A model generated the notes under the pieces. The model was not told the origin of the DNA and ran no database searches. It was given only the letters and a program-made list of their open reading frames with translations. From assembly GCA_030390025.1 (NCBI GenBank), contig CM059427.1, positions 188,728,001-188,792,000 of the forward strand: 64,000 nt of DNA. Direction: 5' to 3'. This DNA is from Squalus acanthias. Lineage: Eukaryota. Both the position numbers and the translations under genes were made by a program. Positions 1 to 64,000 of this stretch are shown piece by piece (positions within the stretch are counted from its first letter, which is position 1; each line of letters opens with the position of its first letter).

Positions 1-440
1 TTTGATTTGCCATTCCTTGTATCGATTTAGAAGAGACTGTGGGGGCTGCACTCTGAGCTCTTTCCCTGGTACTCTCCATTGTTCTTTCCAGCAGATTTGA
101 TGTGCAGGTCTCTCCAGGCCGAGATTCAAGGCTGCAATGAGCAGGATGTGGATGGAAAGCAAGATCAACCATCCCCTTTAGGAACTGGCCCTTGCCATTG
201 TGTGTGTGTTCCGTTGCTGACTGACATCACATGAGCTTCGCCAGCGCTCTGAGGTAGCGCCTCGCTCCCAGGCCTTTGCACCTTAAGACAGGTGTGAAGC
301 GCCTGATTTAGCGATCCAATCACCTCCAGGGGCGATAAAAGTCAAGTTTGCAGCCGGTGGCGATAATTAGCGCCAGGCGCTAATCTTTGCGCACGGCCGA
401 TAATTGCGCCCCAAATGGGGCGATACTGAATTTCTCCCCC
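1..440. mobile_element. Right end of a PIF/Harbinger element, same family as 41550-45617; probably an internally deleted copy
   Basis: About 50-440 is highly similar to about 45230-45617 and ends in the TIR ...ACTGAATTTCTCCCCC. The Myb start MESTRERAQ on the minus strand breaks off after a few codons. Confidence 0.85.
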
Positions 441-1863
441 TATGATTCTATAATTCACGCAAAGTACAGGGAGCACAGAGACAGCATATGCTTTTACTAC
501 AGACTCGGACCTTATTTTCTCTTTGAAACATTGGTGTAAATATAACATTGCAATACAGTCGGCAAATATCAACAACAGGTCAAGATGGATCTGACAAAAA
601 ATAGCAAAAGAGTTGAAGGTGGACAACAACATTGTCACACAGCTCATCAGTTACCAAAACACAGAGACAATTCTTTTCTAAATATGGTTCACTTTACTCA
701 CTGCAAAGGCACAGCATTAAAGTCCATCCCTGAATATCTACTCAGTGCTCGTCCAATACACACACTTCGAGTAAAACACTGACTGACTTTGGTTGAACAT
801 CATTGGTAGTACAAGAATTGTACAAGCAGTTATGGTGCTCTGCGATTGTTAGCATCTGAGATCAATAGATTGGGAGTGGAGGGAGGGCGGATGGTTTTAA
901 TGTGGCCTGGGTCTGTACAGGTAACTGAATGGGGAACCACTTCACCAGCTGTCGAAAGGCAAGTGGGGGAGAGGAACAAGGCTGCAGCCAATATTTGTTT
1001 TTCTTGTCTAGAATTGTCAAAGTAAATTAAGCTGTTCAACATCGGATGGTAGAAAATCTGAATTGCTGCATGTTTTTTCATAAGTGGACCCGAAGTATAA
1101 AACAAAAACAGCGAATGTATTCAGTAACATAGTATCTTGAAGAAAGAAAAAAATACGCTTCACTGAGGAAGAATGAAGTGGACATCAATCATCAATGAGA
1201 ACATTAAGAGAGGAGACTGAAAGCTTGGTGAAAGAGATATGTTTACAGTTTGTGTGTTAAGACACAGCAAGAGGTGGAGGGGTATAGGGAGGGAGTTCCA
1301 GAGGTTCGGGCTGAGGGAACAGAAGGTTTTGCCACCAATAGAGGGAGGGGTCAGCGAGAGGACCACAGGGAATGTAAAAGGAGGTAATTCTGCGGGGATG
1401 TTGCAGAGGTAAATTGGGGTGAAGCTGTGGAGTGATTTGTAGATGTTGGCAAGGATTTTATATTCGATGTGTGGAGGGACAGGGAGCTAGTGTATGCCAG
1501 TGAGGATGGGCGAGGAAGTTTTAGCGTGGGAGAGAATGTGGATGGGTAATTTAGACTTTGTGCGATAGTAAGTCATCTTTGTGAGATATAAAACATGCCG
1601 CCAATTCACTGTCACCCGTTTCACACTATCGCACAAAGGCAAATTACCCCCATATTTCTGTAAGAAAACATCAGGATTGCTCCCTGGACAATAAGGAAAG
1701 GAATCCCAACCTTCCAATTGAGTCAGCTGCCAAGTTGTATTGCAACAGCAATTAAAATAACTGTTGGATAGTCTTGCTGAGAACATTTGAAGGCGTTAGT
1801 AGAAATAGAGAAAAAGAAAGTAAGAAAGAAAGTGAGAAAGAAAGAAAGCAAGAAAGAATGTGC

Positions 1864-2764
1864 TGTTGAGATTAGCCTATTTGTTAATATTAACTTATCT
1901 CTAGTCTTTCAAATAATCAGGATCGACTGCAAACCAATATGGCGAGAATATTGTGTTTAATCAGAGTTTAAGATGGAATATAACACACTAGTTATACAGC
2001 AAAAACATACGACCGTAAGAAACAGCTAGTACCGGTCCCGATCGGACGGACGGCTGGCGTGCGCCAACAGTTCTCCGGCTTGCGGCCTTTCTCCCTCTCG
2101 TCTAAAACCTCCAAGAATGGGTTGAGTTCGCTCCCAGAAGAGTGTTAGACCAGTCTCACTCTTGTATAGCTCTCCCCTCCACCGTCTGTGCTAAGAACTT
2201 TTAGGGTCTTGCTTTTATTCCCTTTTTAGGGGTGGGCCAGATGTACAATATGGACAGGTCTATCTGACCTGTAAGGGTTCTTCCTAAACCAAGGTGCCCA
2301 ATGGCACGGCGAGTTCTTTGTCTCAACTCTCAGAGGAAAACCCTCCCCAAGTTTGGAGTCAGACATGCCATTCTTGGCCTTCAGATGTTTTGATGTGTGT
2401 CGCTGATTGTTATCAGTTATTTATGTCAAGCTGTTCATGTAACTTTAGTTGTGCAAAACTAACTATGTCATTCCATTATCAAACTATTGTACCATGGAAT
2501 GAATCATTAAATTCCCAAAGATATCCTCTATTCTGTTCTCACACACTGGTTAACTTACGCATTTTAAAGCAGTTTTGTTCAACCAACTCAAAATCCGAAC
2601 TTACAAACAGCAGATAGCTAGCTTGGAAAGATGATTATATATATCCGTCACAGTGCGGAATGCTATAACATCCGCAGAGAACCAAAACACAAACAGATTC
2701 TAAGCATCTATCTAGTTATTCTAATACTAGTCTGAAGAGACTTTTTGTCTCCAGTTCTAATACA
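1864..2764 (-). mobile_element. Probable solo LTR
   Basis: TGTTGAG...TAATACA termini; minus-strand AATAAAAG (TATA-like) and ATTAAA signals; non-coding. No clean TSD. Confidence 0.45.
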
Positions 2765-3364
2765 GTCATGTAAACAGTCTTATTCGCGTCACAGTTTCAT
2801 TCTCATAACCCCATATATTTTGGATACCCTAATTTTTAACAGTGCAGAAAATGCACAGGTATAAAGCCTGTGCAGAATGTTCAATACAGATGTAGACAGA
2901 TGTTCACTGTGAAAAAACCTACAAGTTGTCACCAACTCAAACAACAGCGACCTTGCTTTAAGGATTATGTTAAAGTGGGCCAGGCCCATGGAACAGACTT
3001 GTGCCCATTTTACATGGGGGAAGGTGAGCTCTGAGGCAGAATTTTGCCAAAACATATTACAGTTCAGCACAGGACCTTCTTTGAATAATTATTCCATGTA
3101 AATGAGGATTGAACTTGTCTGAAGGAACCATATTTGTTCCGTCGCAAAATTCTAAGCAACCTGCAGCCGCCACCAGCAGGACTCCATGTTGCTGGCCCAG
3201 CCTCAGAATATTGGGCCTGTGATGTCATGGTGTCGTCCATTGCACAAAAATCTCATCATATTAAAAATCAAAAAGGTTTCATTTTTATAAATTTCTGTTG
3301 TCTTTTAGGAATTGAATTCACCCAATTTGTACAATTTCTAAACAATTCATGGTTTTGACAAAAC

Positions 3365-4348
3365 CTTTTTTTCATTCATTCCAGGGACGTGGGTGTCTCT
3401 GGCAAGGCCAGCATTTATTGTCCCTCCCTTATTGCCATTGAGAATCTGGTGGTAAGCCGCTTTCTTGAACTGCTGCAGTCCCTGTGGCGAAGGTACTCCC
3501 ACGGTGCTGTTAGGGAGGGAGTTCCAGGGTTTTGATCCACAGATGATCAAGGAACAGCAACATAGATCCAAATCAAGATGATGTCCGATTTGGAGGGGAT
3601 CTTGGAGGTGGTGGTGTTCTCATGTGCCTGCTGCCCTTGTCCTTCTAGGTGGTAGGGGTCACGGGTTTGGGAGGTGCTGTCGAAGAAGCCTTGGCGAGTT
3701 GCTGCAGTGCATCTTGTAGATGGTACACACTAAAGCCATGGTGCGCAGGTGGTGGAGGGAGCGAATGTTTAATGTGGTGGATGGGGTGCCAATCGAGCAG
3801 GCTGCTTTGTCCTGAATTGTGTCACACTTTTTGAGTGTTGTTGGAGCTGCACTCATCCAGGCAAGTGGAGACTATTCCATCACAATCCTGACTTGTGCCT
3901 TGTAGATTATGGAAAGCCTTTGGGGAGCCAGGAGGTGAGTCACTCGCTACAGAATACCCATCTGATCTGCTCTTGTCGCCACAGTATTTATGTGGCTGGT
4001 CTAATTTCTGGTCAATGTTGACCCCTAGGATGTTGATGGTGGGGGATTCGACAATGTTAATTTCATTCAATGTCAAGGGGTGGTGGTTAAACTTTCTCTT
4101 GTTGGAGATAGTCATTGCCTGGCACTTGTGTGGCGCGAATGTTACCTGCCACTTATCAGCCCATGCCTGAATGTGGTCCAGGTCTTGCTGCATGTGGGCA
4201 CAGACTGCTTCATTATCTGAGGAGTTGTGAATGGAACTGAACGATTTGCAATCATCAGTGAAAATTCCTAGTTCTGACCTTATGATGGAGGGAAGGTCAT
4301 TGATGATGCAGCTGAAGATTGTTGGGCCTAGGGCACTGCCCTGAGGCA
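3365..4348 (-). mobile_element. 5'-truncated CR1-group LINE (RT C-terminus and 3' UTR)
   Basis: VPQGSALGPTIFSCIINDLPS..FTDD..WQVTFAPHKC. A related copy lies at about 53365-54195. Confidence 0.85.
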
Positions 4349-4481
4349 CTTGATCAAATGAAGTTATGAAGATCAAAACCAAGTATTTTTATATAATTGT
4401 GGTTGGTAATTAGTCTGGCTTTTCTCTGTACCTCAGCAATCGTAAAATTCTAACACGTTGTTCTCCGTCTCTGTATTGCAG

Positions 4482-4814
4482 ATTTATATCAAGAGAAATA
4501 CACGCTTTATCGGTCAGATCACAGTGAATTCGACCTGATTTGCTATAATGTTTACTCTTACAACATGGCTGCATGGACCTGGAGGTCACGTCATCTTCAA
4601 AATCAGGAGAAAGCAATAGCATCTGCTTCGATATCTCAGCTCATCAATGTAAACAGGACCTACTTTGGGAGTCGACTGGTGCCCACAGAGACAAAGTTTA
4701 ACGGCAAGAACTTCAGTGTGAGGATTGTCCCTGTGCTGTTTGAAGATGCAGGAGATTACACATGTTCTCTGGAATCATATAAAAGGGTGACCATTAAACT
4801 AATCACAGTTAAAG
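4482..4814 (+). CDS. Gene A exon, Ig V-like domain D3
   Basis: ttgcag|ATTTA...AAAG|gtagga. Translation LYQEKYTLYRSDHSEFDLIC..AAWTW..FSVRIVPVLFEDAGDYTCSL..ITVK has the B-strand Cys, C-strand Trp and DxGxYxC motif. Confidence 0.93.
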
Positions 4815-7800
4815 GTAGGAGACAGAATGTTGTCGTTGTTTTCAGTGATCAAGTCATTGTTTAAAATCTAAATGATTTTCTTGTTTACACAGTCACAGCT
4901 GAACCATCTGATGCAGTGACTGAGGGAGACACCGTTACCCTGACCTGCTCTGTCTCTGATGTCACTGAATTAATTAGACTTGTTTGGATCAATAGTGATG
5001 GCAAAACTGTTGGAGAAAAAACATTGAATGGACAGAATGGGGAAGAGAAATCATTGAGACTGATTATTCAGAAAGCTGATAGAGGCAGAGGGAACTGGAT
5101 ATGTGCTTTGTTTTATCAAATCAGGCCCCGGGTTTTAGTCCCGTACTATCTGGAGCCCAGTGGTAAGTGACTCAGGGTTTGCTCTTTATATTTATAATCT
5201 CGTTAGAAAATTCTGGTCACTTATTGTTCTTGTTGCCAGAAGTAGCCCCTCCTTTATATCCTGTGTGTGAGGCTCTACAGTGGGGCAGAGCCTCAGAAAA
5301 TCTACCCTGAGATAACTCAGCACGGCCTGGGATCGAGCTTGGAACTTTCCTGCTCTGTATGTCTCAACAACGCTCTTGGTAAACTCACTGAGGCAGCGCA
5401 AGCATTTTTTTGTGACAATAAAGTGGTACAGAAGCCGATTCTATTGGTTTTCTGATCCAGAATCAATCAGAATGCTGAGGCGGAATGCCCAGAAAATCAC
5501 AGCCAAAAATAATTCCCAGCTGCAAAAATTGCAATTGAAACTCTCCGCTCTTCAGGCTCAGAGAAACTCGGCGGGTCCATGGCGGGCAACATCGGTGACG
5601 GGCCCCAACCCCGCTACTGACTCCATCCTAGCCTCTGAAATGAATTTACCTTGATGGGGCTTATTAAGCCCGCCCAGCGAGTTCCCCGGCCAATTAGAGG
5701 AAGCGGGTCTGCTGACGTCATTTGATGACGCGTCATCAGCCGATTTCCTTAAAGGGACCATGGCCAACTTTCTTTTGACATTTGTGCTGTCAGTGTTCTA
5801 CAGCATTGAGGTGCTGCAAACACTGACAAGCACTGCACAGAGGCACAGGGCTGCACCAAGGCTCTCCCATGACTCCCTCCATGTGCTTATGGAGGGAGTC
5901 ACAGCACACAGGGAGGTCCTCTTCCCTTCCCATGGGCGGAAGAGATCTCCCCAGGAAATCAACACAGCCTGGTTGCACATTGCAGAGGAGGACATGAGCA
6001 AGGATGTGGTCAGGAGGACCTGGGTGCAGTGCCATAAATGTTTCAATAATCTCATTAGATCAGGAAACGTGAGTACAAAGCCACGCTCAACCTCATCCTG
6101 CTGTGCCTCTCATCACATCCCCATCACTCTGCCTTCGCTACCCTACATCTGCACATCCTTTCTCACACCAACTTAACTTGCACCCCCACCCATCCCTCTC
6201 TATCTACAATATCACATCCTCATCTTACTAGCCACTCCTCACACTTAACCTCATCCTAGTGTAATCAGACCAACTAACAACACACAAGGGTATGCACTTG
6301 GGTGTTTTATGCAATGTTCATGTAAAGTTTCTGTGGTGTCAAACATTGAAACCTTTATTTTCAACACGTTGTGTTCTTGGACAGATTTGTGTGCACCTTT
6401 GGAAGTGGCTTAATGAGTTGCAGTGAATGGTGAGACATAACTTCCCACTGCCCCCAGCCCCCCCGACAGGTGACAGTGGATAGAGAGATTACTCCAAACA
6501 CTTCAAAAGTGCATAAAGCTCAAAAGTGGGTTCCAAATCATTAATGCTCCAGCTTCTAAGGTTAGGGAGTGAACAGATGTGAAAGGGTAGGTTTTATGCC
6601 ACTTTTGCAGCTTTCACCTATTCACAGCAATCCACAGTCATTGAGAACCCGACATACTTACCTGACGTGACAGCCACTCTCCAGGAACCCCATTGAAAAC
6701 CTGTTTAAATTGTAAGTACATGGGAAAATGGTTCTTAACTACCTTTTAATAAGCTTTTAACTATCTAAATTGGCTGACCCGCCGCTTGGTGTCGGGTCTG
6801 TTTAGGGATGACAGACCTGACACTTGGGAAACTGACAAGGAGTCGGGTTTACAGCAGGATACTGACCCGCTGTCAATCTTTGTGATTTTCACAGCGGACC
6901 TGCCTCCAAACCTACCCTTTGAGCGCAGACAAAATTCAGCCCTTAGTTGCATGCAATTTATATTGCTCAACTAACTTCAGGACCAACTATCTGAAAATCC
7001 ATACAGGAAATTCAGATGCAGTGCTAATCAGGTGCAAAACAATAGCACAGGATTTGCATCCATTGTTCCTGTGCATGGTGCCCATTCTTCAGGTGGTATT
7101 TTGATGCTAAATCCAGTCGAATAACCACTTAAATGTTTGGGAACATTTTTCTTTTGTTATCCCATCTTTTGCACCATGTCCAACCTGAGACAGTGTGGAC
7201 AGACAGCCTATTTCCAGGTCTCTATCAAAGGTACCCTCCAACCTGCCACAGGGAGCTGCATGAGGTGAGTTGTTGCTGCTGTATCTTTTCACCGTCCATG
7301 CGGAATGCCCATCCACACTTTTCATACCTCCTTCTGAAACCTGGACTGAGATCGTATATTTGATTTGTGGCACATCATGGACACAAACTCATTCCATGGT
7401 AGTGTCTTGCTGCTGTAATATGCATTGTGGTGTCATTCCTGAAGAAGCACTGTCAAGGATTAATTCTTGCTCAATCAAGATCTACCCCGTTGAGTGCAGT
7501 TCTCATTCAAATAGCCATTATTCAAGTACAAGCCGAGACAATGAGGATCATTCGCCTAGTGTACAGCGGGAAGCATCACAGCTGAATTGGATCCTTTACT
7601 TACCAGTCATCTGCACACATCTCCTCTCCAGAAGGAATCACTGGATTGGAACCAGGAAGTAAAACCCTGTGTGATTTTTTTTCCCTGTCCCTAACTGAAG
7701 ACACTGAGGACAGTTGTAGCACTCCAACGTTCCTGAGTGAGGTCAGTGAACTTGGATCAGGAATTAAACCGAGGACCTTCTGGTCTATACGGCTTACTGG

Positions 7801-10800
7801 TAAATCAGGCAGTAGAGTTATCTACTGGGTCATTAGGGGAGCTTAATTTTTTTTAAGAAGTTACTCTATCAACTGAATGTGAAATCTATGTTTTTTTGTC
7901 TGACAGGTGATTACACTTTTAAACATATCATTGTCGTTATTTTCGGGAGTCTGGCTCTTCTCCTCATCATTATCCTGGCAGTGGTGCTGTGTCTAAGAAA
8001 GTGCAAGGTTGCAGGTAAGATATGTAGATTGCTAAAACCAATTTCAGGTTTCATACATGCAAAAAAATGTGAATGTGGCACCTGATTCCAAAAATTAGGA
8101 ATGTCAAAAATATATCCTTGTTTGAAATTAAATAATGTAATCCACTAGGATTAGATAAACAGATGTGTTTGTGTTTCTATGTGTCAAATATTCTCGGAAG
8201 GCAATAGTTCCTGAACTGCTAGAATGATGGGAGTTCTATACTAGGTTAAGCAGCTGGTCACAGATGAATAATAAGAACAACAATGTGCATTAATATAGCG
8301 CCTTTAAGGTATTAAAACCTCCCAAGGCACATCACAGAAGCATTCTAAAATAAAATTTGACTCTGAGCCACCTAAGGAGATATTAGGACTGGTGACCAAA
8401 AGCTTGGTCCAAGAGATCTGTTTTAAAGGGCGTCTTAAAGGAGAGAGAGGTAGCGAGACGGAGAGATTTGGGGAGGGAATTCCAGTGCTTACAGTCTAGG
8501 CAGCTGAAGGCACGGCCACCAATGGTGGAGCGATGAAAATCGAGGATGTGCAAGAGGCCGGAATTGGAGGAACGCAGAGATCTCGGAGCGTTGTAGGGCT
8601 GGAAGAGTTTACAGAGGTAGGGAGGGGCGAGGCCATGGAGGGATTTGAAAACAAGGATGATAATTTTTAATTGAGGCTTTGCCAGACTGGGCACAGTATA
8701 GGTTACAAGGTTAGATGGGTGTTCTGAATATTTTCTCAGTTATCTTTTAAATGAGGGGAAACATAATTTGGGACATTTAATAAGTTGGGTGGATTTCACA
8801 AAAGAATCATCGATACATGGTCTACAGGAGGAATGGGTTTAATGGGCTGAATGATCTTCATATATCAGACATTTTGCACTTATTTTGGTTATATCTGGCA
8901 ATGAAAATATTTGAAGGGCACAGGGATAAGCCAATATATTATAATCTATATAGCTTCATTCATTTTCTGACTGTAAGGAATTTTACCTGTGAAATGTAAC
9001 ACGCTGAGTTGAATAATGTTGATTTATCCTAGAGTTTTTCACCAAATGTGTGGATGGGCACATTTGTTGAAAACAGGATTGGTCTCAACTGTGATGCACC
9101 CTGATAACCTTGACTCTCTAGGTTCATAGAGGAAGGCTGGTTGCTTAGGTAACAGGCACCCTAGAGAAACAGTGAAAACAGATCGTGTTGATTCATTCAG
9201 ATGCAAATTAGATAGATTCCTTTCAGAAAATAACATTTTGGGAAATAGTAGAAGAGTAATTTGACACATAACATATGGTAAGCGTAACATGCTTGGGAGG
9301 AACAGGTGATCTTGAACCTGTGGCTCCCAAAGCTCTCCACCACTGGGGTTTTCCTCGCCTCATGCCTGGGTCTGTTGTAGACTAATTGATAGAGATTGGT
9401 AGAAGTTGATCTAAATGGACCTTGGTCTTTTTTCGACTAGCAGTTCCTATGTTCTTATGTTAGGTATTGAAGGGCTGATTTCATCCATAGAAGCCACAGG
9501 AAGCACTTTTGGGAAAGGGAGAAAAAAAAAATATCGAGGCTGATGCCTATAAAAGACTTTGGGCTGGATTTTCAATGACCCGTGGAGTCGGGTTTGGAGG
9601 CGTGTGGGGGGTTAAAGTTGCAGATTCGGGGGTCCTGACCCCATCCCGACTCCATTCCGCCTCCACGCAATTTTGACAAAATCGGTCGCGGGGTTCCCGA
9701 CTCCGTCCCGCCTCCAAGAGGCGGGAGAGGCCATTAAAGCCCTTAACAAGCCCTAAATTGGCTCTTTAATGCCATTTTGAAACGTTTTAGCAAGTTTAAC
9801 CCTTTTCCGACGTGAAGTACGCCTGATGTGAAACACGCCAGTGAAACCTGGCGGGAGCACAAGTGGATAGCAGACTATCAGGTGCAGGTCCACTATTACA
9901 ACGGAGATGTGATGAAGGTAGTAGTAGAATTAGGTCTGAAAGTCGCCTCTGATGCTGCTGAACTGAATGTCTTCAGAGACTGCCTGGGAGGACTTGGTTG
10001 CAAAAAAAAAATTCTCTCTCTCTCTCTCTCTCTGAGATGCTGCTCATTTTGCATCCAGGTCCTCTCACAGCAAAGGCCAGGCAACCTCTGAGACCAGGCA
10101 GTCTCTGACCTGCAATGATGACATCATCAGAGGTGACTTTCAGATTGAAACCACTAATTGGTTCATGGGTTCCCACATGCTGGAACTCAATTGCCCAATT
10201 AAGTGAAAATTGCATCAATCTCCCACATCCAATTGTAGGCGGGTGGATAACACGAAATGCGGTTGACACGACCCCAACCCACCCCAGTATCAAAATCCAG
10301 CCCTTTTAGTCTGGAACAGTTTTTACTCTACTATTGACAGTTGTCTTTGTAACAAAGTTTTCTGCAATGCCAAGCTGGGGGTATATCACCAGAGTGGTTT
10401 CTCTCATCTCCTGCCCTCCTCAGGAAGAGAAGTGCCTCTGATTGGTGGATATGCGTCTATGATAATATTTGATGAGGACACAATTAGTCTCAGCTGTGCT
10501 GAAGTCCACAGAAGAGTGATCCAACTATGCACATCGTCCATTCCCACAGAGGTAGCAACAGTCTGTTACTGCCCGTGGAACTGTAGTCCTATAATCGGGG
10601 AAAGAAAATAAGACATCTTATCACATAGAAACATAGAAACATAGAAAATAGGTACAGGAGTAGACCATTCGGTCCTTCGAGCCTGCACCGCCATTCAATG
10701 CGTTCATGGCTGAACATGCTACCTCAGTACCCCATTCCTGCTTTCTCGCCATACCCCTTGATCCCCTTAGTTGTGAGTGTTATATCTAACTTCCTTTTGA

Positions 10801-13800
10801 ATATATTTAGCGAACTGGCCTCAACAACCTTCTGTGGAAGAGAATTCCATAGATTCACCACTCTCTGGGTGAAGAAGTTCCTCCTCAGCTCAGTCCTAAA
10901 TGGCTTCCCCTTAATCCTTAGACTGTGACCCCTGGTTCTAGTTTTCCCTACCATTGGGAACATTCTGCCCGCATCTAATTTGTCTAAACCAGTCAGGATT
11001 TTAAATGTCTCTATAAGATCCCCCCTCATTCTTCTGAACTCCAGAGGATACAAGTTCAGTTGACCCAATCTTTCTTGATATGTCAGTCCGGCCATCCCAG
11101 GAATCAATCTAGTGAACCTTCGCTGCACTCCCTCAATAGCAAGAATGTCCTTCCTTAAGTTGGAGACCAAAACTGCGCACAATACTCCAGGTGTGGCCTC
11201 ACCAAGGCCCTGTACAACTGCAGCATCACCTCCCTACTCCTGTACTCAAATGCCCTTACTATGAAGGCCATCATTCCGTTTGCTTTCTTGACTGCCTGCT
11301 GCACTTGCATTCCCACCTTCAGTGACTGATGTACCATGACGCCCAGGTCTCGTTGCACCTCCCCTTTCCCTAATCTGCCACCATTCAGGTAATAGTCCGC
11401 CTCTCTATTTTTACCACCAAAGTGGATAACCTCACATTTATCCACATTGTTCTTCATCTGCCATACATTTGCCCATTCACCCAACCTGTCCAAGTCACTC
11501 TGTAGCCTCCTAGCATCCTCCTCATTGTTCACACTGCCTCCCAATTTAGTGTCATCCGCAAATTTGGAGATATTACATTTAATCCCTTTGTCCAAATCAT
11601 TAATATATAATGTAAACAGCTGGGGTCCCAGCACCGAACCCTGCGGTACCCCGCTGGTCACTGCCTGCCATTCTGAAAAGTACCCATTTACTCCTACTTT
11701 TTGTTTCCTGTGTGCCAACCAGTTCTCAATCCACGTCAACACATTACCCCCAATCCCATGTGCTTTAACTTTGCTCACCAATCTCTTGTGTGGGACCTTG
11801 TCGAAGGCCTTCTGAAAGTCCAAATACACCACATCTACTGGTTCCCCCCTGTCCACCCTATTGGAAACATCCTCAAAAAATTCCAGAAGATTTGTCAAGC
11901 ATGATTTCCCTTTCACAAATCCATGCTGACTTGGACCTATCATGTCGCCACTTTCCAAATGGTCTGTTATGACATCTTTAATAATTGCTTCCATCATTTT
12001 ACCCACGACCGATGTCAGGCTGACTGGTCTATAATTCCCTGCTTTCTCCCTCCCTCCTTTTTTAAAAAGAGCGGTTACATTGGCCACCCTCCACTCCATC
12101 GGAACTGATCCAGAGTCCAAGGAATGTTGGAAAATGATCGTCAATGCATCCACTATTTCCAAGGCCACCTCCTTAAGTACTCTGGGATGCAGACCATCAG
12201 GCCCCGGGGATTTTTCAGCCTTCAGTCCCATCAATTTCCCCAATACCTTTTCCCGACTAATAAGGATTTCCCTCAGCTCCTCCCTCTTACCAGATCCTCT
12301 GACCCCTTTTATTTCCGGCAGGTTGTGTGTGTCCTCCACAGTAAACACCGAACCAAAGTACTTGTTCAATTGATCTGCCATTTCCTTGTTCCCCATTACG
12401 ACTTCCCCTGTTTCCGACTGCAGGGGACCTACGTTTGTTTTTACTAACCTCTTTCTTTTTACATATTTATAGAAGTAAAGGAAAGAGAGAGCCTCCATTT
12501 CTATAGCATCATATTTAAAAATAATAATTCTCAGGATGTGGGGGTTGCTGGCATTTATTGCCCATCCCTAGTTGCCCACAATACAAATGGGTGGCATGCT
12601 AGGCCACCTCAGAGGGCAGTTAAGAGTCAACCAAGTTTGTGGGGGACTGGCATTACATAGGCCAGACTGGGTAAGAGTGGCATGTTTCCCTCCCTGAAGG
12701 ACATTAGTGAATAAGTTGGGTTTTTACAACAATCCAATAGCTTTTTGGTCACTCTCACTGATACATAGAAACATAGAAACATAGAAAATAGGTACAGGAG
12801 TAGACCATTCGGTCCTTCGAGCCTGCACCGCCATTTAATGCGTTCATGGCTGAACATGCTACCTCAGTACACCATTCCTGCTTTCTCGCCATACCCCTTG
12901 ATCCCCCTAGTTGTGAGTGTTATATCTAACTCCCTTTTGAATATATTTAGCGAACTGGCCTCAACAACCTTCTGTGGAAGAGAATTCCATAGATTCACCA
13001 CTCTCTGGGTGAAGAAGTTCCTCCTCAGCTCAGTCTTAAATGGCTTCCCCTTAATCCTTAGACTGTGACCACTGGTTCTAGTTTTCCCTAACATTGGGAA
13101 CATTCTGCCCGCATCTAATTTGTCTAAACCAGTCAGGATTTTAAATGTCTCCATAAGATCCCCCCTCATTCTTCTGAACTCCAGAGGATACAAGTTCAGT
13201 TGACCCAATCTTTCTTGATATGTCAGTCCGGCCATCCCAGGAATCAATCTAGTGAACCTTCGCTGCACTCCCTCAATAGCAAGAATGTCCTTCCTTAAGT
13301 TAGGAGACCAAAACTGCACACAATACTCCAGGTGTGGCCTCACCAAGGCCCTGTACAACTGCAGCATCACCTCCCTACTCCTGTACTCAAATCCCCTTAC
13401 TATGTAGGCCATCATTCCGTTTGCTTTCTTGACTGCCTGCTGCACTTGCATTCCCACCTTCAGTGACTGATGTACCATGACGCCCAGGTCTCGTTGCACC
13501 TCCCCTTTCCCTAATCTGCCACCATTCAGGTAATAGTCCGCCTCTCTATTTTTACCACCAAAGTGGATAACCTCACATTTATCCACATTGTTCTTCATCT
13601 GCCATACATTTGCCCATTCACCCAACCTGTCCAAGTCACTCTGTAGCCTCCTAGCATCCTCCTCATTGTTCACACTGCCTCCCAATTTAGTGTCATCCGC
13701 AAATTTGGAGATATTACATTTAATCCCTTTGTCCAAATCATTAATATATAATGTAAACAGCTGGGGTCCCAGCACCGAACCCTGCGGTACCCCGCTGGTC

Positions 13801-16800
13801 ACTGCCTGCCATTCTGAAAAGTACCCATTTACTCCTACTTTTTGTTTCCTGTGTGCCAACCAGTTCTCAATCCACGTCAACACATTACCCCCAATCCCAT
13901 GTGCTTTAACTTTGCTCACCAATCTCTTGTGTGGGACCTTGTCGAAGGCCTTCTGAAAGTCCAAATACACCACATCTACTGGTTCCCCCCTGTCCACCCT
14001 ATTGGAAACATCCTCAAAAAATTCCAGATGATTTGTCAAGCATGATTTCCCTTTCACAAATCCATGCTGACTTGGACCTATCATGTCGCCACTTTCCAAA
14101 TGGTCTGTTATGACATCTTTAATAATTGCTTCCATCATTTTACCCACGACCGATGTCAGGCTGACTGGTCTATAATTCCCTGCTTTCTCCCTCCCTCCTT
14201 TTTTAAAAAGAGCGGTTACATTGGCCACCCTCCACTCCATCGGAACTGATCCCCATTCTAAGGAATGTTGGAAAATGATCGTCAATGCATCCACTATTTC
14301 CAAGGCCACCTCCTTAAGTACTCTGGGATGCAGACCATCAGGCCCCGGGGATTTTTCAGCCTTCAGTCTCATCAATTTCCCCAATACCTTTTCCCGACTA
14401 ATAAGGATTTCCCTCAGCTCCTCCCTCTTACCAGATCCTCTGACCCCTTTTATTTCCGGCAGGTTGTGGGTGTCCTCCACAGTAAACACCGAACCAAAGT
14501 ACTTGTTCAATTGATTAGCCATTTCCTTGTTCCCCATTACGACTTCCCCTGTTTCCGACTGAAGGGGACCGACGTTTGTTTTTACTAACCTCTTTCTTTT
14601 TACATATTTATAGAAGCTTTTGCAGTCCATTTTAATGTTCTCTGCAAGCTTCCTTTCATATTTTATTTTCCCTGCCCTAATCAAACCCTTCGTCCTCCTC
14701 TGCTGAGTTTTGAAGTTTTCCCAGTCCCCGGGTTTGCTGCTACTTCTGGCCAATTTGTATGCAACTTCCTTGGTTTTAATACTATCCCTGATTTCCCTTG
14801 TTAGCCATGGTTGAGCCACCTTCCATTTTTTATTTTTACGCCAGACTGGGATGTACAACTGTTGTAGTTCATCCATGCGATCTCTAAATGTCTGCCATTG
14901 CCCTTCCACTGATAGCCCTTTAAATATCGCTTGCCAATTTAACCTCGCCAATTCACGCCTCATACCCTCAAAGTTGCCCTTATTTAAGTTCTGGACCATG
15001 GTCTCTGACTTAACTGTTTCCTTCTCCATCCTAATGTAGAACTCCACCATACTATGGTCACTCTTCCCCAGGGGGCCTCGTACCACAAGATTGCTGATTA
15101 GTCCTTCCTCATTACACAACACCCAGTCCAGGATGGCCTCCCCTCGAGTTGGTTCCTCAACATATTGGTTTAGGAAACCATCCCTTAAACACTCCAGGAA
15201 ATCCTCCTCCACCGTATTGCTTCCAGTTTGAGTAGCCCAATCTATATGCATATTAAAGTCACCCATGATAACTGCCGTGCCTTTTTTGCACGCACCTCTG
15301 ATTTCCTGTTTCATACCCTCCCCCACCTCACTACTGCTGTTTGGAGGTCTGTACACAACTCCCACTACCGTTTTCTGCCCTTTGGTGTTCTGCAGCTCAA
15401 CCCATATTGATTCCACATCCTCCAAGCTGATGTCCTTCCTAGCTATTGCATTAATCTCCTCTTTAACCAGCAATGCTACCCCACCCACTTTTCCTTTTAT
15501 TCTATCCTTTCTGAATGTTGAATACCCCTGGATGTTCAGTTCCCAGCCTTGATTGTTCTGGAGCCACGTCTCTGTAATCTTAATCACATCGTATCCGTTA
15601 ACATCTATTTGCACAGTCAATTCATCCACCTCATTACGGATACTCCTTGCATTAAGACACAGAGCCTTTAGGCTTGTTTTATTAACATCCTTTGTCCTTT
15701 TAGACTTATGATTTAGTATGGCCCTTTGTGTTTCTTGCCTTTGTTTACTCGGCCTTCCCCTATTGTTTCTCACCCTTCTAACATTTGTTTCTGACTGCAT
15801 ATTACTTCCCCCTGTTTCACTACATAGGTTCCCATTCCCCTGCCATATTAGTTTAAATCCTCCCGAACTGCTTTAGCAAATATTACCCCGAGGACATCGG
15901 TTCCAGTCCTGCCCAAGTGCAGACCGTCCCTTTTGTACAGGTCCCACTTCCCCCAGAACTGGTTCCAATGCCTCAGGAATTTGAATCCCTCCCTCCTGCA
16001 CCACTGCTCAAGCCACATATTCAATCTCACTATCCTGTTCTCTCTATTCTGATTAGCAGCTCTTTATTTCCAGATTTATTTTTTAAACTGAATTCAAATT
16101 CTCAAACTGCCGTGGTGGGATTTCAACTCACGTTCTCTGGATTATTAGTCCAAGCTTCTGGTCCTCAAGATGTCCTATAGCAATTCACAGCCAATCAATT
16201 ATATTTGAAGTGTAGTTACTGTTGTTATCGAGGCAAACATAGCAATCAAATTGATCTAATGAAGATCCTGCAACAGTAAATGAGATGAATGATCACCTAG
16301 TCTGTTTCTTGGTGCTGTTGGTTGATGGAGAAATTTTGGCCAGGACACTGGAAGAACTCTGTGCATGCTTTGATCTTTGACGCCCAACTGAACGGACAGA
16401 CAGAGTCTAATTTTAATATCCTATTCACCTCTGACAATGCAGCACTGAGGTATCAGCCTAGATTATGTGCTCATGTCCGAGGGCTGGATTTTGCCAATGG
16501 GGAGCTTTTGGAGGCGGGATTCCCACTTGTCGGGTTTCAGTCCCGCCTCCATCAACTTCTGGCCAACCCACGCTATTTTCCCTTGATTGACCTTGTTAAA
16601 CCCGCCCAGCGTCAGCGTATGACGTTTCATCTGTCAAAAATTTTTGACAGATGAATTGTCATCGTTTGACAGGTCTGTGAAGCTGTCAAACACTGACATT
16701 CTCTGTAGTTTGGTGAGTTCTTGAATTCAAGACCTCATCAAACCTCTTTCTTTTGCAAAAATTAGATGGTTGTTGCATTGGAGAATGCAACGGCCATCTG

Positions 16801-19800
16801 TCATCTCTAACGCGGAGGTGCGAGACTCTCCACATACTCACCGACTGAAGCCTGCAGGAAGAAACAAAGGTAAGTACACTTTTTCTAACACTTTCCACTT
16901 ACCTCACATACTCACCTCTCCACACTTGCACCCATCACTTATCTTCACAGCGCACTTTTGGACCCCGCAGACCCCCGCAGACCCACTACTCACCTCGGTG
17001 ACCGTGGCGGGTTTCGAAACCTTCGGGAAGCCAGCACTTGTGTGGGCAAAATGGGAATAATCCTCTTATCTGCCTGTTTACTACCTGTTAACAGGCAGTT
17101 AAGTGGCTGTAATCCCTTCCCGCCTCCAAGGAGACAGGACCCGGCGCGGGACGGCTTCCCACCTCCTTGCAAGATGGCACGGAGGCGGGTTGGGTACGGG
17201 TTGGGCACCCGGCCCAAGATTCTGCCATTTTCCCGGCAGTCCCGTCTCCAAACCCGCCTCCGCAGGGCTGGCAAAATCCAGCCCCTGAAGTGGGGCTTGA
17301 ACCCACAACCTTCAACAACAAGTGAATAAAAACAGAAAATGCTGGAAATACTCAGCAGGTCAGGCAGCATCAAATGAATAAGTTGGCCTGCAATGTATCA
17401 CCAAGTCTATATCTAGGGTTAACAGAGATATCAATGATATCTTGTCACAATGTCTTTCATACTTAACAAAACCTATCTGTGCTAATGGTCCATTTTAAAA
17501 CTGAGTTTGCTTATTAGAATGCCTGAAATTTATAAGGAAAGCTGAATGCATTTTCATAGGTGACCTCTGTATGAACAGGTTTGGGAAATCAAAGACAGAA
17601 ACCTCTGCAACCAGGAGAAAATATAGAAGATGCATCTCCGGTTTATTCAAATGCTAATGAAATGCATCAAATGCCAGGTAATATTTAAACACTAATAACA
17701 TAGTAGGAGTTTTACAAGTGCTGTGCTCCATTTGTTCATAGTATTATGAATCCCCTTTGTAATTTTCAGTTACACTTAAAAGACACTCAAACACAGAAAT
17801 GATGTGCCTTTATTCTGTCACATCCAAATATCCTGTAGAATCCTTCATAATCACTTCCCATTTTAATGATGTCTTCATTGCAGACTCTTCTTATTAAGCT
17901 TAGATCCTCGGATGCCGTGGGACATAAACTACTCAAAGATCACAATTATCAGCTCTTCCTAAACAACACCCAGGAGTAAGATTACTGCTGGTGAGACTGG
18001 TCGCAGTTACCCATCCAAAAACCTGTTGAAGCTCATTCATTGAAAGTATTTGGAACTCAAGACTGGGAATTAATCTGGAACCTTCTACAATATTATTTTA
18101 TGTCATGATGTGATTTCAATTATTTGTCATACTTCATATAAATTTGCAGGGTTACGGGGAAAGGGCGGGGGAGTGGGACTAGCTGAAGTGCTCTTGCAGA
18201 GAGTCGGCATGGGCTCGACGGGCCGAATGGCCTTCTTCCGTGCTGTAACCATTCTATGATTCTACGATTCTATATGCATGGCATTTTACAACAACAACAA
18301 CTTGTATTTATATAGCGCGTTTAACGTATTAAAACATCCCAAGGCGCATCACATGAGGGTCATCAAACAAAGTTTGACACCGAGCCACATGAGGAGATAT
18401 AGGGCAGATGGTCAAAAGCTTGGTCAAAGATTAGGCTTTAAGGAGCGTCTTGAAGGAGGAACAAGAGGTAGAGAGGCGTAGAGGTTTAGGGAGGGAATTC
18501 CAGAGCTTAGGGCGTTCGCAGCTGAAGGCAAGGCTGCCAATGGTGGAGCAATTAAAATCGGGGACATAAGAGCATAAGAACTTTAGAAATAGGAGCAGGA
18601 GTCGGCCATTCGGCCCCTCGAACCTGCTCTGCCATTCAATAAGATCATGGCTGATCTTCTACCTCATCTCCACTTTCCTGCACTATCCCCATATCCCTTG
18701 ATTCCATAATATCCAAAAATCTATCGATCTCTGTCTTGAATATGTTCAACGACTGAGCATCTACAGCCCTCTGGGGTAGAGAATTCCAAAGATTCACCAC
18801 CCTATGAGTGAAGAAATTTCTCCTCATCTCAGTCCTAAATGGCTGACCCCTTATTCTGAGACTGTGACCCCTGGTTCTAGACTCCCCAGCCAGGGGAAAC
18901 ATCGACCCTGTCAAGCCCTGTAAGTATTTCTATGTTTCAATGAGATCACCCCCTTATTCTTCTAAACTCTAGAGAATACAGGCCTAGTCTACTCAATCTG
19001 TCCTCATAGGACAATCCCCCCATCCCAGGAACCAGTCTGGTGAACCTTTGTTACACTCCCTCTATGGCAAATATATCCTTCCCTAGGTAAGGAGACCAAA
19101 ACTGTACACAATACTCCAGGTGTGGTCTCATCAGGGCCCTATATAATTGCAATAAGATGTCTTTACTCTTATACTCAAATCCTCTTGTAATAAAGGCCAA
19201 TATATCATTTGTTTTCCTAATTGTTTGCCGTACCTGCATGTTAACATTCAGCGATTCGTGAACAAGGACACCAGGTTCCTCTGACCACCAACATTTCCGA
19301 ATCTCTCACTGTTTAAAAAATACTCTGCTTTTTGAAGAGTCCAGCATTGGAGGAGCGCAGATACCTCAGAGGGTTGTAGGGCTGGAGGGGATTACAGAGA
19401 AAGGGAGGGGCGAGGCCATGGATGGATTTGAAAACAAGGATGAGAATTTTAAAATCATTACTTAACCAGGATCAAATTTAGCCAATTTTAACATAGTCCA
19501 ATCTTCATTAGGAGACTTTCAAACCATTAAAATTAATATAACACATCACACAGCAATAGCCTATGCTAGTTTAAATCTCACTTATCGTGTTATAGTTTGC
19601 TGTGTCTCCCAATTCACAGTGTGATTAATAGCTGCATTTTGAGTCCTTAACACTTCCCCTCTAAAAGAGAGCTCACACATTTCCTCAGATATCACCCGAC
19701 AACCATTAGATTCCTCCAAAACACGTCACAAATACTCTAGTGTTTCTAAAACCACTCGAGACAACTAGTGCCAAAGATTCAGAACGCCATGAATATCTTT

Positions 19801-22800
19801 TTTAGACATTAATGTTTCCTCTTAAGGCTGATCCCACTTTCCTGATCATTCGAATATATCTCATGAGCAATGGAGCAGTTTTTTATAAATGCCTGATACA
19901 GCTTTTTGAAAATCAGGCCATGATAATCTATTAATCAGAAAAACATTTTTTTCCAAGGAGACAACGAGACGCCGGTGCCTGAGACAAGTAGATTTGCTGA
20001 ATATGCAACTGTCAGTGGAAAGGCAAATGAAGACGGTAAGTAGATGAATCATATTATGTGGCTCTATCAGTGGAGGTATTGTTAACATAGAAACTGACAG
20101 ATTTCATTGAGTTAAAATGTTGGTTCTAGATTAATACTTTGGCTCGGAAGCTCTTCAGAGAGGCAATGATAAATTCTGAGATATTTTAACAGTGTTTAGT
20201 AAAATAGATCTTTGTGATGCTGGTGCACAATAAAAGAATTCAAGCACAATACAGCAGCCTATTTAATCAGTCATTTTAGTCATTGTGTAGATCACAAGTT
20301 TGGAATAGGAATGGCTGTTTAGAAATAATATGAATCACTAAAATAAAGTAAACAAGTAGCATCAAGTGCGGATGTCAGGATCAGGCTTGGCTTTGAGACT
20401 CCACATGATCATATAGCTTCCCAACACTTCATATCCAGACTCACAGATGAAGAATCAATATTTGAGTTAATTACTGGAGGACTGTCAGTACTTGTGGAAC
20501 CAGAACTGAGTGAGAGTCAGAAGAGGTGGGAGTAAAGAGAATAAAGAGTAATGCTGGAAAAGATATAATGATCAGCGAGCTATGTTTTTAATTTACATTG
20601 TTTAGTAAATCTGCACCAATAGATCTACGGTGTTGATGCTCCAATTTATGAGTCAACTTGGCAGCACTGTCACTTCAGAGACAGAAAGTTGTGGGTTCAA
20701 GCCCCACTTCAGACTTTGAGCGTGTACTCTAGACTGACACTTCAGGGGGAAGACTGCATTTTTGAAAGTGTTGTTTTTCAGTTGAGAACTGTTTAGGTGC
20801 ATGTTAAAAATACCATCGTATCATTTGAAGGAGAGCAGGAAGTTGTCCTGACAAAAATTCTTCCCTCAACTAACAGCACCACAAGAGATTAACTGGTTGT
20901 TATCTCATTTCCTGCTTTTGGGACCTTGAATAGTGTTTGTTTACCGAACAACAGTACTTACACTTTAAAAGTAATTCATTACTTGCTTTGGGATATGTTC
21001 AGGCTCTATATATATATATATAGATATATATAGATGCAAATTCTTTATTTTCATCTTATTCTCTGCAGACATAGAAAGAGAAGATATTCATTATGGATCT
21101 ATCGCTTTTCAGAAAGAAGCAACAGGTTGTGAAAACTAACATTTTTATTTTTATTTTCATTTTTTGTGTTAATCCAGGTGATGAATGTTAGTGCTGGGTA
21201 ATAAAACTCATTACATTTAGGCCCCTCATGTCAACATCAGGCACTCCTCGGGTAAAGCTCCTCATACTCTGCCCTGTCAAAGGGCCCCATCGCCAACCTC
21301 AGAAGGGCACCAGTGGGCCATTTTTCCATTTGCCACACACATACATCTTGTGCCCTCTGTCAGTGAAATTGTCAATAATGTTGAATTAGAGAAAGTATTG
21401 TGCTGCAGGTCTGTTCCTAGTAGGAACTGCTCTGAGACTGTAGAACTGGAAACAACAAATATTAACGTACCTCAACAGTAAGACACAGTATTGTGGTGAC
21501 TACGGTACAGGACTAAAAACCGGAAAGTCAGGAGTTCCAATCCTACCATGGTATGCTGTGAAACTGAATCAAATATGTCTCACAATTTGTAGGGCAGCAC
21601 CAGGGAACTCCAGATAATTGGGTTTACTATTGTCCTTCAGGGAAAGGCACCTGCCTTGTGGCTTAAATGGGTCTCTAATCCACACTATGTAGTTAATGCT
21701 TACTGCTCTCCGAAGCATATAATTGCTTCAGGAAGAATGTCCACGGCCGCCTTAGGGCAACTAGGGATGGGCAATAAATGTGACTCTCATCAGGGTCATC
21801 CACATCCTGAGAATAAACATATAAAATGGTGAAGGATGGCGAAGGGCCCTTAAGACCAATGCCTTCTCCTGCACAGACAATAAAGCAATGTAACTGTTGG
21901 CGATATTGCATAATTTATTAATAGAATCAGTAGTGTCTTTCCAATTGGAACTTTTTCTAGAAAAAAGTTGATGTGATAGACAACCACTTTAGTGCAACTA
22001 TTTTTAAACTAAATGTTGAAGTTATTTGCAATATGGAACCATAGTAAGAGGAAAACATCTGACATTTTGGAATCATATCACACCAAATATTGCACAGGTG
22101 GCATAGAAAGAAACTTTGTTCAGCCTTCTGACTGCCAGCTTGGCTTAGGGGTCGCCCTCTCACCTCTGAGAAAGAAGGTCATGGGTTCACACCTTGCTTG
22201 CTGCAATTTACACAGAGGGGACTGTTGCATTGTTGGAGGTGCGATGTCTCGAACAGTGACTAAACTATAAAAGTGTTTATTTTGCTTTGGGATGTCCTGA
22301 GGATGTGAAAGACACAGTAAAAATTCTTCCCAAGTTGATATAAGTAAAGCTGATTTTCCTATCAGTGGCGAGGAAACAATTATTCCCTGGGTCTTAATGC
22401 TAGGAAAAGGGGCGGTGATCTATGACACGGGACCTCCATTCCTTTTATGTTGTCCCCATGCTTCAATGGAATTAAGACTGGAGGAGGAGTTCCGCTTCCT
22501 CCAGCCTCACTTTCCTGTGGTTTCATCCGAAGAGCACCCACTTCCAACAGCACCTGAACGAGCTAGCAGTGGGTCATGGAATCTCCCAACACTCATGGAA
22601 GTAGCTGAGTTCATTTATGATATTCCCAATGGCTCACTGTGTAAATGCTTAGAGTGGATTTGAGTCATACAGAGGCCAACTGGGTTCACCGTCCATCAAT
22701 GTCTTGCTGATCCATTGGCTGTACGAATGAAATGCAGTAAATTGTGAACATTTGTTTGCCAATTGTCAGATTTTTGTCAGTCCAGTCCATCAATGTTATC

Positions 22801-23084
22801 TTTTAATTGTGATGTTTGCAATTATCACAGGGTCCAGACATGGTACGCAGTGCAATAAGCAATCTTCAGAAACTGTAAGTATATCAATTGCTATTGGTGA
22901 AATCACATGACCTACAATATTAATATCTAACAAATTTGTAAAGTTGTTATCTGATGTAAAGAGATGCAATAATAGATCACTTTATTATAACTGGTTAATT
23001 TCACTCTTGCAGAACCTGGCTGCTTCAAAGGAAGATGATTCATCTGTCATCTATGCACAAATAGCACAAGCACAATATAAATGA
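4482..23084 (+). CDS. Gene A (5'-partial): CD4/LAG-3/G6F-related Ig-superfamily transmembrane receptor with ITIM/ITSM/YxN tail; join(4482..4814,4893..5162,7907..8014,17579..17677,19958..20035,21069..21125,22831..22874,23013..23084)
   Basis: Eight exons with AG/GT boundaries join in one open frame ending in TGA at 23082-23084 (phase 1 throughout, phase 0 before the last exon). Four of the exons match gene B in size or nearly so (333, 270 vs 273, 108 vs 102, 44 nt). Leader, D1 and D2 must lie upstream of the window. Confidence 0.88.
4893..5162 (+). CDS. Gene A exon, Ig C2-like domain D4
   Basis: acacag|TCACA...AGTG|gtaagt. VTAEPSDAVTEGDTVTLTCSVS..LVW..GNWICALF has the WxC F-strand motif. Confidence 0.93.
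5556..6942. mobile_element. Degenerate Harbinger-family element with Myb/SANT-like ORF remnant
   Basis: ORF 5760-6176 (APRLSHDSLHVLMEGV..LFP..AWLHIA..RTWVQCHKCFNNL) parallels Myb exon 1 of the element at 45020-45256. Right end is AAAATTCAGCCC-TTA; left boundary approximate. Confidence 0.7.
7907..8014 (+). CDS. Gene A transmembrane exon
   Basis: tgacag|GTGAT...GCAG|gtaaga. DYTFKHIIVVIFGSLALLLIIILAVVLCLRKCKVA is an uncharged TM followed by a basic, Cys-containing stop-transfer segment. Confidence 0.9.
8270..8692 (-). mobile_element. L2-type LINE 3' fragment
   Basis: [38 protein letters not shown] and an ACA-repeat tail. Related fragments at about 18287-19460 (split), 36790-38980 (split) and 48068-48448. 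Confidence 0.8.
9561..10303. mobile_element. Non-autonomous Harbinger-type MITE
   Basis: 12-bp TIR GGGCTGGATTTT / AAAATCCAGCCC flanked by TTT on both sides (3-bp TSD). Confidence 0.75.
10623..12474 (-). mobile_element. 5'-truncated CR1 LINE, near-identical to 12763-16048
   Basis: RT ORFs 11155-12498 and 10724-11182 separated by a 1-bp frameshift; (TTTCTATG)n tail. Confidence 0.95.
12763..16048 (-). mobile_element. Young CR1 LINE with complete ORF2 and the 3' end of ORF1
   Basis: ORF2 plus an ORF1 esterase-like C-terminus (WCRREGF..DGLHL, 15848-16030) and a (TTTCTATG)n tail. Possible CTGAT TSD; it interrupts an older repeat. Confidence 0.95.
12864..15800 (-). CDS. CR1 ORF2, APE endonuclease plus reverse transcriptase (978 aa, uninterrupted)
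   Basis: NARS, ETW, YRPP, GDFN, SDH endonuclease motifs; PQGSVLGP and FADD RT motifs. Confidence 0.93.
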   Translation of the reverse strand: MQSETNVRRVRNNRGRPSKQRQETQRAILNHKSKRTKDVNKTSLKALCLNARSIRNEVDELTVQIDVNGYDVIKITETWLQNNQGWELNIQGYSTFRKDRIKGKVGGVALLVKEEINAIARKDISLEDVESIWVELQNTKGQKTVVGVVYRPPNSSSEVGEGMKQEIRGACKKGTAVIMGDFNMHIDWATQTGSNTVEEDFLECLRDGFLNQYVEEPTRGEAILDWVLCNEEGLISNLVVRGPLGKSDHSMVEFYIRMEKETVKSETMVQNLNKGNFEGMRRELARLNWQAIFKGLSVEGQWQTFRDRMDELQQLYIPVWRKNKKWKVAQPWLTREIRDSIKTKEVAYKLARSSSKPGDWENFKTQQRRTKGLIRAGKIKYERKLAENIKMDCKSFYKYVKRKRLVKTNVGPLQSETGEVVMGNKEMANQLNKYFGSVFTVEDTHNLPEIKGVRGSGKREELREILISREKVLGKLMRLKAEKSPGPDGLHPRVLKEVALEIVDALTIIFQHSLEWGSVPMEWRVANVTALFKKGGREKAGNYRPVSLTSVVGKMMEAIIKDVITDHLESGDMIGPSQHGFVKGKSCLTNHLEFFEDVSNRVDRGEPVDVVYLDFQKAFDKVPHKRLVSKVKAHGIGGNVLTWIENWLAHRKQKVGVNGYFSEWQAVTSGVPQGSVLGPQLFTLYINDLDKGIKCNISKFADDTKLGGSVNNEEDARRLQSDLDRLGEWANVWQMKNNVDKCEVIHFGGKNREADYYLNGGRLGKGEVQRDLGVMVHQSLKVGMQVQQAVKKANGMMAYIVRGFEYRSREVMLQLYRALVRPHLEYCVQFWSPNLRKDILAIEGVQRRFTRLIPGMAGLTYQERLGQLNLYPLEFRRMRGDLMETFKILTGLDKLDAGRMFPMLGKTRTSGHSLRIKGKPFKTELRRNFFTQRVVNLWNSLPQKVVEASSLNIFKRELDITLTTRGIKGYGEKAGMVY
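16481..17284. mobile_element. Harbinger-type MITE nested in a SacSINE1-like SINE
   Basis: 16-bp TIR GGGCTGGATTTTGCCA. The flanks (about 16175-16480 and 17285-17312) are contiguous parts of a minus-strand SINE. Confidence 0.75.
17579..17677 (+). CDS. Gene A cytoplasmic exon 1 (PVYSN, YxN motif)
   Basis: gaacag|GTTTG...CCAG|gtaata. 99 nt, phase 1-1, GLGNQRQKPLQPGENIEDASPVYSNANEMHQMP. Confidence 0.75.
18565..19333 (-). mobile_element. CR1 3' fragment inserted in an L2 fragment
   Basis: [23 protein letters not shown] remnants; L2 sequence resumes at about 19335. Confidence 0.85.
19958..20035 (+). CDS. Gene A cytoplasmic exon 2 (AEYATV, ITIM/ITSM-like)
   Basis: ttttttccaag|GAGAC...GACG|gtaagt. 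78 nt, phase 1-1, GDNETPVPETSRFAEYATVSGKANED. Confidence 0.78.
20655..21005 (+). mobile_element. Degenerate SacSINE1/DeuSINE-like SINE
   Basis: tRNA-like head (GTGGGTTCAAGCCCCAC) and a body similar to 39312-39760. Confidence 0.6.
21069..21125 (+). CDS. Gene A cytoplasmic exon 3 (IHYGSI, ITIM)
   Basis: ctctgcag|ACATA...ACAG|gttgtg. DIEREDIHYGSIAFQKEAT aligns with gene [16 protein letters not shown]. Confidence 0.85.
22831..22874 (+). CDS. Gene A cytoplasmic exon 4 (44 nt spacer)
   Basis: atcacag|GGTCC...AACT|gtaagt. GSRHGTQCNKQSSET has the same length and phases as gene B 63680-63723. Confidence 0.85.
23013..23084 (+). CDS. Gene A terminal coding exon (SVIYAQI, ITIM/ITSM-like)
   Basis: cttgcag|AACCTG... 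NLAASKEDDSSVIYAQIAQAQYK* aligns with gene [20 protein letters not shown]. Confidence 0.87.
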   Translation, partial: NLAASKEDDSSVIYAQIAQAQYK

Positions 23085-23239
23085 TCTGCACAGGACAGAG
23101 AGGAAGAGCTTGGAGTTCGATATGTGGAATATAACATATTTGGGAATTGATACTTTTACCTGAGAACACATATGTAGCTTTCCTCCTATGCATTTACGGT
23201 TTAAATCAAACATGGTCATAGCAAATAATAATTCATATA

Positions 23240-26160
23240 GGTCTGAGAGCATTAAAAAAACAAGCCTGAAGGCTTTGTGTCTTAATGCAAGGAGCATTCG
23301 GAACAAGGTGGATGAATTAGCTGTACAAATAGAGGTAAATGAATACGATTTGATTGGGATTACAGAAATATGGCTCCAGGGTGGCCAAGACTGGGAACTC
23401 AACATCCAGGGGTATTCAATATTTAGGAAAGTTAGGCAAAAAAGAAAGGGAGGTGGGGTAGCATTGCTGGTTGAAGAGGGGATTAACACAATTGAAAGGA
23501 TTGATATTAGCTCTGATGATGCGGAATCTGTATGGGTAGAACTGAGAAATAACAAGGGGCAGAAAATGTTAGTGGGAGTGGTATATAGACCTCCAAACAG
23601 TAATACGGAGGTTGGGGATGGCATTAAAAGGGAAATTAGAGAAGCATGCAGTAAGGGCACAGCAGTCATCATGGGTGACTTTAATTTACATATAGATTGG
23701 GCTAACCAAATTACTAAAAATACTGTGGAGGAGGAATTCCTAGAATGTTTACGGGATGGTTTTCTGGAACAATATGTTGAGGAACCAACCAGAGATCAGG
23801 CCATATTAGACTGGGTATTATGTAACGAGAAAGGATTAATTAGCAATCTTGTTGTACGAGGCCCCTTGGGTCAGAGTGATCATAATATGATAGAATTCTT
23901 CGTTAGAATGGAGAGTGAAGTAGTTGAATCAGAGACTAGGGTCCTGAATTTAAATAAAGGAAACTACGATGGTATGAGGCACGAATTGGATAGGATTGAT
24001 TGGGGAATGTCACTCAAAGGGTTGACGATGGATAGGCAATGGCAAACATTCAAAGACTGCATGGATGAACTGCAGAATTTGTTCATCCCAGTGTGGCAGA
24101 AGAATAAAACAAAAAGGGTGACTCAACTGTAGCTAACAAGGGAAATTAGGGATAGCATAAGATCCAAGGAGAGGGCATATCGATTGGCTAGAAAAATTGG
24201 TAACCTTGAGGATTGGGAGCAGTTTAGGGTTCAACAAAGGAGGACAAAGGGATTAATTAAGAAGGGGAAAATAGAATATGAAAGTAAGCTTGCAGGGGAC
24301 ATAAAAACTGACTGTAAGAGCTTTTATAGATATGTGAAGAGAAAAAGATTAGTGAAATCAAGTGTAGGTCCCTTGCAGTCAGAAGCAGGGGAAGTTATAA
24401 TGGGGAACAAAGAAATGGCAGACCAATTAAATGCATATTTTGGTTCTGTCTTCACAAAGGAGGACACAAATAACCTCCCAGAGATGTTGGAGAACATAGG
24501 GTCTGATGAAAGGGAGGAACTGAAAGAAATCAGTATTTGCAGGGAAATGGTGTTAGGGAAATTGACGGGATTGAAGGCCGATAAATCCCCAGGGCCTGAT
24601 AATCTACATCCTAGGGTACTTAAGGAAGTGGCCCTAGAAATAGTAGATGCATTGCTGATCATCTTCCAACATTCGATGGAATCTGGAACTGTACCCATGG
24701 ATTGGAGGGTAGCTAATGTTACCCCACTAGTCAAAAAGTGTGGTGCAGAGAAAGCGGGGAATTACAGACCGGTAAGCCTGACATCGGTAGTGGGGAAAAT
24801 GCTAGAGTCCATTATAAAGGATGTAATAGCTGAGCACTTGAAAAACAGTGACAGGATCGGACAAAGTCAACATGGATTTACAAAAGGTAAATCGTGCTTG
24901 ACTAATCTACTGGAATTTTTTGAGGATGTAACTGGGAAAATAGATAAGGGAGAAACAGTAGATGTGGTGTATTTGGACTTTCAAAAGGCTTTCGATAAGG
25001 TCCCGCATAAGAGATTAGCGTGTAAAGTTAAGGCACATGGGATTGGGGGCAAGGTATTGACTTGGTAGGAGAACTGGTTGGCGGACAGAAAGCAGAGAGT
25101 AGGAATTAATGGGTCTTTTTCCGAGTGGCAGGCAGTGACTCATGGGGTACTGCAGGGATCAGTCCTTGGACCCCAGCTATTCACAATATACATTAATGAT
25201 CTAGATAAGGGAACTAAATATAATATCTCCAAGTTTGCAGATGACACAAAGCTGGGTGGGCGTGTGTGCTGCGAAGAGGATACCGAGAAACTCCAGGATG
25301 ATTTGGACAGGTTGAGTGAGTGGGCAGTAGCGTGGCAGATGCAATATAACATGGATAAATGGGAGGTTATCCACTTTGGTGTCAAAAACAGAAAGGCAGA
25401 CTATTATAGATTGGGAGAAGGGGAAGTGCAACGAGACCTGTGTGTCCTTGTGCACCAGTCGCTGAAGGTAAGCATGCAGGTGCAGCAGGCGTTGACGAAG
25501 GCAAATGGTATGTTGGCCTTCATAGCGAAAGGGTTTGAGTATAGGAACAGGGATGTCCTGCTGCAGTTGTACAGGGCCTTGGTTAGACCACACCTTGAGA
25601 ACTGTGTGCAGTTTTGATCGCCTTATCTGAGGAAGGATGTTCTTGCCATGGAAGGAGTTCAGCGAAGATTCACAAGGCTGATACCTGGGATGGCAGGAAT
25701 GACATATGAGGAGAGATTGGGTCGATTGGGCTAATACTCACTGGAGTATAGAAGAATGAGAGGGGATCTCATCGAAACATATAAAATTGTGACAGGTCTG
25801 GACAAACTAGATGCAGGAAGAATGTTCCCGATGGTCGGAGAGTCCAGAACCAGGGGTCATAATCTAAGGATAAGGGGTAAGCCATTTAGGACAGAAATGA
25901 GGAAGAATTTCTTCACCCAGAGAGTGGTGAACCTGTGGAATTCTCTACCACAGAAGGTAGTTGAGGCCAAGTCATTAAATATATTCAAGAATGAGTTAGA
26001 TATATTTCTTAAAGATAAAGGTATCAAGGGATATGGGGAGAAGGCAGTTACAGGGTACTGAGTTTGGATGATCAGCCATGATCTCATCGAATGGCGGAGC
26101 AGGCTCGAGGGCCGAATGGCCTACTCCTGCTCCTATCTTCTATGTTTCTATGTTTCTATG
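23240..26160 (+). mobile_element. CR1 LINE, near full ORF2 with stops
   Basis: EN/RT ORF pieces 23188-24132, 24184-25068, 25078-25617 and 25756-26061; (TTTCTATG)n tail. Confidence 0.95.
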
Positions 26161-27442
26161 TATCTGCTCTGATTTAACACAATCATTGCATCACACTGTT
26201 CAAACATGAAAATAACTTATGAATAATAACTTGCAATAGAAATGGTTCTCTTAATATTGATTCAACAATCCTTTCACAGCTTCTGCAGATGCTAGGTAAA
26301 AAAAAGCAGCTACATTATGAAAATAAATTGGACGTTACGTGTAATTTTGTTGCCCACTCAATTAATATCTCAAGTGTAATAACCAGCAATGATGATTCAA
26401 CTATGCAATGTGTCACTTAAGCTTGAGTTTTTCAGTCTCCGACTGGGTCAATGTGGGTAAATTCATCTCTTAATAGCCACCAACATTCAATTAATTCACT
26501 CAATGATGCACCTACTGCTGTTATCCTTGTTTACCAGTGTGAGTTATATCTTATGCTGCCATTTTTCAGGACACCCCGAATAAACACTTGAAATTAAAAA
26601 TCAACTTTTTACATAGAATTACATAGAATATACAGCACACAAACAGGCCATTCAGTTCATGCATACTCTGTTATGCATCATCTGTATATATTTGGTAATG
26701 CTACAATTTCTTTTCAGAAAAATCGAATGGCATAACCTGAATCACTGTAGAACACACTGTTTGCTGTAAATTTTGCTGTAACTTGAAAAGTTGACCTCAT
26801 TTTATGTACCATCATGCTTCGCGAGGCCAAGAGACTGGTTGCTGAGATGCTACGGTTGTAAGCTGTGAAAGCTGCCAATTGTCTTACAACAGATATGGAA
26901 AACAGACTTTTAAAGTTCTGTGGGAACAGACGATTGAGCTGAGGAATCAGTGCAAAAACAGAAACATCTTCAGACTATGGAATGTAACCGGCCTTGAAGC
27001 CCACAGATGCTTAACAGACTATTGATAAGAGTAACGTAAAAACAAATAATGCCGTATAGTTAGGGACACGTACGCAGTGGGAGAGCTGCCAAGTTTTGGG
27101 GTATAAAAGATGCTGTTTCAAGACACTCGGGGCTGCAGCCGGGCGAGCTGGTCAGTTGCCAGAAATCATACGTCTAGTCACTGCCGGATTGACCAGTCAC
27201 TGGTGTTAGTACATATGTGGTGCTTTGTTTGAGCTTAATTAAAGGGGTAGCTCTGTGTATGCTGAGGTATAGTTGGGAATTATTATACACCACATCAGAT
27301 GCTTACTTGTAATCTCTTGCTGATTTTTAAGTAAAAGAGGTTTTCACAGATTCATTGGGTTATGTGTTGTCTGTTCGACGGGTCTGAACTTTGGAAATTG
27401 TTTCAAGGGGCGAGGGGAGATTTCCGCACATCTTACAGATTT

Positions 27443-27461
27443 TGGTGCCCTGGACAGGGAC
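27443..27461 (+). promoter_or_regulatory. Primer-binding site, tRNA-Lys-like
   Basis: TGGTGCCCTGGACAGGGAC directly after the LTR end; resembles the Lys PBS TGGCGCCCGAACAGGGAC. Confidence 0.6.
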
Positions 27462-29825
27462 CCGTTCAGAGCAGACAATGGCAAAGACAATGGATGAGTT
27501 AGTCACTAAGTATGTGACAGGGAAGTTTCCTCTTCGAGAGAGGTGGATCCGGGTCATTATAGATGGTGATGATCCAGTATTGGAGGCTGAACAGTGGACA
27601 CAAAGGTCCATGTGTCAGCAAAGGTTAAGGAAATCCATTTTGTTATTGGCTCATCAGAGGCCGGTTAAATCTGATGAAAGGGTAAAGATCGAGTTAAGGA
27701 AAGAAACAGAGGAAGAAATGGAAGGTAGGAAAATGCTCGAGGAAAAGTTGGAAATGGAGGAGAGGTGGTGTAATAAAGAACAATACCTCGAGAGCCAGTG
27801 TATAAATAATCAGGATCAGTACGATGTTTTGTCAAAAGAACTATCCTAACAGAGACATCGGGCAGAGCAGGCAGAAAAGGTCAATGAGGACCTGAATGTT
27901 GCGTTTAGGGTCACCCAGAAACAGGCTCTAGAGGAACGGAGTGCTCCTGGGGATCACACAGAATGTAATAAGTGGATTAAGAAACTGGAGGAGAAGCATA
28001 ATGAGCAGGAGAGAGAGTGGGAGATAAAAAGGGAAAAAGATCCAAGTTGCAGGCTAATCAATCTGAAAACTCAGCAAGTGAAGGAAAAAAACAAGGATTT
28101 GGGGAGCCGGGAAAAGCTGCTGAGACGACAATTTAAAAAAAGGAGAAAAAAAAGAGAAATTTAAAGTTTTACCGACATGGAAGCTATCAGCTTCTGTGCC
28201 GAGACTAATAAAACACAAGTTTTGCTGTATGAAAGGAACCTTAAAGGATGCTGGAATTTCAGTTTGTGTGAAGGTGTGTGTTAAAGACTGAAAGTTTTCC
28301 TGACTATGAATTTTAAGAAGTTACAGTATTCCTTTTTTCTGAAAGTCTGTCTTTGAAAGAAAGTGTCTGTTGTGTTTGTTTTAGCTCCACCCACTTCTCT
28401 GTGCATGGAGCTAAAAGCCGTTTAACCCTTTGTAGTCTTGTCTTGAATGTTGGAAGTTTTAAGAAAGTATGAATGTATTAAATATGTTCATTTCAATTTA
28501 AGATTGTGCACCTAGAAGCGAAAGAAACTTTGTGATTTGCATTTTAAAGTTACAGACACTGCTGTGGATATATTTTAACTGGGACGGCTTGTACAGCAAA
28601 CTGTAAATCAGAGGCAGTTTGTTTTACAAAAGATAAGCTTCAGTCTTGAAGTTACGGTTGCCATGGTTTCTGATCGTGTCTGGTAGAAAATGAATTTGGA
28701 TTTTTTGAAAGTACTTGTTTTAATTGGATTTCAAAAATTGCTATTGTTTGATTTTATTTTCAAAATAATTTGAACATTTACAATGCAATGTCTTCTTAAT
28801 TTGATTACTGCAAGTCCGAGACACCCACTTTCTAAGTTTTTGACAAATAGCCTATGGTGAAATAAAGACAGGAGAAAAGGAAAGATTCTGGCCCTCGGCT
28901 AATTTCAGTGTAGTGATGTCTGAAAAAAAAAATTGTATGAATGTTTCGAAGCTACAAGCTGAGGGAAGCTCCTCCCTCTTTTTCAAGTGGTACTGGTTAT
29001 TTTAAGATCTTGGTTTGAATTAAATTGGAGTTATTGAGGTTAATTAACCTGTTTAAACCAGACTTTAATTGTGGCCACGGTGAAATTCTGGTTGGTGTAA
29101 ATTGTGTGAAAGCCTCTAGTTCCGGACATGAGGCAATCACATCAACAATTGGCATTTTTTTTTAAATTTCTGACCAATTTCAAGTATGTGTGACCAGGAA
29201 AAAAAAAGGAAATGCTATCGTTGTGCGTGGAGTTGTTTCACAGAAAGTTTATGATGTTTGATGTTTTTACCTGCTGAATTGAATTGATCAGAATCTTTGC
29301 AAGTTTTAAAGGCACAAAGATTTTGCAAAAGTAACAGTGTTTTTATTGACGAGTTTTTAAATTTACTTGAAAGTTGCAAGAAGCTTGTGACACAAGCTGA
29401 CATTGACTGATGATGTTTGTGTTTGTCTTCTTCTGAAAAGAAAGTGAACTAACCTGTTAAATTGTGAAAACCCAACTGTCTTTTTCGATCGGGAAAGTTT
29501 TTTTTAATTTACGTGAAGTGACACAATTGCGTGCGTCTGACAATTTGCTCCGCCTTCTTACAAACCTGCAAAGGAGTTAACCCTTTCCGCTGACAGCTGC
29601 TTTTTTTAAATTCACCACACAACAACTTTTTATTGCTGAATGAAATTTAAAGATATTGTACATTATTAAATTTAAGGTTATTAACTTGAGTGGATATTTC
29701 CCCACAGTGTCAGAAGGGAATCAGGAATTGATGAATTAACCCATTAGACTGGCAGAAAAGCCACAATGGATTGTCTGTTTTTTCTTTCAAGCAGGGGGCC
29801 AGATGAGTGTTGATGGTGCAAGATT

Positions 29826-30560
29826 ACCAGGTGGGTAGAAGCCTTCCCGTGCATATTGGCCACAGCCTCATGGATGGCCAAGACCCTAGTTAGAGAGGTA
29901 TTCTCCAGATGGGGACTTCCTCGCATGGTAGAGTCGGACCAGGGAGTCATTTCACAGGTCAGGTAATGCAAGCCACTCTGAAATTGCTAGGAATTGAAGG
30001 GAAATGGCACGTGACCCATAACCCGCAGTCATCGGGAATTGTGGAAAGAATGAACCGTACGTTGAAGTTGGCCCTGCAAAAGTAATTAAATGAACAGCAC
30101 ACTAAGTGGGATGAGATACTTCCCCTAATCCTTATGGGAATACGCAGTAAAGAATCCAAAGGATTGGGTCACTCCCCTCATGAATTGGTAACGGGGAGAC
30201 CCATGTGAACCCCCACCCACCTGTTGGTCCCCACTCTGACTGATAAACAAATTAAGGAGGTGACTCGGGACACATTCCTGAGCGACCTGTGGGGAACTTT
30301 GAAAGAACTGAACTTGAGGGCCACCCACAACATTGGGAAGGCACACCAACACAACCGACTATACTTGGCTCCGAGTAAACCCCAGGAGTGGGAAAGTAGG
30401 GAGCCAGGTAATGGTATGAAACTATGCGAGGGTGGGTGTCTTTGAACCCCTGTACAAGGGGCCGTATAGCATTGTTGATAAAGCTAGTCCCATTGGTGTA
30501 TGCGGTTCAGTTGCCTAAGAAAATTAAATGGTTTCATATTAACCAGATGAAGCTTTTTCA
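29826..30560 (+). pseudogene. Retroviral-type integrase core and GPY C-terminal remnant
   Basis: Hand translation with frameshifts: TRWVEAFP..REVFSRWGLPRMVESDQG/SHFTGQVMQ..HNPQSSGIVERMNRTLK..KWDEILPLILMGIRS..SPHELVTGRPM..YKGPYSIVDK..WFHINQMK. Confidence 0.88.
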
Positions 30561-31419
30561 GCCCACTAGCAGGTCAAGAAGACAACGAGCCACGATTATG
30601 AGCATGGTGAGCTAGATTTATCCTCTCCAATGGGATGATGCAGAGGGGATGCCCAACAGGGAACCCCACCCAATGAGGCGCCCTTGCCTGAAGTGGTGCC
30701 TCCACAGGTACAGTATGATTCAAATGAAGGTGTACAGGACGTGGGAGCTGTAGAAACCTCCTCGTCCCCAGGTCCAGAACCACCTCCTGTCCACAGACGA
30801 GTCCAACAGGCCCCTCCTACCCCATGTGTAAGGGGGCGTGTCTCAGATGGTGCTGGTGCGAGGTTAGGCCTTCATTGCCTAGTTCAATGATCCTTACTGT
30901 GCATAGGAAAATGATTCCAGCACTTATATCATTGCTATTGTTCACAATGCAAACGGGTTGCATCCTGTCTTTATCAATGTTTACCGAGTATGATCCAATC
31001 TTATACTGATTGTATATTTGACGCCATCTTGTCTGCCCACTGTGTTTCTGGAAGCTTCTGCCACGATGCGCGGCGGCCATTTTACAGGCTTCTGTGTCCT
31101 TTATTATCAGGACAGCATTTCGTTTAATAAAACTGATCAATTGAATTTGCTTCTCTCATGTTATTTTGAATCGCGATAATTGCGAAACTCTACACATGGC
31201 AGCGTAGTAAAAGAAATAAAAAGACACCCTTGAAGCATCGTCAGTGGTAGGAATGAGAAAATTGTCCAATGCAGGAAAAATAAAAGTAGGAAGCCCCGTT
31301 TTGTTTTAAAAAAATACATCAGTATTGAGAGCCTGAACTAATGGGTGTATATGGGGTGCAAGGCCGGGAGTCACATTCTGTTTTTGTCCCTTATCCCCAC
31401 AGGCAAAAAGATAAATAAA

Positions 31420-32940
31420 ATGAAGGAATTATTCTGGCCAATGATCGGGATTCTGCTCTATCTCGAAGATTTCACATCAGCCTATTCGGCATACTGGACC
31501 ACCACTAACTATTTTCCCTATAATAGTTTGATTGCGGTTGCCCCAGAGACACCACCCCAAGGCACCACTCAAAACATTACCCTCCAGTACATCAGGGGTG
31601 ATTGCAAGACCCCATGTTCGGATACAGTATGGGTTATCACTTATGAGGTCCAGGAAGGTAGGGAGGGTATGCATAAGATGCAAAGATCGCCCCACCGGGC
31701 CAAGGGCATGGTTCTTACAAACAGAACCAAGTGACCATTCAAAGTATTATCAGATAGGGAACCCTCGAGGGAATGTAGGAAGCCTGACCCAATCCCGAGC
31801 AGCGGGAGACACCCTGCTGTGTTGGCCCCGATGGTGGAAAATTCATGAGGCAATTTACGGAGGTGTAAGCCTAAGTAGGGTGACAGACAGGTTCCAGTCA
31901 GATGATTCGTACGGCTTGTCCATGATTGAAAGGGATGTGATCAGTTGTACGATGTTTGCCCACAATAAAGCTAAGGAACTCTATCAATGTTATAGCAACG
32001 ATATCGGTATTAGCACCTGTCACGTAAGGGGATGTGGTAACGGAAGTGCGGTTATACATGCAATAGAATTAAAATAGGATAGAAGGGAGATGGGGAAAAT
32101 GATCTTACCCTGCACCTCCCCCCACCCCACAACTTCCCATGAAAATGAAGTTATCCTATTTTCCCTTGGAACCCATGTCCAATAATGGAGGCAATAGCAC
32201 TGACACATGCTTGATGTTTGTAAATTGTTAAATATTGATCCCATAATGTTCAAAACTGGGTCATACTGAAGAGTCAAATGGACTTTTTATGTCATAATGC
32301 TCTTTGTCACTATTCCTCTAACAGCAATAATAACATTTTGCATCAGACACTCCCTAATAAATGTAACCTAGCAAGTAGAGCTTGTAATATTAGGGTGTGA
32401 ATACTCAATAGGTTCAGATGATATTCCTTTGACTTATATTTTAACAGAGGCATTAACCTGTTTATTTTGAATGGATTACTGCCTCTGACCCAATAGCAGA
32501 GGAGTGTCATATGAACAAGATAAGTATTTGAACACTAATAGAGCACAAATATAATTTCCGGGCTTACACCTTTGCAGCATAGAAGGTGACAGTAACCCAT
32601 CAGTAGCAGACACCTGATACACAGCAAGTCACAAAGTCAGTTGGAATTTAGAGATCAAAGACAGGTTAATATCTTGGGTGGGTACTCCTCATCGAATAAC
32701 AATGTGTGTATCATGCTGGATATGTAAGGTATCACAGCCATATGCCACAATATTCGACCAACAACTGTGTCTATAAGGCACCAGATAGAAGAACATCAGC
32801 CATTGTAGCCCCAACATGGTTGTCCTACACTTTGATATCAGTTACTCTGCTGTGCTGGACGTGTAATTTTACCCTGCTTATAGAATACATTGATTATTGA
32901 TGACACGGAAACATACAATACTTCAACATCTGGATGACTA
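31420..32940 (+). pseudogene. Putative env-like glycoprotein remnant
   Basis: MKELFWPMIGILLYLEDFTSA signal-peptide-like start, NIT and NGS sequons, Cys-rich frameshifted continuation; lies downstream of the integrase. Confidence 0.5.
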
Positions 32941-34446
32941 AGTCTACCTCTTAATATTTAGAATCATAGAATCATAGAATGGTTACAGCATGGAAGGAGG
33001 CCAGATGGCCCGTTGAGCCCATGCCAGCTCTCTGCAAGAGCACTTCAGCTAGTCCCACTCCCCCGCCCTTGCCCCGTAGCCCTGCAAATTTTTTTTCTTC
33101 ACGTACTTATCCAACTCCCTTTTGAAAGCTGTGATGGAGTCTGCCTCCACCACCATTTCAGGCAGTGCATTCCAGATCCTATTCACTCGCTGAGTAAAAC
33201 AGTTTTTCTTCATGTCGTCTTTGGTCCTTCTGCCAATCACCTTAAACCTGTGTCCTCTGGTTCTTGTCCCTTTTGCCAATGGGAGCAGTTTCTCTCTCTC
33301 TACTCTGTCTAGAGCCCTCATGATTTTGAACACCTCGGTCAAATCTCCTCTCAATCTTCTCTGCTCTAAGGAGAACAACCCCAGCTTCTCCACTCTATCC
33401 ACGTAACTGAAGTCCCTCATCCCTGGAATCATTCTCGTAAATCTTTTCTGCACCCTCTCTAAGGCCTTCACATCCTTCCTAAAGTGTGGTGCCCAGAATT
33501 GGACACAATACTCCAGATGAGGTAGAACCAGTGTTTTATAAAGGTTCATCATAACTTCCACGCTTTTGTACTCTATACCTGTATTCATGAAGCCCAGGAT
33601 CCCGTAAGCTTTTTTACCTGTTTCTCAACCTGCCCTGCCACTGTAAGGTTTCCAAAATTTACAGATCCCCAAAACCTAAGGAAAAAGGACTTTGGAACTA
33701 CCTCAGAGTGATAAAAATGCATTTGGGCCTAACCTAAGGAATATAATACCAAAACCCAAGTTTTGGCATTTTTAAAACATGTCTAGGCCTGTAAAGGGAG
33801 AAAAGGCTGTGAAAGAAGGTGGGATAAACCTCTGCAAAAGCAGTTTTGGGTATTGCTGTTAAATTGCATTGTCTGGGGAATCGGGATGACCTCACTCAAG
33901 CCCCAGCAAGCAGTAACATTTTGACAATAGACCCTAGGAGGAGACAGTCCCACCCAAAACAACAGGTCCCATCAAAACCGTTTGCAGAACCCATTAAAGA
34001 CATGCATAAAGCAAATATTCTGTAGAAGTCCGAGACCCAGTCAAGAAACCCAAAACATGAGGACAATCCAAACTCCGATTAAACAACAGATCGACGGGAT
34101 GGAGCTATCCTGAAACCACTTCACACATTTACAAACCAGTTAACACGCTAGTAAAGTTGTTACTGTTAACGAGGTCTTACAATGACCGGGATTTGATTTG
34201 GTTTTGATAAGTCCACTTCAATTTAGTATAATTGCAGGCCCATCAAGCAGTTCAGCAGTTACAACAGTTGCAAGTTCGAGTTCTCCAGTAACAACAGTTC
34301 AAGTTCAACAGAAGGCAGTTCTGCAGTTTGGAGTTCAATTGAAAGCCTGTTCTGCAAGAAGATAGGTACAGTTCTGCAAGAAGGCAGTTCCACAGCTCAG
34401 AAGAAGACAGTTTAAACAGAAGCAGAGTTCAACAGAAACAGTTCCA

Positions 34447-34519
34447 GCCGAAATAGCTCAGTTGGGAGTGCGTTAGACTGAAGATCTAAAGGTCCCTGGT
34501 TCAATCCCGGGTTTCGGCA
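34447..34519 (+). tRNA. tRNA-Phe-GAA: tRNA-Phe(GAA), probably a retroposed or pseudogene copy
   Basis: GCCGAAATAGCTCAGTTGGGAGTGCGTTAGACTGAAGATCTAAAGGTCCCTGGTTCAATCCCGGGTTTCGGCA is the vertebrate tRNA-Phe with GAGC>GTGC, which breaks one D-stem pair. No encoded CCA. Confidence 0.9.
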
Positions 34520-34623
34520 GTGGAGGTGGTCCTACGTTTGTGTCCCATTATCACCTCCCTTTGCCTTGCAGCATCAGCCCTTTTTCTGGCTTGATCACTC
34601 CTGCACTCCACTCTATCCTTTAT

Positions 34624-35052
34624 GGGCAACACGGTGGCATCGTGGTTAGCACTGGTGCCTCACAGCGCCAGGGACCCGGGTTCGAATCTGACCTCGGGTG
34701 ACTGTCTGTGTGGAGTTTGCACATTCTCCCCGTGTCTGCGTGGGTTTCCTCCGGGTGCTCCGGTTTCCTCCCACAGTCCAAAAATGTGTGGGTTAGGTTG
34801 ATTTGGCTATGATAAATTGACCCTTAGTGTTAGGGGGGGATTAAATATGTGGGGTTATGGGGATAGGATGGGATATGTTAGGGGGAATTAAATGCGTGGG
34901 GTTACGGGGGTAGGGTGGGATATGTGTACTGTGGGGATTAAAGCAGGGATAGGGTACTGGATTTGAATGATCAGCCATGATCGTATTGAATGGTGGAGCA
35001 GGCTCGACGGGCCGAATGGCCTACTCCTGCTCCTAGATTCTATGTTTCTATG
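34624..35052 (+). mobile_element. HE1-type V-SINE with CR1/HER1-derived tail
   Basis: tRNA-like head (GGTTCGAATC), V-domain TGTGTGGAGTTTGCACATTCTCCCCGTGTCTGCGTGGGTTTCCTCCGGGTGCTCCGGTTTCCTCCCACAGTCCAAA, and a CR1 3' tail with TTTCTATG. Confidence 0.88.
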
Positions 35053-37007
35053 TTCAACAAAGAAGGCCAACAGCTCCAGAAGCAGGCTAACACGCAAGAA
35101 GAAACCAGAGCGACCGCCTCAGTGACCATCGGACACCTCGCGGCAACAAGGGCCTTATGAAACTTTTTACTCAAAAGACTCTAAACCCTAAATCTCAACT
35201 GTCAAGGATTCGTTTGGTGAGCATTATCCCTGGTTCTCCAGAGTCCAACCTAGCTAGTGAAGTGGGATTGGGAGGGGTGAAGTATTCTTCTAATGTTATT
35301 TCCCTCGCGTGTACCGAAGTGTTCCTCACCTTTAGAGTGTTAAGAGTGTTTGTGTTGTGTTTTACTTTTTTGAATAAAGATTGAAGTTCTTTCATCAAAC
35401 TCAGTTGTCTGCTGCACCTTTGTATCACAACCCCCAAATAAGTCCAAGGTCTAGAACCAAGGGAGTGGGAGCGATTCGAACTGCTCAGAAGTCAGAGGTG
35501 AAGCTGACACAAAACACCACCCCCTTACATAATCCTCACGTTTAGTGTTTCTTGACTGGGCCTAAGACTTCTATAGAATATTTGCTTTATGCATGTCTTT
35601 AATGGGTTCTGTAAACAGTTTTGATGGGGCCTGTTGTTTTGGGTGGGACTGTCTTCTCCCAGGGTCTATTGTCAAAATGTTAATGCTTGCTGGGGCTTTG
35701 AGTGAGGTCATCCCGGTTCCCCAGACATTGCAATTAACTGCAATACCCAAACTGCTTTTACAGAGGTTGGACCCAACTTCCTTCACAGCCTTTTCTCCCT
35801 TTACAGGCCTAGACATGTTTTTTAAAATGCCAAAACTTGGTTTTTGGTCTTAAATTCCTTATGTTCGGCCCAAATGCATTTTTATCACTCTGAGGTAGTT
35901 CCAAAATCCTTTTTCCTTAGGTTTTGGGGATCTGCAAGTTTTGGAAACCTTACACCACCTTCAACGATTTGTGCACATATACCCCTTTAGGATTGCACCC
36001 TTTAGTTTATATTTCCTCTCTTCATTCTTTCTACCAAAATGTATCACTTTGCACTTTTCTGCGTTAAATTTCATCTGCCACGTGTCTGCCCATTCCACCA
36101 GCCTGTCTATGTCCTCTTGAAGTCTATCACTATCCTCCTCAATTCACTATATTTCCAAGTTTTATGACATCTGTAAATTTTGAAATTGTGCCCTGTATAC
36201 CTACATCCAAGTCATTACTATATATCAAGAAAAGCAGTGGTCCTAGTACCGACCCCTGGGGAACACCACTGTATACCTTCCTCCAGTCCGATAAACAACC
36301 GTTCACCACCACTCTCTGTTTCCTGTCATTTAGCCAATTCCGTATCCATGCTGCCACTGTCCCTTTTATTCCATGGCTTCAACTTTGCTAGCAAGCCTAT
36401 CATGTGGCAATTTGCTGAACGCCTTTTGGAAATCCATGTACACCACGTCAACCGCATTGCCCTCGTCAACCTTCTCTGTTACCTCATCAAAAAACTCAAT
36501 CAAGTTGGTTAAACACGATTTGTCTTTAACAAATCTGTGCTGGCTTTCCTTAATTAATCCACACTTGTCCAAGTGACTGTTAATTTTGTCCCTGATTATT
36601 GTTTCTAAAAGCTTCCCCTCTACCGAAGTCTCGATTGCTTTCCGCCCACTATTGCTGAACACTACTGACCATTTATTGTCCGATGGATAAGTGAAATTCC
36701 AGCTTCATTCCATTTTTCCCGAATAGGTTTACCATATTTGTGAGCTGTGGCTATAATAACAGATTCTTCTAACCCCCATTGGCTGATCAACAACAACTAA
36801 AACAACTACATGCATTTCTCTAGCGCCTTTAACGTAGTAAAACATCTCAAGGCATTTCACAGGAGCGTTATCAAACAAAATTTCACACCGATCCACATAG
36901 TGGGGGAATTTGAACCCCAAAAAATGGGTACCCTGAGGTCAGGTGGAAGGTTAAAGGGATAAAAACTGAATCCCGACCCCAACCCACCTCCGACCCGCCC
37001 ACTTCTG

Positions 37008-37335
37008 GAACTTGGTCACTGGGGGAAGTCAGGAACTTGGGCAGGGCCGGTCAGGAACTTGGGCGGGGGGAGGAGGTCGGAAACTTGGGGGGAGGTCAGG
37101 AACTCGGCGGGGGGAAGTCAGGAACGTGGGCGGGGGGAAGTCAGGAACTCGGCGGGGGGAAGTCAGGAACTTGGGCGGGGGGAGGTCAGAAACTGTGGGG
37201 GAGGTCAGGAACTCAGTGGGGGAGGTCAGGAACTCAGTGGGGGAGGTCAGGAACTTGGGCAGGAGGAAAAGGTCAAGAACCTGTTGGGGAGGGAAAAGGT
37301 CAGAAACTCGGGGGTGTGAGGAAGGTTAGGAACTT
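37008..37335 (+). repeat. G-rich minisatellite, ~19-22-bp unit GGGGGAGGTCAGGAACT(T/C)GG
   Basis: Over a dozen visible degenerate tandem copies. Confidence 0.85.
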
Positions 37336-37909
37336 ATTGGGGGGCAGTAACGTGTTTGGGGGGTGAAAGAAGCTCTTAACCCGCGAGGGTGAGCCCTGTC
37401 TGTTCTATGTGAGCTCTGTTCTGTCTTGAGCATGGCAGTCAGAATGGCTCGAGTGATACTTTGCAAACTAATTGATTACTTAGGCAGGCAGGATCTAATT
37501 AAACATTCCAGAGAAACTGCTGGGTGTGTCTTGTCCTCCAAAGGGACCAATCAGAAATCAGGTGTTGCCTTCAAGGTGACTAATCAGAGATCTGGTGTTA
37601 GAAATAAATGCGACCCAGATTTAACCACCATTACAAATTTAACTCTGGCTGGTCGGGTTTCTCAGGCCTCAGGGAACCTGCCAGCTAAAGTAAGGTGAGG
37701 ACTGTTGGATCCAGGAGGTAAGTGCCTTTCCACTTACCTGTTCAATCTGTCCCTGCCTCAGCCACGCCCATGATCGGAGACCCCCCAAGTAGCCTCCGAC
37801 CCCACCAGCCCCCCCCCGCCGAGGCCTCCGTTTCGCCCTCCAAGGCCAGCGGTACCCCCCCACAAGGTATCCAATTCAACCCCCCCCCTTGTCCCGAAGT
37901 CTCCAATTA

Positions 37910-38170
37910 CCCCCTCCCACGATGCCTCCGATCCCCCCGCCGGCCCCCAATTACCTTCCCGGACTTTCTCTCCAGCCCCGATGCTCCTCCAGCTCCCAAG
38001 TCCCGACTACCACCTTCCCCCTGATGCTCCTGTGGCTGGCCCCTATCTTCCAGCCCCAATCCTCTCTCCCCCACCCCCTGATGCTCCTCCGGCCCCGATC
38101 CTCTCCCTCGCCCCTCCCGATGCTCCTCCAGCCAGCCCCGATCCTCCCCCACCCGAACCCTCCCTCCATC
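37910..38170 (+). repeat. C-rich degenerate tandem repeat (CCCCGATGCTCCTCCAGCC-like)
   Basis: Repeated cccgatgctcctcc units. Confidence 0.7.
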
Positions 38171-39012
38171 CTCTCTGTGGCCTAGTGCCGCAGGCCTACT
38201 CGCCCGCAGCCAGCCAGCCTCTCCATCTGGCTGGCAGCGGGTGCGAAACAGAGTTTTGAAATGCTAATCAGGACCTGCCGTTAAATTTGGCAGGGCCTGC
38301 AGGAAACCCGTTCTCCTGGGTTTCCCGACGGCTTTTCAGACCCCCTGCTCCCGATCTGCCTCCAGTTTATAATTCCGGCCAAGGAGATGTTAGGGAAGAT
38401 GACAACAAAGTTTGGTCAAAGGGGTAGGTTTTAAGGAGCATCTTAAAGGAGGAGAGAGCGGTAGAGAAGCGGAGAGTTTTAGGGATGGAACTCCAGAGCT
38501 TAGGGCCTTGGCAGCTGAAGGCATGGCTGCCAATGGTGGAGCAATTAAAATCAGGGATGCTGAAGAGGCCAGAATTGGAGGAGCGCAGAGATCTTGGAGG
38601 GTTGTGGGGCTGGAGGAGATTACAGAGACAGTGAGGGGTGAGGCCATGGAGGGATTTGAAAACAAGGATGAGAATTTTAACATCAAGGCTTTGCTTAACT
38701 CGGGGCCAATGTAGTTCAGCACAGCACAGGGGTGATGGGTGAACAGGACTTGGTGTGAGTAAGGACACAGGCAGCAGAGTTTTGGATGTCCTCAAGTTTA
38801 TGGCGGGTAGAACGTGGGAGGCAAGCCAGGAGAACATTGGAATAGGCAAGTATAGAGGTAACAAGTGCTTGGATGAGGGATTCAACAGCAGATGAGCTGA
38901 GACAGGGCAGAGTCGGGCGATGTTACGGAGGTGGAGATAGACGGTCTTCGTGATGGTACGGTATGTGGTCGGAAGCTCATCTACAAGCTGTACAGTGTAG
39001 AATAGTTACCTT

Positions 39013-39172
39013 CAATGTTTCCTTGAAACTGCGCGGCAGCACAGCGCTCCAGAGAACACGCGCGGCTTGCCGGCTTTTCAATTTAAAAACCGCGCACGCC
39101 CAGTATTTGAATGACCCGCACAGCCCCTAAAAGGGGCCTCACAGCGATCCGAAAAAATTACAGGGAACATTG
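39013..39172. mobile_element. hAT-type MITE (160 bp)
   Basis: CAATGTT(T/C)C terminal inverted repeat; perfect 8-bp TSD GTTACCTT at 39005-39012 and 39173-39180. Confidence 0.85.
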
Positions 39173-39311
39173 GTTACCTTTGCAATAAATCACCTTGACG
39201 GGCGTCTTAACTCACTTTGATGAACCTCGTTGATGGTTCCTCTGATCTCAGGCAGAGATTGACACCCTGTGGCACTTCCTCCCTTGCAGTTGATAGCCCA
39301 TGACAGGGTTT

Positions 39312-39760
39312 CAGCCATGGCCCAGTGCTAACACTCTCGCCTCTGAGTCAGAAGTTTGTGGGTTCAAGTTCTAATTAAGAGACTTGAACACAAAATCTAA
39401 GCTGACAATCACAGTGCAGTACTGAGGGAGTGCTGCACCGTCTGAGGTGCCGTCTTTCGGAGGAGATGGTAAATCAAGGCCCCATCTACTCTCAAGTGGA
39501 GGTAAAAATTCCGTGGTGCTATGTGAGGAAGAGCAGAGAAGTTATCCCCAGTCTCCTGGCCAATATTTATCCCCCAACTAGCAGCACTAAAACAGATTAT
39601 CTGGTCATTATCTCAATGCTGTTTGTGGGTCTCTGTTGTGTGTAAGTTGGCTGCTGTGTTTCCTACATTACAACAGTGGCTACACTTCCAAAGTTCTTCA
39701 TTGGCTGTAAAGTCCTTTGGGATGTTTTAAGGCCGTGAAAGGTGCTATATAAATGCAAGG
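39312..39760 (+). mobile_element. SacSINE1/DeuSINE-like SINE
   Basis: tRNA-derived head, body with CAGTGCAGTACTGAGGGAGTGCTGCAC..GGTGCCGTCTTTC, and L2-like tail. A related copy lies at about 55575-55845. Confidence 0.75.
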
Positions 39761-40531
39761 TTTTTTTCTTTTTGACATGTGACCCACCAAGTTGAATATT
39801 GGCTTCATCCACGGATACAGTTTAGTCAGTGAAGGTGGTATCCTTGTATGTGGAGCTGCCATTCTAGTCCTCTGCTCTCCACAGATGTTTCAGGTAGTAC
39901 AGCACTTTTATTACAGTTATTAGGATTGTTAGAGCACCTAGTAAGTGCTTAACAACCCTTGAATTGATTGATTTTATTCTGCTGCGAATGGGAGTGGTGC
40001 AGTGAGTAATATTGCCCAGTGGAGGGCTCGGCCCGCATCTGGATTGCTCCAGGGACCAGTAATTATTTACAGCATTAGTGGGAACAAGCCAAAGGCAACA
40101 GACCTGGCCACTTAACTTAGCCGCATATTCAAGGAGCTTAGGACTGGCAAAAATGCTCACGGCATTTTTCAACTCAGTGAACAACTCCTTCAATGAAGTA
40201 TTTTTCAACAGAAAGAGCAGTTAGAGAAATTCGAAATGTAAAAGATAAAGAAAGTGGCATAAATGTAAGTTATAGTTGAAGCATTAAAGAAATATTTTTC
40301 CACAGATATTTCCTAGAAAGGACAATATGAACCTGCTACTCAATTTCAGTAGTCTGCCCAATATTACAGAGGGGTTTGAAGTCAACCTGGCAGCAATAAA
40401 CTAGAAGGAGTGTAAGGTTAACAGAACAAGATTTTCAGACACAAGGGACTTGCAGATTTTTCCACCAGTCGAAACACAGCTGTTGCAGACAAAGACAGCA
40501 ACAAGCAAAGAGTCAAGGTGCATGTTGCACA

Positions 40532-40592
40532 ATGGTGAGAGGGCTGATGATATGTTGCTTTGTTCTGCTACATGGGTCTGTTTTCACACAGG
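40532..40592 (+). CDS. Gene B signal-peptide exon
   Basis: [20 protein letters not shown] followed by G|gtaagt; a phase-1 leader exon typical of IgSF genes. Confidence 0.85.
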
Positions 40593-43500
40593 GTAAGTGA
40601 CCAATAATTTTAGAAAAACTATGTAGATAGCTTGGGGCAGCGCAGTTCAGTTGCTTTTTCTCATTTTGTACTTTTTCACACAGGAACCGCTTTTTCCATC
40701 TTATCTGAAAGACTGTATCGACAATCACTCACATCAGTGAATGATTCTACTGCTCAATTAAAACTTAAGGATACAGAAAATAAATTCCAAACCTACTGAA
40801 AATATTGTTGGACTGTCCCACCAGTAGAAATCTTTCATTGCTTTGTGTCTTTTCTACAATTGGTATTTTTTGTAAATGTTCTGTCTTGTGCATGAATTGT
40901 AAGCCCCTGAAGTATTTTACTTTCTTGCAGAAGACCCCATTGATATTTACTTTCCGGTGGGAAAAAGGCACATTATTGTCCTAAATGGATCGGATATTCC
41001 TGCCAAAGGCACTGTTTTATGGGAATGGACCCCACACTGGGGGCAACCCAGCACAAAGACATTGTTCAAAATGAAGGCAGAGGGACAAGGCTGGAGACCA
41101 GAGTGGGGCAGCGAAAATATGAAAAGCAATGGATCCAAATGGCATCAGATAAATGACTCTCTCGATCTTAAAATTAAAAATGCTGCATTTGAAGCTGCAG
41201 GACTGTTTACCTGCAGACAGACAGAACCCGAGGAGAAAATACTGAAACAGTATGAAATATTTGCGATCAAAGGTAGGTGGAACAAGATATGGGAAAGGGA
41301 CATGATAGGCTTCAGCCATTACTAGACAATAATAAATGTTTCATATTTTGTGTCGGGGAATCCTACTGTGATTGTGAATACTGATTCAAAACACTGCACG
41401 ACAATCTGCTTTGTGATGATGAGGAAAGTAATGATTTTTTTATCGTGCCTCCTCCTCTCATTCCCTGGCTGCCAGCCATTCCCTCCAAATGTTCAGTGAC
41501 CTGGTTGGGAACAGACCGTAGCAATCACTCAGGAGTTTGAAGACTCTAAGGGGGAAAAATTCAGTTGGTTGCGCCTCCCGTTCGCACCTTAAGAGGGCGC
41601 TAATGGGGCGCAAAGCAGCTAGCGCCTGGGCGCAGCGATGTTTGCGCCGCTCGCGAACTTAACTAGACATTTTGCGGCGGCGCTAAACTTTATCGCCGCG
41701 ATCTCCTGCGCACGCAGATCTTGACGTCATACGAGGGTGCAACGCCCTTGTGGCGCCCCGGAGCGGAAATTGAGTGGTGCCCCCATCCTTTCCGCCTGGC
41801 GCATCCAACGACCGGAAGACTGGAACGCTATCAGTCGCTGTGGGGCTGGGGGGCGGCACTATTTAAAGGGGACCTCTTCCTGTCTTTCTCTGTGGTTGAC
41901 ATTTTTGCACCACTCGTTCTGAGAGAGAGAGAGAGATTCGGAGAGAGAGAAAGAGAGACTTCTGCATTGAGTCAACGCTGTGTGAGGTAGTTTTGGCTAC
42001 TGATCATAACTTGGCAGGTACTTTGGTTTTTGGCCTTCATAACTTTGCTTGCTAAGAGACTATGGGGGCTGCACTGATTGGGGGCGTCGTCCTGCACCAG
42101 CTGAATCGGAGGACACAGAGACACAGAGAGAGAGTGGCAATGATGGCCAGACGGAGGAGGGCCAACAGGCATCTGTACAGGAGAGCTTACCCTCCCAGGG
42201 TATATCGTGAACAGCTCTCCTACATTCATATGTCTGAGGAGCAGTGTTTGCGAAGGCTGCGCTTCAGCAAGGATGTGGTCACTGAGCTCTGCCATCTGCT
42301 GCAGCCAGATCTGCAGCCTCAACTGAGGTCCAGGACGTCTCTGTCGGTGGCAGTGAAGATCACAGTGGCTCTGAACTTTTATGCTACTGGCTCATTTCAA
42401 TCTGCTGCTGGGGACATCGCCAATATCTCCCAGTTCGCGGTGCATTGCTGCATCCGTCAGGTCACAAATGCCCTCTTTAAAAGGAGACGAGATACATCTC
42501 TTTCCCCATGACCCCAGACAAGCAGCATGAACGCGCTCTGGGCTTTGCGAGGATAGCGGGCTTCCCCATGGTGCAGGGCGTCATTGACTGCACGCATGTG
42601 GCTTTGCGTGCTCTGCATGAGAATGCCGAGGATTTCCGGAACAGAAAGGGGTTCCATTCCTTGAATGTTCAGTTGGTCTGTGACCACAGACAGCTGATAC
42701 TCGCTGTCAATGCCCACTATCCTGGCAGCTGCCACGATGCTTTCATCCTGCGCCAGACTACTGTGGCAGAACTTTTCGAGGCACCGCATCAGCCAGTTGG
42801 TTGGCTTCTCGGGAACAAGGGGTATCCATTGAGCACCTGGCTGATGACACCGCTCCGTACGCCCAACACCCCTGCTGAGCTGCGGTACAACAAGAGCCAT
42901 CAAGCTACCAGGAACATCGTTGAGCACACAATCGGCATGCTCAAGCAACGGTTCCGCTGTCTGGACCATTCTGGAGGAGCCCTGCAGTACTCGCCTGAGT
43001 GAGTTTCCCACTTCGTAGTTGTGTGCTGCATGCTGCATAACATGGCAATCCTCAGGACCCAGCCAATGCCACCAGGCCTTGGAGCACCACAAGAGGAGGA
43101 TGAGGAAGAGGAGGAGGAGGATGATCATCAGCAGCACCAAGGCGTGAGGGCGGCCCACAATGTTGAAACTGCAAGGGCCGGCCGTCAGCGGCTGATAGCA
43201 AGCCGCTTCTAGGCCCCTGCTGTGGAAATGTCTTCTGCCATTGAGAACAACATGAATGAAACCAACCCGCAACCCCTAAGCCGGCCAAGGCACCAATGAT
43301 TCCAAACACCAAACATGTATATTTTGAATACAAAAACTTATTTATTTCACAAACTCTGTGGGTGTCATTTCTTCATGACAAACTAATAGAAAGAAACACA
43401 AAAACACAGTCATTAACAGAACTGGTTCTCATAACCTGGAGATAATGTCCAAAAGTTTGACCACGAACCTTAGCCTTTAATAAAAAAATGACCAACATTT

Positions 43501-46500
43501 TGTCATACCTCCTACTTTTTGCCCTTCGAGGGTGATCTCCTTCCCTTGCGCACTTCCCCCCTTCTTACCCTACTGCTCCTACGTAATGGGACCTCAGTGG
43601 CTGCAGCAAGGCTGGTGGAAGGCTGCTGATTGTCAGAACCTGAGACTGTAGATGCCCTTGAAGGGCGGCCTCGACCAGCTCTGGGCCTGGAGGGCCCGGC
43701 TGCAGACTGCACCAACTCTGCATGGGCGGCAGCAGTCTGTCCTACAGGCGGTGGCAAGTGCAGTGGAGAAGTGACAGTGTTGGCAGCATGAATGTTGTCA
43801 TCTTGAGAGAGGACAGCAACTCCCTGCTCGACCGACACACTGGCACTCCCACGGGACAGCACTTCAGCATCCGGAGCAATCTGCTGGAGCACAGATTGCT
43901 GGCCTGCTGTGGCGCGGTGAGAGCCCCGGGGAAATGTGTATGAACCATCGAGGATGGCAGCAGTCAGTTCTCGCGTGGCCTCAATCTGAGTCTGCATGAG
44001 AGCAGTCTGAGACTGAATTGCAGCACTAAGCTTTAGTGTGGCATCCGCCTGTGCTACAGCGAAGTGCTCCACACTCCTTGCCAGTGATTCAATGCATTCG
44101 GGCACCCTTCCCACTGCACCCATGAGCTCAGTGTGCATGTCCACCGCCTGGGTGTTCATTTCAGCGATGAGCTGCTCCTCCTCTGCGTCCAGTGCAGTAT
44201 GAGTCGCTGGCATACTCTCCCTCCGGGGAGAAGGCCCCCGTTCTTCCCTACCCCCATGGCGTTGCTGCAGCCCGCTGGGTCCTGGAGCTTCACCCTCATC
44301 AGACCCTTCCCCCCTGCTCCCCTCCAGGGAAGGCGTGTTCCCAGTGTGGGCATGGGCCTCCTCGGGAGAGGGTGGCACTGATGCTCCGCCTTCATCTTCC
44401 TCCTCGCCTGCAGCTTCACTCCCACTGGCAGCTTGAAGGCCCGTCTCCTCAGCTGGTGAATCACCATCTGAAAGCACGGAGGTACAAGAGTGGCTTTAGC
44501 GTGAGGACAGGGTGGCAGTTTGGGAGGAATAAGTGCAGCGATTTAGTAAGTTGGATTGAAAGTGTCAAAGGCTGGTGTTGTGAGGGACAAGTGGAAGGAC
44601 AGAGGACAAAAAGGTGATGACCTTACCATTGCTGTCCAGAACGGGGTCGGCGTCTCCAGTGGCGACGGGAGCGATCACCTGGCTTGCCACAATCCTCTGG
44701 ACGCGCGCCTCAAGATCGCTGAGGGGTTGCAGCTGAGGCCGCCCTCCACCCGTCCGTTGCTGCTGTCTCCTATTATGAGATAGCTTGGCCTGCAAGAAAA
44801 AGGACGGCGTCTGAGTAAATATACAGCCATGGTCTTGCCTGATGTACCTCCCATAGGTGAATAGCCCTTACTGTATGCATAGTGTGGAATGTGCATGTGT
44901 GTTTCATGAGAGGGCCATAGGTGTTGGATGAGTGTTGTGCATTGGGGTTTTAAGACCCTCTGGCCATAGAGTGAGGTTGAGATGGAGGGATGGAGAGGTA
45001 TTGAAAAAAAGCCACTCACCCTGACGACCCGAGTGAGGTCGTTGAACTTTTTTCGACATTGTACATGGGTCCTGGGCACCGTGCTCCTGCAGGAGACGCT
45101 CTGAGCCACCTCCCTCCACACTCTTCTGTACTCGCGTGGCAAAGGCCTCCTGCCACTCTCAGGGAAGAGTATAGATCTTCTGCGCTCCACCGCGCCAACC
45201 AGAGCATCCAAGGCCCGCTCGCTGAAGCGCTGAGCTCGTTCTCTCACCCTCTCCATAGTCCTTGGCTGGAAGATTTAGGCACAGGTCTCTCCAGGCCGAG
45301 ATTCAAGGCTCCAATGAGCAGGGTGTGGCTGGAGTGCAAGATCGACCCTCCCCTTTAAGAACTGTCTGGCGCCAGTGTGTCTGTGTTCCATCGCTAACTG
45401 ACAGCACCTGCGCTGCGCCCGCGCTCTGAGTTAGCGCCTTGCTCCTCGGCCTTTGCGCCTTAAGACAGGTGTGTAGCGCCTGATATAGCGCTCCAATCAC
45501 CTCCAGGGGCGTTAAAAGTCAAGTTTGCAGTCGGTGGCGATAATTAGCGCCAGGCGCAAATCTTTGCGCACGGCCGATAATTGCGCCCCAAATGGGGCGA
45601 TACTGAATTTCTCCCCCTAAGTATCTAAGTTCTCTCTTCTTCCATATTCAATATTTCTGGTTTTGGCCTGCTTCTCCTTTAAGTACAGACAAAGCAAACA
45701 ACTGTCAGAATTTTGAGAACACAGATCACCGCCCCAGTGTTCAGCCCACAAACCACTTTGAGTGAATTCATGACAAAGCACGTTTTCGATGCCAGTTTGA
45801 CTTTTGCCACAACATGTAACATCCATGTGAAGGATTCTTAAGTATCAGCCACAAATTTCAACCTGCAGCATTATACACATGCAAGTGCAGGTGTCCAGGA
45901 TCTGAAAGGTTGTGTCACAGATTGGAATGATCCTTCGCTTAATGTAGCACAATTTTTAAAGCAGCATTCATGCTATGATCAGAGACTTAATTCGAGCTAG
46001 CAACCAGTGGCCAGTTTTGCCATGGCATTCTTCTTCAAGTGAGAGGAGTTTTTCCTTCATTTGCTCTCTTGACCAATGGTCCTGGGAAATGATATTGACT
46101 TATTATCCACCTACTGAAATGCTTGCGGCAAACACTGAAAAGGATTTGCCTCGGCCTGAAATATGACTACCCTTTGCTGCTGTACTTCATCCAGGAGACC
46201 AGCAAAGCTATCGTCATCAAATAGAGCAGTTCTACCCACCATCCCTTGACCACCTTCCATTCCTTGGCATGAAGATTTTCTAGCAAGTTACTAAATGGAC
46301 TAGCTTGAAAATGGAGCAGTTGCGGTTTAAAAGAAGCTTTTGATTCCCCCATTCCCCCACCGATCACAGTGCTCCCTGCGCTTGTGTGAAAAAGAGTCAG
46401 GGAACATAGTCTAATGAGATTTTGCAGCTGAGATTGATGAATCCAGCGAGGTTAGCTGTGCAGTTTCATGAGAGTGCAATGATCCAAGCACCATTTCAGC

Positions 46501-49500
46501 CAGGAAGACTGAGTTGGCCCTTAAGTCTCTGCCAATGGCTTTTTCCCCCATGTCCACATGACCGCCTTTGGGTACCAAAGTGGACCATCCTTGGTCTCTC
46601 CCCATCATCTAAAAGTTCCTCCCTGATATCATCTGGAAGAACTGGGTCAGCTTCTATAAGTTCGCTGTTAATACCTAGCTCTCCCTCGCCACCTCCTCCA
46701 TTGATCTGAAGGCCTTTCCTACACTCTTCAACTGCCGGTCTGATATTAAGATATTGGTCGAGAGAAGTTTCCTCCAGTTAACTACCAGAGCCATCCTATG
46801 TTTCTCTGGCCTTAATTCCATAACTTCCTGAACATAATTTCCTTAACTCCCCAGCTGCCAGGCTAAGTTCAAAGGTGCAGATACTTGAGGCACTGTTTGA
46901 CCCTGAGCGGAACTTCCTTCCCTGCACCTGATCCTTTACAAAGACTGCTTTTGTCCACCTCTGAAACATCAGCTGACTCTGTCCCTATCTCTCCTCTATG
47001 GCTGCTGAAACTCGAATCAATGTTGTATCACTTCAGGCCTTAACTTCTCCAATGTCACCTGTGCTAACCTCCCTCCTCCACAAACTATAGGGGAGAGGTT
47101 TTCTGGCTCTGTGCTCAGGTGCACTGAATTTCCTGGGCGCAATAAATAGCGAAAATTGGACAGTCGATTGGAAGGAAGATCTGGTGGGTTCCTTTACAGG
47201 TGTGTGGTCAAACCTGCCCAATTTCCTGACATTCACTGCATCCAGGCTATCCCATGGACATGGGTGCAGACCCATGAAAATCTCCTCAACAAGTCATGCA
47301 TAGTGCTGTGGCCTGCATCCTTACTCAGACTAAGGTCTTTGCTACTATCACCCCTGTCCTTGACCTGCACCAGCAAATTGACTATGATTCTCCTCCTCAC
47401 TTTTAACTCCCTCCATTGCCTCACCGTACTCTATCTCAGTGATATCATCCGGTCTTACATTCTGCGCACACCCGCTGCTTCTCTGACGCTACTTTACACT
47501 CCCTCCCTCTGCTGTACCATCATCGGCCGCGGTTTCAGTCACTATGCCCTTGCCTTCTGAACCTTTATCCCTAAACATCTGCATCTTACCAACTCTTTCC
47601 CTGTTTTCAAAAGCCTCCTAAAAACCCTTTTCTTTAACCGTGCATTCCCGCCACCCCTCTCACTCACACTACAATCCTGCTCCCCCGTTCCTTCTGCTTT
47701 GTGTCTATTTTTTCGTGCTCGGAATTGTAAAGCCCTCTGAGATGTCTCATTGTACGTGAGGAGCCATATAGATGTATAAGTTGTTGTTACTTCTCAATTA
47801 AATGAATGTTCTAATGTGAGGTCATCTGCCTCAAACTAAGGTTTAGTATATTTCACCCCACTTCAATATGAAAGGAATAATATATAAATCCTGTAAAAAA
47901 GAAATGTTACTGCCATGAATTGAGGATAATATTGGACAAATCAGATGTAAATAAAGTGGGTGAAAATTATGGAATAGTTTGACTAATATATTGTGGAAAT
48001 ACACCTGGCGTCCAGAGACAAATAATTTCTGGAAATATTGACACAAGGAACATTACATCATTGAACTCGCCCCTCCATGGCCTCGCCCCTCCCTATCTCT
48101 GTAATCTCCTTCAGCCCCACAACCGCCCCCACCCCCAAATATCTGCGCTCCTCTAATTCTGGCCTCTTGAGCATCCCTGATTTTAATCGCTCAACTATTG
48201 GTGGCTGTGTCTTCAGCTGCCGAGGCCCTAAGCTCTGGAATTCCCTCCTTAAACCTCTCCACTTCTCTACCTCTCTTTCCATCTTTAAGACGCTCCTTAA
48301 AACCTACCTCTTTGACCAAGCTTTTGATCATCTGCCCTAACTTCTCCTTTGTGGCTCGGTGTCAAATTTTGCTTTATAACACACCTGTGAAGCGCCTTGG
48401 GATGTTTTACTACGTTAAAGGCGCTATATAAATACAAGTTGTTGTTGAACTAACAATGTATTAACAGACCTTTTTCCAAGGTCGATATAATGAATTCATA
48501 CTCCTTGTTGGAGCTTCGCACACCAGGGGTTTATGTCAGGATTTCCTGTGTGGCGGTCAGTGAGTTTCCATCCATAATGGTTGGAAAATCCTATGGATCC
48601 TGCTCACCTGCACATCTAAGTTTAAGGGAGAATTGGATTGACATTTGAGAGAGTGGGGGATTAAGAAGCATCAGTGTGTGGGACTGGCCAGATGGACTGT
48701 AAAGTCCTTTCCTGTTCTGTATTTTCCTGTGTTTCTATGTCATTACAAAGTATTAATTATTTTACCAAGAACAGATGAGATTAAAGTCTTAAGGAATAAA
48801 TTGAATTGAATCATCACCTGCGGCAGTTATTCCAATTGAGTTTAGTTCCTTTCGTTACATTGTTCCCTGTATCTTTCTCATTCTGTATTTTGTTTGATGT
48901 AGTTGAACGAGATCCCCGGTATCAGTTTACAGGCAGTGACGTTACACTCAGCTGTACCATCTCCAGACTCCCAGATACTGTCAATCTTCAATGGAAAGAA
49001 AGAGACTCATCTCAGCAGAACAGGAGGAACATCACTGACCAGATCCAACTGAATAACACAGTCTATCTGATAGTCCAGGATTTCCAAGTAGATGATGCAG
49101 AACGATATGCATGTGGAATACACGTTAATGGAAGAACTGTTCTCACTGTTTATATAGAATTGTTCTTCAGTCTGTGTAAGTGCAAAGTTTACCTTACAGT
49201 AAAGATTAGTTACTGATGTATCACTGTTGCAAAGAGTTTCTGAAAGGTACCTTAGGTGAGCAGTGTCCAAGATGTGACCCACTGGCCAAAACCAGCAACC
49301 AAGCTCATTTAACCCTACCTGCATTTCCTTCCTTATGTTTGTGTGATGTGAAGATTTCCCTGAGCGGCTCAAACTCCCTATGGCTGGAGGATTAGACAGT
49401 TGCTTCCTGATTTGTGCATTTTGATCAATAAATGAAGCATTTTTGCACCAACCTGGATTTAGCTTTCAGGCCCAGGAAGTTTGAAGAGACTGAAAGAACT

Positions 49501-52500
49501 TCCATTTTGCAAACTACAGGACAACAGGAAGAGCAGCAGGAAGCTACTGGTGGTGGTACTGGTGTTGGTGTTGGTTCTGATGTTGGTGTTGATGTCAGTG
49601 CTGGTTCTGGTGCTGGTTCTGGTGTTGGTGTTGGTGTTGGTTCTGATGTTGGTGTTGATGTTGGTGTTGGTGTTGGTGCTGGTTCTGATGTTGGAGCTGG
49701 TGTTGGTGTTGGTTCTGATGCTGGTGTTGATGTCAGTGCTGGTTCTGATGGTGTTGGTGTTGGTGTTGGTGCTGGTTCTGATGTTGATGCTGGTGTTGGT
49801 GTTGGTGTCAGTGCTGGTTCTGGGTTTGGATCAGGTCATGTTAAAGAAGAGGATGTGGGGAAGCACACCAGGCCAGGCCAAGAAGAACAAAAAGGTAAGT
49901 GAGGTACAGAATCATTGTGTGTGCTTTTAATATTTGCTTTCCTGGTGCTTCCCTTGCTGACAGTGTATAATGTGTGTCTTCTGCTCCCTAATCTTGTGCT
50001 CCTGCTAGCTCAGGTTTGGTCTGTTGCTCAGCAATGGGTGCCTTATGAGCTTCTGGATGCCATGTACCTCTTTGTGCTAGGTCATGTGATGGCCCAGCAA
50101 TTAGTGCCATCATTTAATAATCTGGAATCTTTGCAATGGAGGGAGATCAAGGACCAAGCCTACTGTAAGCTGGCTCCCTCTCCTCTGCTGTCACCTGCAC
50201 TTGCTCATCCTAACTTATGCTGGATGTTTCACCAGGTGTTCCCTTCTAACCATTAATAATTGAGGCATTGTTAAAACAATAGCATTGTTTAACTGATAAA
50301 GACAACTGATGGTTGCTGCCCTCTCTTTGCATGTTTCTATAATTCCTCATCTGTCTCTCTATTCCAGCTGAATTTGGTAAGCAGTATACAAGTTACTGGC
50401 CAATCTTTGGCCACAATTCGCTCTACCTGAACTGCAAAAGTGAGTCCAACTACAATCTGTCCATGTGGTATTGGAAAAATAAGAATCATCCAACAGAAAG
50501 GAAGGTTATATCTTCTGCTAATAAGAAGGAACAAAGGAATACAAATATCTTAGGGTATCGGAATCGAATCAATCTGCAACACTTTGATGGGATGAGCTTT
50601 CCTCTCCAGATTTCCCCTGCACAGTTTGAAGATGCAGGAACTTACACATGTACAATGGACTCAGCCAACCTGGTGACAATTCAACTGATAACCACCAAAG
50701 GTATGGCCTATAACTTAAGGCAGCAGGGCTGAAATTCTGCACGAACTCCATGAGTCTCCTGCTGTATCTCTGGTAGGAGATTGGTGGAACAAACCCCTGG
50801 GGAGATGACAGAAATGGCCATTTCTGTTGCTTCCGGAGTGGGGCTGCAGGCCTCCTGACGGAGTTACAGCAGGAGAATGATGGGACCGCATGGATTTCAG
50901 CCACAGACTACTTGACAAAGACCCTGAAGCCTTGCTGAGTCAATGAATGTATGATATGTAGGCTCCCAGTATTTGAGCATGGATGAAAGCAGGCAGACGT
51001 ATGGAATTGCACAGGGAGTCACAATGCACTTCTGTGAGCTGGCATTTTCACTCCATTTTAGAATCCAACATACATTGTGGAGCCTGAGGAAAAAATCTCC
51101 CTATGATAGGATTAAAGTGAGAAGTTGCACAACACCAGGTTATAGTCCAACAGTTTTATTTGTAATCACAAGCTTTTGGAGCGGCTGCTCGTTCGTCAGG
51201 TGAAGTGAAGAATACAAATCGGCAAAGCATATATAGACAGTCTCTCGAGCAGCAGCTCCGAAAGCTTGTGATTTCAAATAAAACTGTTGGACTATAACCT
51301 GGTGTTGTGCGACTTCTCACTTTTGTCCACCCCAGTCCAACACCGGCATCTTCACATTATGATAGGATTAGAGTTAGATTTAGGTTTCGGGTTAGCGTGA
51401 GATTTAAGGAGACTTTATGTGGGGCAGAAGATTTTATTTTGAGAGGTGAGAGGTGAGATGAATTCGCCAGAAGCAAATGTGTTACAGGGCACAATTATAA
51501 GCAGATTGGAAGGTAGCAAATGTAACCCCACTATTCAAGAAAGGAGGAAGAGAGAAAACTGAGAACTACAGGCCTGTAAGCCTGACATCAGTTGTCAGGA
51601 AAATGCTGGAATCCATTATTAAGGAAGTGGTAACAGGTTACTTAGAAAATCATAATATGATTAGTAAATTCAACATGGTTTTATGAAAGATAAATCGTCT
51701 TTGACAAATTTATTAGCGTTGTTTGAGGATGTAACGAGCAGGGTAAATAAAGGGGAACCAGTAGATGTAGTATATTTGGATTTCGAAAAGGCAATCAATA
51801 AGGTGCCACATAAAATGTTGTTAAGCAAGATAAGGGCACATGGGGTTGGGGATAAGGTATTAAGCATGGATAAAGGATTGGTTAACTGACAGAAAACAGA
51901 GAGTAGGGATAAACGGAGCACTTTCAGATTGGCAGGCTGTAACTGCTTGGGCCTCAGCTATTTACAACCTATATTAATGACTTAGATGAAGGGACTGAGT
52001 GCAATTTATCCAAGTTTGCTGACGATACAAAGCTAGGTGGAAAAGTAAGAAGTTAAGGGGGATGCAAAGAGCCTGCAAAGGGATATAGGCAGGTTAAGTG
52101 AGTGGGCAATAAGGTGGCAGATGGAGTATAATGTTGGGAATTGTGAGGTTATTCAATTTGGTAGGAAGAATAGAAAAACAGAATATTTTTTAAATGGTGA
52201 GAAACTATTAAATGTTGGTGTTCAGAGAAATTTGGGTGTCCTAGTTGAAGAAACACAGGGAGTTAGCATGCAGATACAGCAAGCAATTAGGAAGGCAAAT
52301 GGCATGTTGGCCTTTATTGCTAGAGGGTTGGAGTACAAGAGTAAGGAAGTCTTGCTACAATTGTACAGGGCTCTGGTGAGTCCACACCTGGAGAACCGTG
52401 CATAGTTTTGGTCTCCTTATTTAAGGAAGGATATACTTGCATTAGAGGCGGTGCAACAAATTTCCACTAGATTGATCCCTGGGATGAGAGGGTTGTCCTA

Positions 52501-55500
52501 TGAGGAGAGATTGAGTAGATTGGGCCTATACTCTCTGGAGTTTAGAAGAATGAGAGGTGATCTCATTGAAACATATAAGATTCTGACGGGGATTCACAGG
52601 GTAGATGCTGAGAGGTTGTTTCTCCTGGCTGGAGAGTCTAGAACTAGGGGGCATAGTCTCAGGATAAGGGGCCGGCCTTTAAAGACTGAGATGAGGAGGA
52701 ATTTCTTCACTCAGAGGGTTGTGAATCTTTGGAATTCTCTACCCCAAAGTGCTGTGGATGCTCAGTCATTGAGTATATTCAAGACTGAGATAGATAGATT
52801 TTTGACTCCAGAGGCATTAAGGGATATGGGGATAGTACCGGAAAGTGGAGTTGAGATCAAAGATCAGCCATGATCTTATTGCAGGCTCGAGGGGCCAGAT
52901 GGCCTACTCCTCTTTCTAATTCTTATGTTCTTACGATATTACAATTGGCCCTGAGCACCATCGAAGCATCCATCACTGCACCAATTGCACATCCTTTAAA
53001 TTATATCGAGGAGGTTTCATGTGTGAGCATGGCTGTAGCTGGTCAGAAGTGAACAAGGTGAAGAGTAGCATTGAAAATTTCTTAGTAAAATACTGATGGA
53101 ACTGTTTTGTAAAAATGATTGTAAAGTTTGATTGAATTCAGAATTGTTGATACTATAGAATCTGCTTCCACCAACCTTTCAGGCAGTGCATTCCAGATCA
53201 TAACAACTTGCTATGTAAAAAAACTTGTGGAGTTGGGAAGAGGAGGAACTTCAGGCAGCAGCTTCAGGCTACTGAAATTAGAGCCCACCAGAGTCAAACC
53301 ATCCAGACTCCAAGACACTTCAGTCTGTCACAGGAGCAATGCTTAAAGAAGCTACAGTTTTTTTATTTGTTTATGGGATCAGGGCTTCGCTGGCAATGCC
53401 AGCATTTATTGCCCATCCCTAGTTGCCCTTGAGAAGGTGGTGGTGAGCCGCCTTCTTGAACCGCTGCAGTCCGTGTGGTGATGGTACTCCCACAGTACTG
53501 TTAGGTAGGGAGTTCCAGGATTTTGACCCAGCGACGATGAAGGATCGGCGATATACTTCTAAGTCAGGATGGTGTGTGACTTGGAGGGGAATTTGGAGGT
53601 GGTGGTGTTCCCATGAGCCTGCTGCCCTTGTACTTCTAGGTGGAAGAGGTCACGGGTTTGGGATGTGCTGCCGAAGAAGACTTGGCGAGTTGCTGCAGTG
53701 CATCTTGTAGATGGTACACACTGCAGCCACGGTACGTCGGTGGTGGAGGGAGTGAATGTTTAAGGTGGTGGATGGGGTGCCAATCAAGCGGCTGCTTTGT
53801 CCTGGATGGTGTCAAGCTTCTTGAGTGTTGTTGGAGCTGCACTCATCATCCGGGCAAGTGGAGAGTATTCCATCACACTCCTTACTTGTGCCTTTTAGAT
53901 GGTGGGAAGGCTTTGGGGAGTCAGGAGGTGAGACACTTGCCGCAGAATACCTAGCCTCTGACCTGCTCTTGATGCCACAGTATTTATGTGGCTGTTCCAG
54001 TTAAGTTTCTGGTTAATGGTGACCCCCAGGATGTTGATAGTGGGGGATTCGGCGATGGCAATGCCATTAAATGTCAAGGGGAGGTGGTTGGACTCTCGCT
54101 TGTTGGAGATAGTCATTGCCTGGCACTTTGGTGGCGCGAATGTTACCTGACACTTATCTGCCCAAGCCCGAACGTCGTCCAGGTCTTGTTGCATGTTAAC
54201 TAGACCTTCAGTGACTCACATCTGCATTCTGCTACAGACCAATGAAGGGAAAACCCTGGAATCATTTAAGAAACAATTGGATACTGCAATGGGGAGACTG
54301 AGGGTCTTTCTAGCCACATGAACTAAGATGGGCCAAATAGTCTTCCTTATCCATAATTATCTTGTGAACTCTTTGGACTCAAAGAGAGACAATCTCTCGA
54401 AGCTGAGCTGAATTGCCCTATGCTGTGAGTTCAAACAGTAGTGGGTTGAAATTCTTAAGCTCCGTGAAGCCGTGTCATTGATGCCTGCAGCCCCCACAGT
54501 GAGGGGAATTTCCATCCTATACTATTAATCTTTGAACTGATTGCAAGTAGCTGCTCAAACCCGCATTACTTAGAATGGATGAGAGATCCAGGGCAGAAAG
54601 ATTACAATTTCCCATTACTGTATTGCTAACAATTATGAAAAATTCTTTGAATGAGGTAAGTATGAAAAGTGGAAATCTTAGGGCTGAAATATCCTGAAAT
54701 CCTCCATTACTGAAAATAAGACTCCTTTTTTGCAGTGACAGCGATTCCCTCTCCCCCTCTGTCTGAAGGAGACAATGTTAGCCTTACCTGCTCTGTTTCT
54801 CATGTCAGTGAAGCAACAAGACTTGTTTGGATGGAAAATGGCAGGAACACTCTTGTTAAAGAAAAAACATTTAATCCCCCGGGAGAAGGAAATAACAGCC
54901 TGTCGCTGTTCATTCAGAAGATTGGGCAACATAACAGAAGATGGACCTGCCTTGTATTTAATCAAACAATGCCAAAAATTTACATCACGTACCAGATTGA
55001 AGTTAATGGTAAGAGTTGTATTTATTTTATAATGTGCATGATTGGGGTGAATACTCCTGCTTTTAAAATTAACAATGAGTGATTCTTTGAACGTCATGTA
55101 TTGCACACACCATTCATCAATACTGCACACACCTTGCATAAGTACCCATTGCTGCCCTGTGCCCTGTTTTGTAATAGTGTAAAGTAATGCTATGGCACAC
55201 CATCAGATTTTGTACTTGTTCCAGTGGGCCTTGTGTTCTCAGAGCCACAGTATTTACATTCTTTGAACTTTCAACGTCTTACTTCCTGCTGTATTCGTCT
55301 GCAGTGCAATACACCCAGCTGAAGAACGAGAAGGATACCATTAGAGAGGGTCTGCTGAATACAAACTCATTTGCTGAACTGATTGCAACTCTTTTCTCAA
55401 TCATTCACTGTTGATTAACATACAGCCCTACTCCATCCTGTGACTTTTTGCATCATCTTGCAAAATTGCCACATATAACCGCAGTGTCGGTGAAGTCAAA

Positions 55501-58500
55501 TAGCTTGATTCTGTGTGCTACACTTGTGGTGTAATTGGACCAGATATGGTTTGGAATGGACAAGTATGAAGGTGTCAGCCTTGTGTCAGTGCCGGGACTC
55601 TCGCCTCTGAGTCATGAAGGTTAAGAGTTTATAGACCCACTTCAGACACTTGAGCACATAATCCAGACTGACACTTCAGTGCTGTACTGAGGGAGTGCTG
55701 CACTGTCAGAGGTGCCGTCTTTCACATGAGACCAGGTGAATGTAAAAAGACCCCATAGTGCTATTCGAAGAAGAGCAGAGGAGTTCTCCAATATTTGCCA
55801 ATATTTATCCCTCAGCCAACATCACGAAAACAGTTTATCTGGACATTAACTGGACCAGCCATATCAATGATAACAAGCACAAAATGCCCTACTTACACCA
55901 TAGGATTTTCAGAGCCCATCATTTTAATTTAGGCTGAGATTTAATTATTAAAGTTTCGAACAATGAGGGCTGCCCTCAACATATCTGCTATGAGAGGATG
56001 TTAATTACTTGCATCCGGAGCACTCAATGGCAGATAAGGTGCATTTACACTGCCATTGTATCATCGGTGCAAAGAAGTTTCAGAAACACTGACGCTGTAG
56101 TGATATGGGGTGATGTTGCTCAGCTCTGTTTCCGCTACACTGCTAGCAGCAAGTGTGGTTAGAAAATCAGATAACCTCTCTACTACCAGGCTCGCTGCTA
56201 GTGAGGCTCCATGTGGGGAACAGAACTAAATAAAATCAACCAAAATGGAACCTGACTGTGGAGTCAGGATTCAATCTTCCACCTCCAGGGATTTGTGCTC
56301 TACTTTGCTCTCGAGTCAGGTTGCACTTAAAACCCAATTTATTCTTCACAAGTCTGCCATCAGTGCAAAGCTGCAATTGCTTTGCATCAACGGTAAACTT
56401 GTAGTGTAAATACAGCCCACGTTTTACTTTCATTATCAGCACTTTATACTTTCTTGCCAGTCTATTCTTTCCTGCTGATCTCCTGAACCTGTTGACTGGT
56501 TGCTGAGCTATGGTCAACTGGCGGCCTCTGGTAACAGCTCAAGTGGCCATTATTCATGTGTAAATAGTGACAGTGAGTTTTGTTGGGACTATTTGACCGT
56601 GGGACATTACAACTGAGTCTGATTCTGAAGCCCACACATACACCTTCCAGTAGTGGTTGCTACATAGGAATGGGAACCGTGGTCAATTCTCCTCTTTCTG
56701 ACCTGGGACGTTTAGATCAGTTCTAAACACTCTCAGGATTGCACATGTAATTTAGACTGACAGTTTAATGTATTCCTAAGGGATTGCTGCATTTTCAGAG
56801 GTTCTGTCTTTGCAGGTGAGATATTAAACTGAAACCCTGTCTGCATGTTCAGGTTGTCATAAAAGATCCCGGCCTAGAAAACTGGGGGTTTAGCGCCGGC
56901 CGTTGAGGCCCGTTTTGTTGATAAAATGGTGGCCGCTTCGCTTCTAAAAAAGATAAACCGGTTGAAAATGTTTTTAAAATTATAATTAATTAACCACTTA
57001 CCTTGTTGAAAACGGGTCCTGCGCCTCCTTTTTAAAAGCGCAGCTTCTTCAATACTTACCCTCCCGGAGAAACCTGAAAAAAAAAACAAGTTTGCTGCGT
57101 GCGCGCAGCCTCTACCGCGCACGCGGTTCACCTATGAACTGCTCCCTTCACCAGACCGGAATTTCCGGTTTCCCGTGCATGGGCAGTGCATACAGGAAAC
57201 CAGCACTTCAGGACGCCTTACGCGTGAGTACACAGTGCATACTCACCCGGCAAGAGCCGAATTTTTGGCCCATTTTATCTGCACTGATGTTAGCAACATT
57301 CAATATTTGCACAAAATGGCGCGGAGTTTAATGAACGCAACCAATCAGTAGTTCATCATTGAAGGGCTACAGCAGTCAGCTGACTAATGGCTCAGTGAAT
57401 TTATGCAGAGATTAGCTGAACCATACAGACAACATAGGAACATCGGAGCAGGAGCAGGCCATTCAGCCCCTCGATCCTGTTCCACCATTCAATGAGATCA
57501 TGGCTGATCTGCGACCTAACTCCATATACCTTCCTTTCCTCATATCCCTTAATACCTTTGGTTAACAAAAATCTCTCAATCTCAGATTTAAAATTAGCAA
57601 TTGATCTCGCTTCAATTGCCGTTTGCGGAAGAGAGTTCCAACATTCTCCCACCCTTTGTGTTGAAGTGTTTCCTAATTTCACTCCTGAACGGTCTGGCTC
57701 TAATTTTTAGACTATGCCCCTCGTCCTAGACTCCCCAACCAGCAGAAATAGTTTCTCTCTATCAACCCTATCTGTTCCCCTTAATAGCTTGAAAACTTTG
57801 ATCAGATCACCCCTTAACTTCTAAATTCTAGGGAATTCAACCCTAATTTGTGTAATCTCACCTTGTAATTAAACCTTTGGAGTCCGGGTATCATTCTGGT
57901 AAACCGACGCTGCACTCCCTCCAAGGCCAATATATCCTTCCTACGGTGTGGTGCCCAGAACTGGGACAAGGAAGGTCCCAGCTTTGATCTCTGCCCCCTT
58001 GTGCCACATCTAAGCTGGGGTGGTGAACACAGGGATGTTGCAATTAACCATAGCTAATTGAGTTCGGGAGGCCACCATTGACCAAGGTTGCTGCCCCTGA
58101 TTTCCAGTCATCGCCCACTTTTGGATGGTGCACATTTGTGGGTATTTGGTGAGGTCACACGTGGGCTCGGCTATGATGCCCACCAAGGCCAAATAGGCTG
58201 TCAACATCCACCCTCAAGGCTTACACATGAACAATGATCATTTGGGTCAGGTACCAGAGGGTAGACTGTGCCCATGGAATATGGAACACTATCCAAGCTC
58301 GCATTCAGGAAGAGAGAGTGGAGAAAATTGGCCAGAAATCAGCTGAAACTGAGTCAATTTGCAACTTTTAATTTTAAAATAAGAGATGCAGTGGGAATTG
58401 AGCTCTTTTTGTCAAACTATTTTAAACCAAGCCTGAAATTTACTGTTCAGAATAAAGCACTTCCTCCTCCAGCAGAAGCTAGGAAAGGTTTTTGTATTAA

Positions 58501-61500
58501 GCTGATTGGTAGAAGACCTGAAGTTTTATAACAATCCTTTGATTAGATAATGGAAATAGTTTGTACCAACTAATCTGGGTTGGGTGTGAAGGAGCTGTTC
58601 CATAATATCCACATTTTTCTTGTAAAACTCTAAAATTTTGTATCTACATCCTCAATGACATGATTTTTTTTTCAGAGATTGCTTATTTGAACTATATTCT
58701 CGTTTCTGTGGTTCTTGTGATTCTTCTGTGCACCATTGCAGCAATAATGAGCTACCTGAGGCGGATCAATGAACCAGGTAAGAGAAATAGGTGTCTGCAG
58801 ATGATTCGGTCATTTGTACCAGAGAGAATGACGATGAAAACCCTAAGGACAATGCACCGTTACTTGCTCTTGCCCTGACGAGCACCTGCACAGAAATCGG
58901 AGCCCACATGACTTACAATAGTTTTAAGCGACTGTGCTGGAGCATTCACTGAGCAGAAGTGAGCAGTTGGAGGTGCCAAACCATGCCAAGGGACCAGCGA
59001 ACTGGAGGGTCAGGTCACATCCTAGCTTTGCTGAAGAGGACAGAGATGCGGACTTGGGGGATCCAGCATTTAAGAGAGAGATGATTTCAATGCACCAACA
59101 ATTGATGAATGTATTGGACTGCCTACCAGGCAGTTTCCAAAACATGATGGCTAGGATGGTGAAGTCCTCTACCAACGTGTGTGGGTATCATGCATGGCAT
59201 TGACAGTCTGGTGTCAACCATGGTGTGCCTGGTGCCTTCAATGGCCGGTGCAGCTGAAACCCCTCCCCCTCCCCCCAGAGAAGGCGATAACACCAGCATT
59301 GCATCTCTCACGGATACTCATGCTATGGTCATGCAGGCTGTGGGCTTAACCATCTCCTCTGCCTTGGCCAGGATGGGGTAAGAATGAATAGGGACTTCAC
59401 CTGGATCACTGACCCTCCTAGAGTCTGCGCTCTCATAGGTGCTGAGTGGTAGCCCAGAGCAGAGACAGTCATGCAAGGGAACGGACCACGATGCCATCTC
59501 TCATGATTACACTTCTGTACCCTCGCGACCCTCTGGGCCATTACACGTTCTGGTGCCAGACAGCATGCTGGACCAGACTGCCCTGACAGAGGCCGATTTG
59601 TGGGATTCTGCACCTGGGCCCTCTCGGACCTGAGCTTCGAGAGGTCCACAAGCATTTTATGAGCCCATGAGGCCACAGCAGCCTCCCTCCTCCCACGTTG
59701 CAGCCACTAAAGTCGGTGAGGTGGGGGTGTGGTTGGGGGGTGGGTTGGTGGCAGTAAATTGGTGAAAGAGCACTTTAGACAGGCATTATAGGGATTCGCA
59801 CCAGGGTGAGAAATAGACCATTCTGTAAGCTATTAAAACCACAATACTATTCAAAATCTTTGTGCGCAGAGTGTTCCTGCAGTTGCTGGAGATCTTGCAA
59901 TGGTAGTTAGCATGAATATCAATATTGGTGTTTGGGCAGATGCTTTTAATTGTAGGGTGGAAGGACTGGGACATATGTTAGGCATGGCTTTGACACAGGG
60001 GAGCATGGATAGTTTAGCTGAAGAACTCTACCAAACAGCTCAGGCTGCTGGAAACTTTTGGAACCCTCTCACTTCCTCACCATCCTCTATATCATCAGTG
60101 TCATGGAGGCTCCATGTGTTACAACAAAAACTTGTATTTATATAGCACCTTAAAGGTAGTAAAATGTCCCAAGGTGCTTACCCCCATTGCAGTGCAAAGC
60201 TATGCAGCAAACCAATAGCATACAGGACACTCTTTCTGAGTTGTATTGTCCAGGCATCTGAATCACTGTCTGAGGACTCCAATGGTTTGCTCCATGAGGG
60301 CTCCAGTTAACCTATGAATCTGACTGTAGCAAAGGTCTACTCTGCTGAGCCTGTGTTCCTAAGAGGAGGCATAAGCCAAGCGTGTAGGGGGTAGCACTCG
60401 TCTTTATTCCAACTTATCAAGGTTTCCGTGGCTCATCCGCCGAAGTTACGGCAGACCAGTGGGAAAACTTCTACATAAATTCACTCCTCATGTTGTCCAG
60501 TTCCCAAGTGAGGTAAGTCTATCACAGGAAAAGTACAAAGACACAAAATACACTAAACAGTCACGTTTACCAACCCTGACAATATGAACCAGCAGCTGAT
60601 GTTGATAGAAAAACGGGATGAATTTCTCAAACCTTTATGTAACTATAGAAACATAGAAGATAGGAGCAGGAGTAGGCCATTCGGCCCCTCTAGCCTGCTC
60701 TGCCATTCAATGAGATCATGGCTGATCATCCAAATTCAGAACCCTGTCCCTGCTTTCGCCTCATATCCCTTGATCCCTTTAGCCTGAAGAAATATATCCA
60801 ACTCCTTCTTGAATATATTTAATGAATTGGCCTCTACTGCCTTCTGTGGTAGAGAATTCCACAGGTTCACCACTCTCTGGGAGAAGAAATTCCTCCTCAT
60901 TTCTGTCCTAAATGGCTTAACCCTTATCCTTAGACTGTGACCCCTGGTTCTGGACTCCCCGACCATCGGGAACATCCTTTCTGCATCTAGTCTGTCCAGT
61001 ACTGTCAGAATTTTATAAGTTTCAATGAGATCCCCTCGCATTCTTCTAAACTCCAGCGTGTATAAGCCCAATCGATCCAATCTTTCCTCATACGTCATTC
61101 CTGCCATCCCAGGTATCAGTCTGGTGAATCTTCGCTGCACACCCTCCATGGCAAGAACCTCCTTCCTCAGATAAGGCGACCAAAACTGCATACAATACTC
61201 AAGATGTGGTCTCACCAAGGCCCTGTACAACTGCAGCAAGACATCCTTGTTCCTGTACTCAAACCCTCTCGCTACGAAGGCCAACATACCATTTGCCTTC
61301 TTACCTGCCTGCTACACCTGCATGCTTACCTTCAGCGACTGGTGCACAAGGACACCCAGGTCTCGTTGCACTTCCCCTTATCCCAATCTATTGCCAGTCA
61401 GATAATAATCTGCCTTCCTGTTTTTGACAACAAAGTGGATAACCTCGCATTTATCCACGTTATATTGCATCTGCCATGCTTCTGCCCAATCACCCATCCT

Positions 61501-63914
61501 GTCCAAATCATCCTGGAGTTTCTCGGCATCCTCCTCACAGCACACACGCCCACCCAGCTTTGTGTCATCTGCAAACTTGGAGATATTACATCTAGTTCCC
61601 TTGTCTAGATCATGAATATATATTGTGAATAGCAGGGGTCCAAGGACCAATCCCTGCGGTACCCCACTAGTCACTGCCTGCCACTCGGAAAAAGACCCGT
61701 TTATTCCAACTCTTTGCTTTCTGTCTGCCAACCAGTTCGCTATCCAAGTTAATACCTTGCCCCCAATCCTATGTGCCTTAACTTTACACGCTAATCTCTT
61801 ATGCGGGACCTTATCGAAAACCTTTTGAAAGTCCAAATACACCACATCCACTGGTTCTCCCTCATCTATTTTACCAGTTACATCCTCAAAAAATTCCAGT
61901 AGATTAGACAAGCACGATTTACCTTTTGTAAATCCATGTTGACTTTGTCCGATCCTGCCACTGTTTTCCAAGTGCTCTGCTATTACATCTTTTATAATGG
62001 ACTCTAGCATTTTGCCCACTACTGATGTCAAGCTTACCTGTCTGTAATTCCCCGTTTTCTCTCTACAACCTTTTTTGAATAGTGGGGTAACAGTAGCTAC
62101 CCTCCAATCCATGGGTATTGTTCCAGATTCCATCGAATGTTGGAAGATGATCAGCAATGCATCTACTATTTCCAGGGCCACTTCCTTAAGTACCCTAAGA
62201 TGTAGATTATCAGGCCCTGGGGATTTATCGGCCTTCAATCCAGCCACTTTCCCTAACACCATTTCCCTACAAATACTGATTTCTTTCAGTTCCTCCCTTT
62301 CATCAGACCCTCTGTTCCCCGACGTCTCTGGGAGGTTATTTGTGTCCTCCTTTGTGAAGACAGAACCAAAATATGTATTTAATTGAGCTGCCATTTCTTT
62401 GTTCCCCATTATAACTTCCCCTGCTTCTGACTGCAAGGGAACTATGCTTGACTTCACCAATCTTTTTCTCTTCACATATCTATAAAAGCTTTTACAGTCA
62501 CTTTTTATGTTCCCTGAAAGCTTACACTCATATTTTATTTTCCCCTTATTAATTAATCCCTTTGTCCTCCTTTGTTGAATCCTAAACTGCTCCCAATCCT
62601 CAGGTTTACTGCTTTTTCTGGCCAATTTATATGTCCTCTCCTTGGATCTTATGCTATCCCTAATTTCCCTTGTTAGCCACGGTTGAGTCACCTTTTTTGT
62701 TTTATTCTTATGCCAAACTGGGTGAACAAATTCTGTAGTTCATACATGCAGTCTTTGAATGTTTGCCATTGCCTATCCACCATCAACCCTTTGAGTGACA
62801 TTCCCCAATCAATCCCACCAAACTCGCGCCTCATACCATCGTAGTTTCCTTTATTTAAGTTCACTCTCCATTTTAATGAAGAATTCTATCATATTATGAT
62901 CGCACCGACCCAAAGGGCCTCGTACAAAAAGATTGCTAATTAATCCTTTCTCATTACATAATACCCAGTCTAAGATGGCGTGTTCTCTGGTTGGTTCCTC
63001 GACATATTGGTCCAGGAAACCATCCCGTAAACACTCCAGGAATTCCTCCTCCACAGTATTGTTACTAATTTGGTTAGCCCAATCTATATGTACATTAAAG
63101 TCACCCATGATGACTGCTGTGCCCTTATTGCACGCTTCTCTAATTTCCCTTTTAATGCCATCCCCAACCTTCGCATTACTGTTTGGAGGTCGATATACCA
63201 CTCCCACTAACGTTTTCTGCCCCATGGTATTTCTCAGTTCTACCCATACAGATTCCACATCATCAGAGCTAATATCCTTCCTTACAATTGTGTTAATCCC
63301 CTCTTTAACCAGCAATGCTACGCCACCTCCCTTTCCTTTTTGACTATCTTTCCTGAATATTGAATACCCCTGGATGTTGAGTTCCCAGCCTTGGCCACCC
63401 TGGAGCCATGTTTCCGTAATCCCAATCAAATCATATTTGTTTACCTCTGTTTGCTCAAATTGATTCAACTCACCTTCACAGATAATGAACAACAGAGGGA
63501 ACCAAACTGCAGTAGTATAATTCCAAGCACAGAGCCAAACACTGAAGAAATTCATTACTTTTCTGTCACTTTTCAAAAGAGAAGACCAGGTAATTAACAA
63601 ATTATATTTTGACAGCAACATTTTGATCATTCTCTTTCAAACCTCTTAACCTCAATATTTAATTGTACTTGTATCAAAGGTCCTACCCTGGATGAACAAT
63701 CCAACCTGCAGCCTTCAGATGCTGTAAGTAGATCAGTATTCACTTCAAACTTAGTGCAACAATTGAATTAGAGTCCTTAAATAAATCTTTAGGATAATGA
63801 ACTGGATTCAAAGTGAAGCTAGAAAGCTAATGTCTTCTTTTCATATTTGCTCAGAATCAAGGAGCTGCAGATGGAAATGAATCATCCGTAATCTATGGCA
63901 CAGTAATTAAATAG
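40532..63914 (+). CDS. Gene B (complete): 531-aa four-Ig-domain (V-C2-V-C2) CD4/LAG-3/G6F-related receptor with two ITIMs; join(40532..40592,40931..41272,48903..49175,50368..50700,54736..55008,58676..58777,63482..63589,63680..63723,63855..63914)
   Basis: Nine exons with canonical splice sites, total 1596 nt, uninterrupted ATG-to-TAG frame. Encodes a signal peptide, 4 Ig domains, TM, and IHYFSV and VIYGTV motifs. Confidence 0.9.
40931..41272 (+). CDS. Gene B exon, V-like domain D1 (B-strand Cys absent)
   Basis: tttcttgcag|AAGAC...AAAG|gtaggt. [49 protein letters not shown]. Confidence 0.9.
42062..43212 (+). pseudogene. Harbinger DDE transposase (HARBI1-like), one frameshift (about 42500) and one stop (43000-43002)
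   Basis: [41 protein letters not shown] (catalytic D appears as N), [24 protein letters not shown]. Confidence 0.92.
43512..45256 (-). CDS. Harbinger Myb/SANT-like DNA-binding protein, 451 aa; complement(join(43512..44467,44627..44789,45020..45256))
   Basis: Three exons with GT-AG sites (AGG|gtgagt, ttgcag|GCC, G|gtaagg, ttcag|AT) in one open frame; N-terminal [21 protein letters not shown] domain. Confidence 0.85.
48903..49175 (+). CDS. Gene B exon, C2-like domain D2
   Basis: gatgtag|TTGAA...CTGT|gtaagt. [35 protein letters not shown]. Confidence 0.9.
49548..49830 (+). repeat. (GGTGTT/GGTTCTGAT)n low-complexity tandem repeat
   Basis: Directly visible. Confidence 0.9.
50368..50700 (+). CDS. 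Gene B exon, V-like domain D3
   Basis: attccag|CTGAA...AAAG|gtatgg. [27 protein letters not shown]; 333 nt, same length as gene A D3. Confidence 0.92.
51115..51357. mobile_element. Penelope-like element remnant with inverted terminal segment
   Basis: About 75-bp inverted repeat (51115-51188 vs 51247-51323), GCTCCGAAAGCTTGTGA motif, and 13-bp TSD TATGATAGGATTA. Confidence 0.75.
51500..52933 (+). mobile_element. 5'-truncated degenerate CR1 LINE
   Basis: RT ORF fragments 51683-51889, 52121-52405 and 52451-52873. Confidence 0.9.
53365..54195 (-). mobile_element. CR1-group LINE 3' fragment, same family as 3365-4348
   Basis: [28 protein letters not shown] and a shared 3' UTR. Confidence 0.85.
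54736..55008 (+). CDS. Gene B exon, C2-like domain D4
   Basis: tttgcag|TGACA...AATG|gtaaga. [33 protein letters not shown] has the WxC motif. Confidence 0.92.
56871..57271. mobile_element. CpG-rich MITE-like insertion
   Basis: GGCCTAGAAAAC / GAATTTTTGGCCC imperfect terminal inverted motifs; abrupt composition change. Confidence 0.45.
57432..57962 (-). mobile_element. CR1 3' fragment
   Basis: WNSLP..KGIKGY ORF remnant and CR1 tail. Confidence 0.85.
58676..58777 (+). CDS. Gene B transmembrane exon
   Basis: ttttttcag|AGATT...CCAG|gtaaga. [34 protein letters not shown]. Confidence 0.9.
58870..59790 (+). mobile_element. Degenerate Harbinger Myb-gene last-exon remnant
   Basis: [23 protein letters not shown].. 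resembles ..[16 protein letters not shown].. in the Myb gene's last exon (43512-44467). Confidence 0.55.
60644..63447 (-). mobile_element. CR1 LINE, near full ORF2 with frameshifts, in the last long intron of gene B
   Basis: EN/RT ORFs 62851-63447, 61378-62691 and 60736-61287; same subfamily as 23240-26160. Confidence 0.95.
63482..63589 (+). CDS. Gene B cytoplasmic exon 1 (IHYFSV, ITIM)
   Basis: ttcacag|ATAAT...CCAG|gtaatt. [36 protein letters not shown]. Confidence 0.85.
63680..63723 (+). CDS. Gene B cytoplasmic exon 2 (44 nt spacer)
   Basis: atcaaag|GTCCT...TGCT|gtaagt. [15 protein letters not shown]. Confidence 0.85.
63855..63914 (+). CDS. Gene B terminal coding exon (VIYGTV, ITIM)
   Basis: tttgctcag|AATCAA... 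[19 protein letters not shown]. Confidence 0.87.
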   Translation, partial: NQGAADGNESSVIYGTVIK

Positions 63915-64000
63915 AACATCCTAGTTTGCATGTGGATGATTTGAGGAAGAAAGGATGGAAGAAACAAAGATACTTTTTTTGTCAAAGTATGGATGTTTAT

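Follow-up and report, generated by a model that had tools for sequence, protein, structure and literature searches.

The closest described systems to the shark receptors considered here are CD4/LAG-3 and the G6F-like/G6B group, and the DICPs offer a further point of comparison. G6b-B is inhibitory and bears paired tyrosine motifs, and G6F-like itself is said to resemble CD4/LAG-3, a likeness reportedly noted by Ohashi et al. in 2010. In the account of Takizawa 2023 (PMC10768021), genomes by default hold a single CD4 and a single LAG-3, LAG-3 inhibits via an ITIM-like motif, and the ‘very unusual’ WxC motif is named as the strongest argument for the duplication model. The description of G6fL in PMC3528668 gives four Ig domains, a YxN motif, and a role as an activating collagen receptor of thrombocytes, with an ITAM split across two exons. 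As portrayed in bioRxiv 10.1101/2021.06.11.448072, DICP genes are clustered and encode two or four Ig domains, in which two types alternate, with ITIM as well as charged-transmembrane forms. C23, C104 and DICP-specific cysteines are given for their domains, and the range stated in that account comprises teleosts, holosteans and coelacanth, with cartilaginous fish absent from it.

We analyzed a 64-kb stretch of Squalus acanthias DNA (the window), in which a sequence-only reading had seen two neighboring, same-strand paralogues with conserved tyrosine motifs. This observation is confirmed. On the + strand, gene A is represented by its last eight exons (4482-23084) and gene B by its complete set of nine coding exons (40532-63914); the two genes share 34% identity in D3 (E 1e-17) and 44% in D4 (E about 1e-19). 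All acceptors are AG (16/16) and all donors GT (15/15). In both genes the Ig, transmembrane (TM) and c exons have phase 1-1 and a common 44-nt exon shifts phase 1 to phase 0; the proposed conservation of exon phases and tyrosine motifs is supported. Gene B has an open reading frame of 531 codons with a single terminal stop, and the gene A part comprises 353 codons with zero internal stops. The introns of both genes are heavily loaded with LINE, ERV and Harbinger insertions.

Gene A enters the window at D3 (4482-4814), a phase 1-1 V-type Ig exon with AG/GT boundaries, a Pfam V-set match (E 6e-4) and similarity to the gene B D3; it is colinear with family members P0151 and P0001 (tblastn). The C2-type D4 (4893-5162; Pfam ig, E 4e-7) is similar to the gene B D4, carries WxC as NWIC, and shares 92% identity with a relative from Heptranchias perlo. 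Located by hydropathy scan and splice sites, the TM exon (7907-8014) is uncharged, is followed by CLRKCK, and shares 71% identity with family member P0151 (tblastn). Cytoplasmic exons c1 (17579-17677), with the YxN motif PVYSNA and 75% identity to the P0151 tail, and c2 (19958-20035), with AEYATV and a match to residues 1625-1650 of P0001, are both bounded by splice sites. In several relatives the c2 motif is SEYATV or SEYATI, where S at -2 fits the ITIM consensus. The 57-nt c3 (21069-21125; motif and splice sites) holds the first ITIM, IHYGSI (21086-21103). The 44-nt spacer (22831-22874) has splice sites and a nucleotide match to its gene B counterpart, and the last coding exon (23013-23084; motif and acceptor) holds the second ITIM, SVIYAQI (23043-23063), and a TGA stop. 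Exons for D1-D2 of gene A were not found in the window by tblastn with relatives, so the comparison of paralogues covers D3 onward only.

Gene B begins with a leader exon (40532-40592) that encodes the ATG and signal peptide, ends in a GT donor, and matches residues 1-20 of relatives P0007 and P0167 (tblastn, 75-76% identity). D1 (40931-41272) is a single V-like exon with a WEW motif and 78-79% identity to the same relatives; it lacks the B-strand Cys and by itself has zero Pfam or PDB matches. D2 (48903-49175) is C2-type with canonical Cys...W...YxC, YxC taking the place of WxC (Pfam Ig_3 8e-7, I-set 2e-5; orthologues 74-83% identical). V-type D3 (50368-50700; Pfam V-set 1.6e-8) is followed by C2-type D4 (54736-55008; Pfam Ig_3 2.5e-7, C2-set_2 9e-5), with WxC as RWTC. 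Beyond the TM exon (58676-58777; splice sites) lie the 108-nt c3 (63482-63589; motif and splice sites) with the first ITIM, IHYFSV (63550-63567), the 44-nt spacer (63680-63723; splice sites), and the last coding exon (63855-63914; motif and acceptor) with the second ITIM, SVIYGTV (63885-63905), and a TAG stop. One LINE stops about 10 bp upstream of the c3 acceptor. The tyrosine motifs and spacers of both genes are thus found where the sequence-only reading had placed them, as are the matching D3-D4 of gene A, the WxC in both D4 domains and the two uncharged TMs. The V-C2-V-C2 ectodomain proposed for gene B is supported by Pfam for D2-D4, and D1 is called V-like because of its profile match to D3, Pfam being silent on it.

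Exons of gene B occur in spliced, RNA-like contigs from two organisms. In X1, the TM, 108-nt, 44-nt and last exons owe their coverage to a single contig (1361 nt, depth 15.4), and depth is zero in unique intron bins. X4, from the second organism, has the same exon/intron pattern and also covers the TM exon. About 46 covered bases in an X1 depth bin correspond to the spacer, and an X1 contig piece (63855-64000) begins at the exact start of the last exon with 0 mismatches. The long, 108-nt form of c3 is backed by orthologue tails and by X1/X4 contig pieces from 63479-63482. In runs X1-X5, words of 54400-55400 are present at about the share of the D4 exon, and X6 covers exons and introns alike and so looks like DNA. 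Coverage was read at exon edges rather than across the joints themselves, and the run kind ‘RNA’ is the tool's guess.

Each tail has a pair of ITIM-consensus tyrosines at a spacing of exactly 39 residues (38 codons between), a distance that exceeds that of well-studied tandem-ITIM receptors and is set by the same exon design in genes A and B. The gene A tail additionally holds the YxN exon and the EYATV exon; the gene B tail has no YxN. An ITSM had also been claimed, but a motif scan of both tails found no canonical TxYxxV/I, and all four tyrosine motifs named (two per gene) match the ITIM consensus. Both tails also lack the CD4 Cx(C/H) motif and the LAG-3 (F/Y)xxL(D/E) motif. The ITAM pattern occurs in neither window gene and, among 160 family proteins, matches only two, both isoforms from Hemitrygon in which the pair of tyrosine motifs is of ITIM type. 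Genes A and B are putative inhibitory forms, in which the TM bears no charge and small phase-1 exons make up a modular tail. Judging from the motifs, the outer domains would first bind ligand, Src-family kinases would then phosphorylate both ITIMs, and the tandem-SH2 phosphatases SHP-1/SHP-2 would dock on them and dampen ITAM-driven activation of the receptor-bearing blood cell.

Relatives were found in sharks, rays, chimaera, bichir, sturgeon, eels and salmonids. They are automatic models titled “uncharacterized protein”, and a few isoforms have CEACAM-like NCBI auto-names. We consider it fairly probable that genes A and B are members of an ancient family of type I receptors, unnamed so far, in cartilaginous and ray-finned fishes, with LAG-3/CD4 and G6F-like/G6B as apparent kin. 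The suggested search for paralogues in other sharks yielded 82 chondrichthyan proteins. A family tree has a B-type clade of 12 rows (SH-aLRT 96), with a single row for each species, Callorhinchus among them, and an A/K-type clade of 84 rows (SH-aLRT 96). Gene B orthologues are conserved from chimaera to rays. By clade membership, gene B is a conserved one-per-species lineage rather than the diversified copy it had been taken for, and gene A is a member of an expanded lineage. The latter also includes activating-type partners with Lys in the TM, and forms with 8-16 Ig domains.

The tail and TM census of the 82 chondrichthyan proteins (49 ITIM, 10 Lys-TM, 4 Arg-TM, 19 truncated or unclear) upholds the idea of a multigene family but not of a purely inhibitory one. 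ITIM and Lys-TM forms can be nearly identical outside the membrane (e.g., P0196 vs P0006). No activating partner lies within the 64-kb window; near-identical ectodomains and short-tailed partners with Lys/Arg TMs in other species make the gene A lineage look like a paired inhibitory/activating system. In this the family resembles KIR, LILR, SIRP, CD300 and NITR, which combine ITIM-tailed and charged-TM, short-tailed members with near-identical ectodomains in tandem clusters, but it differs from them in its (V-C2-V-C2)n make-up, greater age and different taxon range. Teleost members preserve the tail motif order of the family, YxN then (I/V)HY then V(I/V)Y.

So, which receptors are these? As the sequence-only reading held, they are neither CD4 nor LAG-3, because both tail motifs and any CD4-specific Pfam match are absent, orthologues of their own extend across Chondrichthyes, and relatives occur in ray-finned fish. 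Nor do they appear to be teleost G6fL; LAG-3/CD4 and the G6F-like/G6B group look like the nearest kin, and kinship to CD4/LAG-3 and G6F-like is plausible from the comparisons below.

We hold only tentatively that the family is a true third CD4/LAG-3 lineage. As a sister group to the co-receptor genes for MHC class II, it would have retained or gained canonical ITIMs, and its ligands might be MHC class II-like. This reading fits the type I, V-C2-V-C2 layout, which looks like a duplicated V-C2 unit: family profiles of D1 and D3 match (hhalign 95.8%, E 8e-9), as do D2 and D4 (96%, E 4.5e-9), and cross-pair probabilities are 1-80%. It is also favored by WxC in strand F of the membrane-proximal D4 (20 of 21 aligned members), given the weight placed on this motif in the account of PMC10768021. 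Against 177,635 PDB sequences, LAG-3 was the top match for the gene B orthologue P0007 (E 6e-9), whose D4 WxC aligned to the LAG-3 D2 WxC, and for P0151 (E 5.5e-4), and second behind NCAM1 for P0130 (E 2.6e-6), so that three of the four family queries have it in first or second place among solved structures; the fourth, P0040, had zero matches at E<=1e-4. Suggestive of kinship with CD4 are a phmmer match of gene B D3 to human CD4 D1 (E 1e-4) and CD4 clusters among ESM Atlas structural neighbors. However, these are modest E-values, matched by those of other IgSF proteins: for the full-length family profile pIgR (4e-13) and CEA (1.4e-12, spread over five weak stretches) are just ahead of LAG-3 (2.9e-12), and D4 alone favors PD-1/CD22 fragments and is not discriminating. 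Unlike in LAG-3/CD4, WxC is confined to D4 and found in no D2 of the aligned members, D1 is encoded by one exon and lacks the B-strand Cys, several small exons with two canonical ITIMs and neither co-receptor motif make up the tail, and the family comprises multiple genes, among them Lys-TM partners and 8-16-Ig forms. The CD4-specific Pfam family goes unmatched, and no relative is named CD4 or LAG-3 in the databases (0/82 chondrichthyan, 0/32, 0/36 salmonid). The kinship with CD4 claimed in the original reading is only suggestive.

Alternatively, this likeness could be generic or convergent, and the family a cartilaginous-fish counterpart of MHC-linked innate paired receptors (DICP or G6F-like/G6B), a view that we hold just as tentatively. 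Two g6f-like clusters and G6b-B are the top three ESM Atlas clusters for two distant queries, P0007 and P0130, echoing a G6F-like/G6b lead in the sequence-only reading, but the Atlas scores (0.95-0.97) barely separate G6F-like from HEPACAM2, CEACAM and contactin, and structural TM scores are 0.28-0.40. Gene A and many relatives share YxN with G6fL, itself a four-Ig receptor as described in PMC3528668; genes A and B differ from it in having ITIMs and no ITAM, gene B also in lacking YxN, and the ITAM pattern in only two of 160 proteins, both ITIM-type, argues against this relationship. Teleost family members are separate unnamed genes, none of the 36 salmonid ones named G6F-like. With G6b-B the family shares inhibitory-type paired tyrosine motifs, but the G6b-B cluster carries PF15096, which a Pfam scan of the family did not match, and the family has at least four Ig domains and no ITSM. 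Clustering, D1-D2 or D1a-D2a-D1b-D2b alternation, and ITIM, charged-TM and secreted or ambiguous forms recall DICPs as characterized in bioRxiv 10.1101/2021.06.11.448072, yet the shark D1 lacks the first, B-strand Cys that DICPs conserve in that account, and the comparison with DICPs, and with G6fL/G6F beyond the Atlas features, is one of published descriptions.

Far less probable is a SLAM/CD2 or CEACAM identity. Receptors of both kinds start with a V domain that lacks the disulfide and carry tyrosine motifs in their tails, and D1 without its B-strand Cys, the CEACAM-like auto-names and the CEA profile match would fit, but the TxYxxV/I switch motif is absent, D3 adds, unlike CEACAM, a second V domain, with its disulfide complete, and the listed PDB and Atlas matches include neither a chain nor a cluster from the SLAM or CD2 family. 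That one or both genes are decaying, non-functional copies, as the transposon load, the LINE end beside gene B c3 and the gene A 5′ exons missing from the window might suggest, is scarcely credible given open frames and canonical splice sites throughout, spliced RNA-like contigs for gene B and orthologues from chimaera to rays, and is very unlikely for gene B.

Overall, the first interpretation of the locus is partly supported. The family is real and is probably an undescribed family of paired receptors: an old, large and unnamed group of fish receptors whose relatives have so far been annotated only automatically.

The 3' part of gene A and the whole coding part of gene B, the window's two neighbouring genes for four-Ig receptors with ITIM tails, are true paralogues. 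Their D3 exons are 34% identical (E 1e-17) and their D4 exons 44% (E about 1e-19; D1 to D4 are the Ig domains counted from the N-terminus), which confirms, from D3 onward, the two paralogues proposed in the sequence-only reading. Both lie on the + strand. Gene A comprises D3 (4482-4814), D4 (4893-5162), a transmembrane (TM) exon (7907-8014), the cytoplasmic exons c1 (17579-17677), c2 (19958-20035) and c3 (21069-21125), a 44-nt exon (22831-22874) and a last exon (23013-23084). Gene B comprises a leader (40532-40592), D1 (40931-41272), D2 (48903-49175), D3 (50368-50700), D4 (54736-55008), TM (58676-58777), c3 (63482-63589), the 44-nt exon (63680-63723) and a last exon (63855-63914). All exons before the last are open frames with splice sites (a donor site for the leader), with AG at 16 of 16 acceptors and GT at 15 of 15 donors. 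The Ig, TM and c exons of both genes have lengths divisible by three and phase 1, and the 44-nt exon brings the frame to phase 0 in each, so the conserved phases and 44-nt spacer noted earlier hold for both genes. Gene B has 532 codons and the gene A part 354, each with a sole stop that ends the last exon. Window positions 1-4481 hold neither a D1 nor a D2 exon of gene A, which is therefore truncated by the window's edge. A pseudogene reading was rejected, given the open frames, spliced contigs and conserved orthologues. A 57-nt form of the gene B c3 exon was likewise rejected, as orthologue tails and contig starts favour an exon start at 63482.

Gene B is covered by assembled sequencing runs in a manner resembling RNA, where the run kind 'RNA' is a tool's guess and exon joining is read from depth and contig starts. 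Runs X1-X5 contain 0.12-0.24 of the sampled words of 54400-55400, a stretch of which the D4 exon makes up 0.27. Contigs of X1, X2, X4 and X6 were compared with 58600-64000; such contigs can give neither expression level nor tissue. X1 has zero depth in the unique intron bins 58781-59142, 59324-60047 and 60229-60590, and its bin depths over the TM, 108-nt, 44-nt and last exons equal 15.4 times about 100, 101, 46 and 146 covered bases, 15.4 being the depth of one 1361-nt contig. A piece of this contig starts exactly at 63855 and reaches the window's end with 0 mismatches. Elsewhere the contig differs from the window at 58720 and at 63513-63529; the latter differences lie upstream of the 57-nt version of c3, which marks the 108-nt version as the one in use. 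The pattern of X1 recurs in X4, a run from another organism, with a 215-nt contig that starts at 63479. In X2, gene B exons are absent within 58600-64000, and X6 covers all bins at about 95% identity, behaving like DNA of a relative. Within the gene B TM-c3 intron, 59143-59323 is covered in X1 (depth 16.2), X2 (14.3) and X4 (7.4). Since X2 covers it without any gene B exon, it is probably a transcribed repeat and not an extra exon; the ORF at 58934-59203 has no Pfam match.

Among the selected ORFs searched, the other coding matches in the window are to transposable elements only. A LINE with an intact 978-aa ORF2 (endonuclease and reverse transcriptase by Pfam) occupies 12864-15800 (-) in the gene A TM-c1 intron, and a truncated near-copy (11155-12498, -) lies directly upstream of it. 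Related copies occur at 23188-26061 (+) and 60645-63472 (-), the latter stopping roughly 10 bp short of the c3 acceptor of gene B. The gene B D1-D2 intron holds Harbinger-type remains (42062-45256), including a DDE_Tnp_4 transposase ORF (42508-43002, +, E 1e-33) and a Myb/SANT-like ORF (44675-45256, -, E 5e-10). ORFs 27391-27849 and 31532-32077, in the A-B intergenic stretch 26746-32960, have no Pfam match at E ≤ 1e-3. In the gene B D2-D3 intron, the overlapping ORFs of 49432-49930 read as long GV/GS and LV repeats, a composition that points to a simple dinucleotide-rich tandem repeat.

The V-C2-V-C2 layout proposed from sequence alone stands for D2 to D4, where Pfam assigns V-set to D3 and Ig_3/ig/C2-set_2 to D2 and D4. 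Pfam is blind to D1, which on its own has no match in Pfam or PDB, and the assignment of D1 comes from its profile. In hhalign profile comparisons, D1 pairs with D3 (95.8%, E 8e-9) and D2 with D4 (96.0%, E 4.5e-9), with cross pairs at 1-80%; D1 is thus closest to D3 and D2 to D4, and the ectodomain is therefore a duplicated V-C2 unit. Across an alignment of 21 full-length relatives (A3), the Cys...Trp...Cys core is kept in each of D2, D3 and D4. D1 lacks the B-strand Cys, in gene B as across the alignment, and carries a conserved WEW motif. The D4 WxC (W two residues ahead of the strand-F Cys) is present in at least 90% of the 21 rows and reads NWIC in gene A and RWTC in gene B, so this mark was rightly noted in both genes, as were their uncharged TM segments. 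In its place, D2 has an invariant YxC (Y201 and C203 of the alignment; RYAC in gene B).

The tails carry ITIM-consensus motifs, IHYGSI and VIYAQI in gene A and IHYFSV and VIYGTV in gene B, and these four peptides lie on the + strand where they were first reported. In each gene 38 codons (31 + 44 + 39 bases) separate the two ITIM tyrosines, a 39-residue spacing. Gene A has further tail exons, with YSN (a Grb2-type YxN) in c1 and AEYATV in the second; the gene B cytoplasmic exons have no YxN. An ITSM had also been claimed, and was not borne out: TxYxx(V/I) is absent from all tail exons of both genes. The ITAM pattern Yxx(L/I)x6-12Yxx(L/I) is absent from both genes as well, and occurs in 2 of 160 family proteins scanned, both Hemitrygon isoforms whose two tyrosine motifs are ITIM-type. 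By their paired (I/V/L/S)xYxx(I/V/L) tail motifs, genes A and B fit the class of ITIM-bearing, putatively inhibitory receptors, a class whose motifs usually come in pairs and recruit SHP-1/SHP-2 once their tyrosines are phosphorylated.

Searching 1.84 billion representatives with a profile built from the two D3 exons yielded 335 matches at E ≤ 1e-3, of which 87 reach E ≤ 1e-10 and 14 reach E ≤ 1e-30. They include sharks (Heptranchias perlo, Heterodontus francisci, Pristiophorus japonicus, Chiloscyllium and Scyliorhinus canicula), a chimaera (Callorhinchus milii) and ray-finned fish (bichirs, sturgeons, eels, a bonefish, a tarpon and a carp). Searches with the shark B-type protein P0007 and with the A3 alignment returned 64 and 82 chondrichthyan proteins, respectively, and a further search 32 proteins of eels, halosaurs, tarpon and salmonids. 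The genes were searched exon by exon, with database proteins as stand-ins for whole genes. P0007 and P0167 align colinearly with gene B, with identities of 62-83% across the individual Ig exons, and P0151 and P0001 do so with gene A; a Heptranchias perlo protein shares 92% identity with the gene A D4. Teleost tails keep the motif order YxN, then (I/V)HY, then V(I/V)Y.

The family sequences are already public, as unnamed models. Names checked for 20 of the 150 matches listed are those of automatic models, 'uncharacterized' or 'hypothetical'. None of the 82 chondrichthyan proteins is named CD4, LAG-3, G6F or DICP, and five have other automatic or submitter names (two obscurin-like, two VCAM1-like, one CD276 homolog). 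Similarly, none of 36 members of 10 teleost clusters is named G6F-like, and the salmonid members are not the named G6F-like gene. Word-indexed homology searches reached family members only, and never CD4, LAG-3, G6fL or DICP. A description of the family was not found in full-text literature searches, whose coverage lacks most subscription journals. The one submitter-named entry is P0176 (UniProt V9NJF3), called 'Obscurin-like protein' in the nurse shark; a mis-read tail is probable here, because the C-terminus matches the alternative frame of the gene A c1 homologue. The start of P0001 (S. canicula LOC119965406) is probably mis-predicted, because its first 32 residues match the window's LINE reverse-transcriptase copies.

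The relatives fall into two lineages, an expanded A-type and a one-per-species B-type. A quick IQ-TREE analysis of D3-D4 (LG+G4, SH-aLRT only, midpoint root, several long branches flagged) used 102 different rows (112 minus 10 identical) and 202 columns. It recovered, each with support 96, a B-type clade in which 12 species from Callorhinchus to sharks and rays have a single row each, a clade of 5 bony-fish rows and an A-type clade of 84 rows with many copies per species. The window's own exons were placed in a D4 tree only, where the gene B exon falls within a 24-row clade (97) of B-type and bony-fish rows. The A-B neighbourhood seen in the window looks old, as consecutive gene numbers in S. 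canicula (LOC119965405-07) and Pristis (LOC127570086-88) suggest, a reading made from numbering and not from maps. Between stand-in proteins of other species, A-type and B-type are 31% identical in D1, 49% in D2, 32% in D3 and 37% in D4, with 58-72% within types, so that the V domains diverged most, which fits the earlier claim of strong divergence in the ligand-facing domains.

An inhibitory multigene family, as first proposed, agrees with the many A-type copies and with ITIM tails in 49 of the 82 chondrichthyan proteins, but the remainder includes 10 short-tailed proteins with a TM Lys and 4 with a TM Arg, plus 19 truncated or unclear; the census counts 90%-cluster representatives including isoforms, not genes. 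ITIM and Lys-TM forms can be near-identical outside the membrane (P0196 versus P0006; the fourth unit of P0001 versus P0197), and such near-identity is the signature of paired receptors. No Lys-TM exon was found in the window. Pairs that differ by ITIM versus Lys- or Arg-TM, P0196 and P0006 of Pristiophorus japonicus and P0229 and P0178 of Mobula birostris, are separated by D3-D4 branch lengths of 0.001-0.08, and may represent either alternative 3' exons within a single gene or duplicates of very recent origin. The Ig domain count rises to 8 in many A-type models and 15 in P0001, the longest being either real or fused predictions. We file the family among IgSF paired receptors, built on a CD4/LAG-3-like scaffold.

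So, how close is this scaffold to CD4 and LAG-3 themselves? In the sections of a 2023 survey drawn on here, the marks of that family are V-C2-V-C2, a 'very unusual' strand-F WxC in both D2 and D4, and a tail motif, Cx(C/H) in CD4 or (F/Y)xxL(D/E) in LAG-3; the two genes share a genomic block, with one of each per genome as the default, and their ectodomain divergence is judged too great for firm conclusions (Takizawa et al. 2023, PMC10768021). The fish family shares the V-C2-V-C2 order, from a duplicated V-C2 unit, and the D4 WxC, but it lacks the D2 WxC, and neither tail motif turns up in the 10 translated TM and tail exons of genes A and B. Against solved chains, P0007 matches LAG-3 first (6e-9), its D3(F-G)+D4 aligning to LAG-3 D1(F-G)+D2 and again to D3+D4, WxC on WxC. 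The A-type P0151 also matches LAG-3 first (5.5e-4, three matches in all), the tarpon member P0130 matches it second, after NCAM1, and P0040, another relative, has no match at E ≤ 1e-4, LAG-3 included. The gene B D3 exon matches CD4 D1 at 1e-4. With the full-length family profile, pIgR and CEA rank slightly above LAG-3 and CD4 in the PDB, in a comparison dominated by the summed scores of many-Ig proteins, and D4 alone or a two-sequence D4 profile gives short, non-discriminating matches to PD-1, CD22, CD276 and CD4. No CD4-specific Pfam family (PF05790, or PF09191 and PF12104, which we take to be such) was listed at E ≤ 0.1 for six full-length relatives. The proposal of CD4-related genes that are neither CD4 nor LAG-3 thus holds in its second half, with both tail motifs absent and none of 82 proteins so named, while for the first half sequence comparison offers a kinship that is suggestive, and not membership.

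A relation to G6F-like or G6b receptors, also raised in the sequence-only reading, finds a lead in the ESM Atlas, where 'putative g6f-like', 'g6f-like isoform X9' and a G6b-B cluster are the top three by features for P0007 and P0130 alike. Their scores (0.96-0.97, with 193-202 of 256 features in common) are hardly above those of other IgSF clusters (0.95-0.96), and we therefore treat the likeness as a lead only. By structure, the Atlas returns g6f-like and CD4 clusters at TM 0.28-0.40. The G6B Ig domain PF15096 was not listed for six relatives at E ≤ 0.1. G6fL, in the part of the published account used here, serves thrombocytes as a collagen receptor and has four Ig domains, a YxN motif and an ITAM encoded across two exons (Hughes et al. 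2012, PMC3528668). The shark family likewise combines four Ig-like domains with one TM segment and a short tail; YxN is present in gene A and not in gene B, and neither gene has an ITAM.

DICPs, as outlined in the portion of a preprint consulted, have an alternating layout of two Ig types and occur in clusters with inhibitory, activating and secreted forms (bioRxiv 10.1101/2021.06.11.448072). Compared by description only, the two families are alike in general make-up (alternating Ig types, ITIM and charged-TM forms), but DICPs have the canonical C23 and C104, both of which are present in D2-D4 of our family, while its D1 lacks the B-strand Cys. Membership of SLAM/CD2 or CEACAM was rejected because an ITSM is lacking, because D3 adds a second V domain and because SLAM/CD2 is not among the matches listed.

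The chimaera-to-salmonid range, the duplicated V-C2 unit with WxC, the canonical ITIMs and the activating-type partners of some members all bear on the origin of CD4 and LAG-3. A joint reading that we consider improbable would make the family a surviving representative of the stock that gave rise to both CD4/LAG-3 (MHC class II co-receptors) and G6F/G6B (MHC class III platelet receptors), and gene B's single-copy lineage a receptor that acts as an inhibitory checkpoint for a conserved, possibly MHC class II-like ligand, kept since before the split of cartilaginous and bony fish. Such a common stock would bring together an ectodomain nearest LAG-3 and an A-type tail that may join a G6F-style YxN to a G6B-style inhibitory tyrosine pair. 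As a new comparator, the family can help to root CD4/LAG-3 and G6F-like trees and to probe the proposed link of the MHC and 12p13 paralogous regions. As gene B is one-to-one from chimaera to rays, it is a good candidate for ligand hunting. Cartilaginous fish may already have paired-receptor clusters that follow the KIR and LILR logic on a CD4/LAG-3-like scaffold.
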